A DNA stretch of 64,000 nt, from positions 2,871 through 66,870 of the forward strand of contig JAGYKM010000002.1 of assembly GCA_018401675.1 (NCBI GenBank), given 5' to 3'. This DNA is from Alphaproteobacteria bacterium (GTDB lineage Bacteria > Pseudomonadota > Alphaproteobacteria > 16-39-46). Position numbers and translations under genes: made by a program. Positions 1 to 64,000 of the stretch are shown one piece after another (positions within the stretch are counted from its first letter, which is position 1; every line of letters starts with the position of its first letter). Below the pieces are notes generated by a model that did not search any database, was not told the DNA's origin, and saw only the letters and a list, made by a program, of their open reading frames with translations.

Positions 1-414
1 GAGACCTACTTCACAAACAGAAGTCATAAATATGAGCGTTTCGCAAGCCTGCTCTCTCCCTAACGATCCCCCTACTGCTTACAGTGGAGATAAAAATACT
101 TGGCCTTTTATTATTTTTCTAAAGCCTTCAATCAAACAGCTCTGTGCCCTATGGAACAAGGCTTAAAGAGAACTTAGGAAGGAAGAAAGCCCATAGATTT
201 AAAGCTCACATACCCCATAGAATCATTAATTTTAATTATTCATCAGTTTGGGACTGGAATTTCGGTATTAGGTAGAGTACACCTTGATACGGTGGAATTC
301 TTTCTTATTTGCAATTAATCCTTTACTTGTAAAGGACTAAGAAGAATTTCACCACTTTTTCATATCATATCTCTATTAACCCTTGGCTCCCTTTTTTGAA
401 AGACCCTTTGCTGA

Positions 415-1185
415 ATGACTCATCCTACTGAATCTGAACTGATTATCCGCCATAAGGCTTCTTCCTTCACTTCTATGGAACACGCAGGTCGTCTCGCCTC
501 CCAAGTTCTGGACTTCCTAACCCCTCATGTTATTCCCGGCATATCTACGGATGAGCTTAATACCCTAGCTCATAACTTCATCATAGACCATGAGGCAATC
601 CCCGCTCCATTAAACTATCACGGTTTTCCTAAATCCATATGCACGTCCCTCAATAACGTCGTGTGCCACGGTATTCCTGGCCAAAAAAAACTCATCGAGG
701 GTGACATTCTGAATATCGACGTCACTGTCATTAAAGAGGGATGGTATGGAGACACAAGTCGCATGTTCGCCGTGGGTGCGGTCAGTAAAAAAGCGCAACG
801 ACTTATGTCCGTAACCAACGAGTGTCTTATGAAGGCTATTGAAGCGGTAAAGCCCGGCATTCACCTTGGAGATATTGGACACATTATTCAAAGTCATGCA
901 GAAACTGCAGGGTTTAGCGTGGTCCGAGATTTTTGTGGACATGGCATTGGTGAATTTTTCCATGGGGCTCCCACGGTTCTTCATTACGGTACGCCCCACA
1001 CCGGATTGGTTCTAGAAGAAGGCATGTTCTTCACCATTGAGCCTATGATCAATGCTGGAAAGTTTCCTACTAAAATTCTCGATGACGGATGGACAGCCGT
1101 CACCCGGGATGGCTCCTTATCGGCTCAATACGAGCACACTATTGGAGTTACCCAGACAGGGTGTACTATCTTCACCGTATCCTGA
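415..1185 (+). CDS. map: methionine aminopeptidase type I (M24A)
   Basis: 256-aa ORF. The translation shows Map hallmarks: GHGIG..FH, the metal-ligand D/D/H/E/E pattern, and the LEEGM..TIEP motif. Confidence 0.9.
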   Translation: MTHPTESELIIRHKASSFTSMEHAGRLASQVLDFLTPHVIPGISTDELNTLAHNFIIDHEAIPAPLNYHGFPKSICTSLNNVVCHGIPGQKKLIEGDILNIDVTVIKEGWYGDTSRMFAVGAVSKKAQRLMSVTNECLMKAIEAVKPGIHLGDIGHIIQSHAETAGFSVVRDFCGHGIGEFFHGAPTVLHYGTPHTGLVLEEGMFFTIEPMINAGKFPTKILDDGWTAVTRDGSLSAQYEHTIGVTQTGCTIFTVS

Positions 1186-1205
1186 TCTTGCCAAATAGTT
1201 ATGAC

Positions 1206-2582
1206 TCACGAAGCTTTAGGGTTTTTCGTGGAGGGAGATTCTGAGGTTAAAACCTCCACTGGCTTCTCTAGAGGACTCTCATCGTCTTGTTCCACCACAT
1301 CCAGAGACGGCAAATCAGTAGACGTTTTAAGGGCTTCAAATTTTCGGGCGGTCTTTATCACCCTATTTTCATAGCGCGATAGGGTATCATTGTAGGCTTC
1401 AGAGGCAGAAGCAATGCTTTTTCCTACCCGAGCAAAGTGCTTTTCCATTTCACTGAGCCGTTTGTATAATTCATGACCCAAGTGCGCAATTTTTTGGGCA
1501 TTTTCAGAAATGGTTTCTTGTCGCCATCCGTAACTAATGGTTCGAAGCAAAGAAATCAGCGTTGTAGGTGTGGCGAGAATTACTTTTTGTTCCACGCCCA
1601 TCTCTATCAAGGAAGGATCTTGATCTAAAGCCGCGCTAAAAAAAGATTCCCCAGGCAAGAAGAGAACCACAAATTCTGGCGTATGCTTAAATTGATCCCA
1701 ATAAGCTCTTTGGGACAATAACTGAATATGGGTTTTCACATGACGCGCGTGGGCCTTAAGTTTATCTTTTCGAGCGTCTTCATCTTGAGCATCTAAAGAA
1801 TCCAAAAATGCCATCAGCGGAACTTTTGCATCAATAACCACAGTCTTATTGCCCGGAAGGCGTACAATCATATCCGGACGACTCTTCTTAAACTCGGAAG
1901 ACGTTGTCTCTTTTTGCTCGTAAAAATCACAATGGGAAAGCATTCCAGCCATTTCAACCACACGCCGGAGTTGCATTTCGCCCCACCTGCCCCGCACATG
2001 AGGAGTTCGCAAGGCTTGCACAAGGTTTAGGGTTTCTTTTTTAAGTTCGTTTTGGGCGCCAAACAAACCCCGGATCTGCTCTTTAAGGCCCTCATAGGCC
2101 CCCATACGGGTTTTTTCTACTTCTTGCAACTTGCCATCCAAAGATTGCAACGAGGCCTTTAGCGGGGTCACCAAATCATCTAGGGTTTTATGACGAACTT
2201 GGAATTCCCCTCGGGACTTTTCGTAGATTCCTTCGAATGCTCCCTTAGCTAATTGGATAAATGAGGCTGAGTTCGCGCTTAACGCATCCGCCGAGAGTGC
2301 CTTAAAAGTCGTCATCAATTTCGCTTCATTTTCTTGCAAGAAAATAATACGTTCCTCAAGCCCTTGGCATTTCGTCTCCCACACGGTTTTTTCTTGAAGG
2401 GTATTCGACAAATCTTGTCTTAAAAAATTAAGGGCTTCTTCGTTCTTTAAAGCCTCTTTTTCAAAATATGAAAGAGCCTTTCCGTCTTTTTGCCATTTTA
2501 TAAAAAAAACTAAAAGAGCCCCTGTCATCCCTAGGCCATATATCATTAAACTCACTTGTATCCAGCTCACATTAGCTCCCAT
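1206..2582 (-). CDS. rmuC: DNA recombination protein RmuC
   Basis: 458-aa ORF. It has an N-terminal TM helix, a long coiled-coil region, and a conserved RmuC C-terminal nuclease-like domain (VVIDAKVPL...FVVLFLPGE). Confidence 0.8.
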   Translation of the reverse strand: MGANVSWIQVSLMIYGLGMTGALLVFFIKWQKDGKALSYFEKEALKNEEALNFLRQDLSNTLQEKTVWETKCQGLEERIIFLQENEAKLMTTFKALSADALSANSASFIQLAKGAFEGIYEKSRGEFQVRHKTLDDLVTPLKASLQSLDGKLQEVEKTRMGAYEGLKEQIRGLFGAQNELKKETLNLVQALRTPHVRGRWGEMQLRRVVEMAGMLSHCDFYEQKETTSSEFKKSRPDMIVRLPGNKTVVIDAKVPLMAFLDSLDAQDEDARKDKLKAHARHVKTHIQLLSQRAYWDQFKHTPEFVVLFLPGESFFSAALDQDPSLIEMGVEQKVILATPTTLISLLRTISYGWRQETISENAQKIAHLGHELYKRLSEMEKHFARVGKSIASASEAYNDTLSRYENRVIKTARKFEALKTSTDLPSLDVVEQDDESPLEKPVEVLTSESPSTKNPKAS

Positions 2583-2739
2583 TTTTACAAAAGTTTTTCG
2601 TCTCCATGAATACCCTATGGCTTTTAGAACCCGTATGGTCTATTACACCTTATAGGACCTTTCTAACCACAACAACTGGGTAATCCATGTTGCCCCCTAT
2701 CTTTGATTTTATCGAGTCCTTTTTCCCTTTATTTCAGCC

Positions 2740-4011
2740 TTGGAAGGAGACAAATCAGTGCAAATTCAAGGACTTTTAGGCATTGTCTTTTTTTTAAGTC
2801 TCTGCTGGATTGTTAGCGAAAATCGCTCCCAGGTCAAATTCAAGAACATTCTTCTAGGTCTCAGCATGCAAATAGGCATTGCTCTGGTACTCACTGAAAT
2901 ACCCTATATACAGCACATTTTTTTTAAATTAGGCCACCTTATTGCTCTCATAAAAGAAGCCACTCTGGAAGGCACCATGTTTGTCTTCGGCTACATAGGT
3001 GGGGGTGATCTTCCTTATGTGGTGAAAGAAGGTGGCAACACCTTCAGCTTGGCTTTCCAAGCACTCCCCATGATTTTCGTCGTCAGCTCCTTGTCCATGC
3101 TCTTATTCTACTGGAAAATCCTACCCATGGTGGTCAAAATGTTCTCCTGGGGTCTTCAAAAAACCCTAGGTATTGGTGGCGCTTTAGGGGTTTGTGGTGC
3201 TGCCAAGGTGTTCTTAGGGCAAACAGAAGCCCCACTTCTAATTAGGCCTTACCTCACTCAATTAAGCCGTAGCGAACTTTTTACCGTCATGACTTTAGGC
3301 ATGGCCACAACTTCCGGGACTATTATGGCGCTGTATGCGGCTTTACTCGATGCCACCTTACCCCACGTTCTCTCTCATATATTGACAGCCTCCATTATAA
3401 GCGTTCCTGCGGCTATTACCCTTTCGCGTATCATGGTCCCTCAAGAGGGCCCAGTAACCTCCGGAGAGCTGGTTATGCCCTTTGAGTTCACCAGTTCTAT
3501 GGATGCTATTTCTAAAGGGGCCTCAGACGGCATTAAGATGTTTATTAATATCGTAGCCGTTTTAATCGTTTTCGTGGCTTTTGTGGCGCTTTTAAATAAA
3601 ATCATGGGCCTTATGCTGCCGCCGGTTTTCGGGGATCCTCTCACTTTGCAGCGTATTTTAGGAGCCCTCATAGCCCCATTAGCATGGCTCATGGGTATTC
3701 CTTGGGCAGAAGCTAAAATAGCTGGTAGTCTCTTAGGTACCAAAACCATTCTTAATGAGATTTATGCCTTTTCAGAGCTGGCGCAACTTCCCTTAACAGC
3801 GCTCAGTGCCCATACGCGCCTCATCATGATTTATGCTCTGTGTGGTTTTGCTAACTTTTCGAGTATTGGCATTCAAATTGGTGCTTTGGGGACTTTGGCC
3901 CCTGAGAGACGGCGGGACGTGATTTCCTTGGGCTTTAAAGCCGTCTTTGCAGGAACGCTTTCCACTATGTTATCAGGAACCATTATCGGCCTTCTGGACT
4001 ATTTGCATTGA
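2740..4011 (+). CDS. NupC/CNT-family concentrative nucleoside transporter
   Basis: 423-aa polytopic membrane ORF. The N-terminal ([16 protein letters not shown]) and C-terminal ([21 protein letters not shown]) signatures are typical of NupC. Confidence 0.8.
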
Positions 4012-6197
4012 CAGTACATCCTCTTTCTCCTCCACCTTTTTGTACGCTTGATTTATGTTCTGGTCTCAACGACCCTCAATCTGAAGCCGTTTTGCACTTA
4101 GAAAGTCCGTTGCTTATTTTGGCAGGAGCAGGTACGGGAAAAACCCGGGTACTCACCACACGTATTGCCCACATTCTTTCTACCTATCAAGCCTATCCTT
4201 CTGAGATCCTCGCCGTTACTTTCACAAATAAAGCCGCCTCAGAAATGCGCACCCGTGTGGCTTCTGCGTTAGCCGCGATGTGGAAGGACTATGGTTAGGC
4301 ACATTCCACTTTATGTGCAAGATCGTTAAGACGCCATGCTGAGCTGGTTAATCTTACCCCTAACTTTACTATCTTAAACACCGACGACCAAATTCGTCTT
4401 TTAAAAGGATTAATAAAAGCAGCCAATATTGACGATCGCGCCTATCCTGCCCGGGCCTATTCTCATCTTATTGGTCGGTATAAAGACCGTGGGTTAGGGC
4501 CTTCAGAAGACCCCTTGAGTCAAGGAACGCTCCCATCGTTTCAAAATATTTATTCCCAATATCAAGAGCGATTGCGCATACTTAATGCGGTAGATTTTGG
4601 GGATCTTATCCTTCATATGATCACTATTTTAAAAAATCACCCAGATGTGCTGGCTTACTATCATAAGAAATTTAAATTTATCCTTGTTGATGAGTATCAA
4701 GACACCAACGTGGCTCAGTATTTATGGTTACGCCTTCTTGCCCAAAATGGTCAGCCCATTTGTTGTGTGGGAGATGATGATCAGTCTATCTATGGGTGGA
4801 GAGGCGCCGAAATAAAAAATATATTGCGGTTTGAAAAAGATTTTCCCGGCGCCAAAACAATCCGCTTAGAACAAAATTACCGCTCTACGCCTCATATACT
4901 GGGAGCGGCTTCCTCTTTGATCTCACAAAATAGTGAACGCTTGGGTAAAACCTTGTGGACTGAAGTGCCAGAAGGAGAAAAAATTCGCGTCACTGGTGTT
5001 TGGAGTTCAGACGAAGAGGCTCGGTTTGTATGTGACGAAATAGAGAATCTTCATCGAAAAAAACATCTCTTATCCCAGATGGCTATTCTTGTTCGAGCGG
5101 GGTTTCAAACCCGGTCTTTCGAAGAAAGACTTATCAGTCTGGGTATTCCTTATCGCGTCATTGGGGGAGCGCGCTTCTATGAACGCCTGGAGATTCGAGA
5201 TGCGATTGCTTACTTAAGAATAGTGATGCAGCCTCGAGATGGGTTAGCCTTTGAGAGAATTTTGAACACCCCTCGCCGAGGCATAGGTCCCACCACTTTA
5301 CAGGTTCTCCATGATATAGCCCGCCAAAATGAGTGCTCCTTACCTGAAGCGGCTTTTGCTGCCTTGCAAGAAGGTCAGTTAAAAGGGGCTGCATGCAAGG
5401 GGTTAAAGGACTTGTTGTTCAACTTAGAACGGTGGCGTCAACAAACACCTCAAGAAAAACCAGCGGACATGGCCAAGCTCATTTTAGATGAATCTGGCTA
5501 TACGGGCATGTGGCGACAAGATAAATCTCCTGAGGCTCCAGGTCGCTTAGAGAACTTAAAAGAGTTTGTTGCAGCCATTCAGGAATTTCCTACCTTAGCA
5601 GGGTTTCTGGAACATATTTCCTTAGTGATGGAAAATACCCGAGACACTCAAGAAGACCAAGTTCTTCTCATGACACTCCATGGATCAAAAGGATTGGAGT
5701 TTGAAACAGTCTTCTTAGCAGGGTGGGAAGAGAACGTATTTCCCCATGGGCGTGTCCTCAGTGAAGAAGGTACGTTAGGGCTTGAAGAAGAGCGACGTCT
5801 TGCTTACGTAGGGATAACCCGTGCCCGCGCACGTTTGTTTATTACCTATGCGATTAATCGCCAAATTTATAACCAATGGGTCTCCTCTATACCTTCCCGA
5901 TTTTTATCCGAAATTGACCCCCAACACCTCCTATGGGAAAGTAAAGAAAGTACAAGTCACGGGTCCCAAAACACCTATGACTTAGGGCAGACCAGCTCTT
6001 TTTCCAAGGCAGAAAGAAAAGCCTCCTCTCCTGCTCCCGCATTACTTTCTGGCTTCAGCCGCAAAGGAGAGCGGGTGTTCCACGACAAATTTGGGTATGG
6101 CTCTATTCTCTCCACCGCAGGGAATAGTTCCGAGGTTTCTTTTGACAAAGCTGGCGTTAAGAAAATTATGACGTCTTTCCTTAAATCCACCCCATGA
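4008..6197 (+). pseudogene. uvrD: UvrD-family DNA helicase II, interrupted
   Basis: An N-terminal Walker A fragment ([14 protein letters not shown] 4008-4298) ends at an in-frame TAG at 4296-4298. The conserved GLWLGTFH motif is readable only in the -1 frame at 4286-4309. The original frame resumes as HSTLCARSLRRHAEL... and continues through the 560-aa ORF to the UvrD C-terminal RVFHDKFGYG tail. Two compensating 1-nt indels lie about 30 nt apart. Confidence 0.75.
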
Positions 6198-6206
6198 GAT
6201 ATACTT

Positions 6207-7145
6207 ATGACCTCATCTCCTTCCTATGAGACTATCACCCTTATTTTGCCCTCTCCTGATTGGGAAATCTGTGAAGCTCTTTTGCATGACCATTGCAGTG
6301 CAGTAAGCACCTTTATGGATCCTGACTCGTCTGGTTGCTGGACTCTGGTAGGCATCTTTGAAAAAAAACCTGATGCGGACTTTGCTTCTGCTTTTCTTCA
6401 AGAAGCCCACTCCAAAGGGGTCTATCTTGATCCAGAAGATCTTGTTATTACTCCTTTAGAAAATATCGATTGGCTCCGTCAAATTTCCTTGGATTTTCCA
6501 GCTTTTTCAGTAGAAAATTTTTGGATTCATGGGACCCATATTTCCGAAAATTGTCCTAAGGATCACCTTGAACTCATCATAAATGCTGCCACGGCCTTTG
6601 GTTCAGGGGAACATGAAACGACGAAAGGCTGTTTGATCCTCCTCAAGGCACTTCTGGATAGTAAAAAAATAACTATGAACGGCCCTCGGGTTTTAGATAT
6701 GGGATGCGGCTCAGGCATTTTGCTTATTGCTCTGGCAACATACCTGGTTCATCAAAACACCGAGAGTCCATCTTCTGACCACAAAGAGCCCTTTTTACTG
6801 GGTGTAGACAGTGATCCAGAAGCCATCTCTGTCTCGATAGAGAATGGCGTTTTTAATCAAGTTTCGTCTCTCGTCTCTTTTCAACAGAGTACCGGGTTTG
6901 AAACCATGGGATCTTGCACTGAAAACTTTGATCTGATATTTGCCAATATTGTTCTTTCTCCTTTGCAAGCCCTTCGGGATGATTTTAGAAAAGCTTTGAA
7001 ACCGGAAGGTTATCTCATTCTATCAGGTCTTTTGCAAACCCAAGTAGATGGCCTTCTCCAAGGTTATTTACCCTTAGGCTTTGAGCTCATTGAATCGACC
7101 TTCTTAGGAGAATGGGCGAGCTTACTTTTGCAAAAAACTCCCTAA
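6207..7145 (+). CDS. prmA: ribosomal protein L11 methyltransferase
   Basis: 312-aa ORF carrying the PrmA motifs FGSGEHETT and VLDMGCGSGILLIA (SAM-binding). Confidence 0.8.
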   Translation: MTSSPSYETITLILPSPDWEICEALLHDHCSAVSTFMDPDSSGCWTLVGIFEKKPDADFASAFLQEAHSKGVYLDPEDLVITPLENIDWLRQISLDFPAFSVENFWIHGTHISENCPKDHLELIINAATAFGSGEHETTKGCLILLKALLDSKKITMNGPRVLDMGCGSGILLIALATYLVHQNTESPSSDHKEPFLLGVDSDPEAISVSIENGVFNQVSSLVSFQQSTGFETMGSCTENFDLIFANIVLSPLQALRDDFRKALKPEGYLILSGLLQTQVDGLLQGYLPLGFELIESTFLGEWASLLLQKTP

Positions 7146-7191
7146 AGGATTGACTATAACTCTTAAGTGATTCTGTTTCTTATTAGTAAAT

Positions 7192-8301
7192 TCAAACAGA
7201 GTCCGTTTTTTCCTTCAAAGCTTTTCCATCCAGAAGATAGCAAGGTAAAGGCCCGGATATGGAGTGAATCGTATCGGGAAAATCTGTCTTAATACCGTCT
7301 AATGGAATAAAACGCGGATTCACACAAGGTTCACCGTTCTCATAGGATACATTGAATAGAGCCACCACATCTACATCAGGGATAAGAGTAGATTCTTCTG
7401 AATCGGTAAATACAGTAGTCATGGACATGAATGATTCAGCATCTGGATACATATCAACAATTGCCTCAAACTCACTTATTTTAACAGTTTCCTGACCTAT
7501 AAGTGACTCAGGAAGCTGGCTTATAAGACTGGGTCCAATAAGGGAAAACTGGCTATAGGTTTCGCTTTTGTCATAAAAAGATAACTCCTTCCAGCAAGGC
7601 ATTTCCCACCCTCGGGTGCCCACCGGCTCGAAATCACCACTAGAGCTCAAAAGATAAGGCTTTCCATTGAGTATCTTGGCTTCTGTAGTTTCAAAAACCT
7701 CCAGTACTGCCTTAATCGTTTTTTCTAGGCTCATTTTGTGAGAGCCATCCACCACAAAAATTTGATCAGTTGCAGGTATAAATATCCACGGAGATGAAGT
7801 CAGCTTAAGAACTGCCTCTAATTGGGCAAGATATATATGAGGACCTAAAACTTGGGAGCTCGATATTTTCCAAGCATGAGAACTAATTTTTTCTTGTTTT
7901 AAAGCCTGGACATCCAAGTTATTCTTCCCTGCCTCAAAGGCTTCTTGAAAAGAAACCCCCCAGCAATCCAAATCGTTTTGATTTACCCACCGCAAGCAAT
8001 CTCCCATATCTACCATTAGGGCATACCCTAATTCATCATTGAGTGCCACAAAACAGGGTGTCAAAGAGTTGATAAGCTCTTCAGACAGATCTTCTTCAAG
8101 AATACCATTCTCGTTTAAATCGGCGAGAGTCCCTGCTGTAATACCAACAAAATGAGACAAGGGGGCATACCTAATAAGCAATAAATCCTTTATATCACCA
8201 AAATTATTTGAATAACTCTCCCCATCATGCAAGCCATGGTCCTTAGACCTATTATCTATCATTCCTCTCCACACTCTGCCTATCCAAGATCCCATAACCA
8301 C
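7192..8301 (-). CDS. hypothetical protein
   Basis: 369-aa ORF with coding-like composition. No family was recognised by eye. Confidence 0.45.
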   Translation of the reverse strand: MVMGSWIGRVWRGMIDNRSKDHGLHDGESYSNNFGDIKDLLLIRYAPLSHFVGITAGTLADLNENGILEEDLSEELINSLTPCFVALNDELGYALMVDMGDCLRWVNQNDLDCWGVSFQEAFEAGKNNLDVQALKQEKISSHAWKISSSQVLGPHIYLAQLEAVLKLTSSPWIFIPATDQIFVVDGSHKMSLEKTIKAVLEVFETTEAKILNGKPYLLSSSGDFEPVGTRGWEMPCWKELSFYDKSETYSQFSLIGPSLISQLPESLIGQETVKISEFEAIVDMYPDAESFMSMTTVFTDSEESTLIPDVDVVALFNVSYENGEPCVNPRFIPLDGIKTDFPDTIHSISGPLPCYLLDGKALKEKTDSV

Positions 8302-9433
8302 CTCCTTTTAGCCTTGAAAATAATAATTCTACCCACATTACAACCCATTTGTCATCTTACTAGGCAAGAATTCAGGACTTTTAATAAACTAAGACCCCAA
8401 GTAGTCAGCCTTGACTTAGCTTTATAAACAACTAGCCCTCCAAAGAAAACCCCTCATGACTGGTCAAAATCAAGGTGCCATCTTGAGCGCCCTTTGAATA
8501 AATGAATGCCTATCCTCTCCATAAAGACTTGAAAGGAACAGCCCCTATGAGGTACATATCTTCAACATACTTTCGAGGCATAGTTGTCTCTAGTCCTTAG
8601 GCCAAGTTGACGTAGGTCATGGGATAGGGAAATATAATAAACAGCGACCTCATAGTGAAAAGTATTGTTATGGAAAAACACCCATGAAGGCCTTACGCGA
8701 AGCAAAATATTTAGAACTAGAAAAGAAAATTGCTTGCGCTGAATTATCGGACAGAACCACTCATGGTACAGAAGCTGCCTGGTAACTATATGTCAGATTA
8801 AGTATAGTATTCCCCATATGTAATACACTAAACTTAATCTGACTAATTTGATAAAAAAAGCAACAAAAGAAGGAGTGTGCGAGTTCGTATCCTATGACGA
8901 TCACCCCTATCGAACATGAGCTTTAAGGTTCTGTTTTCTTTTCGTCCGTAAAGCTGAGAGAGAGTTAAAAATAAGGCCACTTCCTTTTAAGAAGGTTAAG
9001 ATACGGCCCACCGTACTTTCGCTGATGATCATGATCTCGTCTCAAGATAATGGAAATTTCTCCTTACCCTAGGTAAGATTGGCTCTATGAATGCTTAGGA
9101 CCAGTTGTTTATGACCTTTGCCCCGTGGAGGTTTATTAAGCTTTTTAGGCCTTTTAGAAGGAGAGGAAATGCCCTTTAGAAGCCTCTGGAGGGGACCCTT
9201 GCGTCTGTAGTAGGTGGGTTCGAGAGATACCTGTCAGGTCCTGGCAGATATTGATACAAACACCTTCTTTCCTAAGTTTTTCCCATAGAAAAATCTTCTC
9301 TTGATAACGTTTTTTATACTATTTTGCCTTACATCTATCTGGACTCCTGGAAGGTATTGTTGGCTAGGCTCCAACGTGCTATTCCCTAGACGTCCTTGTT
9401 TTGTATTTTTAAGAGAGTTAAGAGGTATTCCCC

Positions 9434-9733
9434 ATGACTGATTCACCCCCATTTTCACCTTCACCTTCACCCTCAGCTTCCACTTCAGCTCAAGCGGGCG
9501 GCATTGCTGGTGATCGCTTAAGAAGCTTTATAGAGCGTATCGAACGCCTTGAAATGGAAAAAGCACAAACCCAAGATTTTATAAAAGAAGTTTTTGATGA
9601 AGCCAAAGCCACTGGGTTTGATATCAAAATTATGCGACAAATTATTCGGTTGCGTAAACTCGATGCCGATGCCATCGCAGAACAAGATCACCTTTTAGAT
9701 CTTTATAAACAAGCTTTGGGAATGATTGCCTAA
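9434..9733 (+). CDS. gapR: GapR/DUF2312-family nucleoid-associated protein
   Basis: 99-aa ORF. Its core (FIERIERLE.EK....D.KEV..EAK..GFD.K..RQIIRLRK.D..E..E...LLD.Y..ALGM) matches DUF2312/GapR. An extra S/P-rich N-terminal tail is present. Confidence 0.8.
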   Translation: MTDSPPFSPSPSPSASTSAQAGGIAGDRLRSFIERIERLEMEKAQTQDFIKEVFDEAKATGFDIKIMRQIIRLRKLDADAIAEQDHLLDLYKQALGMIA

Positions 9734-11534
9734 ATGGCCTTTGTTTGATCTTTCAGCCAACGATAGACCTCTTTTGTAACAAGAGGTTCTAGGGTTGTTT
9801 GAACTTCTTGGTGGTAGGTATTAATCCAACGAATTTCCTCTTGGGTAATCTTGCTCATATCTATAAGCGCACTTTGGTATGGGACCCGGGTAAGGGTTTT
9901 GAAGTGATAGAAGTTTTCCTTGGGTGAGAGCTCTACCATCATTAAATTTTCTAAACGGATACCAAAAGCACCCTCGGGGTAATAGCCGGGTTCATTGGAT
10001 ACCACCATCCCGGGAACCAAAGCTATTTGAGATCCTCTTTGGCTAATGCCTTGAGGGCCTTCGTGCACATTCATAAAATGTCCTACGCCGTGACCAGTGC
10101 CGTGATTGTAATTCCAGCCACGTGCCCAAAGAAACTGGCGCGCCAGCACATCGAGATGAGCGCCTGTAGTTCCTTTTGGAAAACGCACTGAGGCCAAAGC
10201 AATATGCCCTTTGAGTACCGCAGTATAGGCATCAATAATTTCCTTTGGGGGTATTTGAGATCCCACCCAGACCGTTCGTGTCACATCGGTTGTGCCGTCA
10301 AGATATTGTCCACCCGAATCAATCAAAACGAGTTCGTTTTCTCCCAGCTCTCGGTCCGTCTCAGGGCTTGGATGATAATGAATAATAGCCCCGTTGGGAC
10401 CGAAACCCACAATGGTTTGAAAACTAGGAGATACATACAAATCAAACCCACTCCTTGACTCATCCACCTTAGCCGCCAAACCAGATTCAGTCAAAGTACG
10501 GTGGTCTCGATCACCATCCAACAGCTCTTTTAAAACACTAACTAAAGCGGCCCCATCTTTCTTATGCGCTTGATCAACTTGATCACAAGCTCGAGGTCCT
10601 CGTACAGATTTTGGTCCCATACATAGATCTTCACCCCAAATTACGGCGCACGCTTCTTCTAGATAAGTCGCTACTGCTGAGGGTGTGGTTATAGGATCTG
10701 CCCAAAGAGATCCTGCAACCTCCTTCAAACGGAAATTCTGCTCATGAGAGGGTAAAAATCTGATCCTGGCACCAAAATAATCGTTGAGTTCTGCTGATAT
10801 TTTTTGGTCACTAAACACATCCACTGTCCCATCGGCATAGAGCACGCCACGTGCTAAAAAAAGTGGGGTGTAGGCAGTGTCAGTGCCCCGAAGGTTCAAA
10901 AGCCAGTTCAAGCTTTCTGGAGAGCTTAGGAAAAAACCCTCACATCCTTTTTGAGAGAGCGCCTGAGCTATAAAATCGCATTTCGAGCTAAAAGGCTGAT
11001 CCTCTTCTCCTTGGGTATACAGGTAAGGAGGGCTCTTAGAGTGGCCATCATGACAGGTTGTTTTAAACAAAACATCTATAGGATTAGGATCCATAGTCCG
11101 CCACTCTATGGCTTGTGCTGTATCTAATTTTTCAAATCTTCAAGACAATTTTTACTTATCAGAAGAGGATCAAATCCTAATATTAGTTTTTTTGAAGTTT
11201 TCTCAGGCTCATCTAAAAAGTCTTGTATGGATTTTTGAGTCCATAAAAAGACTTCCAGTGAGGGAGAGATCAAATTTTGAGCCTCCAGGATATATCTACC
11301 ATCTACAAAAAGGGCTGCTGCGTTTTCCAAGACAATCCCTAATCCAGCTGATCCTTTAAAATCAAATAAGACCTGGAGACGATTAGATTCTGGCGACGAG
11401 GGGGTGTTTTGGAATGAATCCGTATGAGGAATAATCATTCCTCCGTACCCGTGTTTTGTTAAATATTCTTGTAAGGCTTCTATAGGAGATCTCTCCGGTT
11501 TTTTTATAATTTTTTTTATAATAGAGTCGAGCAC
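9730..11534 (-). pseudogene. pepP: Xaa-Pro aminopeptidase (M24B, PepP-like), split by a frameshift
   Basis: The 136-aa ORF (11124-11534) is the creatinase/AMP_N N-terminal domain (HTDSFQ..GSAG..V......FVDGRYILEAQ). The 454-aa ORF (9730-11094) carries the M24 catalytic domain (HGTGHGVGHF.NVHEGP). The two parts are in different frames and about 30 nt apart. Confidence 0.75.
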
Positions 11535-11574
11535 GTCTCTAATCCTCCAACTAAGACCCCCTTAAGGAGATACA

Positions 11575-12159
11575 TTATGCGCGAGAAGCGCCAGGAACCC
11601 ACAAAATGTCATCTTTTCCATTATTATTTTCCACTCTTGAAAGAACGAAAAAATAATCTGAAAGTCGATTTAAATAAAGAAGAACCTTCGGGTTTACATA
11701 GTCTATTTCACTCAATCCCACACAAGAGCGTTCTGCCCGGCGGCAAACAGTGCGCGCTATATGCAAAAAAGCGGACACCTCACTTCCCCCCGGAAGAACA
11801 AAGGATGTAAGAGGTGATAGCTTTTCATTAAGCCTATCGATTTCTCTTTCTATCCTGTCCACATACTCTTGGGTCAAACATAGCCTGTCCGCTTCTGCCG
11901 ATTCAGGAGCCGATTTGTAGCATAGATCAGCTCCCACATCGAAAAGATCATTTTGAATATTCCTGACAAAGAAAAAATGAGATGAATCCCTCATAGACAG
12001 TAGAGTCACACCCAATTGACTGTTTAATTCATCCACAGCCCCTATGGCTTCTATCCGTTTATCTGATTTTGAAACCCGTTCCATACTCCCCAAAGAGGTT
12101 TTACCTTTGTCTCCGGTACGGGTATAAATTCTTGAGAGCAAAACCATATGTGTCTCCAT
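11575..12159 (-). CDS. PduO-type ATP:cob(I)alamin adenosyltransferase
   Basis: 194-aa ORF. The N-terminal IYTRTGDKGKTSL motif and overall PduO/MMAB pattern are present. Confidence 0.75.
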   Translation of the reverse strand: METHMVLLSRIYTRTGDKGKTSLGSMERVSKSDKRIEAIGAVDELNSQLGVTLLSMRDSSHFFFVRNIQNDLFDVGADLCYKSAPESAEADRLCLTQEYVDRIEREIDRLNEKLSPLTSFVLPGGSEVSAFLHIARTVCRRAERSCVGLSEIDYVNPKVLLYLNRLSDYFFVLSRVENNNGKDDILWVPGASRA

Positions 12160-12417
12160 TTTGGGACAAAAAAAATTCCTTAACCATTCAAGCTCAAGTT
12201 GTATCGTCTTTTTGAGTCATAATTCAAGAAGATACGACAAGAAAAATCTCACCACCATTCAATTCCCACTGAAGTTAAAAGCCAATGTTTTTATCACCAA
12301 AAGAGTTTCTTCGGATTAAAATTTATTTTTGCACCTTCTTGTTTTTTATATTACTGTTGGGCCTCATCATGGAGTTCTTCCTTACTTTTTTGTTCTTTCC
12401 AATAAACGAGGCATCCT

Positions 12418-13260
12418 ATGCATACTTCCTCTCTTCGCTTATCCCTCTTACTCGCTACCTCCCTTGTGCTAGGAGGGTGCCTCACCGAGAACACCTATCA
12501 AAGTTTTCCTGTCACTCATTCTTCTCTCTATGAGGATGGCCCGTTTTACGATCCCAACTATGAAATTCAGCGGTCTCGCGATTTGCTCTACCAAGAGCAA
12601 CGCGCCTTCGAAAGAGCCACTCAATCATATAGAGAACAAGAACTCTTTTATCGCCACCATCGATCCATTGAGGCCCATCAAAATCTGATTCGCGCAAGCA
12701 ACGAACAGAATCGTATTCAAAGAGAGCTGCAAAGACGTCAACAAGATCTGGAGATTTTAGAAAGAAATCTTCATAATCAACAAAGAAACCTATTCGAAAG
12801 AAATGCGGGTGTTCAACAAGAGCAAGAACGCATTCAATCTGCTCAACAACGTCAACGAGTTCAAGAGGAAGCACGCATTCAACAGCAAATCCATAGCGAT
12901 GCCAGACTAGCCCAGCAACTCCAAGAGCAAGAACGCGTTCAATCTGCTCAACAACGTCAACGGGTTCAAGAGGAAGCACGCATTCAACAGCAAATCCAAA
13001 GCGATGCCAGACTAGCCCAGCAACTCCAAGAGCAAGAACGCATCCTAGCTGCTCAACATCGTCAACGGGCTCAAGAAGAAGCACGCATTCAACACCAAAT
13101 CCAAAGCGATACCAGACTAGCCCAACAGCTCCAAGAAGAAGAACACCGTCAAGCAACGCAACAGCGTCAACGGGCTCAAGAAGAAGCACGCATTCAACAC
13201 CAAATCCAAAGCGATCACCAGCTAGCCTTACAGCTTCAGGCTCAAGAAGACCAGGGTTAG
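12418..13260 (+). CDS. repetitive Q/R/E-rich lipoprotein
   Basis: It has a signal peptide with a lipobox (LVLGGC). The C-terminal half is built from 35-aa (105-nt) tandem repeats of the form QEQERIQSAQQRQRVQEEARIQQQIQSDARLAQQLQE. Confidence 0.65.
   Translation: MHTSSLRLSLLLATSLVLGGCLTENTYQSFPVTHSSLYEDGPFYDPNYEIQRSRDLLYQEQRAFERATQSYREQELFYRHHRSIEAHQNLIRASNEQNRIQRELQRRQQDLEILERNLHNQQRNLFERNAGVQQEQERIQSAQQRQRVQEEARIQQQIHSDARLAQQLQEQERVQSAQQRQRVQEEARIQQQIQSDARLAQQLQEQERILAAQHRQRAQEEARIQHQIQSDTRLAQQLQEEEHRQATQQRQRAQEEARIQHQIQSDHQLALQLQAQEDQG
12817..13236 (+). repeat. Four copies of a 105-nt in-frame tandem repeat inside the lipoprotein gene
   Basis: Near-identical units begin at 12817, 12922, 13027 and 13131. 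Confidence 0.8.
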
Positions 13261-13474
13261 GATACTAAGGGGCTTTAGAGAAAAGGTCTTTTTAAATACC
13301 TAAATCATCTGGGGTCCTGTTTTTGGTTTTTATAATGAGAAGCGCTAGTATAGGTATTTCTCGGTAGCGTTTGCCCTCTCCTAGTGGTAGCATACGGGGA
13401 GTTTCCATTCTGGCGCTAGAGCCTTTTTATCTTCGTCAGAGCACCCCTTTAAACTTTCGTGGACTGATAGTTGA

Positions 13475-14152
13475 ATGATCTTAGACCTTCTTTTCTTAGC
13501 AATTATTGTTATATTTATCTTCTACCGGTTATTTAGGGTACTGGGAAAGCGCCCCAATTTTGAGAACCCAACCTCGGCATGGGATAATATCTTTTCCGCA
13601 CATTTTAAGAATAAATCCCCTCAAAAGGAGAAGAAAGACAAACCTTCTTCTCCCATCCAGGATGCTCAGTTTGAAGTTACAGAAAATGGTGTTAAAGGGG
13701 GCCAACCTACCATTGACCGGTTCAAACAGATGGATAGTACTTTCACAGTAGGCTCTTTCTTAGAAGGTGCCCAGTCTGCGTTTGATCTTGTCTTACAAGG
13801 ATATGCTGAAGGAAAACTCTCTGAAATCTCCTCTTTTGTAGCGCCAGAAGTCATCAAATCCTTCTCCTCAGAAATCGACAAGAGGGGCACGAAGACATAT
13901 ACTTTGGACATTCACGAGCTTTCTTCAGAGATAATGGATGCTCAGTTAACCCGTTCTTCTATCATTATTGATATTCGATTTTTGTCAGAACAGAAATGGT
14001 CTGAACGAGACGACTCTAATCCTTCCTATCGCCACGATGAAGTGCTCTCCTGCACTGATAGATGGAGTTTTGAGCGTCAACTCAAAAATAAGGATCCCAA
14101 TTGGACCCTTATCGCTACCAATGAAGAGTCCGATCATAAACCCACCGCATAA
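13475..14152 (+). CDS. Tim44-like domain protein
   Basis: 225-aa ORF with an N-terminal TM helix followed by a Tim44-like C-terminal domain. It sits immediately upstream of mltA, as in many alphaproteobacteria. Confidence 0.7.
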   Translation: MILDLLFLAIIVIFIFYRLFRVLGKRPNFENPTSAWDNIFSAHFKNKSPQKEKKDKPSSPIQDAQFEVTENGVKGGQPTIDRFKQMDSTFTVGSFLEGAQSAFDLVLQGYAEGKLSEISSFVAPEVIKSFSSEIDKRGTKTYTLDIHELSSEIMDAQLTRSSIIIDIRFLSEQKWSERDDSNPSYRHDEVLSCTDRWSFERQLKNKDPNWTLIATNEESDHKPTA

Positions 14153-14170
14153 TTTTGGGATGCCTCTATT

Positions 14171-15286
14171 TTGCAAGAAAATGGGATCATTTTATCTTCC
14201 TATGAAATAACTTCTTTTGAGAGTATCCCCCTCTGGAGACAAACCGCAACTTTATCTACCGACGGGTTGCATCAGACCTGGTCTGCGTTTCAGCGTAACT
14301 TTTCAATGACGGCAGAGTTTCCCTTCCTAGCTCCCTGTGCCAAGTATAAGGGCCTATCTCAACGGATCCTTTCTATGTCCTCTCCCACGTCGGGAGAAGC
14401 CCTTTTATCCTTCATGGAAACTCACTTTGACCCCTACCAATTGCCTTCCGGCAAACCTTTCCACCTGACGGGTTACTACCTCCCTGTTCTTGAGGGATCA
14501 TTAGAAGAAGATCCCAACTATCCAGTACCTATCTTTGGTCCACCCAAAGATCTTTTATTCATTCCCGACTTAGGCCCGCTCCTTCCAGAACTTGCCCACA
14601 CCCGCTGGGCAGGGCGCAAAAATGATCATGGCCAAATCGTTCCTTATTTTACCAGATTTGACATTAATCAAGGCGCTCTTAGAGGTGAAACACCTCTTCT
14701 TTGGCTTAAAAGTGAGATCGATGCCTATTTTCTACATATTCAGGGCTCAGGTAAAATACAATTACCCAATGGAGATCTCTTGGATCTCAGATACGTAGCC
14801 TCTAATGGACATCCTTACCATTCTGTGGGCAACAAGTTAATCGCTTTGGAAAAATTGCCATCAAAGCCCCAACTAAGCTCCGAGATTTTTATAGATTACC
14901 TCAAAAATCTACCGCCACAGGTATTGCCTGAGACGCTTTCTCTCAATCCGTCGTATATATTTTTTGAGATTTTAATAAATGCCCATGACCAAGAAAATCC
15001 TGGGCCTTGGGGCACTTTTGGAACTCAAGATAAAAAAATATCCCTCACCCCCCTCCATAGTGCCGCCATAGATCCCGTTTTCATCCCTTTAGGTCTACCC
15101 TTATGGCTCTCCTGTTCTCAGCTCGCTACACCTCTTCTATGCTGCGCCAACGACACAGGAGGCGGCATAAAAGGTCCAGGTAGAATGGATTTGTATTGCG
15201 GCCAAGGCCACGAAGGTCTCATACGTGCAGGTCCTTTGAACCATTCGGCTCAAGTCATCATCTTTAAACCAAAGAATTTGACTTAA
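14171..15286 (+). CDS. mltA: membrane-bound lytic murein transglycosylase A
   Basis: 371-aa ORF with the MltA domain and a C-terminal 3D-domain motif (DTGGGIKG..R.DLY.G). Confidence 0.8.
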   Translation: MQENGIILSSYEITSFESIPLWRQTATLSTDGLHQTWSAFQRNFSMTAEFPFLAPCAKYKGLSQRILSMSSPTSGEALLSFMETHFDPYQLPSGKPFHLTGYYLPVLEGSLEEDPNYPVPIFGPPKDLLFIPDLGPLLPELAHTRWAGRKNDHGQIVPYFTRFDINQGALRGETPLLWLKSEIDAYFLHIQGSGKIQLPNGDLLDLRYVASNGHPYHSVGNKLIALEKLPSKPQLSSEIFIDYLKNLPPQVLPETLSLNPSYIFFEILINAHDQENPGPWGTFGTQDKKISLTPLHSAAIDPVFIPLGLPLWLSCSQLATPLLCCANDTGGGIKGPGRMDLYCGQGHEGLIRAGPLNHSAQVIIFKPKNLT

Positions 15287-15359
15287 GCACAAAGAGTCCA
15301 ACCCAACGTTTTTTACATGGAGTTACGAGATTAGGATACTGTCGGACGAAAGAGTCTTT

Positions 15360-15719
15360 TTAGGAACCTGAAGCTTTTTGTGACTGACTCACTAGTTCTT
15401 TAAAAGTATCCTTTTCATGAACCGCAAGATCCGCCAACACCTTTCGGTCGATGGTGATCTGAGCTTTCTTAAGCCCATTCATGAATTGAGAATAAATCAT
15501 TCCATGTTCCCGAACCGCGGCGTTAATCCTTTGGATCCACAACCCACGAAACGTACGCTTCTTCGCTTTTCTATCGCGATAAGCATATTGAAGACCTTTT
15601 TCAACTTTCTCAACAGCTACACGAAAACATGTACTCGAACGGCCGCGATATCCTTTGGCCATCTTGAGAATTTTTTTGTGACGTTGATGGGTAGTTACCC
15701 CTCTTTTTACACGAGCCAT
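15360..15719 (-). CDS. rplT: 50S ribosomal protein L20
   Basis: 119-aa [23 protein letters not shown] is a canonical L20 N-terminus. Confidence 0.95.
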
Positions 15720-15729
15720 TTATTTCCCC

Positions 15730-15930
15730 TCATCCGTTTGGTAGTAGATATTTTTTAACGACCTTGGCATCCATCTCTTTCATGATGGTAATGCCCCGGG
15801 CAGTTCGAATCATCTTCTGGGGACGTTTGGTCATTCCGTGCCTCTTGTTGGCAGGTCCCATTTTGACCTTACCACTCGCCGTTAGGCGGAAGCGCTTTTT
15901 TGCGCCACTATTTGTCTTCATCTTGGGCAT
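15730..15930 (-). CDS. rpmI: 50S ribosomal protein L35
   Basis: 66-aa ORF. MPKMKT.SGAKKRF is a canonical L35 N-terminus. It lies directly upstream of rplT. Confidence 0.95.
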
Positions 15931-16149
15931 TTGTCATCCTTTCTTAAGAAAGTTCTAAATTCAAGGGCTAATAAGGCATGCCCCCTACTTTGGTAACCCA
16001 AAGGTCGGGCCTTCCAGCGCCTCGTTCGTAAAACATCTGTTTTTATAAGACCCTTCAGGGTAAAATGCAAGATCTATTTCTCAAGGACCAGGCCCTATCA
16101 TCCTTTCAAGGGGGAGTTTGTACAAACAGAGAGTCTCGTCTCAACAGAT

Positions 16150-16803
16150 TTAGTCTTTCCCATGAATTTGGGCCCACCACATTGGAAGGGCTAGGATAAG
16201 AATCCTATCAATGCCAAGCTCCGTGGCTTCAGGAGAACCTGGGAGCGCCACAATAAGCTTCCTTCCATATTGTTCAGACGACACTGCCGCCGTGGCACGT
16301 GTATCGAGAGATGGCAATCCAATTTCCTCTTTATTGTCTTTAAACTTATGATAAGTGATCATCCGAAAAAGCTCTCCAAAACCAGGGATCTCTATCTCAC
16401 TAAATTTTTTAACGGCTTCTGGCGTCACATCGGAAATGGAAAATCCAGTTCCTCCAATGAGGAGAACCGCGTCCGTATTTTTATCTTCTAAAGCCTTGCG
16501 TAAAGATGCCTCTACTTCAAGATTCTTCACGACCTTTGTGGAAACTACCTCAAAATCCGCCTTTTTAAGCAACTTTGCTGCAATCTGGCCGGATTCTGCC
16601 CGCTTCGAGTCCGAGGCGGTTATGATGGCCACCTGAACTTTCTGTTTGAGGAACTCCTTTCTTTTTTGGACAATGCGCTCACCCATCTCGCCTGGGCGTC
16701 TTTGGCATTTTCCTTCTGAAAAAACCGTTGAAATGAAACTGAGGCCAATTAGCATGGACAAAAAATAGATTTTCCGGGTGGGTCTTGTTTGTTTAGAAAA
16801 CAT
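16150..16803 (-). CDS. MogA/MoaB-family molybdopterin-binding protein
   Basis: The ORF carries the MoCF-biosynthesis domain motifs VAIITASD...GGTGFS..DVTPEA...PGFGE. The annotated N-terminus includes a hydrophobic segment, so the true start may be an internal Met. Confidence 0.7.
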   Translation of the reverse strand: MFSKQTRPTRKIYFLSMLIGLSFISTVFSEGKCQRRPGEMGERIVQKRKEFLKQKVQVAIITASDSKRAESGQIAAKLLKKADFEVVSTKVVKNLEVEASLRKALEDKNTDAVLLIGGTGFSISDVTPEAVKKFSEIEIPGFGELFRMITYHKFKDNKEEIGLPSLDTRATAAVSSEQYGRKLIVALPGSPEATELGIDRILILALPMWWAQIHGKD

Positions 16804-17035
16804 CTCTACCTCGCTTATTTGATTATAATTTTTGGAAATATCTCTCTGTTCTTAGAAAAACACTTTTTGAAGCTTACGACAATCCCCTATGTGGTTACGA
16901 ACACCCACCTTTAAGAGACCTCGCCTCCCTTAGTTCGTCCATGATCATAAATGAGGTCCTTGTAAAAAAAAGCCTCTTTTGAAAAAAAGCCACCTATGCA
17001 ATGGTAGGGACGAACTTTTTATAGGAGGTACCTTT

Positions 17036-18558
17036 ATGCAATTTCAATTCTCAAGCGCGGCTCCGAAGATCACTTCAGAGACTCTTGTTGTAGGTGTTTT
17101 TGAAGACTCAGGGCTATCTACTGAGGGAAAAAATCTCAACACATCCATGAAAGAAACTCTTTCTCAAGCCATCTCCAAAAGAGGGTTCAAAGGAAAATTG
17201 GGAAAAACTCTTTCCTTGCTTCATCCCCGCGAGGCAGATGCAGATCAGATCATCCTCATTGGTTTGGGTAAACGCGATGAGTGCTCTCCACATTTATTGA
17301 CAGAAGCCGGTGGATTTTTGTATTCTGCGCTCACCCAAGAAAAAATAGAGACGGCTACTTTTCTTGTGGGAAGTGAATCCTTCAAGACCATCTCTTCTGG
17401 AGAAATTGCGGCTCATGTGGCCCAAGGCCTCTTATTGAAATCTTTCTATTTTGGAAAACACCAAACCAAGAAGGAAACCCCACCTATAAAAGCGTTAGCT
17501 TCTGTGAATTTTTATGTATCTTCTGAAGAAGAAGCTAAAACAGCGCGAATGCTTTTTGATCGGTTAGTGAGCATCTCGGAAGGGGTGTTTTATACCCGTG
17601 CGGTAACTTCTGAGCCCCCTAATATGCATTTAACTCAGAGACCTTTGCTGAGGGATTTGAAAGCTTCTCTTCATTGGGTATCAAGGTTGAAGTTCTTGAT
17701 AAAGCCCAAATGGAAAAACTGGGCATGGGATCTCTTTTAGGAGTGGCCCAGGGAAGTATAATTGATCCCCGCCTGGTCATTATGGAGTGGAATGGTGCGC
17801 TAGATAAAAACACGCCCCCTTTAGCCTTTATCGGAAAAGGCGTCACCTTTGATTCTGGAGGTTTATCCTTAAAATCTGCAGATGGCATGATGTCCATGAA
17901 GTATGATATGGGAGGCGCAGGCATTGTAGCAGGTCTTTTAAAAAGCCTCGCTTTAAGAAAAGCACCCGTCCGCGTGGTAGGCGTAGTCGGTTTGGTAGAA
18001 AATATGCCTTCTGGGTCCGCCCAACGTCCTGGCGATGTAGTCACCTCTATGTCGGGTCAAACCATTGAAGTATTGAACACAGACGCAGAAGGCAGACTTG
18101 TTCTTGCTGATGCCCTTTGGTACACTCAAGACCGCTTTAAACCCAAATTCATGATTGATCTGGCCACGCTTACAGGCGCCATCGTCGTTGCTTTGGGTGA
18201 AGAGTTCGCTGGTCTTTTCTCAAATAGCGATCTGCTCTCTGAACAGCTCATGGAAGCCGGTGCCCAAGTAGATGAAAAGGTATGGCGCTTTCCATTCCAT
18301 AAGAACTTTGATGCCCAGATGAAATCAACTATTGCCGATATGCAAAATATTGGTGGTGGCCGCGAGGCAGGCAGTATCACTGCCGCTATGTTTCTTCAAC
18401 GGTTTGTCAATAATGTTCCCTGGGTGCATCTTGATGTGGCAGGCGTGGTATGGGCTAATAAACAACGAGCTTTGTCTCAAAAAGGCGCTACAGGATATGG
18501 TGTCCGCCTTTTGAACCAATTTATTTCTGATTTTTACGAAGACCCCAAACACTCTTAG
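17036..18558 (+). pseudogene. pepA: leucyl (cytosol) aminopeptidase PepA, carrying a 1-nt frameshift
   Basis: The N-terminal domain is in ORF 16979-17740, with a likely start at 17036 after a GGAGG RBS. The M17 catalytic domain (NTDAEGRL, GGGREAG...) is in ORF 17674-18558. The frames join only if a C is restored at about 17635: observed actcagagacc, expected actccagagacc, giving LTPETFAE. Confidence 0.8.
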
Positions 18559-18578
18559 GATAAGGAAAAGGAGAGCCT

Positions 18579-19046
18579 ATGGCTCTCCTCAAGGCCCCCA
18601 TGGTTAACGTTAGCATTTATATCTACAAAAACCCTTTTGAAAAAGTGCTTCCCAAACTTTTAGAAAAAGCCCTTGCCCACAAAGCCCGTTGCTTCATCCT
18701 TACTTCTACAGAGGAAGAAGCGGAAGCCTTGTCTACAAGTTTATGGACTTATACCCCTTTGGGGTTCTTACCACATGGCACCCCAAAAGATGGCTTTTTT
18801 GACCAACAGCCCATTGTGCTTACCTCACAACTAGATCTTGTTCAACAAGTGGATATCTTATTTCTTTATAGTGCCGTGCCCCCTCTCGATTGGATTCAGA
18901 AATTTAAGCGCTGCTTTCATTTTATCCCTCGAGCATCCTCTCAGGATAACTTAAAGGAGACCATAGCGCTCTACAGCGGCCTTTCAACGCCTCCTCAGAT
19001 TTGGCAACAAGAAGAGGTGGGCAATTGGATAAAAGGAACCCCCTGA
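18579..19046 (+). CDS. holC: DNA polymerase III chi subunit
   Basis: 155-aa ORF matching the HolC fold pattern (CFILTSTEEEAEAL...LWTY...FLPHG). It is adjacent to pepA, a conserved pairing. Confidence 0.7.
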   Translation: MALLKAPMVNVSIYIYKNPFEKVLPKLLEKALAHKARCFILTSTEEEAEALSTSLWTYTPLGFLPHGTPKDGFFDQQPIVLTSQLDLVQQVDILFLYSAVPPLDWIQKFKRCFHFIPRASSQDNLKETIALYSGLSTPPQIWQQEEVGNWIKGTP

Positions 19047-19207
19047 AGCCACAAGGTTTTTTTGTTTAGGCTTGAGTTTTAAGTTTAGTTTTGCCATACA
19101 GAAGGAGAACCACGTTTTATAATTTATTATCAAGTCTTCTTGTTTCTTTTTAGAAACCCACTTTAAACGAGCCCCTCTTTTATGAGCTAATTAAGGATAA
19201 TATCGCC

Positions 19208-19633
19208 ATGACTACTTCACAAAGAACCCTTTCAATCATTAAGCCTGATGCAACCCGCCGCAACATCACTGGTCAAATCAACCAACGGTTTGAAAGTCAA
19301 GGGTTGCGTATTGTGGCCCAAAAAAAGATCCGTCTCAGCCTTGCTGAAGCAGAAAAATTTTATGCCATTCACAAAGAACGACCTTTTTTTAAAGATTTAT
19401 GTGCCTTTATGTGTTCAGGACCTATCGTAGTTCAAGTTCTCGAAGGCGACAACGCTGTCTTACTTAATCGGCAAATCATGGGCGCCACGAACCCTGCAAA
19501 TGCCGACGAGGGAACGATTCGGAAAGATTTTGCTGAATCAATAGAAGCTAACTCCGTTCATGGATCAGATTCTGAAGAATCAGCGCACTCTGAAATTCAA
19601 CTTTTCTTCTCTGAATTAGAAATCGTTGGCTAA
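19208..19633 (+). CDS. ndk: nucleoside diphosphate kinase
   Basis: 141-aa ORF. The motifs [17 protein letters not shown] and GATNP are characteristic of Ndk. Confidence 0.95.
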
Positions 19634-19657
19634 AATGATTTGGGCTTGAATAAGAAT

Positions 19658-19708
19658 AAAGGACCTCTCTAGGCATCATTTTTACTGATGAGGAGAGGTC
19701 CTTTATTG
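19658..19708 (+). terminator. putative Rho-independent terminator after ndk
   Basis: An inverted repeat (aaaggacctctc ... gagaggtccttt) is followed by tatt. The loop is long and the U-tract weak. Confidence 0.45.
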
Positions 19709-19901
19709 GATCAAGCAAGGATTTTAAAGTTTGTTGGAAGTAGCACCAGCAGCTCCGCCGCAATACCTTGAATTCATTTCTCACTAACAGTACACGCAAA
19801 TAATGTAGGCAAATCAGCTGCGCAGTCTAAGAAAAGTGGCTGATGTCCTATCCCCTCTCATTCCTCGAAGTAAGCCCTCGAGTTGAAGGTCAATCTTCAC
19901 T

Positions 19902-22900
19902 CTAGTCGCTCGGCACTCCCTCCTCAATTTCTATGGGTTCCACTGAATATATATAAGTCATGAAGGATATTATAAATTCTGGCATTTTATCTCTCCCATA
20001 CGAAATAAATCGTTCGATTACACTTTTCTCAACTTTCCACTGTGTTATTTTTCTTTGATTATTACACTCCTCCAGCAAAGTCTCCCTTACCATTTCTTTC
20101 ACTTGTTCTAGCCGTGGAGGCACCAGATCCTTTAAGACTTCATTTCTAGAAGTGACTTGGTACGGAGAAATAATGGACAACTGGGGGACCACACTACTGA
20201 TTTGCTTGGAGGATAGAAGGAGTACCGAATCAAACCCAAACTTTTGAATAATTGGCCGAAGTGCTTCAGGTGCATAGTCCTCAGGTAATTCCAAATTAGA
20301 CTCTAAAAATAAGGCAAAAGCATAGGTAGAAAGCTTACTAAGATCCCTCTTAAATTCATCAAACGCATTGTGGACGTAGGGGTTAAGAAATCTATTCAGC
20401 CACTGTGACGTTGCTCTCCTTACTGTGGTCTTTTCTGAAAAAGTAAATACGAAACCACTGCTTTTTTCCAGAGTAGGGAACAGCAATTTCCTGAGATACT
20501 CCATTTCTCCCTCAGATGTATAAATTTCAGGGAGGTTTAGGGCCAATAGAGTATTTCCATCAAAGTCCGGGTGGGTCAGAATCTGTACACGATCTGTGTC
20601 TTCCAAATCTCTAAACCATTCCCCGGCAAACTTAGGTTGTGTATAGTCTTTCAGTAGGTTATCCCCTAGGTAGGTTAAGCGATATAAGTGGCACTGCAGT
20701 CTTTTCTTTTGATCTGGCAAGAATCTACTTTGTGGAATGTATTTTTTATAAGCATGTATCCCTTCTTGTTCACAGAGACTAACAAGAGCGGATCCCACGG
20801 TGGCATCTTTTCTATTTAGATATTCATCGAGTATTTCAAAAGGATAGGAAAATAGAAGCTCAGGCGAAAGGGGATATCCATCCTTTATTATTTCTAAAAG
20901 ATCTTGAAAACATTCTCTTTCTTTCTCATAAATCTGGAACAGGATCCTTTCAAAACTCTTCCAAGAAGGCTCTTCAAGTAAAGATAATTTCTTGAATACT
21001 TGGTAAACCTCAAATGGTAAGCATTGTGTTGTATTACCTGGGACACCACCTTCCTGACACATCATAAAATAGAACATGCTTTTGCCATCTTTTAAATGAG
21101 TCAGTACCGTTTCTTTTCCATTGTGCTTCATAAGCTCAGCTAATATTAAGGTGACACATTCTCCTGTAAGTTCTGTTACCCCATCGGCTTTGCGCAAATG
21201 AAAGATTTTCAAAATCATGCTATGGTATTGAGAATAGAGTGTCTTTTTATCTATGCCGCCTGCAGCCAAGCCATTCACGATGGCGTTCCATATGGGAACA
21301 GAAAGAAAATACACGAACCTAGATTCTAAGAAGGCGCTGACTTTTTCTTTTGTTGTAGCTAACTCGTTCCATAATGAAACAGGAAGAGCTGCCAAATTAG
21401 TTTTGTTCCTAATTCTGTCTATCTCTCTTCTTGAGTCTTTATCTGTCTGACGCTCTAGCAATTCACCAACAGTAAGGTTATGAAGAGTCATAGACACCTT
21501 TTCTTTTGCTGCTACTGGGGCAAGACCGAATAAATCTTCGGCCTCTGACTCACGGGGCACAACCAGGCTCAGTTGGCAATCAAGTCCCCCTTTCCATCCA
21601 ATTTCTTTCAGACCACTTAATCCATAACGGTTCAACAACCCTCGTAAGGCAAAGGGCGTTTTCGTAAAGTCAGTATTTTTCCATACTCCAAATTTCTCTA
21701 TGGATGTCATTACTGATCGGTTAGACATTTTATGGCTCAACGCAGTCATCATCATGTAATCAGCAACATTAAACTCCCTTTGCTCCCCCGATACTATATC
21801 TTTAGCTGAGAAGGGCCTTAAGCGTTCCGGCCCTTGCAAAAATACTTGCATAGCCTCACAGTCACCTTGAAAAACCGCCGACTTAAATTGACTGGTAGAT
21901 ACTGGGGGCGGAGCTACCTTTAAATTAAGTTGATTATTAAAAATTAACCCCAGCAACCCCTGTTGGGTACGAAACTCATGAAATTGTCGGATTCCAATCT
22001 CTGTCCCCTTCAATACCTCACCCGCTAAAGCAACGGTCTTCTGTTCAACCAACGCCTCTCTGGAATTGTCATGGGGTGTTGAAGGGTAGAAATGTGTTTT
22101 TACGCATGCAGGATTAGAACTTGTTAATAAGCGCACTTCATAATCCAGCAAGCTGAAAGGACGACAGCCATCAGGCGCCAGTTCTTGATATTTTCTTATA
22201 GCTCCTTCCATAACACTACTATGGCCTGCACGAATGTGAGCCATAAATCGTATGACAGGGGGCAGTTCTTTCATCCAACCAGTTTCGCCGTCCTCTAGGG
22301 AGTCGTAAAGGCTAGCAATCGTTCCATCAGGTAAGTGGCGATCCTCAAATGAAAGTGGATGATTAAAAAACCATCCCGAAAGAGCAATACTCTCATGGGC
22401 GTCCTGTGGATCAACAAATATTTGCCTCAAAACACCCAAACGGCGCTTTTCAGATGAGGAAGACGGCAAGTCTAATCCCCTCGCTTCCGGTGTACCTTGT
22501 GCTTTGGGATCACTTTTCTTAAGCTTTGGATCCTCCACATGATAGGAGGTATTGAACACCCCATGTAACTCTTCTGCTAGACTACTTGCTGTCTCAAGCT
22601 TAAGGCCCAATGATGTAAATACATCTACCAAGACGTGCTTCAAGTCGAGTGGTACCTCCGAATGACTGCGTAGCCAATAGGTTAACGTGCGACATCCATC
22701 ATGCTCGGGATTTCCTGTAAGGGCCGCATTTCCAGATACCATTACCTCAAAAGGACTCAGATACTCATTTTCTTGACTGCTCGATTGACACGTATCGGTA
22801 AAAGCTTCTTCTATATTTCCATACCGTTGAGTGACTTTGTCAAACAATCTCCAGTAAACCGGCCGTTCCGGAAAGCCCAAGATCTTTGCTAAGGCACCAT

Positions 22901-32243: not shown

Positions 32244-33221
32244 ATGAAGCTTTCTTATCAAAAGTTTTGCGCCTCTTTGACGCTTACCTATAAGGCGATT
32301 TTGTTTTCGAGTTTTGAAGATGAGCTTTTACAAGCCCCTTTTATCACCCATATAACTCATTTATTTCCAGGCGTTGAAGTGCTGCGGATTCCTGCTTCTG
32401 AAGCGCTTAATGGGGCCTACCCTCTTCTTGAAAACCTTCGCTCTCCAACTTTATTTGGACCTCCTCCAAAAATAGTTGTCGATGAGGTCACTCCTAGTCA
32501 TTTAAATGCCCTTAAGAAGCTTGTAGAACAGCTATTACCCTCGGATAAACTTCTCCTAACCAGTGGATACCTTAAAGCTTCCACTGCCTTGCGCACTTTT
32601 TTTGAAGCCACCAATGATTTATTTTTCACCCCCATCTATACCCCTAATGAATCCCAAATCCAACAAACTGTCAGCGCCCTCTTTAAAACCTATGGGCATT
32701 CGCCTACTTCAGAACTCGTGACCTATTTAGCCAATTTTTACAGTAAATCCACCCAACTTCTGGAAGCAGAACTTGTGCCTTTTTGCCTTCTTTTCACCAC
32801 TGCATGCCCTATCACTCTCTCCCAGTATCTCAGTTATACTCAGATAGCTTCACCGAATGAGACAGCTTTTTTAAAGGCTTTTCTCTTGCGACAAGCGCCT
32901 GATCACGCCGTTTCCCCATTTTCTTCTCCTATTGGATTTTTGAGATTGATGAGTTTTCATATTCAACGGCTTTTAGAGCAAAAAGGCAGTCACAGTCGTT
33001 TTCCAATAAAAACGTCTCTTGATATGAAACCTGTATATGAAAAAGCCAATTCTCTTTGGTCAGTCTCCGAACTCACAGAACAACTGAAAAAGATTCAATC
33101 TCTAGAAGTTAGCTATAAGACCCAAAGCCTCGATAATCAGTCTGATATTCTCTATAGCTTGTTTTCCTTGTTTCCGGAGAACCCCAAACAGGCAACCTCT
33201 CAAAAAAGCCATTCACAATAG
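32244..33221 (+). CDS. holA: DNA polymerase III delta subunit
   Basis: 325-aa ORF. The placement after lptE and an N-terminal pattern consistent with HolA support the call. Confidence 0.65.
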   Translation: MKLSYQKFCASLTLTYKAILFSSFEDELLQAPFITHITHLFPGVEVLRIPASEALNGAYPLLENLRSPTLFGPPPKIVVDEVTPSHLNALKKLVEQLLPSDKLLLTSGYLKASTALRTFFEATNDLFFTPIYTPNESQIQQTVSALFKTYGHSPTSELVTYLANFYSKSTQLLEAELVPFCLLFTTACPITLSQYLSYTQIASPNETAFLKAFLLRQAPDHAVSPFSSPIGFLRLMSFHIQRLLEQKGSHSRFPIKTSLDMKPVYEKANSLWSVSELTEQLKKIQSLEVSYKTQSLDNQSDILYSLFSLFPENPKQATSQKSHSQ

Positions 33222-33373
33222 AATACGTAACTTCAGGAGAAACAAGGAATCAATAGTCATCATCATGAGCCATAAATTGAGATACATGTCTTCTCAGGCA
33301 TCGACATTTTCTTGCCCCTGTCCTACTATCTGAATCAGTCTTATTGAAATTATTATGTTAAGGAAAATTTTTT

Positions 33374-34622
33374 ATGAAAAGAATTAATAACTCGAAAAAG
33401 ACTCACCCTTTTTTTACCTTTTTAATCTTGGCTTTGATGCTTACTGTTCTCCATGCGCCTTCCTGGGCGGTAGTGAGCGATTTGTCTGACGCCTCAAATA
33501 AGCCCACTTCTGTAAGGCACCGGGCAGCATGGAAAAAGCGCTGGAAAGACTTCGAGCCCTTCACGCTGAAAGAGATCACTATTTTGCGTTGTATCCAGCG
33601 CTCTTTATAAAACAAGGTCCTATCCCTTTCGGTAATGATATTACCGTCGCCATTTCTCATATTACAGATGAGGACACTCGAGCATCCGTGGCAGCGCTGG
33701 CTCCTCGCCTTTTTTCAGCCGTCCCAGATGACCGATTTAATGGATCTGACCGATCGAGGATAATTAAGGCTCTTGGGGCGATTTAGGATGAAAAGACCCG
33801 AAGGTCTACTGCAGATTTGGCTCAACAGATCACGATCATCGCTGGTACTATGCATAAAGATGTCGTGATCGAGATCCTTGGAAAGACCCCCGACGAGGCA
33901 ACACGACAATCGGTTGTGACCCTGTCTATAGGCCTTTATACTGCCGATATGAGGACTTCGACCGCCGGCAGATTTTTTCCATATTCTCCCAGATGCCCGA
34001 CGAGGCAACACGACGCTCTGTTTCGGATTTAGCGCCTGCTCTTTTATCCAAATCTGAGGCTCGGTGTCCCTATGAGAAGATTCATATTGTTGAAGCTCTG
34101 AGCGCCATTGAAGATGAGCTAACCCGACGCACTATTGGGGAGCTCACCCTTGAACTCCTGAAGCTCCCTGATCGGGAACGGAGTATACCTGAAATAATGA
34201 GCAGGCTTTTGGCTATTCGCGATGGATCTGTGCGTAAACTGGGTGTGGAATTGCTCCCTGAGCTTTTTACACGCTCTTTGACCGCGGATCTGCATCCAGA
34301 TACCTTGCCTATTATTATCAATTTTCTCTGCCAGGTTCCTGATGAAGCCGAAAGGCATTCTATGATCGGCCCCTTTGCGAACCTATTCAATAACCTTCAC
34401 GAAAGTCGGTTTGTTATGATCATGCAATCTGTTGAAAATTTCAAAGATATATCCACAAAACTGTCGTTTCTCCGCCACGTTTCTTCTCTTAAAGGAAAGT
34501 ATATGAGCGAGCACGACACCTCTACACTTATATCTATCCTTCAGAAATTTCCAGATAGAGACAGTCGAGAATCTTTCGTAAACCAGGTCCTTTGGGACAA
34601 GGCAGGAGCTCTAACCTCATAA
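33374..34622 (+). pseudogene. fragmented gene for a secreted protein with ~36-aa HEAT/PBS-lyase-like repeats
   Basis: Four ORFs in three frames. They comprise a signal-peptide ORF (33374-33610), a frame +1 segment with an in-frame TAG at 33784-33786, and a shift to frame 0 near 33950-33990. The motif (I/L)..xPDEATR.SV..LAP.L recurs, including an exact 19-nt repeat cccgacgaggcaacacgac at 33888 and 33997. Confidence 0.6.
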
Positions 34623-35074
34623 CAGTGACTGATATTCAGCAACTTTTTCGAGAGATGAACGTCGCCCCATGAAGCCGTGCTAGTCTAATCTAGAGAGAAA
34701 TCTGGAGCTGACAAGACCCAGGTTATTCCCTGGCAAGTATACTTGCCTTTTGAGGCTTGCTAAACCAGAAATATCAAGTGAGAAGAGGGTTTCTTTGACG
34801 AGTTATAGATGGGTTATTAACTTCCAAGTCAACTTACTGGCTGCTCTCGTAACGTCCGTCTTCAAATCCAATAAAGTCCCCATTACCTTCAAAAAACTGC
34901 CTCTTGCCAGCGCAATGTCATCCAAGAGGGAGTTAATCCTCCTGGTTAAGGATAAGTCACCTGAAGTCCTGGAGGGTTGATCAGCTCCCTTTCTTTTAAA
35001 ACCGCAAGAATGTCCTTTATCTTCAAAGACAGACATGCCAGAATCCTTAAAATTAATTAACCTTCAAAGAAGGG

Positions 35075-37240
35075 GTGACCTGCCTTATGCCTGGCACTTT
35101 AAACACGCAAGAAAATATAAATATTTCCTTAAAAACGCCTTTGGGGGAAAATACCCTCATTTTAGAATCCTTGGAGGGTGAGGAGCATATATCACGCCCC
35201 TTCTCTTTCAGGCTCTCCATGTACGCCCACTCTCCCTCTCTTGACTTAAGTCGTTTGTTGGGAAAAGAAGCCACCGTCACCTTTAAGATTAAAGGGGACG
35301 TTCGATACCTCCATGGGATCATTGGCCAAGTTGCTCAAGGGCCAACGGTAGGACACCCTACTGCTCGAGAATCAGAGCGCACGTTGAAAGGGGCACAAGT
35401 AACTTACTATACAGCCTTTTTATACCCCTCTTTCTGGATAGAACACTTTAACCAAGATTGTCGTATATATCAAAACCAAGATACGCTGAAGATTGTTACA
35501 GAGCTCTTGAAAAAAAATAAAAAAATGCGCATTAAGGATCTTAGCCACCGCTTGGGACGCCAAGTCTTTGAGTACTGTGTGCGCTATAACGAGAGTACTT
35601 TTAATTTCGTCAGCCGGTTATTAGAAACCGCAGGGATTTACTATTTTTTCGAGCAAAAACATGACGAGCATACCCTTATTCTCAGTGATGGGGAATCGGG
35701 ATCAACTTACATTAGTGGACGTGAAATAGTTCCTTATATTCGCGAAAAATTTACCCGTCATATTCCCAATGCGGCCTTTGAGTGCTATTGGACCGAGTCC
35801 ACGGTTCCCGATGCTTTTTCTGCAGGGGACTTTAACTATGAAATACCCCACACCCGCTTGTTCTCAGAATCGAAAGGCCACGGCATTGGGGGAGAAGTGT
35901 ATGAGTATCCGGGAGGGTTCCAGAAGCAATCTATAGCTGAAAAAACCACCCCTTTACGCATTGAAGAAAGAGAATCTTTGCAAAAGATGCTAAGAGGGCA
36001 ATCTACGGTTTCCTCTTTTGCCCCTGGGTATAAATTCAAACTCAGAGGCCATGAACGCAAGGATATTAATACCACTTACATTATCCATTCCGTCCATCAC
36101 GAAGCCAGTTACGAAGAGGAAGAAGGCGGATTTTTATACAAAAATTCTTTTACGGCTTTTCCGGAAAAAACACGGTTCCGCCCGGATCTTAGAACGCCCC
36201 ATCCTAAGATCTATGGCTCTCAAACAGCTATAGTCACTGGAAAGAAAGATGAGGAAATATGGACCGATTCTTACAGTCGGATTAAGGTTAAGTTCCATTG
36301 GGATCGTTATGGTAAGGACGATGAAACCAGTTCCTGTTGGATCCGAGTGTCTACCGCGTGGGCTGGAGCTCACTGGGGGACCTTGTACACGCCTCGCATA
36401 GGCCAAGAAGTGGTGGTTAGTTTTTTAAATGGAGATCCAAATAAACCCTTGGTCACAGGCTCGGTATATAACGGTGTCCATAAACCGCCTTATCGTGCTG
36501 AAGACCCTACTATTGCTACGATGAAATCCAGCACCTCTAAAGGAGGCAAAGGATTTAATGAAATCCGTTTCCAAGACAAAAAGGACCATGAAGAGCTGTA
36601 TGTTCATGCTCAAAAAGATATGGCCATAGACATTATTAACAACAGAACCACCAAGATAGAAAAAGGTAATTGCACCACCACCATTGAAGCGGGAGATCGA
36701 ACGGTAACTTTGACTGGAAAAAAGAAGAAAGATGAAGATCCTGGAGGTCCTAAAAAGAGAGGAAATGATTTCTTAACTTTGGATACGGGAAGTCGCACTG
36801 TCAAACTCTTGGGTAAAGGTTCCGAAGAAGGATCCCATACGATGGATATTGCCAAGGGCAATCACACCTTATCCATTAAAAAGGGAAACGAGATCCGAAC
36901 CCTTACTGAAGGTAATCAGACCATCAAATTGGCCAAAGGCAATCAAACGGTTACTGTGAATGGCTCCCGGACTGAGTCTATTACCAAAGACTATACCTTG
37001 ACTGTTAAAGGCAATCTAATCATTGACGTAACGGGGAATATTACCTTAAAAGCCGGCCAGAATCTATTGGTCAAGGCGGGCCAAAACATCACCATGGACG
37101 CTGGTATGAGCTTTATAGGTAAAGCCGCAACCAATGTTACTTTCTCTGGCGCTGTCATGGCTCTCAAAGCCACAGGGACTGGAATTTATGAAGCCTCGGG
37201 TGTTCTCACTCTTAAAGGTTCTCTTGTAACCATTGTCTAA
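35075..37240 (+). CDS. vgrG: type VI secretion spike protein VgrG
   Basis: 721-aa ORF carrying the gp27-like N-domain, the hallmark gp5 OB-fold motif RIGQEVVVSFLNGDPNKPLVTGSVYNG, and a C-terminal beta-helical repeat region. The likely start is Met at 35087. There is no C-terminal effector extension. Confidence 0.9.
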   Translation: MTCLMPGTLNTQENINISLKTPLGENTLILESLEGEEHISRPFSFRLSMYAHSPSLDLSRLLGKEATVTFKIKGDVRYLHGIIGQVAQGPTVGHPTARESERTLKGAQVTYYTAFLYPSFWIEHFNQDCRIYQNQDTLKIVTELLKKNKKMRIKDLSHRLGRQVFEYCVRYNESTFNFVSRLLETAGIYYFFEQKHDEHTLILSDGESGSTYISGREIVPYIREKFTRHIPNAAFECYWTESTVPDAFSAGDFNYEIPHTRLFSESKGHGIGGEVYEYPGGFQKQSIAEKTTPLRIEERESLQKMLRGQSTVSSFAPGYKFKLRGHERKDINTTYIIHSVHHEASYEEEEGGFLYKNSFTAFPEKTRFRPDLRTPHPKIYGSQTAIVTGKKDEEIWTDSYSRIKVKFHWDRYGKDDETSSCWIRVSTAWAGAHWGTLYTPRIGQEVVVSFLNGDPNKPLVTGSVYNGVHKPPYRAEDPTIATMKSSTSKGGKGFNEIRFQDKKDHEELYVHAQKDMAIDIINNRTTKIEKGNCTTTIEAGDRTVTLTGKKKKDEDPGGPKKRGNDFLTLDTGSRTVKLLGKGSEEGSHTMDIAKGNHTLSIKKGNEIRTLTEGNQTIKLAKGNQTVTVNGSRTESITKDYTLTVKGNLIIDVTGNITLKAGQNLLVKAGQNITMDAGMSFIGKAATNVTFSGAVMALKATGTGIYEASGVLTLKGSLVTIV

Positions 37241-37272
37241 AACTGGAACGTGCTGTTTGGAGGGCCTTAATT

Positions 37273-40000
37273 ATGACTGATGACACCTTCCCCTTTATCC
37301 TAGTGGATGGATCGGGGTATATTTTTAGAGCTTACTTTGCTCTTCCATCCCTAACGCGACATGATGGAGGCAGCGTAGGTGCGGTTTTTGGTTTTACCAG
37401 CATGCTTCTTAAGCTTCTTGATTCACAAGGGCGCGATGGGTTGGTGGTTATATTTGATGCAGGCCGGAAAACCTTCCGGAATACCATTTATCCAGCTTAT
37501 AAGGAGAATCGCCCCCCACCCCCGGAGGATCTCATTCCTCAATTTCCCTTAACCCGTGTGGCGTGTGAGGCCTTGGGCGTTGAGTGGATTGAAAGTGATG
37601 GATTCGAAGCTGATGATTTAATCGCTTCTTATACTAAAAAAGCCCTCGCGTCGGGCAGAAAAGTGCGCATCATCTCCAGTGACAAGGATTTGATGCAGTT
37701 AATTCAGCCTGGGGTTACCTTTTTTGATCCCATGAAACAAAAAGTCGTCGATGAAGTAGGTGTATTGGAAAAATTTGGTGTGGCTCCGAATCAAGTCTGC
37801 GATGTTTTGTCTTTGATGGGAGACGCAAGTGATAATATACCCGGAGTGCCCGGCATTGGACCGAAAGGAGCCGGTCAGCTCATTCAGCGTTTTGGAAATT
37901 TAGACACTCTGTTAAGTCACATAGACCAAGTGGAGAAACCCTCCCACCGTAAAACTCTAGAAGAACATAAAGATAAAGCGTTGCTGTCTTACCAATTGGT
38001 GTGTCTGGATGCGGATGTTCCCTTGCCTATGCCCTTAAAGGATCTCAAAACCAAGCCTTTAGATATGAATTTATGTTTGTCCTTTTTTAAAGAACAAGGA
38101 TTTTCCTCTCTTATTCCTCGATTAGAAAGATATAGAGCAAAACTGGGGCAAGAAAGCATAACGGCCTCACCTGAAGGTGAGAAATATGCCCCTCAACTGG
38201 AGTGGACTTATGAACCTCTGGCCAACAAAAGTGAACTCGTTGCGGTTGTGGAAAAAGCTTCTAACGCCTCTTATCTCTCTTTGGTACTTGAGGACACCCA
38301 AGATGGGCAAAAAATTGCCTTTTGCTTCGAGGATAAAAATGCCTATAGCGTCCTCTTAACCAGTTCAGGAACGGGGGACCTTTTTACCCCCACTGCAGGA
38401 CAGCTAACTTTTAAAGAAGCTTTGAGCGTTTTAGCGCCCCTGCTCAAAGACAAGAGTCTTATGAAAGTCAGCCAAGACATCAAACAGATCCTTCTGGTTC
38501 TCGCCCCTTATGGCTTTTCCTTAGAACCTTTTCAGGATGTACTTCTTATGGGATACGATGTGTCAGGATGTAAAACTGGACAAACCTTGAGTAGTTTGGT
38601 TGATGACTACTTAGAGCTATCCTACGAGGATAAAAAGACCCTAGGCCTCATAGAGCCCGAATCTACGCCTTCCATGAGCCCAGATAAACGCGATGCCGCT
38701 CAGGCTTATTTGGGTCTTAAGCTGGTTTCTGTTCTTCAAAGTCGCCTCATTAAAGAAAAAGTGTCGAGTATATATGAGTGTATTGATAAGCCCGTTATCC
38801 CGGTTCTTGGAACTATGGAGCGGAAGGGCATACTTGTAAGCGCTGAGCGGCTCAAGCTCTTAGGCAATGAGTTTGGAGAAAAAATGAATTCCTTGGAAAC
38901 CCAAATTTATGCCCAAGCCGGGCATAGTTTTTCTATTGGGTCTCCCAAACAATTAGCGGAAGTTCTCTACAAGGAAATGGGCTTTGAAACGGGGTCTAAA
39001 GGCAAGTCTGGTGACTATAGTACCAAAGCAGATATACTTGAGGCACTGGCCGCCCAAGGGCATATTTTTCCCCAGCTGGTTTTACAGTGGCGCGCTTTGG
39101 CCAAATTAAAAAATACCTATGCCGATGGTCTTCTTGAGTACATCGATCCTACTGATTCTCGTATTCATACCTCAATGTCGTTGACGGCCACGGCCACTGG
39201 AAGGCTTGCTTCTTTTAACCCCAATCTTCAAAATATTCCCATACGTACCGAGGAAGGTATAAAAATTCGCAGTGCCTTTTGCGTTCCGGAAAATCATGTG
39301 CTCCTGTCTCTCGACTATTCTCAAATCGAGTTACGTCTTTTGGCACATATGGCTAATATTCCCTCCCTCATTGACGCTTTTTGGAAGAATCAAGATATTC
39401 ACGCCATTACCGCTGCCCACGTATTTGAGTGCCCACTGGACAAAGTAGATAAGGCCCTAAGACGAAAAGCTAAAATCATCAATTTTGGCATTATATATGG
39501 CATAAGTCCCTTTGGCCTTTCCCAACAACTAGGTATTTCAAGAACCGAGGCAAAAGAACACATAGATAGCTACTTTAAAACCTATCCGGGCATTCAAGAT
39601 TACATGGAAGCTAAAAAGGAGGAGGCGCGCCAAAAAGGATACGTAGAAACCTTATGGGGACGCCGATGCCGTATTACGGATATTCATAGCTCTAACGGAA
39701 TCAAAAGAAGCTTTGCAGAAAGACAAGCCATTAACGCGCCTTTACAAGGCAATCGCTGCGGATATTATTAAAAAAGCAATGATTCAAAGCTATGAATGGG
39801 AAAAGGAGAAACAAACAGCCCCGAGTTTGTTACTTCAAGTTCATGATGAGCTCTTATTCGAGGTTTCTGAAAAAGAGTTTTTAGTTTATGCAAATTCTTT
39901 AAAATCCATCATGGAAGGGGTTATTAAGCTCTCCGTTCCTTTGGTGGTTGACGTTTTCAAAGGAAATAATTGGGGCGCTTTGAGACCAGTAGCCTCTTGA
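37273..40000 (+). pseudogene. polA: DNA polymerase I, frameshifted near the C-terminus
   Basis: The 832-aa ORF holds the 5'-3' exonuclease domain, a degenerate 3'-5' exonuclease domain, and polymerase motifs A and B. The frame breaks at about 39750, inside the conserved INAPLQG|AADIIK region. Motif C (QVHDELLFEV) and the C-terminus are encoded in the overlapping 95-aa ORF 39713-40000. Confidence 0.8.
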
Positions 40001-40102
40001 AGTAAACCTTAGTATTTATTTTTGTTGCACATTGATAACTAAGGCGCCTTGACAGGAAATACCCCGGAAGTTACCCTTTCACTTAGTTGTTAACTAATCG
40101 AA

Positions 40103-40342
40103 ATGAACTTTTATAGTAGAAAAACAATGATCAAAATACTCTCAACAAGTCTTTGCTTAGCTTTGGCTGCTTTCACCTTGCCTGCTTTTAACGTTAGTGC
40201 GGATAAGTGCCATGGTAAATGTATCTGCGTAACAGGAAAACCATGTCCCGACAAGGACTGTAATTGCACCGAAAAAGGCGTGCAGGTTGCACGTTGTGAC
40301 TGTCTTACTAAAAAAGAAGAGGCTGAAAAAAAAGCCGCTTAA
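40103..40342 (+). CDS. small secreted cysteine-rich protein
   Basis: 79-aa ORF with a signal peptide (likely start at MIKILST). The ~45-aa mature region contains 11 Cys and ends in a K/E-rich tail. Confidence 0.5.
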   Translation: MNFYSRKTMIKILSTSLCLALAAFTLPAFNVSADKCHGKCICVTGKPCPDKDCNCTEKGVQVARCDCLTKKEEAEKKAA

Positions 40343-40352
40343 CCCTACAATA

Positions 40353-40388
40353 CCCCCCTTGGAAGGGTGCAAAACCGCTCCAAGGGGG
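40353..40388 (+). terminator. GC-rich hairpin after the Cys-rich ORF (possible terminator)
   Basis: A 9-bp stem (cccccttgg / ccaaggggg) is present. It lacks a clear U-tract. Confidence 0.3.
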
Positions 40389-40601
40389 TACTTATAAAAA
40401 ACTTTAAAACTAAAAAGATTTAGAGATTACGCCCATTATACCGTTACTATGGGATTTACTCATGTTCTAGGTGACAAAAGCGCTTCCTTATTGGTACCCC
40501 CCAAGACTAGTGCCGCTTTATAAGCAATAAATACAAAAAAGCCCGAAAGATAATGAACATGTGTAAAATCAAGTTTAGTCGTTTAAATTTTTGTTTATTT
40601 T

Positions 40602-41477
40602 ATGGGGACTCTTCTATGGGGACCGGTTGGCGGAACGGATCTAAAGCCCAAATCAACTTTTTTGATTTCATGTAATTACACCGCCAGTAAGTTTCTGGAC
40701 CTGCTCCATGATGACTTTTCTACAAAATTATTGCAAAAAAATCTCCCAGCCCTAAGCGACGTAATAGTTCCGCACTACCTTATAAAAGAAACATTGAAAA
40801 AGAACGGTATTTTCATTGGAGGTAGACCCAAAGGGAGCTATTGCGCACAAACGGGTTACACCGTGCCTATTATGGTTTTTTTCAACAAGAAAACCTTGAA
40901 GACTGAATCTCTTAATCTGTCAAAAGAAGATCTTCGAGCTATTGTTTTCAGCACCATTTTTCATGAAAATATGCCTATTACCGGACATAATGTGGGCCGT
41001 TATTGGACCATATATACTGGAGCCATAGTCGGATCAACCAAGAAAGGTATTTCGAATTATACGAACATTCCCTATAGCCGTGTCAAACAAACCAGTGAGA
41101 ATCCCAAAGCTTCCTTTGAAAATGCGAACTTCATCCGAGATCTGATTATTGATGATAATGTAGACTTTGTGTTTGTTCCCTATCCTCTCAATAATATGTT
41201 TTTTCATACAGAAGAATCAGATGCAATAGGTATAGCCACCGTTGAAGGCAAGATGCCAAATGACCTAAACTACCCTATTGTAGATTATATACTGTATGTT
41301 TGCGGACAAAACGCAGATAATCAGCTCGTTGACTCGGTAGCTCAAATCCTAAATGACAGAGATATCCAACATAAACTGAAAGAATTTGGGGTTTTCCCCA
41401 TAGAGGATAACCAAAAGGCTCTGGCAGAAAAGTTAGCGCTAGAATGTCCTGATCTTTATGCAAGAAGCGTTTATTAG
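40602..41477 (+). CDS. hypothetical protein (orphan; candidate T6SS-associated cargo)
   Basis: 291-aa ORF in an AT-rich segment between vgrG/polA and tssB. No family was recognised by eye. Confidence 0.45.
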   Translation: MGTLLWGPVGGTDLKPKSTFLISCNYTASKFLDLLHDDFSTKLLQKNLPALSDVIVPHYLIKETLKKNGIFIGGRPKGSYCAQTGYTVPIMVFFNKKTLKTESLNLSKEDLRAIVFSTIFHENMPITGHNVGRYWTIYTGAIVGSTKKGISNYTNIPYSRVKQTSENPKASFENANFIRDLIIDDNVDFVFVPYPLNNMFFHTEESDAIGIATVEGKMPNDLNYPIVDYILYVCGQNADNQLVDSVAQILNDRDIQHKLKEFGVFPIEDNQKALAEKLALECPDLYARSVY

Positions 41478-41647
41478 CTTACTTTTCTTTCAAACGAAGT
41501 CCCTATCCCTAAAATAATGAACACATAACCACGACACCAAAAAGATCATCCATAGATAGACATGGTTCTTCTATGCCTCTTTACGACTAAGAACATTTCG
41601 TACGTAAATAGGTAAAAACAAGTGATCGTTTTTCAAAACATGTCTTT

Positions 41648-41721
41648 TGGAGCGGGCGAGGGGAATCGAACCCCCGTCGTAAGCTTGGGAAGCTTCTGCT
41701 CTACCATTGAGCTACGCCCGC
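41648..41721 (-). tRNA. tRNA-Gly (anticodon CCC)
   Basis: The reverse complement reads GCGGGCGTAGCTCAATGGTAGAGCAGAAGCTTCCCAAGCTTACGACGGGGGTTCGATTCCCCTCGCCCGCTCCA. It is near-identical to E. coli tRNA-Gly(CCC), with anticodon loop TTCCCAA. Confidence 0.9.
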
Positions 41722-41738
41722 TATTTTTCTAAAGATGG

Positions 41739-41814
41739 TGGTGTCCCCAACGGGATTCGAACCCGTGTTGCCGCCTTGAAAGGGCAGTGTCCTAGGCCTC
41801 TAGACGATGGGGAC
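41739..41814 (-). tRNA. tRNA-Glu (anticodon TTC)
   Basis: The reverse complement reads GTCCCCATCGTCTAGAGGCCTAGGACACTGCCCTTTCAAGGCGGCAACACGGGTTCGAATCCCGTTGGGGACACCA. It resembles E. coli tRNA-Glu, with anticodon loop CTTTCAA. Confidence 0.9.
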
Positions 41815-42324
41815 AATAGCGAAATTTCTAGCGTGAACCTTTCATAAAAGCAAGTGTTTTCTCCTCACTTCCACTCTTTGAGCCTTGGGTTTTAGTTCGG
41901 TGCAAATAATTTTGCCAAAATCAAACCCATCTATAGATGTACAAAATAAGAGAGGTCGCAAACATCTTTATTTATTTTAACGTAATCTACGGCCAGGAGT
42001 TGCTCCCAGTAAGGTGCCCCATCTCCCGTAGACTTAAGTAGTTACCTTCTTATGATCTCAATTATATAGGTGAAATTAACAACATATATTCGCTCTTTTC
42101 AAAAAAATAGTTTTGATTTTAGCTTAATGTTTTCAAATGTCTACAAGAAGTTACTGGCAGTTTTCTCTGTTCTTTTCTGTCTACTTTGGCTTCCGCAAAC
42201 AAAATTTACTTAAATCATCTTGATTTATTTCCAAAATAGGTAGATCATAAGATAAATAGTGAATGAGGGGCTAATAGTCCCCCTAAACAAAAACAATAAA
42301 CACGAATAAAAACTGGGAGCTGCC

Positions 42325-42903
42325 ATGAGTGAAAGTATCCAACATCTTCTTGAAAAGATTCGTCCCCCTCGCGTCCAAATTACTTATGACGTGGAAATAG
42401 GTGATGCAATCATAATGAAACAATTGCCATTTACCGTTGGTGTACTGGCAGACTTGGCAGGGGTTCCGGATCCTAATTCTCCTCCTGTACCGCTCAAAGA
42501 TAGACAATTCGATTCTATTGATCGGAGCACTTTTGATGTGATTATGGGCAAAATTGGTCCACGTTTACCACTTCAAGTGCAAAACGTGATGACGCCTAAT
42601 GGAGGGCCTTTAGAGGTGCTTTTGAATTTCAAAAGCATGGAAGATTTCAATCCAATTAACGTGGCAAGACAAGTACCAGAAGTCGCTCAAGTGCTTCAAG
42701 CCAGAGAACTTCTTGCCAACTTGCTCACCAAGCTTGTAGGAAATCAACCTCTTGAAACCCTTCTTGAGTCTGTTTTGGCCACCCCTGATTTACCAAAAAG
42801 CCTTTTGGCCCAAGCTCAAGCAGCAATCAAAAAGAGCCAACAAGCTCCTGCTAAAGCTGACGCGAAACCAGGTCAAACACCACCTGCACCCTCTTCAAAA
42901 TAA
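42325..42903 (+). CDS. tssB: type VI secretion sheath small subunit TssB (VipA)
   Basis: 192-aa ORF. PRVQITYDVEIGDAI..KQLPFTVGVLADLAG...PL.DR.F..IDR..FD is a strong match to the TssB/DUF770 consensus. Confidence 0.9.
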   Translation: MSESIQHLLEKIRPPRVQITYDVEIGDAIIMKQLPFTVGVLADLAGVPDPNSPPVPLKDRQFDSIDRSTFDVIMGKIGPRLPLQVQNVMTPNGGPLEVLLNFKSMEDFNPINVARQVPEVAQVLQARELLANLLTKLVGNQPLETLLESVLATPDLPKSLLAQAQAAIKKSQQAPAKADAKPGQTPPAPSSK

Positions 42904-42940
42904 TAATCAAAATACATAATACGTTCAGAGGAGTAATACA

Positions 42941-44404
42941 ATGGCTGATCCAACCGCAACCCCCACAGGTACGAGCGACCTTTTAACGCAATTCGTTACG
43001 ACTGGAAATCTCGCCAGAGATCCCGCTCAAATTCAATATGCTTATCAAATGCTGCAAGAGTTTGCTAACCAAGTATTGACCCAAACTGATGCAACTCCTA
43101 AGAATCCGGCAGCTTTTCTCTCAGCTCAAATTGCTCGACTTGATGGCATTTTATCAGATCAGCTGAATGAGATTATCCATCAGCCCGCTTTCTTAAAGCT
43201 TGAGGGCTCATGGAGAGGTCTTAATTACCTCGTGATGAACACCTTTACAGGCACCGAATTGAAAATCAAGTTGCTTAATGTGAGCAAAACTGATCTTTTG
43301 AATGACTTAGAAAATGCGGTTGAGTTCGACCAAAGTCAACTATTCAAAAAAGTTTACGAAGCGGAATACGGCACTTTGGGTGGCGAACCCTATTCTTGCC
43401 TCATTGGTGACTATGAATTTGGTCCTTTGCCGCAAGATATGTCCTTACTATCAAAGATTGCGGGCGTGGCTTCTGCAGCTTTTGCTCCCTTCTTTGCCGC
43501 AGCCAGTCCTACCATGTTCAATCTAACCACCTACATGGATCTGGGTGTCCCTATGGACTTAGCGCAGATTTTTGAAAACGTGGACTACATTCAATGGAAC
43601 GCCTTTCGTGAAACCGACGAATCTCGCTATGTGGTGCTCACGCTCCCACGTGTCTTGATGAGGCTTCCGTATGGCCCGAATACTGTCCCTGTAAAAGGCA
43701 TCAATTTCATCGAAAAAGTAAACGCTGATGATAATGCTGATTTTTGTTGGGGCAATACTGCCTATACCATGGGTCAGCGGATTACCAATGCGTTCTTCCT
43801 TTACAACTGGACCGCAGCTATTCGCGGTGTGGATGGTGGTGGATTGGTGGAAAATCTACCTGTCTATACCTATCAAACCACCGAAGGAGATATGGCCGTT
43901 AAATGTCCCACAGAGATTGCCATAACTGACCGGAGAGAGTTTGAATTGAGTAACCTTGGCTTTATCGCCCTATGTTATTGCAAAGGCACCAATACGGCGG
44001 CCTTCTTTGGAGCGCAAACAACTCAAAAACCAGTTGTTTACAACACCAATGAAGCCAATGCCAATGCCAACCTCTCTGCACGCATTACCTACATGATGGC
44101 AGCTTGCCGATTTGCTCATTATATCAAATGTATGATGCGAGATAAAATTGGTACCTTTATGACTCACGGGAATGTACAAGACTATCTTCAAACCTGGATT
44201 GCGAATTATGTGTTGCTCAATGACAATGCGCCTGAATCACTCAAAGCAGCTTACCCCTTGAGAGAAGCTCGGGTAGATGTGGTAAGTGTGCCCAGTGACC
44301 CAGGTAAATATAAAGCAACGGTTTTTCTAAGGCCTCATTTCCAATTAGAAGAACTACAAGCCTCCTTGCGGTTGGTAGCAACGCTACCCCCACCAGCAGG
44401 CTAA
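42941..44404 (+). CDS. tssC: type VI secretion sheath large subunit TssC (VipB)
   Basis: 487-aa ORF immediately after tssB. Conserved TssC blocks (FLKLEGSWRGLNYLV, ..PRVLMRLPYG, GN..Y) are present. Confidence 0.9.
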   Translation: MADPTATPTGTSDLLTQFVTTGNLARDPAQIQYAYQMLQEFANQVLTQTDATPKNPAAFLSAQIARLDGILSDQLNEIIHQPAFLKLEGSWRGLNYLVMNTFTGTELKIKLLNVSKTDLLNDLENAVEFDQSQLFKKVYEAEYGTLGGEPYSCLIGDYEFGPLPQDMSLLSKIAGVASAAFAPFFAAASPTMFNLTTYMDLGVPMDLAQIFENVDYIQWNAFRETDESRYVVLTLPRVLMRLPYGPNTVPVKGINFIEKVNADDNADFCWGNTAYTMGQRITNAFFLYNWTAAIRGVDGGGLVENLPVYTYQTTEGDMAVKCPTEIAITDRREFELSNLGFIALCYCKGTNTAAFFGAQTTQKPVVYNTNEANANANLSARITYMMAACRFAHYIKCMMRDKIGTFMTHGNVQDYLQTWIANYVLLNDNAPESLKAAYPLREARVDVVSVPSDPGKYKATVFLRPHFQLEELQASLRLVATLPPPAG

Positions 44405-44529
44405 GCGGTTAGATCTTGGAGCCTTAGGAGAGGAGGTGTCGTCAATGACCTCCCCTCCTAGACTCCCCCTACAAAAAGAAAAATAGAAGGTACATAGTGC
44501 CTAAGTGATACTTTGGGAGACATAAAACA

Positions 44530-45063
44530 ATGATAGATAGCTTTGGAAGAGACGTCGGAACCATTGATAATAATATTATTGTGGTAGGAGCGTGCTCAAA
44601 AAATTCTTTACTTAAGGGAAGTACCACCTACAAAGGATATAAAGATCACTTTAGGCTACGTGGATTCCCTACCGTATCCGTCCTCAACCCTTTCAGGCCT
44701 ACGAGAGAGCAAGCCCGTATTCTGACCAACCCTGTTATTATGCCTATTACTCTGGAAGTGGTTATCGGTAGTTCTGTTCCTTACGCTTTTCAAGCGCTTT
44801 GTGACGGAAGTAATCTTGGAACCATGACCTTAACTGAACTCATCTCCGATGGGAATAACCTTCAACCGCTTCGTACTTTAAAGCTTGAAAATACCTATGT
44901 GACCTTCTGGAAGCTTCTAGGCGGCAGAGATGGCGGAATTTGTCAATTCACTGTAACCTTCGATGTCATGACTCAAACACGTGCCTCTGTCTCTCAAACA
45001 CAAAAGAAACAGGGTAAGACGGCAGCTACAACCAATCAATCCACAGGACAGCCTAAATCCTAA
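44530..45063 (+). CDS. divergent Hcp-like (TssD) tube protein, paralog 1
   Basis: 177-aa ORF after tssC. Its central and C-terminal blocks (ITLEVVIGSSVPYAFQALCDGSNLGTMTLTEL ... TLKLENTYVTFWKL..GG.DGGICQFTVTFDV) align by eye to Hcp blocks (DKSSPNLMLAC..GKH...A.LT ... L.I.L..VLVSSVS......E.V.LNF..V). Confidence 0.55.
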   Translation: MIDSFGRDVGTIDNNIIVVGACSKNSLLKGSTTYKGYKDHFRLRGFPTVSVLNPFRPTREQARILTNPVIMPITLEVVIGSSVPYAFQALCDGSNLGTMTLTELISDGNNLQPLRTLKLENTYVTFWKLLGGRDGGICQFTVTFDVMTQTRASVSQTQKKQGKTAATTNQSTGQPKS

Positions 45064-45121
45064 TAAAACCACATAAAGCCACCGACATCAAAACCTAACG
45101 ACCCAAGAAAGGGCTACAATA

Positions 45122-45742
45122 ATGACAAAAACAACCCCCTTTTCCCCACTATATGCAACTCAGCATTTCGAGCAGTCTGGGTTTACCCATAGCGATGAAG
45201 ATAACTTCAGAGCTCTATTGGAGTCTCTCATAGCCTTAGAAACCGCAAACCTTGGCGAGGCTACCAACGAATCCGCTTCTATTCTTGTAACGATTAAACA
45301 GATTCCAGGAACCGCTAAGGCTGGAAAAATATCCAAAGCCATCGAAGCCTACGGATACTATATTGCTGGACGTAAAAAATCCGTAGTGGGTGAAAATGGC
45401 CAACTCCTCTCTTCTGGCCATGTGGTTTTATGGGATTTGTGTATTATTTTTCCAGATAATTCTTTTGTCGAATCTGCCATCCAGGAAACCTTTACGGGAA
45501 AAAACGTAGGGGACGTAAAGCTGGCTTACCTTAGAAATGATGGAAAAACTGCACAACCTGCCTTTGAGATTGATCTCTCAAATGCGAGAATATCAGCCTT
45601 GAGAGAAACTGAAACTGGTACATCAATGAGTTTTGGGTTTGATTCTATTAAAATTACCTACTTCCCAGTAGGTGACAAGGGCGCAGCCTCAGGAAAAGTG
45701 GCTGCTGGATTTGATCTCAGCAAAAACGCGCAGAAGAAATAG
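45122..45742 (+). CDS. divergent Hcp-like (TssD) tube protein, paralog 2
   Basis: 206-aa ORF. ESAIQETFTGKNVGDVKLAYLR ... AFEIDLSNARISAL...SMSFGFDSIKITYFPVGDKGA matches the Hcp C-terminal pattern. Confidence 0.55.
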   Translation: MTKTTPFSPLYATQHFEQSGFTHSDEDNFRALLESLIALETANLGEATNESASILVTIKQIPGTAKAGKISKAIEAYGYYIAGRKKSVVGENGQLLSSGHVVLWDLCIIFPDNSFVESAIQETFTGKNVGDVKLAYLRNDGKTAQPAFEIDLSNARISALRETETGTSMSFGFDSIKITYFPVGDKGAASGKVAAGFDLSKNAQKK

Positions 45743-45775
45743 TGCATAGACACTGGCGTTAGTAATTTAAGGAGA

Positions 45776-46306
45776 GTGCTTATGGGAGATCTCGTGCCTA
45801 TAGACTCTCCTTTTCTGCCTGACGATTCTCCCCTTTCGGGAGATTGGACATCCTTGGGAGGAAGCGTTCCTCTTTTTGATTTGCTCACCACCCAGCTCTC
45901 CACCTCCAGCAAAACACCCGCAGCCTCTCGTGTCTTCTCAAAAGAAGAGTTGCGTGCCTCTATCATCTATGAAATCCAACTCCTTCTGAACGCACGGGTT
46001 AAAATTCCCCTTGCCCTTTATACGCAAATTCTTGAAACAAATCATACAACTGGTTTTCCTGAACTATACGGGATTCCTGATTTTTCAGCTTTTGATGCTT
46101 CGGATATGGGTACATGGGCCCTCTATGCAGATTATATAAAAAATGCCATCATCACTTATGAACCTCGATTGATAAATGTGGATGTAACTTTCGAGAAATT
46201 TGAAGCCTCGTCCCAAGTTATCTTAGCGTATTTAAGTGGAGACGTGATTTACCAGTCCATGATTGAGCCTTTCTCGTTTTCTGTCAAAATATCTAAATCT
46301 TCCTAA
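45776..46306 (+). CDS. tssE: type VI secretion baseplate protein TssE (gp25-like)
   Basis: 176-aa ORF. LFDLLT......EL..SI..E.QLLLNAR....LALY .. I..YEPRL is the GPW/gp25 signature. Confidence 0.8.
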   Translation: MLMGDLVPIDSPFLPDDSPLSGDWTSLGGSVPLFDLLTTQLSTSSKTPAASRVFSKEELRASIIYEIQLLLNARVKIPLALYTQILETNHTTGFPELYGIPDFSAFDASDMGTWALYADYIKNAIITYEPRLINVDVTFEKFEASSQVILAYLSGDVIYQSMIEPFSFSVKISKSS

Positions 46307-46315
46307 AGGGCCTTT

Positions 46316-48127
46316 ATGCAAAATAAACTTTTTGATCTCCTGACTTACTATGAAAAGGAGATGGCATATCTAAAAAATATGGGATCGCAATTCTCCTCCC
46401 AGTACCCCAAAGTTGCCCAGCGCCTTACCTTGGGAGAAGGAGACGTGTCAGATCCTCATGTAGAGAGGCTCATCCAGTCCTTTGCCTTTCTGACTGCCTT
46501 TTTACAACAAGACATTCACAATGAGTTTCCGCGGATTGCGAATGCCCTTCTTACGAATATCTATCCTCAATTTAATCATCCCATTCCTCCCACTTCCGTA
46601 GCTCAATTTCAAGTAGATCCCAAACAAGGGAAACTCACTTCAGGCTTTACTGTTGCAAAAGATAAACCTTTATTTGCGCGGTCTGAATCTGGAGTAACCT
46701 GTAAGTTTCATACCGGCTATGATGTGGAACTATGGCCTATCCAAATAGAGGACATATCCATTGACCTCACCCGTAATTATTCGTTTAACCAGTTTTTCTC
46801 CCCTCACTCTCACTGTTTAAAAATCCGCTTATCCACATTTGCAGATTCTTTTTCTGAGTTAACCCTCGATGCCCTTCAGTTTTATATCAATGGACATAGA
46901 ACCACTCAAAGTGCCCTTTATGAAGGCATCATTGCGCCTGATCTCCCCTGTGCCGTAGCCTTAGACTTATCTACCGAAGCGCAAATAATCCCTAAGATGG
47001 TCCCTCGGCCGGATGGCTTCTCTGAGAACGAAACCATTTTCCACATGCCATCCCAAGCCCATCCTGCATATACTTTACTGCTTGAATATTTCTTCTGCCC
47101 GGATAAATTCTTTTTCTTTACTCTCGAGGGATTTAAGCAACTTGCTCCCGCCAAAACCATAGATATTCTAGTCCCCATTTCCAATCCTGATACTTTGCTC
47201 AAACTGGGCGTTGATACTTCCTCTTTGTTATTAGGGTGTACTCCTATAATCAATTTATTTAAAAAAATATCAGATCCAATCCAAGTTTCCCATCTTCAAA
47301 GCGAATATAATCTGATTCCCGATCAACGCTTAGAGATGGTTACAGAGATCTATTCGGTGCTTTCAGTATCGGGGATTGAAGCAGGTCAGGTCACTCCAAG
47401 AACCTTAACCCCCTATTTTGCCTTTGATCAGAAGGCACAAGCTACTGAACAAAAGGCCTTTTGGATCTCAAGACGAACCCCCACCGTCCGCCCTGGCTTG
47501 CCTGGCACAGACATATTAGTATCCTTTGTGGATTTTAATTTTGATCCCACCGTTCCCCAGACGGAAACCATTTATGCCGAAATCCTATGTACCAATAGAA
47601 TTCTTGCATCTCAACTTCCCGCAGGCGCTATTCTCGAAGTAGACGATACGATCCCCACTACCCAGATTACTTGTTTGAAAATTCCCTCGTCTCCTAAATA
47701 CCCTCCTGAAGGTGGAGCCACTTTATGGAGCCTAGTTTCTCAACTTTCTTTAAATCAGATTTCATTGTCGAACTCTCCAGGAAGCTTAGAAGCGTTCAAA
47801 AGCTTGATGCGCGTTTACGCTCAATTCGGATCCCCTTCCGACTCACCTGAGGTGGAATCCTTGGTAAAAATGTCCTGCGACTATACCGTGCAGCGCATGG
47901 GAACAGACGCCTGGCGGAATTTTATACGGGGCATATCCATAACCCTTACTTTTGATGAAAGATATACAGGCGGGACCTCAATCTTTCTTTTTGCAAGCAT
48001 TCTGAACCAATTTTTTGGGCTTTATGTCTCTTTAAACTCTTTTACTAAACTCTCCATCCAAAAGTATAACCAGGAAGGAATCTGGAAGGAATGGGCACCT
48101 ATCGCCGGGGGTCAACCCCTCCTGTAG
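46316..48127 (+). CDS. tssF: type VI secretion baseplate protein TssF
   Basis: 603-aa ORF. The N-terminus (YYEKEMAYLKN.G..F...YP.VA.RL.L...D..DP.VERL..SFAFL) matches TssF/ImpG. Confidence 0.85.
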   Translation: MQNKLFDLLTYYEKEMAYLKNMGSQFSSQYPKVAQRLTLGEGDVSDPHVERLIQSFAFLTAFLQQDIHNEFPRIANALLTNIYPQFNHPIPPTSVAQFQVDPKQGKLTSGFTVAKDKPLFARSESGVTCKFHTGYDVELWPIQIEDISIDLTRNYSFNQFFSPHSHCLKIRLSTFADSFSELTLDALQFYINGHRTTQSALYEGIIAPDLPCAVALDLSTEAQIIPKMVPRPDGFSENETIFHMPSQAHPAYTLLLEYFFCPDKFFFFTLEGFKQLAPAKTIDILVPISNPDTLLKLGVDTSSLLLGCTPIINLFKKISDPIQVSHLQSEYNLIPDQRLEMVTEIYSVLSVSGIEAGQVTPRTLTPYFAFDQKAQATEQKAFWISRRTPTVRPGLPGTDILVSFVDFNFDPTVPQTETIYAEILCTNRILASQLPAGAILEVDDTIPTTQITCLKIPSSPKYPPEGGATLWSLVSQLSLNQISLSNSPGSLEAFKSLMRVYAQFGSPSDSPEVESLVKMSCDYTVQRMGTDAWRNFIRGISITLTFDERYTGGTSIFLFASILNQFFGLYVSLNSFTKLSIQKYNQEGIWKEWAPIAGGQPLL

Positions 48128-49125
48128 CCGAGCTCTTATTTCTGAAAACTTCAGAATTTCAATTTGTTCAAGCTGTCAGGATTTTACAAAAACTGCGTCC
48201 GAATAGTGCTCCTTTGGGGGAATCATCACTCCCCAACGATGATCCGGTGATTTTTAAATCCCATGTCTCTTTTGCGTTTAAAAGTAGTGATCTTTATACA
48301 CTCACCCAAAACGCTTCCGGCCCCCCTCACTTAAGCATAAATTTTATGGGGATTGCAGGAAACTCTGGCCCCCTCCCCACACCCTATGTCCAAACACTGA
48401 TCAATCGCTCTAATCAGTTTGATAATGCTTTTAGAGACTTTCTGGATATTTTCAATCACCGCTTGATCTCTCTTTTGTATGTTATCAGAAAAAAATACCG
48501 GCTGGGCATCGACGAAATACCCGCAGAAGAAACTTCAGTAGGGGCCATTCTTAAGGCCCTCATTGGATTAGGTTTTAGAAATTCGGCCTTTACGCAAAGT
48601 TTCCCAATTCCGGTAAAAAGCCTTCTTAATTTTGCAGGATTATATTGGCCCATCCAACGCGCCTCAGTGGGCTTAGTTAAAATCCTTAAAACTTATTTTA
48701 ATGTGCCCGTTTCTATTCAGCAATTCACAGGAGAATGGCTGCAAATTCCCCTCGGTCAACAGTCCCGTCTCTCGGCCACCGGCCCGTTTAATCAGCTAGG
48801 CAAAAATCTTACTCTAGGATCACGATGTTGGGATAAAACCACCTCTTTTACCCTTTGCCTAGGCCCTCTCTCCTTAGAACAATTTACGTCTTTTCTTCCC
48901 ATTGGCCCTTATTGCAAAAACTTATGTGCCCTTACTTCCTTTTACTCCCGTCCCGATAAAGCCTTTAATGTGCAACTCACCATCGCTCCTGACGAAGTGC
49001 CTTCGTTAATATTAGGGACTAAATCCTATCTAGGTTGGAAAACTTGGCTTAAAACCCAACCCTTTGGACCCAACCCAGGCATGGTTTTCCTCTCTCAAGA
49101 GCGCCTTCCTCTCTTAGGGGCCTAA
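48091..49125 (+). CDS. tssG: type VI secretion baseplate protein TssG
   Basis: 344-aa ORF overlapping the tssF end. The N-terminal F.FVQAVRILQ motif matches TssG/ImpH. Confidence 0.8.
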   Translation: MGTYRRGSTPPVAELLFLKTSEFQFVQAVRILQKLRPNSAPLGESSLPNDDPVIFKSHVSFAFKSSDLYTLTQNASGPPHLSINFMGIAGNSGPLPTPYVQTLINRSNQFDNAFRDFLDIFNHRLISLLYVIRKKYRLGIDEIPAEETSVGAILKALIGLGFRNSAFTQSFPIPVKSLLNFAGLYWPIQRASVGLVKILKTYFNVPVSIQQFTGEWLQIPLGQQSRLSATGPFNQLGKNLTLGSRCWDKTTSFTLCLGPLSLEQFTSFLPIGPYCKNLCALTSFYSRPDKAFNVQLTIAPDEVPSLILGTKSYLGWKTWLKTQPFGPNPGMVFLSQERLPLLGA

Positions 49126-49138
49126 GATGCAAGATATA

Positions 49139-49768
49139 TTATGATAAATCTTGGAGCTCCGTATTCACAGAAGAAGCTAGAGATATGGGATGCAAAAGAG
49201 AAACTGTTCCCACTGACATATCCAAAGGCTTATGCATTTGGACCATAGCTCCTTGCACATACCCTTTTAAAGAAACCAAACGGGGCAAGGATCCAGGAAG
49301 ACTGTCTAATATAAACTGAGCACTTAGAGCAGAAATGGGAATTATTTTACCTTGTTTTACTTCTTGGGGCCACTGGGCAAAGGGAATCAAAAAAGCTGCC
49401 CCAACAAAAAGAAACCCTAACAGAATCCACCCTCGCGCTATTCCAAAAATAAGCCCAAGGGTTCGGTCGAATCCAGACAATATACTGCCCTTAACTTTTG
49501 TAGATATCCCTTTACTCAGAAGACTCAAGAAGAAAAAAAGAACACAAAATATGCCCAGGCCCGAAAGAAGAGTCGCGACAACGGGTGATTCAATGTAATT
49601 TTGAATAAAAGGGACCAAAAAGGGGTAAAGATAGAGTGCCCCATATATCGACCCTCCCCAACTCACCAACCCCAGAACTTCGCGAGTAAACCCTCGGATA
49701 AACCCAGCAATACATGATATGAGAACGATTAAGACCAACACACCATCCATCCACGGAATCGACGTCAT
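49139..49768 (-). CDS. cvpA: CvpA-family membrane protein
   Basis: 209-aa ORF with four TM helices and the CvpA N-terminal pattern (DGVLVLIVLIS...GF.RGF.REVL.L.SW). It lies upstream of radA, as is common. Confidence 0.75.
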   Translation of the reverse strand: MTSIPWMDGVLVLIVLISCIAGFIRGFTREVLGLVSWGGSIYGALYLYPFLVPFIQNYIESPVVATLLSGLGIFCVLFFFLSLLSKGISTKVKGSILSGFDRTLGLIFGIARGWILLGFLFVGAAFLIPFAQWPQEVKQGKIIPISALSAQFILDSLPGSLPRLVSLKGYVQGAMVQMHKPLDMSVGTVSLLHPISLASSVNTELQDLS

Positions 49769-49771
49769 TGT

Positions 49772-51139
49772 TTATTTCCTTTCCTTGGCCTTCATCGACT
49801 TAAACAACTCCTGCACCGACGAAACCTCATGTATTTCCATTCCAATCTCCGGTTTATTCCTCATACTATAACCCTTGGGAACAAAAGCCACTGTCATTCC
49901 CAGCTTCCTAGCTTCTTTCACTCTTAATAACTCTCTAACCACAGGTCTGACATCTCCCGAAAGACCCAGCTCTCCAAAGAAGATACTTTTTTTTGGTAAA
50001 GGGCGATTATGGAAAGCTGAAAATAAGGAAACGGCCACTGCCAAATCGCCTCCTGGATCTTGAATGCGAAGTCCCCCAGCCACACTCAAGTACACATCCT
50101 TGTCAGAAAAGTTATACCCGCACCGCGCCTCTAAAACAGCTAACACCATACTCAAACGCCCATAGTCCCAACCCACTGTTGTCCGCCGAGGTGTACCAAA
50201 GGGGGTCTTAGCCACAAGAGCTTGTATTTCTACAAGAAGAGGCCGGGTTCCTTCTATTCCCGGAAAAGTTGCTATCCCTCCCAGTTCTGAATCCCCAGTG
50301 CCTATAAAAAACTCAGAAGGATTTACAACCTCCTTTAAGCCCTCATCAATCATTTCAAAAACGCCGATTTCGTTAGTGGCGCCAAAACGGTTCTTAATAG
50401 CTCTTAGAAGACGAAACTGCTGGGTACGATCTCCTTCGAAATACAAAACTGTATCTACCATATGTTCCAAAAGCCGAGGTCCTGCTAAGGCTCCCTCTTT
50501 AGTAACATGACCTATCAAAAAAACAGTTTTGTTATATTGTTTTGCGGCCTCCACGATTAGGTGAGTGGCTGCTCTAATTTGGGAAGGAGAACCTATGGAG
50601 CCTTCTACCCCTTCCACCAACATGGTTTGTATGGAATCTAAAATATAATACCGAGGAGAGGACTTATGGGCAAACAACCCAATTATTTCATATACATCAG
50701 TGCAACTCGCCAGAAGTACTGGTGCTTGGGCCAATCCAAGTCTTGTGGCACGAATTCTTATCTGATCAACCGCCTCTTCCCCCGATATATACGCACAACT
50801 TTCCTCCACGCTGAGCGCTGCCGCACATTGGAGGAGCAGGGTAGATTTTCCAATGCCTGGATCTCCGCCCACTAATATAACAGACCCCGACACCAAGCCA
50901 CCGCCCAAGACCCGATCCAGCTCTCCCATGCCGGTAGTTTGACGACTTACCACACAGTGAGGTGCGTCTAGAGACATCAGACTTAACGTGGGCACAGACC
51001 CTTTTTTTTGCGGCTTTATTTTTGAACCAATGACTTCTTGAACTTTGTCCCACGCCCCGCAGTGAGTGCATTGGCCCACCCACTTGGAGTGGACCCCACC
51101 ACACTCTTCACAATTATAGTGCCTCAGCGGTTTTGCCAT
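49772..51139 (-). CDS. radA: DNA repair protein RadA (Sms)
   Basis: The ORF has an N-terminal C4 zinc finger (CEECGG..SKW.GQC..CG.W), a RecA-like Walker A (GGDPGIGKST) and a Lon-like C-domain. The start is probably the internal Met (MAKPLRHYNC), which removes the overlap with mlaF. Confidence 0.9.
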   Translation of the reverse strand: MAKPLRHYNCEECGGVHSKWVGQCTHCGAWDKVQEVIGSKIKPQKKGSVPTLSLMSLDAPHCVVSRQTTGMGELDRVLGGGLVSGSVILVGGDPGIGKSTLLLQCAAALSVEESCAYISGEEAVDQIRIRATRLGLAQAPVLLASCTDVYEIIGLFAHKSSPRYYILDSIQTMLVEGVEGSIGSPSQIRAATHLIVEAAKQYNKTVFLIGHVTKEGALAGPRLLEHMVDTVLYFEGDRTQQFRLLRAIKNRFGATNEIGVFEMIDEGLKEVVNPSEFFIGTGDSELGGIATFPGIEGTRPLLVEIQALVAKTPFGTPRRTTVGWDYGRLSMVLAVLEARCGYNFSDKDVYLSVAGGLRIQDPGGDLAVAVSLFSAFHNRPLPKKSIFFGELGLSGDVRPVVRELLRVKEARKLGMTVAFVPKGYSMRNKPEIGMEIHEVSSVQELFKSMKAKERK

Positions 51140-51143
51140 TCTC

Positions 51144-51911
51144 CTAACGCCCCGGTATGGGAATAGGCCCACTTAGCTTGCCATTGACAAACTGCTCTAC
51201 AAAGGGATTTCCACTGTCATAGAGTTGATCCGCCGCACCCGTCCAAATAATCTTGCCCTGGTAGAGCATGGCTACCTTATCCGCAATATTCTGCGCACTA
51301 ACCAAATCATGAGTAATAGTAATTGCCGCGGCTCCTAATCGTTTAACACACTTCACAATGAGATCATCAATCACAGATCTCATGATGGGGTCTAGGCCTG
51401 TAGTCGGTTCATCAAAAAAAAGTATTTCAGGATCTGTCGCCATCGCTCGGGCCAAACCTACTCTTTTTTGCATCCCACCTGACAACTCAGCCGGCATTAA
51501 AGAAGCCACGTCCTTGCTCAACCCCACATCTTTAAGTTTCTCAAAAGCTATCTCATAGGCTTCCTTTTTAGACTTTTTCAAACCCGTAATAAGCCCAATA
51601 GCCACATTTTGAATAACCGTCATACTGTCAAAAAGTGCGCCACCTTGGAAAAGCATACCAATCCGTGGAAAGATTGAGTTATCAGATTGCCAAGGCCCCT
51701 TTTGTCCCTCGAGAAAAATCTCTCCTCTTGTTACCGAAAGCAACCCCAAAATACATTTGAGAAGAACAGATTTTCCACTCCCCGAGCCCCCAATAATGAC
51801 CCAAGACTCCCCACGTGGCACCTCAAGATCCACCCCAGTAAGAACCTCTTTGGGACCAAATGACTTCTGTACGTTATGAAGACGAATCATGGGAGAAGTT
51901 GATAAAACCAT
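51144..51911 (-). CDS. mlaF: ABC transporter ATP-binding protein (MlaF-like)
   Basis: 255-aa ORF with Walker A GGSGSGKS, an ABC signature LSGGMQKR and Walker B ILFFDEPT. It is paired with an MlaE-like permease. Confidence 0.75.
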   Translation of the reverse strand: MVLSTSPMIRLHNVQKSFGPKEVLTGVDLEVPRGESWVIIGGSGSGKSVLLKCILGLLSVTRGEIFLEGQKGPWQSDNSIFPRIGMLFQGGALFDSMTVIQNVAIGLITGLKKSKKEAYEIAFEKLKDVGLSKDVASLMPAELSGGMQKRVGLARAMATDPEILFFDEPTTGLDPIMRSVIDDLIVKCVKRLGAAAITITHDLVSAQNIADKVAMLYQGKIIWTGAADQLYDSGNPFVEQFVNGKLSGPIPIPGR

Positions 51912-51918
51912 AAGAACT

Positions 51919-52722
51919 CTAAAACAGTAAAGCGGTGAGAAGATAGTTAGCGATTAGAATAAGAATAGAGGCAAACACCACCGCATGAGTCGTTGCCATT
52001 CCTACACCTTGAGCGCCTCCTTTAGAGTGAAAACCATAGTAACACCCAGAAATAGTAATGAGAAATCCAAAAACACTCGCCTTTATAAGACCCGAAATTA
52101 CGTCCTCTGCTTGCAAGTATTTAAAAGTTTGCTCTATATACAAAGCCCCATTAAAATTTAACTTATGTACGGCTACCAAATAGCCTCCAAAAACCCCGAT
52201 GGCATCGGCAGCCAAAACCAGACATGGCAACATGAGAATGCCAGCCCATACCCGAGGAACAACCAGATACCTATATGGGTTCATGCCCAAGGTCCATAAG
52301 GCATCTATTTGCTCCGTCACCCGCATGGTGCCCACTTCTGCGGCTATAGCCGCACCTATGCGCCCAGCAACCATAAGTCCCGCTAAGACGGGGCCTAACT
52401 CTCTCGTCATAGATAAGATAACCACAGTCGCTATAGAGCTCTCAGCAGAAAATCTTGAGAAACCTGTGTAGCTTTGCAAAGCCAGAACCATACCTGTAAA
52501 AATTGCCGTCAAGCCCACCACCGGCAGTGATAAATAGCCGATTTCGATAAATTGAGCCCCAATGGCCCTAAAGAAAAAAGGAGGACGCACACAATAAGAA
52601 ACGACCCTGAGGGTAAATAAGGAAAATACGCCAATGGACGTAAGGAAATCGATAAAAAGCTTCCCTATGGACTGTATGATGAACATCTTCTTGCCTTTTG
52701 TTCCTTGGAGCACCTTGTCCAA
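51919..52722 (-). CDS. mlaE: ABC transporter permease (MlaE-like)
   Basis: 267-aa ORF with six TM helices and the MlaE/Ttg2B family pattern. Confidence 0.7.
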   Translation of the reverse strand: MDKVLQGTKGKKMFIIQSIGKLFIDFLTSIGVFSLFTLRVVSYCVRPPFFFRAIGAQFIEIGYLSLPVVGLTAIFTGMVLALQSYTGFSRFSAESSIATVVILSMTRELGPVLAGLMVAGRIGAAIAAEVGTMRVTEQIDALWTLGMNPYRYLVVPRVWAGILMLPCLVLAADAIGVFGGYLVAVHKLNFNGALYIEQTFKYLQAEDVISGLIKASVFGFLITISGCYYGFHSKGGAQGVGMATTHAVVFASILILIANYLLTALLF

Positions 52723-52794
52723 AATCTACTTCCCGACCCTTCTGTCTAAGAATAACCTCTCCTTAAGGATCTTCCCGTGGCCCTTTATACCCTA

Positions 52795-54228
52795 TTAAGG
52801 AATACGTGAAAATTCGTCTTGCTGTAGGGTTTCTTGCCCAACTTCCTCCCGAACCTCCGGAATCTCTGTATTAAACGCCGCCTGGGCAATTTCGTCAACA
52901 TAAGCTTGAGGATTATAAGGCTCCACCGGTAAGCGCAAAGTAGCCACGGTCAAAACGCCCATGGTGTTTAATAATTTGTAATGGGCAGTGAGCGTCTCTG
53001 AGTTCGCTCGTGCTAAGCCCACTAAGCCATCATAATGTTCCTTTTCAGCATTCAACACATCGGTCATTGTGCGATTGCCTAACTCTTCTTCTAAACGCAT
53101 CCCTTCTAAAGCAAGTTTAGAAGATTTAATTTGTGCCGCAAACTGTACGGTACGCGCTTTTGCCGTATGAAAAGCATCAAACGCTTGACTCACGGCGGAT
53201 TCTAGCTCACGCCTAACAGCCATTCGTGTATATCTTTTCTGATTGGTCGTTTGTCGCGCTTTTCTAACCGATGATTGAACAGCCCCAGATAAATTTATGG
53301 GAATTGTTACTGTGGCCTTAGTATATCCCTCATAAGTCCTTGAATGACTATATATTTCTGAAGAACGCTCCATACCCACACTTAAATCTACTACGGGCTC
53401 AAATCCAGCTTCCGCAATCCCCACAGAAGCCCGTGCGGCTCTCTCTGCAGCAGCTGCTGCTACAAGGCCTTTGTTATTCTCAATACCTATTTGTAAAGCT
53501 TCCGCCTTGTTGCTAGGCAAAAAAGAAGGGTCTTCAGGAAACATCAAATTGCTGGGGGCATGACCTATTACCGATATATATTCTGCTTGCGCGGACTCTA
53601 AACCTCGTTCGGCTTCAATTCTTCCCGCCGTAGCTTCCGCCAATCGCGCTTCTACCTGAGCCACATCGGTTAATGTTAAATCCCCTAATTCAAATCGTGC
53701 TTGAACATTTTTTAACTGTTCGTCATACATACGCTGATTTGCCACCGCTAGTTTGATTTTTTCTTGGTTAAATATCACCGCAGCATACGTCTCTATGGCC
53801 TTTAAGAGAATGGCGCTCTCTATCTTCTCAAAAGTTGCCTGACTCTCTAAAACTTGCTGACGCGCGGTTTCCTCTCCCGCCATGGTAGCACCGCCGTTAT
53901 AAATATTTTGTTGGATGAGTAACCCTGCGCTTTGATCTTGCCTCTTATAATAGAGCTGGCGAGACGCTGAAGCTGTAGAGGATCCATCGGTTTTTGAATT
54001 TATAAATCTTTGATTAATAGACCCTTGCAACTGAGCTGTGGGCAACCATGCTGCCTGAGCTGCTGAAAGATTTTCTGCGGTTACCCGGGTTTCAGCTTCT
54101 GCTGCCCCTAAATTCAAATTCGTACGATAGGCGGAAACAAGAGCCTCTGTTAAGGTCTCCCCTCCCGCTATGGAAACACTGAAGAACGAACAGACGCCCA
54201 ATAAAACACTCCGCAATCCATTTCTCAT
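52795..54228 (-). CDS. tolC: TolC-family outer membrane efflux protein
   Basis: 477-aa ORF with a signal peptide and the TolC N-terminal motif (L.EA...A...N..L.AA....A.....A.......P....Q). The tandem repeat architecture is present. Confidence 0.8.
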   Translation of the reverse strand: MRNGLRSVLLGVCSFFSVSIAGGETLTEALVSAYRTNLNLGAAEAETRVTAENLSAAQAAWLPTAQLQGSINQRFINSKTDGSSTASASRQLYYKRQDQSAGLLIQQNIYNGGATMAGEETARQQVLESQATFEKIESAILLKAIETYAAVIFNQEKIKLAVANQRMYDEQLKNVQARFELGDLTLTDVAQVEARLAEATAGRIEAERGLESAQAEYISVIGHAPSNLMFPEDPSFLPSNKAEALQIGIENNKGLVAAAAAERAARASVGIAEAGFEPVVDLSVGMERSSEIYSHSRTYEGYTKATVTIPINLSGAVQSSVRKARQTTNQKRYTRMAVRRELESAVSQAFDAFHTAKARTVQFAAQIKSSKLALEGMRLEEELGNRTMTDVLNAEKEHYDGLVGLARANSETLTAHYKLLNTMGVLTVATLRLPVEPYNPQAYVDEIAQAAFNTEIPEVREEVGQETLQQDEFSRIP

Positions 54229-54247
54229 AGTCTTTTATCCTCTATTT

Positions 54248-54604
54248 TCATTCTTCTTCCAGTGGCGTGCCTTGCTGCACATCATAGGCACAAAGACCCC
54301 CTTTTAGACTTAACGCAGCAATGGCGTGACTGTTCAACAAAAGAGCCCCTTTTAAGCTCCGAACCCCATGCTCACATACTAACACTATCACCTTATCACC
54401 GGGAAGCTCATTCCGACGATCTTCTAAATCGCCCAATGGTATATGAAGACCCATGGGAAGGAAAGACTGATTTCTCTCCCAAGTCTCCCTAACATCAACA
54501 AAAAAGAATTTTTTCTTGAATTCGGGGTCGTCACAGCCTCTATTTTTTGAAAATTCTATTTCGTAAAGGTGCATCCCGACCCTCATTGATATCACCCAAT
54601 CCAC
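54248..54604 (-). CDS. rhodanese-domain protein
   Basis: 118-aa ORF. The FVDVRE..E...G..PGD pattern and the active-site CEHGVRS loop are typical of rhodanese. Confidence 0.7.
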
Positions 54605-54610
54605 AAAGAG

Positions 54611-54687
54611 TGGTGCGTCCTGCAGGATTCGAACCTGCGACCCTCGGCTTAGAAGGCCGATGCTCTATCCAGCTGAGCTAAGGACGC
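54611..54687 (-). tRNA. tRNA-Arg (anticodon TCT)
   Basis: The reverse complement reads GCGTCCTTAGCTCAGCTGGATAGAGCATCGGCCTTCTAAGCCGAGGGTCGCAGGTTCGAATCCTGCAGGACGCACCA. The anticodon stem is TCGGC/GCCGA with loop CTTCTAA. Confidence 0.9.
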
Positions 54688-54754
54688 TTGACTCTCCATT
54701 TCGTTTTTCGGCAACACCCGCCCTTTTCCAAGAGCTAGGCGTTCTCGTCATTGT

Positions 54755-54832
<78 letters not shown>

Positions 54833-55224
54833 TTAAACCAAAACAAGCTACCTCCTTTTCATTTACACGACTCGTCCTTCCTTCACAAGACTTTTATCTC
54901 CCCTTAAATGGGTGGATTGAACAAAATTGAGAGAACTCAGTGCCTTTCCCGTCGCAGTGCTGCAAAAGTATCTCATCTATTTATGGAACTCGGCCTACTC
55001 AACATAATATGATTTTTGATTTTCTATCAAATTAGAGATACTAGGTAAGATTCTTTTTTATCTTCATTTAATTTAGGGTAAATGTTATTATGATAATAGA
55101 AAAAGTTATAACTATAAGAAAGGAAATAATAATGAAAAAAATATCTCATATACTTGGAATAGCTGCTTATTCTCTGTTCTTCATTCTGCCTTTATCTGCG
55201 AATGGCGACCTCCCTACTAGTAAA

Positions 55225-55355
55225 GACAGCGACAGCCGGCTGATAGCGATAATCGAAAGTTAGAAAGAACAGAGACAGCCGGTTTGATAGCGATAATCGT
55301 AGGTTAGGAAAGAACAGTGACAGCCGATTTAATAGCGATAACCAAAAACAAAAAG
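55225..55355 (+). repeat. Three copies of a ~44-nt imperfect tandem repeat
   Basis: Units beginning gacagccgg(c/t)t(g/t)atagcgataatcg... lie at 55231, 55274 and 55319. They are preceded by a short signal-peptide ORF (55131-) with a good RBS. Confidence 0.7.
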
Positions 55356-55616
55356 ATGCAGATAACAATAAAATCTTCGTGAAGGTTAATATTTTTGTTG
55401 GCTCGTCAGAAGCCGTTGACAAGCTTTTAGAGAAATATTCCACGTAGTAAACGAGCTCGTCACCAAAGCGCTCCCCTCTGATGATTTTAGCTTTCTCTAC
55501 TCCTCTAGGACCACCTCCCACCCCTCAACACTGGGAGTGGGAGATGGTTTCATTGGGAAACAGAACGACATAAAGGCCTTGTTGAAAGGATAATTAAAAA
55601 AGGATATGTAACCAAA

Positions 55617-56543
55617 ATGCTAACCCTTTTAGATGTCACGTTACGTGACGGTATTCTTGTAGCTCCTTATTTGAATGACAAAGTCAGAGCCTATTCAATC
55701 ATAAATTGCTTATTGGAATCAGGAATAGAGTGCATTGAAATTGGAGATTGGGATGACAAAGTTAAAGAGTCAGGACCTTCATCGTGCGACATGTCGTACT
55801 TAGAGAATTTACCACCGTCATCTGCTACTTATTGTATGATGATTCATCCTCAAAACATGGGCAATGTTAACTTCGAACAACTGGCCTCAACGCCTGTTAA
55901 TCTAATCCGATTTCCTTGCTTGCCCACAACAGTACAGAACTTAGAACCCTATATTTATAAGGCTAAAGAAGCCGGATTCAAAGTTTCCCTTAATATCACT
56001 AGGGCAAGTGATCATACCTTAACCCAAATGATGACAACTGGGAAACTTGCTGAATCTTGGAATGTGGACTGGCTTTATCTTGCGGATTCCAACGGTTCCA
56101 TGATGCCTGATGAAGTATACGAAGTTATTGATTATTTCCGAAAAAACTTCAGTGTTCCTATTGGGTTTCATGCACATAATGGGCTGAGTTTTGCGTTAGC
56201 CAATGCTCTGCAGGCCATCAAAGCAGGTGCAAGCTTTATCGACACTTCAATTTGCGGACTGGGAAGGGGGCAAAATTTATCTTTGGAGCTTATTGGGATG
56301 TTTTTAGGAATTAAGGGAGAACTCGATCTAAAAATCATGCCTATTTTCGAGGCTATATGGCAAGAGATTTATCTTCTTGAAGGGGGGTACACCCTGACGA
56401 TGTTAGAAAATGCATCCACAGCTGTTTTAAATTACAATTTGGATAAAATATCAGAGTTAAAATCTCAAAATAGTTCGACATCCAGTGCTTATTTAAAAAA
56501 GTTAGTTCAGGATTTTGATGAAGCTCCACGTGTTAGAGCTTAG
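55617..56543 (+). CDS. HMGL-like (DRE-TIM metallolyase) family protein, aldolase/carboxyltransferase-like
   Basis: 308-aa ORF. It has an N-terminal TLRDG motif and a later GFHAHNG.S.A.ANAL.A..AGA...D.S..GLGRG.GN...E block. The codon usage is AT-rich. Confidence 0.65.
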   Translation: MLTLLDVTLRDGILVAPYLNDKVRAYSIINCLLESGIECIEIGDWDDKVKESGPSSCDMSYLENLPPSSATYCMMIHPQNMGNVNFEQLASTPVNLIRFPCLPTTVQNLEPYIYKAKEAGFKVSLNITRASDHTLTQMMTTGKLAESWNVDWLYLADSNGSMMPDEVYEVIDYFRKNFSVPIGFHAHNGLSFALANALQAIKAGASFIDTSICGLGRGQNLSLELIGMFLGIKGELDLKIMPIFEAIWQEIYLLEGGYTLTMLENASTAVLNYNLDKISELKSQNSSTSSAYLKKLVQDFDEAPRVRA

Positions 56544-56596
56544 ATATAAATGAAAGATAAACCGGGTATGAGTAAACCCTCTTGTAAATACGTACT

Positions 56597-56766
56597 TTAG
56601 AAGAAGATCCGTATACTCTTAATCCGGGATTTAAAAAATTGGTTGGCCCTTTATCTTTCACCTATTCAAGGCCTATTAATATTCAACACCGCATCGTTTA
56701 TCAAGTCTGTGATGAAGAAAAGATCGTAAAGATTATTAGAATGGGGACCCACTACGAGGGTTAACC
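56597..56766 (+). pseudogene. truncated duplicate of the yoeB-like toxin gene (3' half only)
   Basis: It is about 95% identical at the nucleotide level to 57293-57447 and to the following ~30 nt of 3' flank. It encodes ...EDPYTLNPGFKKLVGPLSFTYSRPINIQHRIVYQVCDEEKIVKIIRMGTHYEG*. There is no start codon and no N-terminal half. Confidence 0.75.
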
Positions 56767-56932
56767 ATAAAGGTCCTTTTTCCACATCAGCCCTCACTTG
56801 ACTGTCTCGTTCTATATTATTAGAAGAATTTTTTCTTGGGTTAGAGGCGTGTTGCAAAGTAGAGTAAATGGCCCTTGATAATTTGCTTATGACGTACTAT
56901 ATTAAGTACGTACCATATCCTGGAGAATAAGA

Positions 56933-57184
56933 ATGGAAAATTCTATTATTACAGCTTCTGCTGCACGCACGAATTTGTATAAAATTATCGATGAAGTGGC
57001 TATGTCCCATACGCCGAAGACCATAACCGGGAAACGAAATAATGCGGTTATTTTATCCCAAAGTGACTGGATAGCACTTCAAGAGACCCTTTACCTCGTT
57101 TCTATCCCTAAGATGCGCACCTCTATACAAGAGGGAATGGATATACCCTTGGAACAGTGCACGACGGAAATAGATTGGTCATAA
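56933..57184 (+). CDS. yefM: type II antitoxin, Phd/YefM family
   Basis: 83-aa ORF. ..SA.ARTNLYKIIDEV......ITGKRNNAVILS..DW.ALQETLYL is the YefM fold signature. A GTAC-containing palindrome (acgtactatattaagtacgt) lies upstream. Confidence 0.85.
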   Translation: MENSIITASAARTNLYKIIDEVAMSHTPKTITGKRNNAVILSQSDWIALQETLYLVSIPKMRTSIQEGMDIPLEQCTTEIDWS

Positions 57185-57447
57185 TGTGGAAACTTATCTA
57201 TACTCACCATGCTGCTAAAGATGCAAAAAAACTAAAGTCATCCAATTTAGAAGATAAAGCCAAAAAATTACTAAGCATTTTAAAAGAAGATCCGTATACT
57301 CTCAATCCCGGATTTAAAAAATTGGTTGGCCCTTTATCTGGCACCTATTCAAGGCGTATTAATATTCAACACCGCATTGTTTATCAAGTATATGATCAAG
57401 AAAAGATCGTAAAGATTATTAGAATGTGGACCCACTACGAGGGTTAA
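57184..57447 (+). CDS. yoeB: type II toxin, YoeB/Txe family
   Basis: MWKLIYT..A.KD.KKL........K...LL.....DPY......K.L.G..SG.YSRRIN..HRIVY.V.D.EKIV.I.R...HY matches the YoeB/Txe signature. The ATG overlaps the yefM stop (taATG). Confidence 0.85.
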   Translation: MWKLIYTHHAAKDAKKLKSSNLEDKAKKLLSILKEDPYTLNPGFKKLVGPLSGTYSRRINIQHRIVYQVYDQEKIVKIIRMWTHYEG

Positions 57448-57906
57448 CCACAATGGTCCTTTTTTCGAAATCAGAGCCTGGTACAACGGGACGTTCCACC
57501 GAGACAAGTTGTTCCTTTAAAAGGAGCACCTCCTCCTAAGACCTAAACCATGGGTAATATCTTCCTGTTTTTATCCTCCGCTCTCCGCCACTCCTTATTG
57601 TCTCGGTCATTTTAGTAGAAGAATTTTTTCTGCGCCGACAGACGTGATTCAAAGTATTTATTTATCATTGAAAAAGGCTTAGAAAAAGTGGACTATGCCT
57701 AGGGGGACATGGAAATGAGTTCTAATTCTGGTCTTCATTTTTTTTAACCGTGATTTTCCTCTTTGATCTTAGAATACTGGACCTCAAAGGAAAAATACGT
57801 GAGTCCTGCATATCTGGCACCTTCCTTACGCCACTCTTACAAATAATCCCATCTTTTCGGGTGGCTTTTTACTTTCTGTCTTCACTTTTGACCTTGAGAC
57901 TAACCC

Positions 57907-59940
57907 ATGACCTCCCCTCGATATGTAAATGTTCTCCTAGCTCTTCCCTTCTCAGAACTTTTTACCTATGAAATTCCCCCTTCTGAAACTGTAGAAGTGG
58001 GTTCTTACGTTCAGGTCTCTTTTGGAAAAAGAACCGCTTTTGGGGTTGTTTGGCAAACTCTAGATTCGCCTACAGTTCCCTTGGAAAAAATAAAACCTCT
58101 TTTTCGGGTGTTTGCTTTCCCCCCTTGTCCTGAATCTTTGCGCGATCTTATTGAATGGGTCGCGTCTTATACCCTAACCCCTAAAGGCCTAGTTCTTAAA
58201 TTATGCATGGGAAATATTCCCCTCTTTAAATTAAAAAAGACCCTCGCCCCACTCCCAGCAAGCTCGTATAACCCTCTTTCTGCTTCGGTCCATCCAGATC
58301 ATACGCCAGCCCAAAAAGAGGCCTGTTCTGGGTTAATATCTCTTGTGGACGCCCATGGATTTTCCGTGAGCGTTTTGGATGGGGTCACGGGTTCAGGAAA
58401 AACTCAAGTTTACTTCTCCCTCATTGAACATATTTTAACCAGCTCATCCTTCCCAGGGGCCCAGATTTTAGTTCTACTTCCTGAGATCTCTCTCTCCTCA
58501 GAATGGGTTAAAAGATACCAAGCCTGGTTTGATAAAACACCTTGCCTCTGGCATTCAGGAATTTCAGGAAAAAACCGTTCCCTTGGGTGGCTTGGGGTAG
58601 CCGCAGGTACCATCCAAGTCGTGGTAGGAGCACGGTCAGCTTTGTTTCTTCCTTTTAAAAATCTTCAATACATTATTGTCGATGAAGAACACGATAGCAG
58701 CTATAAACAAGAAGAGGGGGTATTCTACAATGCTCGAGATATGGCTATTGTCCGCGCTAAAATAGAAAATATTTCTGTTCTCTTGGCTTCAGCCACTCCC
58801 TCTCTTGAAACAAGACTCAATATCAAAAACTCTAAGTACCATTGTTTTTCTCTTCCCGAACGACCCGGTACAGCTTCTTTGCCGACTATATCAGCTATTA
58901 ATCTGTCTACTTATGCCAAACAAATGCATTCCCAAAAGAAAACTGAGGGGGTTTCAGCCCTTATTTCCCCGCCTTTGAGAGAGGCTTTATCTCAAAATCT
59001 AGAGAACGAATGTCAGTCGCTTTTATTTCTGAATCGACGGGGATATAGTCCTTTGGTTTTATGCCAAGGATGTGGCCATCGCCTTGGGTGCCCCAATTGC
59101 ACGTCCTCATTAGTGTTTCATAAAACTGCTTCCAAACTCATGTGCCATCATTGCCTTTATACAGTCCCGACGCCTTCTTTATGCCCTGGATGTGGGAAAG
59201 CTGATACCTTAGCCCCTTGGGGAGGCGGGGTAGAACGGGTAGCAGAAGAAGTGGCACGGGTTTTTCCCGAGGCGCGCGTTTGTCTATTAAGCAGCGATAC
59301 ACTGAATACCCCAGATTTGATTGAACATACCCTTCACAGCATCTTGAACCAAGAAGTTGATATTCTCATCGGAACCCAGCTCATTGCCAAGGGCCATCAT
59401 TTCCCAAAACTCACTTTGGTGGGGGTTATCGATGCGGATTTAGGGCTCAGTGGTGGCGATCTCAGGGCCAGCGAACGCACCTACCAAATGCTCCACCAAG
59501 TGGCAGGCCGGAGCGGAAGAGAAAAGACAAAAGGCCATGTCTATCTCCAAACCTTCTCCCCCGATCATCATGTGATTCATGCGTTGCTCTCCGGTAATAG
59601 AGATCTTTTTATGAAGGAAGAAGAAGAAGCACGACGCCAGGCCATGATGCCTCCTTTTGGGAAACTTGCAGCCCTTATTCTGACCAGCATGCATCAAGCT
59701 CAAGGTGAAGCTTTTGCCAAACACTTGTCCAGAAACAGTCCCACCGTAGAAGGCATTCACGTATGGGGGCCAGCACCAGCTCCGTTATTTCAGATAGGCA
59801 AACGTTTCCGCTGGAGATTCTTACTCAAAGCTACCCAAACCGCCCCTCTTCATCGTTTTATCCGACACTGGTTGGAACTATGCCCTCCGCCTTACACAGT
59901 TAAACTCCATGTGGACATCGATCCTTATAGCTTTTTATAA
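57907..59940 (+). CDS. priA: primosomal protein N' (PriA helicase)
   Basis: 677-aa ORF with Walker A (GVTGSGKTQVY), a DEEH box (VDEEHD) and the Cys-rich zinc-binding region (CQGCGHRLGCPNCTSSLVFH....LMCHHC). Confidence 0.9.
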   Translation: MTSPRYVNVLLALPFSELFTYEIPPSETVEVGSYVQVSFGKRTAFGVVWQTLDSPTVPLEKIKPLFRVFAFPPCPESLRDLIEWVASYTLTPKGLVLKLCMGNIPLFKLKKTLAPLPASSYNPLSASVHPDHTPAQKEACSGLISLVDAHGFSVSVLDGVTGSGKTQVYFSLIEHILTSSSFPGAQILVLLPEISLSSEWVKRYQAWFDKTPCLWHSGISGKNRSLGWLGVAAGTIQVVVGARSALFLPFKNLQYIIVDEEHDSSYKQEEGVFYNARDMAIVRAKIENISVLLASATPSLETRLNIKNSKYHCFSLPERPGTASLPTISAINLSTYAKQMHSQKKTEGVSALISPPLREALSQNLENECQSLLFLNRRGYSPLVLCQGCGHRLGCPNCTSSLVFHKTASKLMCHHCLYTVPTPSLCPGCGKADTLAPWGGGVERVAEEVARVFPEARVCLLSSDTLNTPDLIEHTLHSILNQEVDILIGTQLIAKGHHFPKLTLVGVIDADLGLSGGDLRASERTYQMLHQVAGRSGREKTKGHVYLQTFSPDHHVIHALLSGNRDLFMKEEEEARRQAMMPPFGKLAALILTSMHQAQGEAFAKHLSRNSPTVEGIHVWGPAPAPLFQIGKRFRWRFLLKATQTAPLHRFIRHWLELCPPPYTVKLHVDIDPYSFL

Positions 59941-59994
59941 ACTGGGCAGCTTTATTAAAGTTCTCATTTTTTTTCGAAGACAAACCTCTTAGGC

Positions 59995-61101
59995 TTAATC
60001 TTCTTCTTCATCCCCATCATGACAGGCGGTTCCAAGTACACTGAAAGGATTCTTAGAAACTGGCGTCTTGTCTTTTTCAGACTTAAGTTTTGATTTAAAC
60101 ACCGCTTTTATCCTAGGTTGAGATCCTCGAAGAGCTGATGCTGGCGTAAAAACTCCAGAAGCCGCAGGAGGCCCTGCCGTAGCTCTTGGTTCTTTTTTGT
60201 CACCCCCCGTGTTTTTTGGCTGTTTACCAAATGACTGGCTCCCTAAAGCTTCGGATTTTGTTCTCCGATGGTGTGGCTTTGCACCATTCATAGGTGCAGA
60301 GTTCCCAACAATAGCGCAAAGTTCTTCTTCGAATTTTTTGGATTTGGCTAAAGCCTCTTCAATGATTCCCGGTTTTTTTTTAAGTCTGAGCTGCAGATCT
60401 GGATGTTCTTCAAAGTAAGTCATTAGAATTATCTGTAGATTTACCGCAAGTGGGGCTTGAGAATCAATTCTTATAACCTGAAAATCCTCCCTATCAGCCG
60501 CATTTATGGGATCAAATTCCCTCCGCCATTTTTCTATAACTGTGCGTGCGAAGCCTGCGCTTTGGATACTTCTATGACCTTTCCCCCGGTGGCCAATACG
60601 TTGGAGCAAAACACCGTCAGGTATTTCTGATGAGAACTCTATGAGCAAAGGTTTATGTTCAGATATTTTCGCCAAGAGCTTTGCTATTTGCTCTCTGTGA
60701 TGCCGGGTATGGTTTCCCTTATCTGCAAGGAGAATGGTTCGGGATATTTCAATCCCACACACGGCAGCCTCAAATCTCCTGCGGTCCCCCCCACATTCGT
60801 CTTGGTTTATCCAAATCGCTTGGTCCTGTCCGGGAAGTACTTGTCTAAATATGTGCTGCAGCGCTCTAAAGGTTGTTGATTTCCCTGAGCCAGGGAATCC
60901 ACAACATGTGATCGGTCTCCAAAAATCCGTCTTTTTCTCTAGATCTACCCCTTGGGGCATAAGAACAGTTCTCTTTGCAGCCAAAGCAGAAAAGGAAACC
61001 CCCAGTTTTCCTTCCTCAGTTTCTTGGCGGTCCGCGGCTATGGTTAAGAATGAAAATGACAAGAAATATACAAAAATAATAAGTTCTATTTTTTTTCTCA
61101 T
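59995..61101 (-). CDS. secreted P-loop NTPase/kinase-like protein with a disordered basic C-terminal tail
   Basis: 368-aa ORF with an N-terminal signal peptide (IIFVYFLSFSFLTIAA), Walker A GFPGSGKST, and a ~130-aa K/P/S/G-rich low-complexity C-terminus ending DGDEEED. Confidence 0.55.
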   Translation of the reverse strand: MRKKIELIIFVYFLSFSFLTIAADRQETEEGKLGVSFSALAAKRTVLMPQGVDLEKKTDFWRPITCCGFPGSGKSTTFRALQHIFRQVLPGQDQAIWINQDECGGDRRRFEAAVCGIEISRTILLADKGNHTRHHREQIAKLLAKISEHKPLLIEFSSEIPDGVLLQRIGHRGKGHRSIQSAGFARTVIEKWRREFDPINAADREDFQVIRIDSQAPLAVNLQIILMTYFEEHPDLQLRLKKKPGIIEEALAKSKKFEEELCAIVGNSAPMNGAKPHHRRTKSEALGSQSFGKQPKNTGGDKKEPRATAGPPAASGVFTPASALRGSQPRIKAVFKSKLKSEKDKTPVSKNPFSVLGTACHDGDEEED

Positions 61102-61542
61102 GCTTTATTCCCCTCTATTGTAAAAACTAACCACTTGATATATAAATAATATATTTATATATCAGCATGATTCTAACTAGCTTTTCTTTGTTACTGTTAT
61201 TAACTCAGAAGATCAATAAGGAATGATTCTTGTTCATACCCCTATAACCTTCTTGAAAAGACCAATTTTTCAAACGGTTAAATTCTCAGTTTTTCAAATC
61301 CCTCCTAGGTATCCATCTAGCTAACACTAGCCTGATAACTTTATTTCTTCTAGATATAATATTGGACAGTCATCCTTCCCTATGGCTACCGGAGCAAGAA
61401 ATCTAATCCTTATAATGAGGATATTTCTAGCTTTTTTCTGCATCCTATGCCAGGTTAGGCCACTTGCCTTTTTAGACCTCTTTAAGCTTTGATTCTTTCT
61501 TTATTTTGACCCGCCTTTTCACTCTAGGACACCACCCTAACA

Positions 61543-64000: not shown

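Follow-up and report, generated by a model that had tools for sequence, protein, structure and literature searches.

One- and two-nucleotide indels interrupting four housekeeping genes of an alphaproteobacterial contig are probably residual assembly errors

Results

The 64-kb stretch of DNA analysed here (the window) contains five genes that are interrupted in the deposited sequence within 36 kb. They are uvrD, pepP, pepA, polA and an orphan gene encoding a helical-repeat protein (Table 1), and all five breaks lie where an earlier note on this DNA, which counted at least five, had placed them. Some 47 other genes in the window are full length, and leuS, priA, radA, vgrG, tssC and tssF, listed as intact in the same note, reach full profile length in family searches. 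Two further candidates for broken genes were ruled out: priA matches positions 8–647 of its 648-position profile, and phd/yoeB (56933–57447) is a normal overlapping toxin–antitoxin pair. The broken genes include 4 of the ~45 recognisable conserved genes in the window (~9%). By our own estimate, ~0–1% of conserved genes would be broken in a normal genome that had been cleanly assembled. The observed count is far above that expectation and is more than chance.

Table 1. Interrupted genes, matching contigs of the second assembly and other recognisable genes of the window
Feature	Position in window	Strand	Description
uvrD (DNA helicase II)	4008-6197	+	Two ORFs in the same frame: N-terminal 96 aa (4008-4298), C-terminal 560 aa (4515-6197)
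pepP (three-domain M24B aminopeptidase P)	9730-11534	-	Pieces of 136 aa (11124-11534) and 454 aa (9730-11094)
pepA (M17 leucyl aminopeptidase)	16979-18558	+	Pieces of 253 aa (16979-17740) and 294 aa (17674-18558)
Orphan helical-repeat gene ("HEAT-like")	33374 or 33529 to 34622	+	Units of ~36 aa, motif PDExTRxSV; from three-frame translation
polA (DNA polymerase I)	37273-40000	+	Pieces of 832 aa (37273-39771) and 95 aa (39713-40000)
L088 (Logan contig)	9164-11114		100% identical; ends 14 nt before the pepP A5 run
L085 (Logan contig)	14903-16421		100% identical to the window
L086 (Logan contig)	17680-21232		100% identical; starts 44 nt after the pepA lesion
L087 (Logan contig)	32670-33874		100% identical; contains TAG 33784-33786; ends 10 nt before the -1 zone of the repeat gene
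Other recognisable genes, full profile length (1/2)			map, rmuC, nupC, prmA, gapR, PduO-type adenosyltransferase gene, Tim44-like gene, mltA, moaB, holC, ndk, xerC, fsa; family searches
Other recognisable genes, full profile length (2/2)			leuS, holA, vgrG, tssBCEFG, radA, mlaEF, tolC, priA, msbA; family searches

The uvrD interruption consists of two deletions. DNA alignment with the intact orthologue in L001, the closest relative (82% amino-acid identity), places a −1 deletion near 4270/4271 and a −2 deletion near 4308/4309, 37 nt apart. Three-frame translation against the same alignment leaves 12 out-of-frame codons between the deletions, and TAG 4296–4298 is among them. The stop therefore results from the shifted frame, with no nonsense substitution. 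The two pieces match positions 2–75 and 167–721 of a 725-position NCBIfam profile, UvrD also aligned with UvrD from the PDB, and undoing the indel pair yields a full-length conserved protein. As deposited, the shifted segment includes the stop, and the conserved helicase motif WLGTFH is lost. The earlier note had described each lesion as a single-base indel in a short run or dinucleotide, or as a TAG. For uvrD, although the gene is indeed broken, the TAG is secondary to the −1/−2 pair and one of the two indels is 2 nt long.

The two peptidase genes each carry a single −1 lesion. In pepP it falls in an A5 run of the coding strand (11128–11132 in the window) and is bounded to 11127–11145 by the stops of both frames. 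In Pfam searches the N-terminal piece matches Creatinase_N and the C-terminal piece Creatinase_N_2, Peptidase_M24 and M24_C; the repaired product of 601 aa aligns with APP-1 (4s2r) over residues 33–581. The pepA lesion lies at 17636/17637 (ACT C[C]A GAG). Its pieces match NCBIfam profile positions 14–199 and 212–501 of 502, and the repaired product of 507 aa aligns with 8pz0 over residues 1–498. Among the matches listed from GTDB representative genomes, the best for PepA is 67–69% identical.

The polA lesion is a +1 within AATC 39749–39752, inside the QG[T/S]AADI motif and between polymerase motifs B and C. At this point the aligned relative L082, whose polA orthologue is intact (911 aa), reads GG-GACG. 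The pieces match NCBIfam profile positions 3–811 and 813–887 of 889. The shift removes the motif C region (QVHDEL) but spares the 5'-3' exonuclease domain, which is encoded upstream. Reverting the 1–2-nt indels restores a full-length conserved ORF with end-to-end alignment in uvrD, pepP, pepA and polA alike, the outcome expected of an artefact.

By PolA similarity, the nearest organisms are the amoeba-symbiont-type Paracaedibacter and Paracaedimonas (47–49% identity), and the source lineage is probably host-associated. JGI metagenomes, scanned with PolA and with a 1384-aa ORF from the window, yielded no relative. The Pol I encoded in the window lacks 3'-5' exonuclease motifs, as does that of the relative; the loss is a genuine, older erosion of repair function.

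The orphan repeat gene is the only one of the five with more than one independent lesion. The earlier note had recognised it as broken; in addition to a TAG, it has one or more −1 shifts. The in-frame TAG, at 33784–33786, occupies the P/E position of the repeat motif. Further downstream, a 32-nt repeat occurs at 33884 and 33991, a spacing of 107 nt (108 − 1), so that PDEATR is encoded in two frames; a −1 shift therefore lies between the two copies. The gene may carry another shift between 33503 and 33610; if it does not, its start would be ATG 33529. Two protein libraries held no homologues, the sole weak match (P0246) being an unrelated perfect tandem repeat that we rejected. The predicted model of the product is all-helical, with a mean pLDDT of 61. 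The TAG lies inside a contig of a second assembly of the same strain (L087); it is a real substitution, and the sole lesion to be independently confirmed. Only for the repeat gene is genuine decay supported; it probably represents either a true pseudogene or two short ORFs, and is unremarkable in either case.

That second assembly, from Logan (run SRR14300309), is the only other public assembly of the strain. Over 8228 nt, its contigs match the window at 100% identity, free of gaps and SNPs. No Logan contig that we retrieved spans an indel site, and no intact allele was seen among them. Contig ends approach three of three indel sites, with probabilities under random placement of 0.008 for pepP, 0.014 for pepA and 0.011 for the repeat gene; the joint chance of three ends falling 10–44 nt from indels is ~1e-4 to 1e-6. 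This proximity result concerns those three genes, no Logan contig having been reached via neighbouring genes at the uvrD and polA sites. Presence of short ORFs points the same way: the N-terminal 96-aa ORF of uvrD, the C-terminal 95-aa ORF of polA, the N-terminal 136-aa ORF of pepP and the N-terminal 234-aa ORF of pepA occur in the NCBI record only, whereas L20, L35, Ndk, HolC, GapR and an 85-aa ORF of the repeat gene are also found in Logan. The contrast is weak (roughly p = 0.03–0.1), because many genes without lesions are likewise not complete in Logan (nupC, prmA, the 71-aa and 291-aa ORFs, pduO, moaB, tssB and DUF3576). At the indels, then, the other read set offers no solid sequence. A literature search for a run accession, SRR14932693, returned nothing.

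Contig ends clustered beside indel sites, together with lesion-defining ORFs missing from Logan, would also be expected if the indels were real but polymorphic. In such a symbiont population, intact and frameshifted alleles would split k-mer support, Logan contigs would break, and the deposited consensus would have taken the broken allele. We consider this improbable. Several housekeeping frameshifts at intermediate frequency within 64 kb would be an unusual population state, the two assemblies differ by no SNP over 8.2 kb, and a simple variant should end a contig at the variant itself, not 14–44 nt away. The observed offsets of 10–44 nt instead link contig ends to lesions through a local lack of support, not through a clean graph bubble.

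In the lesion spectrum, deletions outnumber insertions by ~5 to 1, and the runs affected are 1–6 nt long. One lesion lies in an A5 run (pepP) and the others in runs of 1–2 nt or in a CT dinucleotide, while none falls in the 55 runs of at least 7 nt in the window, which has 184 runs of at least 6 nt. The earlier note had named long-read-only assembly as an example of a source of systematic indel error. The absence of lesions from the long runs does not fit such an assembly with strong homopolymer bias and disfavours any crude, unpolished, homopolymer-biased assembly; an artefact would have to take the form of an assembly polished except in gaps, and the pattern fits leftovers after polishing rather than a raw homopolymer-error profile.

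Genuine decay was assessed by constraint, by secondary lesions and by genomic context. Synonymous divergence from the closest relative has reached saturation (pS 0.73–0.83), and relative-rate tests were used in place of dN/dS. The dN of uvrD against the relative is 0.14, compared with 0.11–0.35 for intact neighbours. In Tajima relative-rate tests, uvrD gave 27 changes in the window against 23 in the relative, and 21 against 25; polA gave 47–54 against 52–57; and controls gave 48 against 58 and 48 against 56, depending on the outgroup. None of these differences is significant, and the polA segment 3' of the lesion is not faster either. Thus uvrD and polA, the two genes tested, evolve no faster than the intact orthologues of the nearest relative and show no relaxed constraint. 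Gaps of a length other than a multiple of three in the uvrD C-terminal linker and the polA linker were considered as hidden compensated frameshifts and dismissed as alignment noise in variable regions.

Downstream of the four housekeeping lesions, no second stop or frameshift occurs in 4440 nt. If real, the lesions must therefore be younger than ~0.4–0.9% neutral divergence (95% upper bound), and the loss of 4 of ~45 conserved genes within that interval cannot be a steady state. The wider context likewise lacks signs of decay: coding density across the 64-kb window is a normal 87%, family searches of the window returned no transposases, and the 1.1-kb gap at 8302–9433 and the other gaps gave no family matches to gene remnants, with Rfam returning only tRNAs. 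The earlier note had offered reductive evolution and assembly artefact as alternatives and had not chosen between them. For the four housekeeping genes, the data do not support steady reductive evolution: each has its founding lesion only, uvrD and polA show no acceleration, and 87% of the window is coding. The artefact gains specific support from the Logan contig ends.

A bypass of the breaks in expression, by programmed ribosomal frameshifting, transcriptional slippage or reading of TAG as sense, would leave the genes functional as written. Slippage at poly(A) tracts rescues frameshifted genes in some endosymbionts, and the pepP lesion does lie in an A run. That run, however, is only 5 nt long, the remaining sites have neither a run nor a slippery heptamer, and inspection of the sequence at each shift site found no slippery heptamer and no poly(A/T) tract of ~9 nt or more. 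The lesions would moreover require differing shifts (+1, +2 and −1). TAG terminates 12 of the 43 ORFs of at least 150 aa in the window and is an ordinary stop; recoding to sense was rejected on this ground and on the position of the uvrD TAG inside a frame-shifted segment. Bypass is effectively refuted.

Discussion

We conclude that the indels in uvrD, pepP, pepA and polA, and the −1 shift of the repeat gene, probably reflect consensus errors left in the deposited assembly, as opposed to mutations of the organism. The 215.8-kb contig may derive from reads prone to indels, with accurate reads of modest depth used afterwards to correct it. Wherever those accurate reads lent firm support, correction would have succeeded; in short gaps of that support, errors would have persisted. 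The two uvrD deletions 37 nt apart would be natural for one uncorrected spot; as independent mutations in a 2.2-kb gene, we estimate such a pair at ~1–3%.

The main alternative treats the indels as real, fixed and very recent, a burst of inactivation in a host-restricted alphaproteobacterium that would have lost uvrD, the polymerase part of polA, pepA and pepP, with the repeat gene a slightly older casualty. The lesions are, after all, present in a deposited sequence that elsewhere agrees with Logan at every base over 8.2 kb, no long homopolymer is affected, and the TAG of the repeat gene is confirmed in the second assembly. In PolA sequence the lineage comes closest to Paracaedibacter and Paracaedimonas, its Pol I has already lost the proofreading motifs, and the 5'-3' exonuclease part of polA is left untouched by the lesion. 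The four housekeeping genes are all dispensable in model bacteria; this dispensability and the probable host association fit real loss and count against the artefact. We nonetheless regard fixed pseudogenes as unlikely. Selection is not relaxed on uvrD or polA, 4.4 kb downstream of the lesions hold no second one, coding density is 87% and family searches returned no transposase. Fixed lesions would not account for contigs breaking 10–44 nt away from all three of the indel sites approached, and selection offers no explanation for a −1/−2 pair in uvrD that restores the frame yet leaves a TAG between its members. A more specific scenario, which we consider quite unlikely, would have the fixed indels mark a protist-symbiont-like alphaproteobacterium that, with Pol I proofreading already gone, has very recently been deprived of UvrD and of the polymerase domain of Pol I; a mutator-driven wave of frameshift pseudogenisation would then have only just begun, ahead of any secondary decay.

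The main value of these observations is one of caution. Annotation of this contig would report the loss of uvrD, polA, pepA and pepP and invite a story of reductive evolution with broken DNA repair, a conclusion that is premature until the reads have been inspected. Should the indels be errors, about 1 in 10 genes of the assembly may be falsely split, with completeness estimates lowered and metabolic reconstruction distorted. If they are real, they would represent an unusually fresh burst of gene loss, two repair genes included, of moderate interest for symbiont genome evolution, although the process would still be of a known kind.

The residual errors that we favour have a close counterpart in nanopore gene-fragmenting errors, whose reported spectrum the lesions match (PMC12007338). 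As in the errors profiled by Kastor in that work, the lesions are 1–2-nt indels, mostly deletions, in runs of 1–6 nt; they occur at ~1 site per 8–13 kb and leave conserved genes, flawless apart from the break, as neighbouring ORFs, from which correction recovers full-length proteins. Unlike those errors, they spare the long runs of the window and sit in a sequence that is base-perfect elsewhere against the second assembly, so that, if errors, they would be polishing leftovers and not a raw profile.

Fresh pseudogenes of recently host-restricted bacteria offer another comparison. Sodalis glossinidius carries ~50% pseudogenes (PMC7067036), and the window shares with such fresh pseudogenes single frameshifts or stops in conserved genes, repair genes included, in a probably host-associated lineage. 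It differs in its 87% coding density, in the transposases missing from family searches, in having no spread of lesion ages, in the sustained constraint on uvrD and polA, and in the coincidence of indel sites with contig breaks in the second assembly. Blochmannia endosymbiont genes carry frameshift indels that are compensated or 3'-terminal (Williams and Wernegreen 2013, PMC3622351). The uvrD lesion, two nearby indels that jointly restore the frame, and the polA indel near the 3' end resemble these. In contrast to the Blochmannia indels, however, the out-of-frame part of uvrD includes a stop and lacks WLGTFH, and polA loses motif C (QVHDEL); neither is a tolerated compensation.

Results

Five interrupted loci lie among intact neighbours

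ORF and family searches agree with the earlier note that five loci, all within 4–40 kb, are interrupted (uvrD, pepP, pepA, polA and an orphan repeat gene) and that their neighbours are intact. The window has 43–44% G+C, ~52 protein genes, 5 tRNAs and a coding density of 87%. Across every sizeable ORF, family searches matched nearly every recognisable gene over its full length, including map, rmuC, nupC, prmA, gapR, holC, ndk, xerC, leuS, holA, vgrG, radA, mlaEF, tolC, a phd/yoeB pair, priA, msbA and a type VI secretion block of tssB, tssC, two hcp, tssE, tssF and tssG. These searches found no transposase, and the largest gaps held no gene remnants. TAG is an ordinary stop, terminating 12 of 43 long ORFs.

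Coordinates of interrupted loci, matching contigs and other features
Feature	Position (strand)	Observation
uvrD ORFs	4008-4298; 4515-6197	one common frame
uvrD deletions	near 4270; near 4308	1 nt; 2 nt
uvrD TAG	4296-4298	within 12 shifted codons
Non-coding stretch	8302-9433	largest, 1132 nt
pepP A5 run	11128-11132	short by one base
280-aa protein	12418-13260 (+)	signal or lipoprotein-like N-terminus
pepA lesion	17636/17637	base absent
1384-aa ORF	19902-24056 (-)	intact
Orphan repeat gene	33374-34622 (+)	adjoins vgrG on upstream side
Repeat-gene TAG	33784-33786	P/E position of repeat motif
Type VI block and its vgrG	35075-37240; 42325-49125	hcp paralogues divergent
Pol I middle domain	38250-38800	exonuclease motifs lost
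polA AATC	39749-39752	extra base
phd/yefM-yoeB	56933-57447	intact
368-aa protein	59995-61101 (-)	PF08303, E = 8e-6
SRR14300309 contigs	9164-11114; 14903-16421; 17680-21232; 32670-33874	100% identity

The uvrD deletions emerge from alignment with an intact, syntenic 725-aa orthologue of the closest relative (L001, a Logan contig of run SRR14932693; uvrD and polA are both intact in this sister species, at 82% and 71% amino acid identity). The conserved motif EGLWLGTFH, which falls between the two uvrD ORFs, lies in a different frame. The gene is thus broken, as first noted, but its TAG is a by-product of the shift rather than the primary lesion, since it falls inside the shifted codons. The -1/-2 pair recalls the compensated indels of Blochmannia (PMC3622351); here, however, the shifted segment carries a stop and ruins a helicase motif, and so is not a tolerated compensation.

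Adding the missing pepP base gives a 601-aa protein whose residues 33–581 align to eukaryotic aminopeptidase P. Repair of pepA (ACT C[C]A GAG) restores LTPETF, and residues 1–498 of its product align to solved M17 peptidases. In polA, the extra base falls within the QG[T/S]AADI motif, where the sister species' intact 911-aa polA (L082) reads GG-GACG. The 3'-5' exonuclease motifs DxE, NxxYD and YxxxD are lost from Pol I of both the window and L082, PF01612 is missing from both, and all more distant homologues retain the motifs; by this comparison, proofreading loss in the clade's Pol I is old, shared and genuine.

The repeat gene has no homologue among 5.8 or 1.8 billion proteins, and its product is modelled, at low confidence, as ~36-aa helical repeats. 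Two copies of a 32-nt repeat lie 107 nt apart, not 108, placing the PDEATR motif in two frames. Its TAG is interior to a Logan contig of run SRR14300309, confirming the substitution lesion. We take the locus as probably a true pseudogene or else a pair of short ORFs, both of them ordinary; it could be the remnant of an effector or adaptor.

Three indel sites fall just outside the contigs of a second assembly

Every long protein of the window stands as a singleton, known from a single NCBI contig. Logan contigs of SRR14300309 also encode short conserved proteins (L20, Ndk, GapR) and the repeat gene's 85-aa ORF. Four such contigs match the window without gaps over 8228 nt. At this identity, the strain in the run is the same one, and the deposited sequence is correct throughout the stretches that the run assembles. 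Yet each of the three indel sites approached by a fetched contig sits past its end: the pepP run 14 nt beyond the end of L088, the pepA lesion 44 nt ahead of the start of L086, and the repeat-gene -1 zone from 10 nt beyond the end of L087. Under random contig placement around anchor genes, with thresholds set post hoc, these near misses have probabilities of 0.008, 0.014 and 0.011; by our own arithmetic the joint chance is ~2e-4 even with 100-nt windows. Otherwise, L086 and L087 had 50% and 90% chances of covering their sites. The four lesion-defining ORFs are missing from Logan, a weak contrast because several ordinary genes are absent too.

Based on these three approached sites, none spanned by a contig, we think it likely that the deposited contig represents a consensus prone to indels, in which errors remain. 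Its correction would have relied on accurate reads at modest depth, errors persisting only where the support from those reads has short gaps; such correction would account for both the two uvrD errors 37 nt apart and the otherwise perfect agreement. Read heterogeneity at the indel sites would equally give a reason for contig support failing near each, and we hold it very unlikely. Fixed fresh pseudogenes, which offer no reason for a same-strain assembly to lose solid support tens of bases from each indel, are unlikely.

Among 184 homopolymer runs of at least 6 nt (55 of at least 7 nt), many in intact genes, none is affected. Of the homopolymer bias raised earlier, the pepP A5 stands as the sole lesion-bearing run, and a crude, unpolished error profile is ruled out. 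Between real mutations and errors left after polishing, this test does not discriminate. Short-run deletions with one insertion after '...CA' resemble reported nanopore gene-fragmenting errors (PMC12007338).

The housekeeping lesions show no sign of age

Synonymous sites are saturated against the nearest relative (pS 0.73–0.83), making the dN/dS comparison suggested earlier unusable; dN alone places uvrD (0.14) within the range of its intact neighbours (0.11–0.35), equally conserved. Tajima relative-rate tests with two outgroups sharing rmuC-nupC-uvrD-prmA synteny (L083, L084) found no acceleration of uvrD (27 vs 23; 21 vs 25; controls 48 vs 58; 48 vs 56). Nor is polA accelerated (47–54 vs 52–57, five outgroups), and the 84 codons that follow its lesion evolve no faster.

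Beyond the four housekeeping lesions, 4440 nt of downstream sequence are free of any further stop or frameshift; ~4.5% of substitutions there would introduce a stop codon. With indels taken to occur at 0.05–0.2 per substitution, neutral divergence since these lesions has a 95% upper bound of 0.4–0.9%. Loss of four of ~45 conserved genes in that interval cannot be steady state; the lesions are a very recent burst or else non-biological. That uvrD and the polymerase domain of Pol I were genuinely lost very recently, in a lineage with proofreading already gone from Pol I, is quite unlikely.

Discussion

The interrupted genes are thus confirmed with corrections, and as biology are most likely not a real feature. 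They resemble the errors that fragment genes in assemblies built from long reads or only partly polished, without the raw homopolymer signature. Fresh pseudogenes of recently host-restricted bacteria are similar in form only: those genomes have low coding density, mobile elements and a spread of lesion ages, which the window lacks, as it lacks relaxed constraint. Of the reductive evolution raised as one possibility in the earlier note, the confirmed repeat-gene TAG remains; the window, with its normal coding density, shows no other decay.

Several further features stand apart. The phd/yefM-yoeB toxin-antitoxin pair, whose ORFs overlap, bears a superficial likeness to a frameshifted gene but is not one. 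Between vgrG and the tssB-tssG block lie polA, two unannotated ORFs and two tRNA genes. The largest non-coding stretch holds no ORF >47 aa, Rfam match, family match or terminator-like site. No family matches the 280-aa protein, in which a tandem repeat (QQRQRVQEEARIQQQI...) is rich in glutamine and arginine. The 1384-aa ORF, its C-terminal 442 codons confirmed by L086, has no match in Pfam or NCBIfam and no relative among JGI metagenomes; it is a large lineage-specific protein. The sole match of the 368-aa protein is a weak one to tRNA-ligase-kinase / P-loop kinase, unusual for a bacterial chromosome.

What the first reader, a model, noticed from the sequence alone, without database searches (positions are those of the whole stretch)
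35075..40000. vgrG is uncoupled from the T6SS core by polA and orphan genes
The spike gene lies about 5 kb upstream of tssB. The housekeeping gene polA is wedged between them, along with two orphan ORFs and two tRNAs on the opposite strand. This arrangement suggests that the T6SS arrived, or was rearranged, as tRNA-associated modules, or that vgrG is an orphan spike island. The VgrG has no C-terminal effector domain and there is no adjacent PAAR, so any cargo must be separately encoded.
Basis: seen in the sequence. Interest (0 to 1): 0.55.

Follow-up and report, generated by a model that had tools for sequence, protein, structure and literature searches.

The report
Stand-alone T6SS spike gene beside polA
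In this Holosporales-like (protist-endosymbiont-type) alphaproteobacterium the type VI secretion spike gene vgrG sits next to the housekeeping gene polA, an old neighbourhood shared with several relatives, and the sheath/baseplate genes happen to lie 5 kb away; scattered T6SS genes are already known in this group, so the finding is ordinary.

Summary
The order is vgrG (35087-37240), polA (37273-40000), two unassigned ORFs, tRNA-Gly(ccc) and tRNA-Glu(ttc) on the minus strand, then tssB (42325) through tssG (49125). VgrG has no effector domain and no PAAR gene lies nearby.

polA is not wedged into a T6SS cluster.
- vgrG-polA adjacency recurs in two other deep lineages (L004/L005; L006-8/L014), which group with the window in a VgrG tree.
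- The same tRNA-Gly/tRNA-Glu pair lies downstream of polA in a relative with no T6SS genes around it (L009).
- The seven-gene tssB-G block stands alone in a different neighbourhood in another relative (L011).
- There is no integrase, no att-like repeat and no compositional shift.

T6SS genes dispersed over four or more loci, including a separate vgrG locus, are already published for this group (PMC8163844). This is therefore a new member of a known kind, and interest is low.

Side notes:
- polA carries a 1-nt frameshift before catalytic motif C.
- Several other housekeeping genes in the window are also broken.
- The 291-aa "orphan" has a PstS-like periplasmic binding-protein fold, so it is not obvious T6SS cargo.

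The parts
33374..34622 (+). Decayed gene upstream of vgrG. It encodes a signal-peptide-bearing repeat protein (repeat motif I..AL.AI.DE.TR.S) broken into four ORFs by two frameshifts and one in-frame TAG (33784-33786).
   Evidence: ORF list, sequence, six-frame translation, 32-nt direct repeat D1. No Pfam or NCBIfam hits. No homologue in the relatives' vgrG loci.
35087..37240 (+). vgrG / tssI, the T6SS spike: a core form with a gp27-like domain, a gp5 OB-fold and a beta-helix, and no effector extension.
   Evidence: Pfam Phage_GPD, Phage_base_V and Gp5_trimer_C. TIGR03361 at 529 bits. PDB VgrG1 matches at E 1e-100 and gp5 beta-helix matches for residues 592-715. Full-length alignment with clade relatives.
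37273..40000 (+). polA (DNA polymerase I), a native housekeeping gene. Its reading frame is broken by a 1-nt insertion at about 39749-39752, between the QG[S/T]AADIIK motif and motif C (HDE).
   Evidence: Pfam and NCBIfam. Translations. tblastn shows the two pieces abut without loss of residues. DNA comparison with L006, L009 and L014.
40103..40342 (+). Small ORF (79 aa) with an N-terminal hydrophobic signal-like segment and many Cys residues, followed by a GC-rich hairpin at about 40355-40390. Lineage-specific and of unknown role.
   Evidence: Sequence. No Pfam or NCBIfam hit. No match in any fetched locus.
40602..41477 (+). 291-aa ORF of a rare family with a PstS-like type-2 periplasmic binding-protein fold. 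It occupies the position held by a TLC ATP/ADP translocase gene in relatives.
   Evidence: 12 homologues among 1.84 billion representatives. Homologues carry signal peptides. AlphaFold2 pLDDT 86.8. Foldseek best hits are PstS proteins 4n13, 1twy and 4gd5, E ~2e-9, TM 0.53-0.67. TLC sits next to polA in L006, L009 and L014.
41648..41721 (-). tRNA-Gly (anticodon CCC), part of the ancestral polA-linked backbone.
   Evidence: ARAGORN, Rfam. Orthologue downstream of polA in L009/L010, 73 of 74 nt identical.
41739..41814 (-). tRNA-Glu (anticodon TTC), part of the ancestral polA-linked backbone.
   Evidence: ARAGORN, Rfam. Orthologue in L009 in the same order and on the same strand.
42325..49125 (+). 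Seven-gene T6SS sheath/tube/baseplate module: tssB 42325-42903, tssC 42941-44404, hcp-like 44530-45063, hcp-like 45122-45742, tssE 45776-46306, tssF 46316-48127, tssG 48091-49125. It has no clpV or vgrG at its end and is followed by cvpA and radA on the minus strand.
   Evidence: Pfam. The same seven-gene block occurs in L011 and the same order as far as tssF in L012, whose contig ends there; both have different flanks. In the outgroup L003 the block continues with clpV-vgrG-amidase.

Best explanation
This is the dispersed type VI secretion system of a Holosporales/Paracaedibacter-like intracellular alphaproteobacterium.

vgrG is a stand-alone core spike gene. It has been linked to the housekeeping gene polA since the common ancestor of a subclade. 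The stretch polA, then a variable slot (a TLC translocase in relatives, two lineage-specific ORFs here), then tRNA-Gly(ccc) and tRNA-Glu(ttc), is native chromosomal backbone.

The tssB-tssC-hcp-hcp-tssE-tssF-tssG block is a separate conserved module. Its neighbours differ between relatives, and in this genome it happens to lie just beyond the tRNA pair. The 5-kb proximity of vgrG and tssB is therefore a product of genome rearrangement, not of polA inserting into a cluster or of a tRNA-targeted island.

Inferred mechanism: VgrG is made from its own locus, possibly co-transcribed with polA (32-bp gap, no terminator-like site). It assembles in trans as the trimeric spike on the TssEFG(K) baseplate. 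Hcp tube and TssBC sheath then polymerise. PAAR, cargo, TssK/A, the membrane complex and ClpV must be encoded outside this window.

Shown: gene identities, order, conserved synteny, and the absence of island signatures. Inferred: trans-assembly, co-transcription, and the direction of the rearrangements.
For: - Family assignments for vgrG, polA and tssB-G.
- vgrG-polA adjacency in L004 and L005, L006/7/8 and L014.
- In a VgrG neighbour-joining tree these loci and the window form one clade. Its sister is L001/L002, where vgrG is followed by DUF2000 among housekeeping genes. The outgroup L003 has the canonical tssB...tssG-clpV-vgrG-amidase order.
- polA-TLC-tRNA-Gly(ccc)-tRNA-Glu(ttc) in L009, with near-identical tRNAs in the same order and on the same strand. 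polA-TLC also occurs in L006 and L014.
- The tssB-G seven-gene block stands alone among fab, gmk and secB genes in L011.
- In L012 (TssC 94% identical) there is no tRNA in the 633 bp upstream of tssB, and DNA homology to the window stops about 125 bp upstream.
- GC and GC3 of vgrG, polA and tssB-G lie within the range of the surrounding housekeeping genes.
- No tRNA-derived or flanking direct repeats.
- Closest named homologues are Paracaedibacteraceae, Finniella, Caedimonas and Holosporales.
- Midha et al. 2021 report T6SS core genes at four or more loci, with vgrG separate, in these families (PMC8163844).
Against: - Only a 64-kb window was available, so the rest of the T6SS (tssK/A/J/L/M, clpV, PAAR) was not seen. 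That the system is complete is an assumption.
- The tRNA-Glu-tssB junction is not corroborated by any other assembly, so it could be lineage-specific or, less likely, a mis-join.
- The window is roughly equidistant from the other vgrG-polA lineages. The polarity (whether the nearby tssB-G position is ancestral or derived) rests on few genomes and one neighbour-joining tree.
- The published Holosporales scheme separates [tssG-tssF] from [tssB-tssC-hcp] and places ywqK upstream of vgrG. Here tssB-G are contiguous and no YwqK-like gene was found, so the layout is not identical.
Confidence: 0.72

Rival explanations
1. tRNA-associated genomic island. The tssB-G module (and/or vgrG) was acquired horizontally and integrated at the tRNA-Gly/tRNA-Glu pair.
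For: The T6SS module abuts a tRNA pair. Its flanks differ in L011 and L012. The 40.0-41.6 kb stretch next to the tRNA-Gly 3' end has slightly lower GC (0.39-0.40) and lineage-specific ORFs where relatives have TLC.
Against: - No integrase next to the tRNAs. The only tyrosine recombinase in the window (26567-27499) has the N-terminal SAM-like plus catalytic domain pair typical of Xer-type recombinases, and it lies 14 kb away.
- No direct repeats of tRNA 3' ends.
- The tRNA 3' ends face polA, not the T6SS block.
- GC, GC3 and codon usage of tssB-G are indistinguishable from the backbone.
- The closest TssC homologues come from the same Holosporales-like clade as the closest PolA and VgrG homologues, which fits vertical descent.
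Confidence: 0.08
2. Relic of a once-contiguous T6SS cluster. vgrG and tssB-G were adjacent, and polA, the orphan ORFs and the tRNAs were later inserted between them.
For: vgrG and tssB-G lie on the same strand only 5 kb apart. The outgroup L003 has them in one cluster.
Against: - In L003 vgrG lies downstream of tssG-clpV, not upstream of tssB.
- vgrG-polA occurs in L006 without T6SS core genes within 10 kb downstream.
- polA-tRNA-Gly-tRNA-Glu occurs in L009 with no T6SS genes.
- Insertion of an essential housekeeping gene plus two tRNAs into an operon is less parsimonious than relocation of T6SS modules.
Confidence: 0.1
3. Functional coupling. vgrG and polA form a conserved operon, so that spike production and Pol I expression are co-regulated.
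For: The adjacency is conserved on the same strand in three deep lineages. In the window the gap is 32 bp, with no terminator-like site between the genes.
Against: - The spacer varies widely: about 210 bp in L006, about 310 bp with a 70-aa ORF in L004, and about 900 bp with an opposite-strand ORF in L005.
- L001/L002 have vgrG without polA, and L009 has polA without vgrG in the 3 kb upstream that its contig holds.
- No biological link between Pol I and the T6SS spike is known (my own knowledge).
- The promoter and terminator scans are at background level.
Confidence: 0.06
4. Assembly artefact. The contig joins two unrelated regions between tRNA-Glu and tssB.
For: The tRNA-Glu-tssB junction is the only one not seen in another assembly. 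The closest relative, L012, loses homology about 125 bp upstream of tssB. The sequence appears to come from a draft genome assembly held at NCBI (215,756-bp contig, unnamed) and has several frameshifted genes.
Against: There are no repeats at the junction that would cause a mis-join. Composition is continuous across it. The identical proteins sit on one 215,756-bp NCBI contig.
Confidence: 0.04

Closest known systems
Dispersed T6SS of Holosporales (Bodocaedibacteraceae, Paracaedibacteraceae, Caedimonadaceae), as described for Ca. Bodocaedibacter vickermanii (Midha et al. 2021, PMC8163844)
   Same: T6SS core genes are split over several chromosomal loci. vgrG sits at its own locus, away from tssB-tssC-hcp. 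The nearest homologues of TssC, VgrG and PolA come from this group. Relatives carry a TLC ATP/ADP translocase, which fits an intracellular lifestyle.
   Different: Here tssB-C-hcp-hcp-E-F-G are contiguous, whereas the paper lists [tssG-tssF] and [tssB-tssC-hcp] as separate loci. No YwqK-like gene lies upstream of vgrG; there is a decayed repeat-protein gene instead. vgrG is linked to polA, a microsynteny not mentioned in the passages of that paper retrieved by term search.
Orphan vgrG islands of free-living Proteobacteria (vgrG with adaptor, PAAR, effector and immunity genes away from the main cluster; my own knowledge)
   Same: A vgrG gene outside the main T6SS operon that is expected to work in trans with it.
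   Different: No downstream effector, immunity, adaptor (DUF4123, DUF1795, DUF2169) or PAAR gene was found. The downstream neighbour is polA. It is probably not an auxiliary spike but the clade's regular vgrG locus, although other vgrG copies outside the window cannot be excluded.
Canonical alphaproteobacterial T6SS-i cluster, as in MAG GCA_018662925.1 (L003)
   Same: Same gene order tssB-tssC-hcp-hcp-like-tssE-tssF-tssG. TssC is 70% and VgrG 49% identical.
   Different: In L003 the operon continues with clpV-vgrG-amidase. In the window it stops at tssG, vgrG lies 5 kb upstream of tssB beside polA, and clpV is absent from the 64-kb window.

Membership tests
VgrG / TssI spike protein | N-terminal gp27-like (Phage_GPD) domain | tested here: met
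   PF05954, E 3.6e-65, residues 36-345.
VgrG / TssI spike protein | gp5-like OB-fold followed by a beta-helical C-terminal spike | tested here: met
   PF04717 residues 398-465 and PF22178 residues 482-548. Residues 592-715 match gp5 beta-helix chains 9gtr_q, 6p20_A and 4jj2_A.
VgrG / TssI spike protein | Score above the curated family cut-off | tested here: met
   TIGR03361 at 529.4 bits against 186.35; TIGR01646 at 355.7 bits against 121.8.
Evolved (effector-carrying) VgrG | Additional C-terminal enzymatic or toxin domain beyond the beta-helix | tested here: not met
   No further Pfam or NCBIfam domain. The C-terminus aligns end to end with relatives' beta-helix repeats.
vgrG-PAAR-effector island | Adjacent PAAR, adaptor, effector or immunity genes | tested here: not met
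   ORFs of 60 aa or more on both strands in 33.2-35.3 kb and 40.0-42.5 kb have no PAAR, DUF4123, DUF1795 or DUF2169 hit. The downstream gene is polA. ORFs shorter than 60 aa were not scanned.
Type VI secretion system (T6SS-i) core set | TssB, TssC, Hcp, TssE, TssF, TssG and VgrG present | tested here: met
   Pfam hits, all above gathering cut-offs.
Type VI secretion system (T6SS-i) core set | TssK, TssA, TssJ/L/M membrane complex and ClpV present | tested here: inconclusive
   None found among the window's ORFs of 100 aa or more that were scanned. No ClpV by tblastn. The rest of the genome could not be examined. Relatives in the literature carry them at other loci.
tRNA-integrated genomic island | Integrase next to the tRNA and direct repeats derived from the tRNA 3' end | tested here: not met
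   No integrase within 14 kb. No such repeats in 33-50 kb.
tRNA-integrated genomic island | Composition or codon usage deviating from the host backbone | tested here: not met
   vgrG GC 0.440, polA 0.447, tssB-G 0.429-0.454, against 0.41-0.48 for most backbone genes.
Holosporales dispersed-T6SS layout (PMC8163844) | vgrG at a locus separate from tssB-tssC-hcp | tested here: met
   Separated by polA, two ORFs and two tRNAs. In relatives L001, L002 and L006 no T6SS core gene lies within the fetched flank of vgrG.
Holosporales dispersed-T6SS layout (PMC8163844) | ywqK-family gene immediately upstream of vgrG; tssG-tssF separate from tssB-tssC-hcp | tested here: not met
   No Pfam hit for the ORFs upstream of vgrG, here or in L004, L005 and L006. 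tssB to tssG are contiguous.
DNA polymerase I (PolA) | 5'-3' exonuclease plus family-A polymerase domains in one intact ORF | tested here: inconclusive
   The domains are present and NF004397 scores 892.7 bits against 720. A 1-nt insertion separates the last ~85 residues, including motif C. No PF01612 3'-5' exonuclease hit. Sequencing error and a real mutation cannot be told apart without reads.

The most novel reading that the evidence does not exclude
The vgrG-polA pair, conserved on the same strand across lineages with only ~53-64% protein identity, might be a real transcriptional unit that ties T6SS spike supply to Pol I expression in these endosymbionts. In this genome it would come with a Pol I truncated before motif C: polymerase-dead but keeping the 5'-nuclease. 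That would be an unrecognised link between a secretion-system component and DNA-repair or replication gene expression.
Probability: 0.05. Interest if true: 0.45.

Novelty: new member of a known kind. Interest (0 to 1): 0.15.

Why it matters
It matters little beyond annotation.
- It shows that an apparently odd "split" T6SS is the normal, already published, dispersed layout of Holosporales-type endosymbionts.
- It shows that polA and the tRNA pair are native backbone, not insertions.
- The conserved vgrG-polA(-TLC)-tRNA-Gly-tRNA-Glu microsynteny is a handy marker for a still unnamed subclade of these bacteria.
- The broken polA, uvrD, pepA and pepP genes flag either genome decay or assembly error. 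Anyone using this assembly should resolve which.

Tried and rejected
- Exact look-ups of the window's VgrG (both candidate starts, and the identical database protein P0001) found no contig on record. The source genome's wider context could not be fetched.
- The first genome-contig scan, with PolA alone, found nothing.
- The second scan, with a VgrG alignment, gave only two close loci (L013 = L002, and L014) among 80. The rest were at most 43% identical, mostly from Acidobacteriota and other distant groups.
- A metagenome scan with an Hcp-like alignment gave only three distant loci and no new context.
- tblastn of relatives' flanking proteins against the window found nothing. The proteins tried were TLC, ClpV, the amidase, the 182/190-aa and 667/376-aa proteins upstream of vgrG, DUF2000, and the L011 downstream proteins. 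The flanks are therefore lineage-specific.
ORFs of 60 aa or more were scanned individually instead.
- Promoter and terminator scans were at shuffle background and say nothing reliable about co-transcription.
- Rfam found only the two tRNAs in 33-50 kb.
- A programmed +1 frameshift in polA was considered and rejected. The site is in frame in all relatives and has no recognisable slippery or stimulatory context (and my own knowledge of prfB-type sites).

Full report
**What is there**

- An ORF at 35075-37240 (probable ATG start at 35087, 717 aa) is a bona fide VgrG/TssI. It matches Phage_GPD, Phage_base_V and Gp5_trimer_C. It scores 529 bits on TIGR03361 against a cut-off of 186. It matches solved VgrG1 structures at E ~1e-100.
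- Thirty-two bases later polA begins at 37273. It has the 5'-3' exonuclease and family-A polymerase domains and scores 893 bits on NF004397 against a cut-off of 720.
- Next come a 79-aa ORF (40103-40342) and a 291-aa ORF (40602-41477). Neither has a Pfam or NCBIfam hit.
- tRNA-Gly(ccc) (41648-41721) and tRNA-Glu(ttc) (41739-41814) lie on the minus strand.
- From 42325 to 49125 lies a compact block: tssB, tssC, two Hcp-like genes, tssE, tssF and tssG.
- The vgrG stop and the tssB start are 5,084 bp apart.
- The C-terminal ~125 residues of VgrG match only gp5-type beta-helix and align end to end with relatives. There is no effector domain.
- No ORF of 60 aa or more around vgrG, or between polA and tssB, has a PAAR or adaptor hit.

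The rest of the window is housekeeping:
- Upstream: leuS, a weak holA match (below NCBIfam's cut-off) and a recombinase of the phage-integrase family with the domain pair typical of Xer.
- Downstream: cvpA, radA, mlaEF and priA.
- No tssK, tssA, tssJ/L/M or clpV was found.

**Who it is**

The identical proteins sit on one unnamed 215,756-bp contig from an NCBI assembly. The closest named homologues of VgrG, PolA and TssC come from five sources:
- Candidatus Paracaedibacteraceae
- Paracaedimonas
- Finniella
- Caedimonas
- "Holosporales bacterium" MAGs

Relatives carry a TLC ATP/ADP translocase next to polA, a hallmark of obligate intracellular bacteria. The window therefore comes from a Holosporales-like endosymbiont-type alphaproteobacterium.

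**The synteny test**

*vgrG-polA adjacency is conserved.* Both genes lie on the same strand in each of the following:
- L004 and L005, two contigs from run ERR14789960.
- L006/L007/L008, from GCA_035428145.1, GCA_027308845.1 and SRR5352529. NCBI names this PolA "Alphaproteobacteria bacterium 16-39-46".
- L014, MAG ZH-15may19-125.

VgrG is 58-64% and PolA about 53% identical to the window.

In a neighbour-joining tree of VgrG:
- These loci and the window form one clade.
- The sister clade is L001/L002. There vgrG is also a lone gene among housekeeping genes, but it is followed by DUF2000 and not by polA.
- The outgroup L003 has the canonical operon tssB-tssC-hcp-hcp-tssE-tssF-tssG-clpV-vgrG-amidase.

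*polA and the tRNA pair belong together.* In L009/L010 polA is followed by TLC and then tRNA-Gly(ccc). L009, the longer contig, continues with tRNA-Glu(ttc). The tRNAs are in the window's order and on the same strand, with 73 of 74 and about 72 of 76 nt identical. No T6SS gene lies in the 10 kb downstream, and there is no vgrG in the 3 kb upstream that the contig holds. polA-TLC also occurs in L006 and L014.

*The tssB-G block is a separate unit.*
- In L011 (GCA_018242545.1, TssC 72% identical) the same seven genes sit between fabD-fabG-acpP-fabF-mltG-gmk/secB and two large unknown genes. There is no vgrG, clpV, polA or tRNA.
- In L012 (TssC 94% identical) the 633 bp upstream of tssB hold no tRNA, and DNA homology to the window stops about 125 bp upstream of tssB.
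- In L006 nothing T6SS-like lies within 10 kb downstream of polA.

**No island signatures**
- GC, GC3 and codon usage of vgrG, polA and tssB-G fall within the spread of the neighbouring housekeeping genes.
- No direct repeats derive from the tRNAs or flank the block.
- The only tyrosine recombinase has the domain pair typical of Xer-type enzymes and lies 14 kb away.
- The tRNA 3' ends point toward polA, not toward the T6SS block.
- The one slightly AT-richer stretch (40.0-41.6 kb) holds the two lineage-specific ORFs, in the slot where relatives have TLC.

**Interpretation**
- polA and the tRNA pair are native backbone.
- vgrG has been a stand-alone gene beside polA since the ancestor of this subclade.
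- The sheath/tube/baseplate block is an independently placed module that happens to lie next to the tRNA pair in this genome.

This matches what is already published. Midha et al. (2021) state that in Bodocaedibacteraceae, Paracaedibacteraceae and Caedimonadaceae the T6SS core genes lie at four or more loci, including a separate [ywqK-vgrG] locus (PMC8163844). A 2025 review notes that the T6SS is conserved in almost all Holosporales genomes (PMC11909080).

Three details differ here:
- tssB-G are contiguous.
- No YwqK-like gene precedes vgrG.
- The polA linkage is not mentioned in the passages of that paper retrieved by term search.

Functionally (inferred), VgrG is supplied in trans to a baseplate built from TssEFG plus components encoded elsewhere. 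PAAR and cargo are also encoded elsewhere.

**The "orphan" ORFs**

The 291-aa protein belongs to a very rare family, with 12 homologues among 1.84 billion representatives. Most homologues have signal peptides. An AlphaFold2 model (pLDDT 86.8) best matches PstS-type periplasmic phosphate-binding proteins (4n13, 1twy, 4gd5; E ~2e-9; TM 0.53-0.67). It is therefore a divergent solute-binding-fold protein and not an evident T6SS effector.

The 79-aa ORF encodes a Cys-rich, signal-peptide-like product of unknown role.

**Things seen in passing**

*polA is frameshifted.* Relatives read CAAGGAAGCGCTGCGGAC (QGSAAD) where the window reads CAAGGCAATCGCTGCGGAT. One extra base separates the catalytic motif C (HDE) from the rest. 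The closest relative's PolA (P0128, 71% identical, 911 aa) is intact.

*Other genes in the window are also broken*:
- uvrD
- pepA
- pepP

*A repeat-protein gene upstream of vgrG is decayed.* Its product would carry a signal peptide. It has two frameshifts and an in-frame TAG at 33784-33786. The TAG is a substitution, so at least some of the decay is real and not indel error.

*The polA break is unresolved.* Whether it is real cannot be decided without reads.

**Verdict**

Noticed in passing
window 39713-39771 (site ~39749-39752): polA is split by a 1-nt insertion inside the conserved QG[S/T]AADIIK motif, so the last ~85 residues, including catalytic motif C (HDE), are out of frame. All relatives, including one at 71% identity, are intact. 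It is either a real inactivating mutation (leaving the 5'-nuclease) or an assembly error.
   Followed up: partly
window 37273-39771 (PolA residues ~290-520): The window's PolA and its closest relative P0128 have no Pfam 3'-5' exonuclease (PF01612) hit. All ~53%-identical relatives do have one, although protein length is unchanged. The proofreading-like domain appears degenerate in this lineage.
   Followed up: no
window ~4050-6197 (uvrD), 16979-18558 (pepA), 9730-11534 (pepP): Three further housekeeping genes are split into adjacent ORFs by frameshifts. uvrD has two shifts within about 60 nt, near 4290-4360. About five broken genes in 64 kb suggests genome decay or indel-prone sequencing.
   Followed up: partly
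window 33374-34622: A gene for a repeat protein (~35-aa I..AL.AI.DE.TR.S units) with a signal peptide lies directly upstream of vgrG. It is broken by two frameshifts and an in-frame TAG (33784-33786). The TAG is a substitution, which argues that some pseudogenisation is genuine.
   Followed up: partly
window 44530-45063 and 45122-45742: Two tandem, divergent Hcp-like genes both score just above the Pfam T6SS_HCP cut-off (27.8 and 28.0 bits against 23.5). The pair is conserved in L003, L011 and L012. A 2025 review says Holosporales seem to lack a main tube component, so that may be a problem of annotation sensitivity.
   Followed up: partly
window 40602-41477: The 291-aa "orphan" has a PstS-like type-2 periplasmic binding-protein fold (AF2 pLDDT 86.8; Foldseek TM up to 0.67). 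It belongs to a very rare family (12 homologues in 1.84 billion representatives). Its N-terminus lacks the signal peptide seen in homologues.
   Followed up: yes
window 40103-40390: A 79-aa ORF with a signal-peptide-like N-terminus and nine Cys residues, followed by a GC-rich hairpin. It has no homologue in any fetched locus.
   Followed up: no
window 19902-24056 (minus strand): A 1,384-aa ORF with no Pfam or NCBIfam hit at all, and codon usage typical of the genome. It is a large uncharacterised protein of the kind often proposed as a secreted effector in endosymbionts.
   Followed up: no
L006 12907-14367; L009 5920-7398; L014 5204-6661: Relatives carry a TLC ATP/ADP translocase gene immediately downstream of polA. 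The window has no TLC gene or remnant anywhere in its 64 kb, and two lineage-specific ORFs occupy that slot.
   Followed up: partly
L004 129-677; L005 1302-1874; L006 4247-7421: Lineage-specific genes without Pfam hits lie directly upstream of vgrG in relatives. L004 and L005 have a conserved 182/190-aa protein (75% identical to each other). L006 has two paralogous proteins of 667 and 376 aa. These are possible adaptors or cargo, and none has a counterpart in the window.
   Followed up: partly

What the first reader, a model, noticed from the sequence alone, without database searches (positions are those of the whole stretch)
42325..49125. Compact type VI secretion block tssB-tssC-hcp-hcp-tssE-tssF-tssG lacking all membrane-complex and recycling genes
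The sheath genes (TssB, TssC), two tube candidates, and the baseplate wedge genes (TssE, TssF, TssG) are contiguous and co-directional. The block is flanked on one side by tRNA-Gly/tRNA-Glu and on the other by convergent cvpA-radA. The window contains no tssJ, tssL, tssM, tssK, tssA or clpV. The contractile machinery is therefore encoded without its envelope anchor or its sheath-recycling ATPase nearby. Either the system is split across the genome, or it is a reduced or non-canonical T6SS variant. The latter would be notable in what appears to be an alphaproteobacterial, possibly host-associated, genome.
Basis: partly seen in the sequence, partly recalled or inferred. Interest (0 to 1): 0.75.

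Follow-up and report, generated by a model that had tools for sequence, protein, structure and literature searches.

The report
Partial type VI secretion gene cluster
This is a real, intact operon for the sheath, tube and baseplate wedge of a bacterial type VI secretion "nano-syringe", with its spike gene 5 kb away, in an alphaproteobacterium; it most likely belongs to a system scattered over several genomic sites, as already described for protist endosymbionts, so it is fairly ordinary.

Summary
Seven co-directional genes at 42325-49125 are tssB, tssC, two Hcp-family genes, tssE, tssF and tssG. They lie between tRNA-Gly/tRNA-Glu and convergent cvpA-radA. No tssJ/K/L/M/A or clpV was found anywhere in the 64 kb, using Pfam, NCBIfam, tblastn and clade-specific HMMs.

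The genes are intact, and six of the seven are under purifying selection against a relative that keeps the same order. This order is the conserved right half of contiguous tssK-L-M-A-B-C-hcp-E-F-G clusters found in free-living bacteria of the same T6SS clade.

The sheath is canonical T6SS-i. A PDB sheath entry, 9n4v, is by far its best solved match (658 bits), and TssC groups with Holosporaceae-like symbiont MAGs (bootstrap 73/100).

Published work describes Holosporales T6SS genes as dispersed over four or more loci, with tssK-L-M-A elsewhere, no ClpV listed and no clear TssJ. The best reading is therefore an ordinary split T6SS.

I could not reach the rest of this genome, so the direct test is still open. 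Interest is low to moderate; this is a new member of a known kind.

The parts
42325..42903 (+). tssB (VipA), small sheath subunit, 192 aa
   Evidence: PF05591 150.4 bits; TIGR03358 152.1 bits against a cut-off of 97. Best PDB match is 9n4v_B at 147 bits. dN 0.068 and dS 1.01 against L038.
42941..44404 (+). tssC (VipB), large sheath subunit, 487 aa
   Evidence: PF05943 418 bits plus PF18945 145 bits; TIGR03355 646 bits. Aligns to PDB 9n4v_A over residues 6-486 at 658 bits; P. aeruginosa TssC1 (5n8n) scores 456 bits. 93.6% aa identity to L038, dN 0.042.
44530..45063 (+). hcp paralogue A, tube protein of the Hcp family, 177 aa
   Evidence: PF05638 27.8 bits, above the 23.5 cut-off. Exhaustive HMMER finds a small family of 21 representatives. 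All 19 members scanned hit PF05638. The family profile against canonical Hcp gives hhalign probability 98.1%, E 7e-14. Conserved at the same position in L038 and L039.
45122..45742 (+). hcp paralogue B, 206 aa: Hcp domain at about residues 60-206, plus an N-terminal extension of about 55 aa
   Evidence: PF05638 28.0 bits. hhalign against canonical Hcp gives 92.3%, E 6e-7, over residues 60-204. Only faintly similar to paralogue A. Conserved at the same position in L038, 77% aa identity, dN 0.15.
45776..46306 (+). tssE, gp25-like baseplate wedge protein, 176 aa, GTG start as listed
   Evidence: PF04965 37 bits; TIGR03357 60.1 bits against a cut-off of 53.2.
46316..48127 (+). tssF, baseplate wedge, 603 aa
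   Evidence: PF05947 569.7 bits; TIGR03359 554 bits. 38-42% identical to TssF of complete clusters.
48091..49125 (+). tssG, baseplate wedge, 344 aa; overlaps tssF by 37 nt
   Evidence: PF06996 278 bits; TIGR03347 273 bits.
   Evidence: PF05954 220.6, PF04717 53.3 and PF22178 77.4 bits. 34-37% identical to the VgrG of the complete clusters L015, L016 and L040.
42200..42324 (+). Conserved upstream region of the operon; inferred promoter, 5' leader and GGGAG ribosome-binding site
   Evidence: The last 125 nt before the tssB ATG are 83% identical between the window and L038. Further upstream the two cannot be aligned, and synonymous sites in the coding region are saturated. No Rfam family matches. 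Function is inferred only.

Best explanation
The block is one operon of a canonical (T6SS-i type) type VI secretion system. It encodes the contractile sheath (TssB, TssC), two Hcp-family tube proteins and the baseplate wedge (TssE, TssF, TssG). The VgrG spike is encoded 5 kb upstream, behind polA and two tRNA genes.

The block is the preserved right-hand half of an ancestral contiguous cluster, tssK-tssL-tssM-tssA-tssB-tssC-hcp-tssE-tssF-tssG. The left half has most likely been moved to another place in the genome. That half carries baseplate TssK, the inner-membrane anchor TssL and TssM, and the assembly cap TssA. Such dispersal is already described for Holosporales endosymbionts of protists.

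ClpV, and probably TssJ, are likely absent from the lineage altogether. In that case sheath recycling would fall to a general unfoldase such as ClpB.

Shown: gene identities, intactness, operon-like spacing, purifying selection, conservation of the order in a relative, and absence of the other components from this 64 kb.

Inferred: that tssK-L-M-A exist elsewhere, that the machine fires, and that it acts on a eukaryotic host.
For: - Family assignments are far above curated cut-offs for five genes and above Pfam gathering for both hcp genes. Hcp identity is confirmed by profile-profile comparison.
- Spacing is tight: gaps of 37, 125, 58, 33 and 9 nt and a 37-nt overlap. GC is 0.43-0.44, like the rest of the window, so this is not a recent island.
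- A relative with 68-94% protein identity keeps tssB-tssC-hcpA-hcpB-tssE-tssF in the same order. dN is 0.04-0.24, while dS is about 1 for tssB and too saturated to compute for the other five genes.
- Complete clusters of the same clade show the order K-L-M-A-B-C-hcp-E-F-G: L015 (Acidobacteriaceae), L040, L041 and L043, with TssC 56-59% identical to the window's.
- TssC is sister to Holosporaceae-like MAGs, NJ bootstrap 73/100. In those MAGs tssBC-hcp also stands away from every other T6SS gene.
[quoted passage not shown] It reports them transcribed and lists no ClpV.
- PMC11909080 states that the T6SS is conserved in almost all Holosporineae genomes and is 'probably non-standard'.
Against: - tssK/L/M/A of this organism were not found. 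The source contig (215,756 bp, NCBI) is not indexed and the species is absent from the GTDB representatives.
- Divergent TssM candidates from the protein search all came from high-GC bacteria, 56-70% GC.
- Membership of the organism in Holosporales is not established. LeuS is only 52-59% identical to anything named or unnamed except one Logan relative at 73%.
- The arrangement differs from the published Holosporales pattern. tssEFG is still joined to tssBC-hcp, and no YwqK gene precedes vgrG.
- Several housekeeping genes in the window are split (polA, pepA, an aminopeptidase P-like gene, uvrD), so some gene decay or assembly error exists here.
Confidence: 0.8

Rival explanations
1. The system is truly reduced or non-canonical. 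The lineage has lost TssJ/L/M, and perhaps TssK, TssA and ClpV. It either anchors the contractile apparatus with unrelated proteins, as Bacteroidota do, or uses it as an unanchored cytoplasmic or released injection device.
For: - No membrane-complex, TssK, TssA or ClpV gene lies in 64 kb around the operon.
- The window holds several orphan proteins with no family: 1384 aa, 369 aa, 291 aa and 280 aa.
- The review PMC11909080 calls the Holosporineae T6SS 'probably non-standard'.
- Bacteroidota show that a T6SS can replace the canonical membrane complex with other genes (PMC10781749, abstract as listed).
Against: - The closest complete clusters all carry tssK-L-M-A directly upstream of tssB.
- Published Holosporales genomes keep tssK-L-M-A at a separate locus.
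- The 1384-aa orphan shows no similarity to TssM of this clade.
- TssE/F/G wedges are known to dock through TssK onto TssL and TssM (established T6SS-i architecture, from my own knowledge). Strong purifying selection on the two wedge genes that could be measured, tssE and tssF, fits a complete machine better.
Confidence: 0.08
2. The block is a decaying remnant: a leftover half of a T6SS cluster in a genome undergoing reduction, no longer forming a working machine.
For: Several neighbouring housekeeping genes are interrupted.
- polA has a 1-nt insertion inside the conserved QG-AADIIK motif.
- pepA is split.
- An aminopeptidase P-like gene is split.
- uvrD is in at least two fragments.
- The repeat gene upstream of vgrG is broken into several frames.
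Against: - All eight T6SS genes are full length against their profiles.
- Six of them can be compared with a relative. They show dN well below dS, which is about 1 for tssB and saturated for the rest, and unchanged gene order.
- The 125 nt upstream of tssB are also conserved.
- The interruptions elsewhere could equally be assembly indels.
Confidence: 0.07
3. The block is a horizontally acquired partial T6SS island inserted next to tRNA genes.
For: It abuts tRNA-Gly and tRNA-Glu. A tyrosine recombinase gene is present at 26567-27499. The nearest non-symbiont TssC sequences are from Acidobacteria and other phyla.
Against: - GC content matches the surroundings.
- No repeats or integrase flank the block. 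The recombinase is XerC/D-like and lies 15 kb away.
- A relative with saturated synonymous divergence has the same arrangement, so the locus is old.
Confidence: 0.05

Closest known systems
Dispersed T6SS of Holosporales endosymbionts (Ca. Bodocaedibacter vickermanii, Paracaedibacteraceae, Caedimonadaceae; PMC8163844, PMC11909080)
   Same: - Canonical TssB/C sheath with a divergent Hcp directly after tssC.
- vgrG at a separate site.
- No membrane-complex genes next to the sheath genes.
- No ClpV listed in the published component set.
- Alphaproteobacterial, low-GC (about 41-43%) genome.
- TssC groups with Holosporaceae-like MAGs.
   Different: - Here tssE-tssF-tssG are still fused to tssB-tssC-hcp in the ancestral order, rather than forming a separate [tssG-tssF] locus.
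- There are two very divergent hcp paralogues.
- No YwqK gene precedes vgrG.
- The organism's membership of Holosporales is unproven.
Contiguous T6SS clusters of the same clade in free-living bacteria (L015 Acidobacteriaceae; L040 GCA_046704545; L041; L043 GCA_054920795)
   Same: Identical order tssB-tssC-hcp-tssE-tssF-tssG. TssC is 56-59% identical, TssF 38-42% and VgrG 34-37%.
   Different: - Those clusters carry tssK-tssL-tssM-tssA immediately upstream of tssB.
- vgrG and a PAAR-like DUF4280 gene are adjacent.
- L040 also has clpV.
- In the window the position upstream of tssB is occupied by tRNA genes, and vgrG is separated from the block by polA.
Solved T6SS sheaths: PDB 9n4v (TssB/TssC, organism not given by the tool) and Pseudomonas aeruginosa H1-T6SS TssB1/TssC1 (5n8n)
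   Same: Full-length alignment to 9n4v TssC over residues 6-486, 658 bits. 5n8n scores 456 bits. These score higher than the Myxococcus (5urw) and Vibrio cholerae (5mxn, 3j9g) sheaths and far higher than Francisella IglB (3j9o, 229 bits). The H1 cluster also has the order tssA-B-C-hcp-E-F-G (from my own knowledge).
   Different: No formal subtype (i1-i5) assignment was possible, because no reference set was available.
T6SSs lacking some 'core' parts: Bacteroidota T6SS-iii (non-homologous membrane complex, PMC10781749), Acinetobacter (non-canonical membrane complex, PMC10564176), Francisella T6SS-ii (uses ClpB instead of ClpV; from my own knowledge)
   Same: These are precedents for working T6SSs without TssJ, ClpV or canonical TssJLM. 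They would apply if this lineage lacks those parts.
   Different: The sheath and wedge proteins here are T6SS-i equivalogs, not the ii or iii forms. The only match to the Francisella-type TssF/IglH model is 17 bits against a cut-off of 75.

Membership tests
Canonical T6SS (T6SS-i), 13 core components | TssB/TssC contractile sheath | tested here: met
   TIGR03358 152 bits against 97; TIGR03355 646 bits against 271. TssC matches the solved sheath 9n4v at 658 bits.
Canonical T6SS (T6SS-i), 13 core components | Hcp tube protein | tested here: met
   Both paralogues pass the PF05638 gathering score. hhalign to canonical Hcp gives 98.1% for the A family and 92.3% for B. Structure predictions failed, with pLDDT of 30-36.
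Canonical T6SS (T6SS-i), 13 core components | VgrG spike | tested here: met
   35075-37240: PF05954, PF04717 and PF22178.
Canonical T6SS (T6SS-i), 13 core components | Baseplate wedge TssE, TssF, TssG | tested here: met
   TIGR03357, TIGR03359 and TIGR03347 all score above their cut-offs.
Canonical T6SS (T6SS-i), 13 core components | TssK, TssA and the membrane complex TssJ/TssL/TssM | not testable with these tools
   Absent from the 64-kb window. A TssM search of the protein database recovered only TssM from other, high-GC organisms.
Canonical T6SS (T6SS-i), 13 core components | ClpV sheath-recycling ATPase | not testable with these tools
   None in the window. It is not among the T6SS components that PMC8163844 lists for Ca. 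B. vickermanii.
Holosporales-type dispersed T6SS (PMC8163844) | tssB-tssC-hcp adjacent and separated from tssK-L-M-A | tested here: met
   tssB-tssC-hcp-hcp are contiguous, and tRNA genes rather than tssA lie upstream.
Holosporales-type dispersed T6SS (PMC8163844) | Separate [tssG-tssF] locus | tested here: not met
   tssE-tssF-tssG directly follow hcp in the same operon. The relative L038 shows the same.
Holosporales-type dispersed T6SS (PMC8163844) | [ywqK-vgrG] locus | tested here: inconclusive
   vgrG is at its own site. The upstream 209-aa repeat ORF has no YwqK/MORN or any other Pfam match, even at E up to 1.
Holosporales-type dispersed T6SS (PMC8163844) | Organism and T6SS belong to the Holosporales lineage | tested here: inconclusive
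   TssC is sister to Holosporaceae-like MAGs, bootstrap 73/100. LeuS has no close named relative: 52-54% to Rhodospirillales-like taxa and 57-59% to unnamed MAGs.
T6SS-iv / extracellular contractile injection systems | Phage-type single sheath protein and Afp-like tube and baseplate set | tested here: not met
   The sheath is the two-subunit VipA/VipB type, and the wedge proteins are TssE/F/G equivalogs.
T6SS-ii (Francisella) / T6SS-iii (Bacteroidota) | IglA/B-type sheath and IglH-type TssF, or the Bacteroidota-specific set | tested here: not met
   IglB is the weakest PDB sheath match, 229 bits against 658. The IglH model scores 17 bits against a cut-off of 75.

The most novel reading that the evidence does not exclude
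This little-sampled alphaproteobacterial lineage runs a selected, intact sheath-tube-wedge-spike apparatus with no canonical TssJ/L/M anchor or ClpV anywhere in its genome. It would use unrelated proteins for anchoring, perhaps among the orphan ORFs, and two non-interchangeable Hcp paralogues, one with an N-terminal extension, for distinct roles in the tube.
Probability: 0.07. Interest if true: 0.7.

Novelty: new member of a known kind. Interest (0 to 1): 0.25.

Why it matters
If the split reading is right, the locus adds little mechanistically. It is one more example of T6SS genes scattering in alphaproteobacterial symbiont genomes.

Its modest value is evolutionary. It is an intermediate state: tssBC-hcp-tssEFG is still joined, while vgrG and presumably tssKLMA are detached. 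This lies between the contiguous clusters of free-living bacteria and the four-locus arrangement of Holosporales.

It also shows that a recognisable Hcp is present in this relative, in fact two of them. A review flags Hcp as apparently missing from the Holosporineae T6SS (it names TssD and TssJ).

Only if the whole genome truly lacked TssJLM would it become an interesting case of a T6SS-i with a replaced anchor.

Tried and rejected
**Locating the source genome**
- An exact look-up of TssC found only a 2.3-kb Logan contig. TssF is 'not on record'.
- Cluster look-up shows the source is an NCBI contig of 215,756 bp, but it is not retrievable.
- The GTDB representative scan found no TssC closer than 64% identity.

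**Finding this organism's TssM**
- I queried the protein database with TssM from the closest complete cluster.
- The divergent candidates P0058, P0062, P0063, P0088 and P0091 all lie in 56-70% GC bacteria, within complete or stand-alone clusters. None came from the 215,756-bp contig.

**The 1384-aa orphan ORF (19902-24056, - strand) as a divergent TssM**
- Its length matches the clade's TssM (1340-1400 aa).
- There is no similarity by BLASTP, Pfam, NCBIfam, PDB or the clade HMM. Rejected.

**Structure prediction of the two Hcp-like proteins**
- Mean pLDDT was 30.4 and 36.4, which is unusable, so no fold search was run.
- Profile methods were used instead.

**Synteny around leuS in the nearest LeuS relatives**
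- No T6SS genes were nearby.

**Rfam scan of the conserved leader**
- Only the tRNAs matched.

**Identifying PDB 9n4v from the literature**
- No paper was found.

**Formal i1-i5 subtype assignment**
- Not done, because no reference set was available.
Full report
**Observation**

The region 42325-49125 holds seven co-directional ORFs. Curated profile searches identify them as follows:

| Gene | Coordinates | Evidence |
|---|---|---|
| tssB | 42325-42903 | PF05591 150 bits; TIGR03358 152 vs cut-off 97 |
| tssC | 42941-44404 | PF05943 418 + PF18945 145 bits; TIGR03355 646 vs 271 |
| hcp A | 44530-45063 | PF05638 27.8 vs gathering 23.5 |
| hcp B | 45122-45742 | PF05638 28.0 vs gathering 23.5 |
| tssE | 45776-46306 | TIGR03357 60.1 vs 53.2 |
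| tssF | 46316-48127 | PF05947 570 bits; TIGR03359 554 bits |
| tssG | 48091-49125 | PF06996 278 bits |

The intergenic gaps are 37, 125, 58, 33 and 9 nt, and tssF overlaps tssG by 37 nt, so this looks like a single operon. The consensus promoter and terminator scan found no more sites than in shuffled sequence and is uninformative.

tRNA-Gly and tRNA-Glu lie on the minus strand at 41648-41814. Convergent cvpA and radA begin 13 nt after the tssG stop. GC content of the block (0.43-0.44) matches the window.

A complete vgrG lies at 35075-37240 on the same strand, with PF05954 221 bits, PF04717 and PF22178. It is separated from tssB by 5.1 kb. That stretch carries polA, two orphan ORFs (79 aa and 291 aa) and the two tRNAs. 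The window therefore encodes sheath, tube, wedge and spike.

**Absence of the other components from the window**

I scanned the non-nested ORFs of at least 120 aa with Pfam or NCBIfam. I also scanned 38 small intergenic ORFs.

I ran tblastn with every ORF from the neighbourhoods of complete clusters, and with TssK/L/M/A/ClpV at E up to 1. I built HMMs of TssK, TssL, TssM and TssA from four clusters of the same clade and searched all six reading frames.

Nothing resembling tssJ, K, L, M, A, clpV or a PAAR gene was found.

A 1384-aa orphan ORF (19902-24056, minus strand) has the length of this clade's TssM. It shows no similarity to it or to anything else.

**Are the two hcp calls real?**

The two paralogues are only faintly similar to each other.

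- **Paralogue A.** An exhaustive HMMER search of 1.84 billion representatives found just 21 relatives. All 19 members scanned match PF05638. The family profile aligns to canonical Hcp proteins from complete clusters over 158 columns, with hhalign probability 98.1%.
- **Paralogue B.** It aligns to the same canonical set at 92.3% over residues 60-204. It carries an extra N-terminal segment of about 55 residues.

AlphaFold models of both were unusable, with pLDDT of 30 and 36, so there is no structural confirmation.

**Is the operon alive?**

A Logan contig from another sample (L038, SRR14932693) carries tssB-tssC-hcpA-hcpB-tssE-tssF in the same order. Protein identity is 68-94%. Non-synonymous divergence is 0.04-0.24. 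Synonymous divergence is about 1 for tssB and too saturated to compute for the other five genes. All six comparable genes, including both hcp paralogues, are therefore under purifying selection.

The 125 nt upstream of tssB are 83% identical between the two, whereas sequence further upstream cannot be aligned. This suggests a conserved promoter or leader. No Rfam family matches it.

**Where the block comes from**

The closest TssC sequences in genome representatives are Holosporaceae-like MAGs from termite guts and the rumen, at 59-64% identity. Acidobacteria follow at 58%.

Complete clusters of the same clade have the order tssK-tssL-tssM-tssA-tssB-tssC-hcp-tssE-tssF-tssG. vgrG and a PAAR-like gene lie next to them, and in L040 clpV as well. 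This was seen in:
- L015, Acidobacteriaceae;
- L040, GCA_046704545;
- L041;
- L043, GCA_054920795.

The window's block is therefore exactly the right-hand half of this conserved arrangement. It is cut between tssA and tssB, where the tRNA genes now sit.

In a neighbour-joining tree, the window and L038 are sister to the Holosporaceae-like MAGs, with bootstrap 73/100. In those MAGs tssBC plus one or two hcp-like genes stand alone, with no other T6SS gene within 10 kb.

Among solved structures the sheath aligns over almost its full length to PDB 9n4v (658 bits). P. aeruginosa H1 TssC1 scores 456 bits and Francisella IglB only 229 bits. This is a canonical T6SS-i sheath. I could not assign an i1-i5 subtype.

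**Taxonomy**

LeuS is 73% identical to one Logan protein and 57-59% to unnamed MAGs. It is 52-54% identical to Rhodospirillales-like alphaproteobacteria. DUF3576 and a Tim44-like gene are present. The organism is an alphaproteobacterium of a poorly sampled lineage. Membership of Holosporales is plausible from the TssC tree but not shown.

**Comparison with the literature**

[quoted passage not shown] It reports that they are transcribed. ClpV is not among the components it lists.
- The review PMC11909080 says the T6SS is conserved in almost all Holosporineae. It calls it 'probably non-standard' because two main components, which it names as TssD and TssJ, seem to be missing.
- PMC9992710 calls these systems 'reduced but potentially functional'.

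The present locus differs in detail:
- tssEFG are still attached to tssBC-hcp;
- there are two old hcp paralogues;
- no YwqK gene precedes vgrG.

**Verdict**

The most likely reading (about 0.8) is one piece of an ordinary split T6SS, with tssK-L-M-A elsewhere and ClpV, and possibly TssJ, absent from the lineage.

Three rivals remain:
- a truly anchor-less or re-anchored system, about 0.08;
- a decaying remnant, about 0.07;
- a recently acquired partial island, about 0.05.

The remnant reading is suggested by the split polA, pepA, aminopeptidase P-like and uvrD genes nearby. The intact, selected T6SS genes argue against it.

The direct test is to search the rest of this genome. I could not do this because the source contig is not retrievable with these tools, and the TssM database search recovered only proteins from other organisms.

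Noticed in passing
L002-L006, L008-L010, L012-L014, L017, L028, L031, L035 (e.g. L009 9368-11461; L035 9299-11431); also L047 11188-13569: In all 15 Holosporaceae-like MAG loci checked, tssB and tssC lie in one reading frame with no stop codon between them (ORFs of about 680-720 aa). This is a natural TssB-TssC sheath fusion conserved across that clade. An independent fusion of 793 aa, carrying PF05591, PF05943 and PF18945, occurs in a 70% GC bacterium. The window, L038, L015 and L040 are not fused. A phrase search of the paper library found no mention of such natural fusions.
   Followed up: partly
window 37273-40000 (polA); 16979-18558 (pepA); 9730-11534 (aminopeptidase P-like, - strand); 4008-6197 (uvrD): Four housekeeping genes are split into two or more ORFs. 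In polA, a single extra base inside the conserved QG-AADIIK motif shifts the frame at about 39,750. This is either real pseudogenisation in a reducing genome or assembly indels. The T6SS genes are unaffected.
   Followed up: partly
window 19902-24056 (-): A 1384-aa ORF between ndk and tRNA-Gln has no match in Pfam, NCBIfam or PDB and no similarity to TssM. It is a candidate lineage-specific host-interaction or effector protein.
   Followed up: partly
window 33374-34622 (+): Several short ORFs in different frames lie just upstream of vgrG. They share a repeated '(P)DE(A/D)TR.SV' motif, and the first has a signal-peptide-like start. This looks like one repeat-protein gene broken by frameshifts, sitting where Holosporales have ywqK. 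It has no family match.
   Followed up: no
window 40103-40342 and 40602-41477 (+): Two orphan ORFs lie between polA and the tRNAs that precede the T6SS operon. One is a 79-aa cysteine-rich protein with a signal-peptide-like N-terminus. The other is 291 aa with no family match. They are possible T6SS cargo or unrelated.
   Followed up: no
window 42200-42324: About 125 nt upstream of tssB are 83% identical to the relative L038, although synonymous sites are saturated and the sequence further upstream cannot be aligned. No Rfam match. This is a possible conserved promoter or regulatory leader.
   Followed up: partly
L043 18142-20595; L035 11490-12757; L031; L007: Multiple hcp genes beside the sheath genes recur in this T6SS clade. 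L043 has three (hcp-tssE-hcp-hcp). The rumen MAGs have a duplicated pair that is far more similar than the window's pair, about 97 bits between copies. The window's two paralogues are much older than that duplication.
   Followed up: partly
window small intergenic ORFs (coordinates not resolved individually): A Phd/YefM antitoxin and a YoeB/ParE-type toxin, plus GapR and the L20 and L35 genes, are among the small intergenic ORFs.
   Followed up: no

What the first reader, a model, noticed from the sequence alone, without database searches (positions are those of the whole stretch)
44530..45742. Two adjacent, highly divergent Hcp-like paralogs in the tube position
Both ORFs occupy the canonical Hcp slot after tssC. 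Both show only block-wise similarity to Hcp (the SSP..F.A...G......LT and L.L..V.V.S.....E.V.L.F..V blocks) and are very different from each other (177 and 206 aa). Paired divergent tube subunits are unusual. The pair could represent a hetero-oligomeric tube, a tube plus an Hcp-fold cargo chaperone or effector, or IglC-like rather than Hcp-like proteins.
Basis: inference. Interest (0 to 1): 0.6.

Follow-up and report, generated by a model that had tools for sequence, protein, structure and literature searches.

The report
Conserved pair of divergent T6SS tube proteins
Two very different but related genes for the inner-tube protein (Hcp) of a bacterial injection machine sit side by side in its core operon, always occur together in a small group of uncultured alphaproteobacteria, and probably supply the tube gene that reviews of the protist-symbiont Holosporales report as apparently missing.

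Summary
ORFs 44530-45063 (177 aa, "HcpA") and 45122-45742 (206 aa, "HcpB") lie between tssC and tssE in a tssB-tssC-hcpA-hcpB-tssE-tssF-tssG operon.

- **Family:** both pass Pfam's Hcp threshold only narrowly and miss every NCBIfam model. Their AlphaFold models (moderate confidence) match only solved Hcp structures. IglC and phage gp19 are not the better match.
- **Relationship:** the two align over the whole Hcp core at about 20% identity. HcpB is a fairly canonical core plus a roughly 50-residue acidic, partly helical N-terminal extension. HcpA is more derived and basic.
- **Conservation:** the A-then-B pair recurs in every related locus with enough sequence, in about nine lineages, down to roughly 30-35% identity. 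Both genes are under strong purifying selection, evolve at equal rates and have their own ribosome-binding sites.
- **Literature:** descriptions of Holosporales T6SS list one Hcp-like gene, or call TssD apparently absent.

Best reading, not proven: an obligate two-Hcp partnership that builds the tube, analogous to the Bacteroidales Hcp2-Hcp3 heterohexamers of 2026 but sited in the core operon. The main rival is a major tube subunit plus an accessory ring. This is a new variant of a known kind, of moderate interest.

The parts
35075..37240 (+). vgrG (spike), 721 aa. It is encoded apart from the sheath operon, with polA in between.
   Evidence: Pfam Phage_GPD at 220.6 bits, Gp5_trimer_C at 77.4 bits and Phage_base_V at 53.3 bits.
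42325..42903 (+). tssB (small sheath subunit), first gene of the operon. Two tRNA genes on the minus strand (41651-41814) lie upstream.
   Evidence: PF05591 at 150 bits. TIGR03358 at 152 bits. tRNAs.
42941..44404 (+). tssC (large sheath subunit).
   Evidence: PF05943 at 418 bits plus PF18945 at 145 bits. TIGR03355 at 646 bits.
44424..44461 (+). Imperfect 13-bp stem-loop in the 125-nt tssC-hcpA spacer, with no T-run after it. It may be an mRNA-stabilising or processing hairpin. It is a side feature, not established.
   Evidence: RNA fold of 44405-44529 gives MFE -34.5 kcal/mol and z=-2.0. Hairpins also occur in the same spacer of L003 and L008, but without sequence conservation. The terminator scan did not call it.
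44530..45063 (+). hcpA: the highly derived, basic Hcp paralogue (177 aa, pI 9.55). It has an invariant arginine-rich loop (NPFRPTRxxxRxLTNP, residues 53-68) and a lysine-rich C-terminal tail.
   Evidence: - PF05638 at 27.8 bits against a cut-off of 23.5.
- AF2 model with pLDDT 65 and pTM 0.62.
- Foldseek PDB top-50 are all Hcp or an Hcp1 fusion, for example 4tv4_B at E=1.3e-7 and TMt 0.74.
- Profile against canonical Hcps gives E=2.6e-15.
- 14 family members were found.
- Charge analysis.
- GGGAG Shine-Dalgarno sequence 10 nt upstream.
45122..45742 (+). hcpB: an acidic Hcp paralogue with a canonical-like core (206 aa, pI 5.95). Residues 1-50 or so form an N-terminal extension with a short conserved E-x-x-x-F-T motif and a predicted helix at 26-44. 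Residues 54-205 form the Hcp core.
   Evidence: - PF05638 at 28.0 bits.
- AF2 model with pLDDT 75.6 and pTM 0.65.
- Foldseek PDB top-50 are all Hcp or Hcp1 fusions, for example 4tv4_B at E=5.8e-12 and TMt 0.88, and 1y12_A at 8e-12.
- Profile against canonical Hcps gives E=5.4e-29, aligning HcpB residue 50 onward to canonical residue 1 through the last residue.
- The family alignment A4 shows the extension throughout the clade.
45776..46306 (+). tssE (gp25-like baseplate subunit). The likely real start is the ATG at 45782, which has AAGGAG 7 nt upstream.
   Evidence: TIGR03357 at 60 bits. PF04965 at 37 bits. Sequence.
46316..48127 (+). tssF (baseplate).
   Evidence: PF05947 at 570 bits. TIGR03359 at 554 bits.
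48091..49125 (+). tssG (baseplate), last gene of the operon. The next genes (cvpA, radA) are on the opposite strand.
   Evidence: PF06996 at 278 bits. TIGR03347 at 273 bits. Flanking genes.

Best explanation
HcpA and HcpB are two anciently diverged, functional members of the Hcp (TssD) family. They work as an obligate partnership to build the inner tube of this type-i T6SS.

- **Proposed mechanism (inferred):** the two are made in roughly similar amounts from one tssB-to-tssG transcript. They co-assemble into mixed hexameric rings, as Bacteroides Hcp2-Hcp3 do, or less likely into alternating rings.
- **Suggested contacts (inferred):** HcpA has a basic loop and C-tail, and HcpB has an acidic N-terminal extension. 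These flexible, oppositely charged parts may provide some of the contacts.
- **Role of the heteromer (inferred):** no third Hcp-like ORF lies in this 64-kb window. The Holosporales literature lists at most one Hcp-like gene. The heteromer is therefore proposed to be the bulk tube on which the TssBC sheath polymerises, rather than a minor cargo adaptor.
- **What is shown:** both are Hcp-family and predicted Hcp-fold proteins, both are conserved as an adjacent pair, and both are under purifying selection.
- **What is inferred:** co-assembly, stoichiometry and tube formation.
For: 1. **Hcp identity of both.** Both exceed the Pfam PF05638 gathering score. PDB profile searches return only Hcps as credible hits. 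The top-50 structural matches are Hcp structures or Hcp1 fusions for both models.
2. **Strict co-occurrence and order.** HcpA sits immediately upstream of HcpB in the window and in L001-L011, L013-L016 and L018. That is about nine distinct lineages, in which HcpB identity falls to 32-38% and HcpA identity to about 30%. The pair stays together even where tssEFG has moved away (L008, L009, L015).
3. **Both genes are maintained.** For L002 against L005, dN/dS is 0.07 for HcpA and 0.09 for HcpB. For the window against L003, pN is 0.10 and 0.14 against pS of about 0.76.
4. **Matched evolutionary rates.** Mean identity is 50% for HcpA and 51% for HcpB, and their pairwise distances correlate at r=0.98. 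TssB is at 65% and TssC at 75%.
5. **Independent translation signals.** Each gene has its own GGAG-type Shine-Dalgarno sequence in nearly all of the eight loci compared (weakest for hcpB in the window and L003). The spacers are short (27-79 nt) and no terminator lies between the genes.
6. **Opposite charge.** HcpA has pI 8.6-10.25 in 13 of 14 sequences examined, with the charge located in its loop and C-tail. HcpB has pI 4.4-6.6, with an acidic N-extension in most sequences.
7. **No third Hcp nearby.** HMMs for HcpA, HcpB and canonical Hcp find only these two ORFs in the window. The complete Ca. Bodocaedibacter genome is reported with only one Hcp-like gene, next to tssBC (PMC8163844). A 2025 review calls TssD apparently lacking in Holosporineae (PMC11909080).
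8. **Precedent.** In B. fragilis, hcp2-hcp3 is an adjacent pair of divergent Hcps. Neither forms a stable homomer, together they form 3:3 heterohexamers in vivo, and Hcp2 carries an extra helix near its N-terminus (residues 12-23) on the ring exterior (PMC13035841; PMC13213661).
Against: - No direct test of interaction or oligomeric state was possible. The structure-prediction quota allowed monomers only.
- The monomer models have moderate confidence (pLDDT 65 and 76) and come from shallow alignments of 14 and 16 sequences.
- HcpB is much closer to canonical Hcps than HcpA is (E=5.4e-29 against 2.6e-15). It could therefore form a homomeric tube alone. This comparison set was drawn from HcpB hits and is biased in HcpB's favour.
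- Six 50-residue N-extensions per ring might be hard to fit in a stacked tube.
- In the Bacteroidales precedent, the heterohexamer is a minor effector adaptor beside a homomeric major Hcp. It is not the tube itself.
- A third hcp elsewhere in this genome cannot be excluded from a 64-kb window.
- One lineage (L015) has an acidic HcpA, so charge complementarity is not universal.
- One divergent HcpB-like gene (L012) has no HcpA beside it.
- Equal rates and co-occurrence would also be expected of any two essential parts of one machine.
Confidence: 0.4

Rival explanations
1. HcpB is the sole bulk tube subunit and forms homohexamers. HcpA is a low-copy accessory ring of the Hcp fold. It could be a cargo adaptor or chaperone like the minor Hcps of Bacteroidales, or an adaptor ring between the VgrG hub and the tube, like the tube-initiator proteins of phages and extracellular contractile injection systems.
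For: - HcpB's core aligns end to end with canonical Hcps (E=5.4e-29, 23% identity).
- HcpB's model gives the strongest structural matches (TMt up to 0.88).
- HcpA is far more derived (15% identity to canonical Hcps; lower pLDDT).
- HcpA's invariant arginine-rich loop suggests a specialised contact.
- Weak structural similarity of HcpA to phage baseplate-tube and tail-completion proteins.
- Minor Hcps exist beside a major Hcp in Bacteroidales.
Against: - HcpA sits in the core operon directly after tssC, with a good ribosome-binding site and no attenuating signal. There is no effector gene next to it. Bacteroidales minor Hcps, by contrast, co-segregate with effector cassettes.
- Its rate of evolution equals that of HcpB.
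- HcpB's 50-residue N-extension is unusual for a bulk tube subunit.
- In T6SS the VgrG gp27-like domain already plays the initiator role (established knowledge, not tested here).
Confidence: 0.3
2. HcpA is the bulk tube subunit. HcpB is a specialised Hcp whose N-terminal extension sits on one ring face or in the lumen. It would act as a terminal or capping ring, a plug, or a small fused cargo (an N-terminally 'evolved' Hcp).
For: - HcpA is the gene in the exact canonical position after tssC. Gene order and size (525 nt) suggest that the one Hcp-like gene listed in Ca. Bodocaedibacter corresponds to HcpA. Its normalised read value there (55.2) exceeded those of tssB (42.9) and tssC (14.4).
- HcpB carries a clade-wide N-terminal extension of 40-60 residues with a short conserved motif.
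- Engineered fusions in the PDB join a partner protein to Hcp1 (4ksr and 7o42). From memory, the partner is attached at the Hcp1 N-terminus and stacks on one ring face, where an extension would hinder stacking.
Against: - The extension has no recognisable domain and is poorly conserved outside one short motif.
- HcpA is the less Hcp-like of the two.
- The two genes show equal conservation and comparable translation signals.
- The correspondence of the Bodocaedibacter gene to HcpA rests on gene order and size only. It was not checked by sequence.
Confidence: 0.15
3. The two are redundant alternative tube subunits used interchangeably or under different conditions, or one is a decaying duplicate.
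For: Many bacteria carry several hcp genes (general knowledge). The window shows several split housekeeping genes, which is compatible with genome decay.
Against: - Both are full-length in all lineages and under strong purifying selection.
- They share only about 20% identity and have family-specific invariant motifs.
- They have been kept adjacent across deep divergence, which is not what redundancy predicts.
- They are co-transcribed, so differential regulation is unlikely.
Confidence: 0.05
4. They are not Hcp proteins at all, but IglC-like (Francisella type) or phage gp19-like tube proteins.
For: The sequence similarity to Hcp is weak. Pfam scores are only about 4.5 bits above threshold and there is no NCBIfam hit.
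Against: - Only Hcp families or structures are found by Pfam, PDB sequence profiles and Foldseek.
- Phage tube proteins match worse (TM 0.32-0.48).
- The surrounding TssB, C, E, F and G proteins match the standard type-i equivalog models, not the Francisella IglH-type exception model.
Confidence: 0.01

Closest known systems
Canonical Hcp/TssD of type-i T6SS (for example P. aeruginosa Hcp1, PDB 1Y12; B. pseudomallei 4TV4; Edwardsiella EvpC, 3EAA)
   Same: - Same Pfam family (PF05638).
- Same predicted beta-barrel fold with one helix.
- Same operon position between tssC and tssE.
- HcpB keeps the canonical N-terminal strand and the C-terminal G-x-D-L-x-x-N strand.
   Different: - There are two genes instead of one, sharing about 20% identity.
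- Neither is recognised by NCBIfam.
- HcpB has a roughly 50-residue N-terminal extension.
- HcpA is basic (pI about 9-10), with an Arg-rich loop and a Lys-rich tail. Fourteen canonical Hcps sampled here have pI 4.1-7.8.
- Both evolve faster than the sheath proteins.
Bacteroidales T6SSiii Hcp heterohexamers (B. fragilis Hcp2-Hcp3 in PMC13035841; the same kind of complex is called Hcp1-Hcp2 in PMC13213661)
   Same: - An adjacent pair of highly divergent Hcp genes.
- One partner carries an extra helix near its N-terminus.
- The pair is conserved as a unit.
- It gives a precedent for obligate hetero-oligomeric Hcp rings.
   Different: - A different T6SS class and phylum.
- There, a separate homohexameric major Hcp builds the tube. 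The pairs flank variable effector cassettes and co-vary with effectors.
- Here, the pair lies in the conserved sheath and baseplate operon. There is no adjacent effector and no third hcp in view.
- Hetero-assembly is untested here.
Tube plus tube-initiator or adaptor paralogues of phages and extracellular contractile injection systems (T4 gp19 with gp48/gp54; Pvc1 with Pvc5; Afp1 with Afp5). Comparison drawn from memory.
   Same: Several diverged tube-fold paralogues are encoded in one contractile-machine locus. One forms the bulk tube and the others form single specialised rings.
   Different: - The fold match to phage tube and baseplate-tube proteins is much weaker than to Hcp.
- T6SS is thought to use the VgrG gp27-like domain as the tube template.
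- There is no evidence here for unequal copy number.
Published Holosporales T6SS gene sets (Ca. Bodocaedibacter vickermanii and relatives, PMC8163844; review PMC11909080)
   Same: - T6SS genes are scattered in blocks, with [tssB-tssC-hcp] and vgrG kept apart.
- The Hcp is weak or barely detectable.
- L008 and L009 show the block order the papers describe.
   Different: - The papers list one Hcp-like gene, or call TssD apparently absent. None mentions a second Hcp-like gene after the first.
- In this window tssEFG directly follows the pair.
- That this window comes from a Holosporales genome is inferred, not shown.

Membership tests
Hcp / TssD (Pfam PF05638 T6SS_HCP) | Sequence match to the family model above the curated threshold | tested here: met
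   HcpA scores 27.8 bits and HcpB 28.0 bits against a gathering score of 23.5. Both cover nearly the whole profile. The margin is small.
Hcp / TssD | Recognition by NCBI's curated Hcp naming models (NCBIfam) | tested here: not met
   No NCBIfam family at E<=1 for either protein. This explains why annotation pipelines miss them. One orthologue, however, is named 'type VI secretion system tube protein Hcp' in NCBI.
Hcp / TssD | Hcp beta-barrel fold | tested here: met
   This rests on prediction only.
- HcpA model: pLDDT 65, best match 4tv4_B at E=1.3e-7, TM 0.61/0.74.
- HcpB model: pLDDT 76, best match 4tv4_B at E=5.8e-12, TM 0.62/0.88, and 1y12_A at rmsd 2.2 A.
- All top-50 hits are Hcp or Hcp1 fusions.
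Hcp / TssD | Encoded within a T6SS core gene cluster next to the sheath genes | tested here: met
   The order tssB-tssC-hcpA-hcpB-tssE-tssF-tssG holds in the window and in L001-L005.
Hcp / TssD | Forms hexameric rings that stack into a tube and is exported on firing | not testable with these tools
Biochemistry or cryo-EM is needed.
Hetero-oligomeric Hcp pair (Bacteroidales Hcp2-Hcp3 type) | Two divergent Hcp genes adjacent and inherited as a unit | tested here: met
   The pair is adjacent in every locus with enough context, across about nine lineages. The distance correlation is r=0.98.
Hetero-oligomeric Hcp pair (Bacteroidales Hcp2-Hcp3 type) | Physical co-assembly into mixed hexamers, with neither subunit stable alone | not testable with these tools
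   Only indirect hints are available: opposite net charge and comparable translation signals.
Hetero-oligomeric Hcp pair (Bacteroidales Hcp2-Hcp3 type) | Genetic linkage to variable effector cassettes, beside a separate major homohexameric Hcp | tested here: not met
   No gene lies between or beside the pair other than tssC and tssE. There is no third Hcp-like ORF in the window. The rest of the genome was not available.
IglC (Francisella T6SSii tube) | Sequence or fold match to IglC, within an Igl-type gene set | tested here: not met
   - No IglC family appears in Pfam or NCBIfam.
- No IglC chain appears in PDB sequence searches or in the Foldseek top-50.
- TssF matches the standard model at 554 bits but the IglH-type model at only 17 bits.
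Phage or eCIS tube proteins (T4 gp19-like) | Better match to phage tube families than to Hcp | tested here: not met
   PHROGs gives no hit for HcpA and E=0.11 for HcpB. BFVD matches to gp19, tail-tube and baseplate-tube proteins have TM 0.32-0.48 and high rmsd. Only the HcpA model was searched against BFVD.
Hcp-ET / 'evolved' Hcp with a fused toxin domain | Hcp core fused to a recognisable effector domain, classically at the C-terminus | tested here: not met
   HcpB's extension is N-terminal, about 50 residues long, mostly low-confidence helix, and has no domain hit. HcpA's tail is a short low-complexity basic segment.

The most novel reading that the evidence does not exclude
In this clade the T6SS has no homomeric Hcp at all. 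The bulk inner tube would be an obligate two-protein heteropolymer of HcpA and HcpB. As far as I know, that would be the first contractile injection system whose main tube is built from two different subunits. HcpB's N-terminal extension and HcpA's basic loop and tail would act as the inter-subunit latch.
Probability: 0.3. Interest if true: 0.75.

Novelty: new variant of a known kind. Interest (0 to 1): 0.55.

Why it matters
- **A gap in the literature.** The T6SS is regarded as the key, nearly universal host-interaction machine of the Holosporales, which are obligate symbionts of protists. Reviews nevertheless describe it as non-standard and apparently lacking its tube gene (PMC11909080). If this window and its relatives belong to that group, as gene organisation suggests, the tube is not missing. 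It is encoded by two Hcp genes too divergent for routine annotation. That removes a reason to doubt the system works, and it gives concrete targets for antibodies, tagging and cryo-tomography.
- **A mechanistic question.** A two-Hcp module fixed in the core operon of a type-i T6SS would extend the newly found principle of heteromeric Hcp rings. It would carry that principle from accessory effector adaptors in Bacteroidales to the tube itself. This is directly testable by co-expression and cryo-EM.
- **If HcpB alone forms the tube.** The finding then reduces to a conserved accessory Hcp of unknown role, which is of interest mainly to specialists.

Tried and rejected
**Interpretations considered and rejected**
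- **One gene split by a frameshift.** Each ORF is a complete Hcp domain with its own start codon and Shine-Dalgarno sequence. The spacer of 27-79 nt is present in all loci.
- **Recent tandem duplication.** The two are as far from each other (E=2.9e-13) as HcpA is from canonical Hcps (E=2.6e-15).
- **IglC-like or gp19-like identity.** See the membership tests.
- **Defence-system or phage origin.** PADLOC returned nothing. PHROGs returned one hit at E=0.11.
- **A terminator or promoter separating the two genes.** None was found beyond chance.

**Searches that led nowhere or were limited**
- The exact-sequence look-up of the window's HcpB found no record.
The source genome stays unidentified, and its assignment to Holosporales is inference.
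- The genome-contig scan found only two loci and the metagenome scan only one.
- The broad alignment A4 was too divergent to seed a scan.
- Literature searches for the MAG accessions found no paper. GCA_002257235.1 appears in a Holosporales/Hepatincolaceae phylogenomic dataset, but no classification was retrieved.
- The Bodocaedibacter supplementary tables do not list the gene after the Hcp-like gene, so relative expression of an HcpB orthologue could not be read.
Full report
**1. What is in the sequence**

ORF listing confirms two ATG-initiated ORFs at the stated coordinates. They are 44530-45063 (177 aa, here HcpA) and 45122-45742 (206 aa, here HcpB), both on the + strand.

They sit inside an unbroken co-directional gene row:
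- tssB (42325-42903)
- tssC (42941-44404)
- hcpA and hcpB
- tssE (45776/45782-46306)
- tssF (46316-48127)
- tssG (48091-49125)

All the flanking genes are identified with very strong Pfam and NCBIfam scores for the standard type-i T6SS models. This gene order is that of, for example, the P. aeruginosa H1 cluster (my own knowledge).

A vgrG lies 5 kb upstream (35075-37240), separated from the operon by polA. No tssA, H, J, K, L or M was found among the ORFs of 120 aa or more in the window that were scanned against Pfam. The rest of the window is housekeeping. Two tRNA genes on the opposite strand (41651-41814) bound the operon upstream.

**2. Are they Hcp?**

Sequence evidence:
- Both proteins hit Pfam PF05638 (T6SS_HCP) over almost the whole profile, but only about 4.5 bits above the gathering score (27.8 and 28.0 against 23.5).
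- Neither hits any NCBIfam model.
- Family profiles searched against all PDB sequences return only Hcps as credible matches. For HcpA these are 9qpe_A (E=1.1e-4), V. cholerae Hcp and P. aeruginosa Hcp3. For HcpB they are EvpC and A. baumannii Hcp1.

Structural evidence:
- AlphaFold2 models built on the family alignments are of moderate quality. HcpA has pLDDT 65.4 and pTM 0.62. HcpB has pLDDT 75.6 and pTM 0.65.
- Foldseek against the PDB gives Hcp structures, or engineered Hcp1 fusion constructs, for all top-50 hits of both models.
- HcpA's best match is 4tv4_B (E=1.3e-7, TM 0.61/0.74). HcpB's best matches are 4tv4_B (E=5.8e-12, TM 0.62/0.88) and 1y12_A (rmsd 2.2 A).
- No IglC chain appears. 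Against predicted viral structures, the HcpA model matches gp19, tail-tube and baseplate-tube proteins only at TM 0.32-0.48 with large rmsd.

**3. How the two relate**

BLASTP sees only a 45-residue stretch (33% identity, E=7e-5). Profile-profile alignment covers the whole core, matching HcpA 28-169 to HcpB 61-198 (20% identity, probability 98%, E=2.9e-13).

- **HcpB.** It aligns end to end with a set of canonical 156-172-residue Hcps (E=5.4e-29, 23% identity). The alignment runs from HcpB residue 50 onward to the canonical N-terminus through the last residue. HcpB is thus a fairly ordinary Hcp core preceded by an extension of about 50 residues. That extension is predicted as a low-confidence segment plus a helix at 26-44. 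It is present throughout the HcpB clade and carries a short conserved E-x-x-x-F-(T) motif.
- **HcpA.** It is much more derived (E=2.6e-15, 15% identity to the same set). That set was chosen from HcpB's own hits, so the comparison is biased towards HcpB.
- **Age of the split.** HcpA is as far from HcpB as from canonical Hcps, so this is not a recent tandem duplication.
- **HcpA-specific features.** It has an invariant loop, N-P-F-R-P-T-R-x-x-x-R-x-L-T-N-P, in the low-confidence region 55-67. This corresponds to the extended loop of Hcp. It also has a Lys-rich C-terminal tail.

**4. Distribution**

Relatives are rare. The word-indexed search of 5.8 billion proteins found 3 HcpA and 6 HcpB relatives. 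A profile search raised HcpA to 14. An exhaustive HMM search of 1.84 billion representatives found 71 proteins for the HcpB profile at E<=1e-3. About ten share the N-extended architecture and the rest grade into ordinary Hcps.

HcpA lies immediately upstream of HcpB on the same strand wherever context could be read:
- L001-L005: tssBC-A-B-tssEFG.
- L008 and L009: tssBC-A-B with tssEFG elsewhere.
- L006, L007, L010, L011 and L018.
- The distant L013/L014 and L015/L016, where HcpB is only 32-38% identical to the window's.

The only exception is a divergent HcpB-like gene on a 3-kb contig (L012).

The one named source is 'Alphaproteobacteria bacterium 16-39-46'. One orthologue of HcpA is annotated as Hcp in NCBI.

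**5. Evidence that both are functional and coupled**

- **Selection.** For L002 against L005, dN/dS is 0.07 (HcpA) and 0.09 (HcpB). For the window against L003, synonymous sites are saturated (pS about 0.76) while pN is 0.10 and 0.14.
- **Rates.** Over seven loci the mean identities are TssC 75%, TssB 65%, HcpB 51%, HcpA 50% and TssE 46%. The HcpA and HcpB distance matrices correlate at r=0.98.
- **Translation signals.** Each gene has its own GGAG-type Shine-Dalgarno sequence in nearly all of the eight loci compared (weakest for hcpB in the window and L003). The A-to-B spacers are 27-79 nt, and no terminator-like site separates them.
- **Charge.** HcpA is basic in 13 of 14 sequences (pI 8.6-10.25). 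Essentially all the excess charge is in the loop (+2 to +4) and tail (+1 to +8). HcpB is acidic (pI 4.4-6.6), and its N-extension carries -2 to -6 in most sequences. Fourteen canonical Hcps sampled have pI 4.1-7.8. One lineage (L015) has an acidic HcpA.

**6. Literature context**

[quoted passage not shown] For a complete 1.39-Mb genome it lists a single 'Hcp1-like superfamily protein' of 525 nt after tssC (PMC8163844).
- None of the Holosporales papers read mentions a second Hcp-like gene.
- The block structure seen here (vgrG apart; tssBC-hcp together; L008 and L009 lacking tssEFG after the pair) fits that description. That the window derives from this group remains an inference.
- Two 2026 papers show that adjacent pairs of divergent Hcps in B. 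fragilis form heterohexamers. These are 3:3 in vivo, neither subunit is stable alone, and Hcp2 carries an extra exterior helix at residues 12-23. The heterohexamers load an effector into a tube built by a separate homohexameric Hcp (PMC13035841, PMC13213661).

**7. Interpretation**

Shown:
- Two genuine, selected, co-inherited Hcp-family genes sit in the tube slot.
- HcpB has a canonical core plus an acidic N-extension.
- HcpA is derived and basic.

Inferred:
- The two act together.
- I rank an obligate heteromeric tube first (about 0.4). The grounds are strict co-inheritance in the core operon, comparable translation signals, equal evolutionary rates, opposite charge, absence of another hcp in view and in the published genomes, and the Bacteroidales precedent.
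- The main rival (about 0.3) is that HcpB alone builds the tube and HcpA forms a specialised ring or cargo adaptor.
- Less likely (about 0.15) is the reverse, with HcpB as a capping, plugging or cargo-bearing Hcp.
- Redundancy and a non-Hcp identity are very unlikely.
- None of these can be settled without multimer modelling or experiments.

**8. Novelty and score**

The components belong to a known family, and heteromeric Hcps are now known. This is therefore not categorically new.

What I did not find described is a two-Hcp module fixed in the core operon of a type-i T6SS and conserved across a clade. It probably accounts for the 'missing TssD' of Holosporales-type systems.

I rate it a new variant of a known kind, with interest 0.55. 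It would rise to about 0.75 if the bulk tube proves to be an obligate heteropolymer.

Noticed in passing
window 37273-40000 (polA); 16979-18558 (pepA, M17 peptidase); 9730-11534 (M24 prolidase-type peptidase); 4515-6197 (uvrD): Several housekeeping genes appear split or truncated.
- polA is two overlapping ORFs (832 aa plus 95 aa).
- The M17 aminopeptidase has separate N-domain and catalytic ORFs that overlap.
- The M24 peptidase has separate N-terminal and main ORFs.
- The UvrD ORF starts at position 168 of the helicase profile.
The cause is either indel errors in the assembly or gene decay typical of an endosymbiont. The T6SS genes are all intact.
   Followed up: partly
window 19902-24056 (-): A 1384-aa ORF has no Pfam hit at E<=0.001. 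It is the largest gene in the window and of unknown function. It could be a secreted or effector protein of the symbiont.
   Followed up: partly
window 40103-40342 (+) and 40602-41477 (+): Between polA and the T6SS operon lie two unexplained ORFs. One is a 79-aa ORF with a hydrophobic, signal-like N-terminus and a Cys-rich body (CHGKCICVTGKPCPDKDCNCTEKG...). The other is a 291-aa ORF with no family hit. No function is known, and they could be T6SS-associated cargo.
   Followed up: partly
window 33993-34622 (+), just upstream of vgrG: A 209-aa ORF lies before vgrG, in the position where the Holosporales papers describe a ywqK-family antitoxin gene. It gave no Pfam hit even at E<=0.1.
   Followed up: partly
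window 44424-44461; L003 2714-2833; L008 9923-10000: Stable hairpins occur in the tssC-hcpA spacer of several loci (z-scores -2.0 to -3.1). They show no sequence conservation and no T-run. They may be intra-operon mRNA stability or processing elements that raise hcp expression relative to tssBC.
   Followed up: partly
P0045 (1436 aa, from the representative search): This protein has six tandem Hcp domains (PF05638 at 182 bits in 6 stretches). They are followed by cadherin-like or Ig domains and RTX repeats with a serralysin-type C-terminal domain. It is an unusual poly-Hcp fusion, unrelated to this window.
   Followed up: no
L012 2169-2786: A divergent HcpB-like gene (37% identity, with the N-extension present) stands alone next to recO on a 3-kb contig. 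There is no HcpA upstream. It is the only exception to the pairing rule.
   Followed up: partly
L015 3478-4011: In the most distant paired lineage the HcpA orthologue is acidic (pI 4.8, net -9) and lacks the RPTR loop motif. HcpB there is even more acidic (net -18). Charge complementarity is therefore not universal.
   Followed up: partly
L001 11160-12203 and 14248-15720; L005 15109-19902: Downstream of tssG in related loci lie an ankyrin-repeat protein and a patatin-like protein (L001), and two large ORFs without domains (L005). These are candidate eukaryote-directed effectors near the T6SS core.
   Followed up: no
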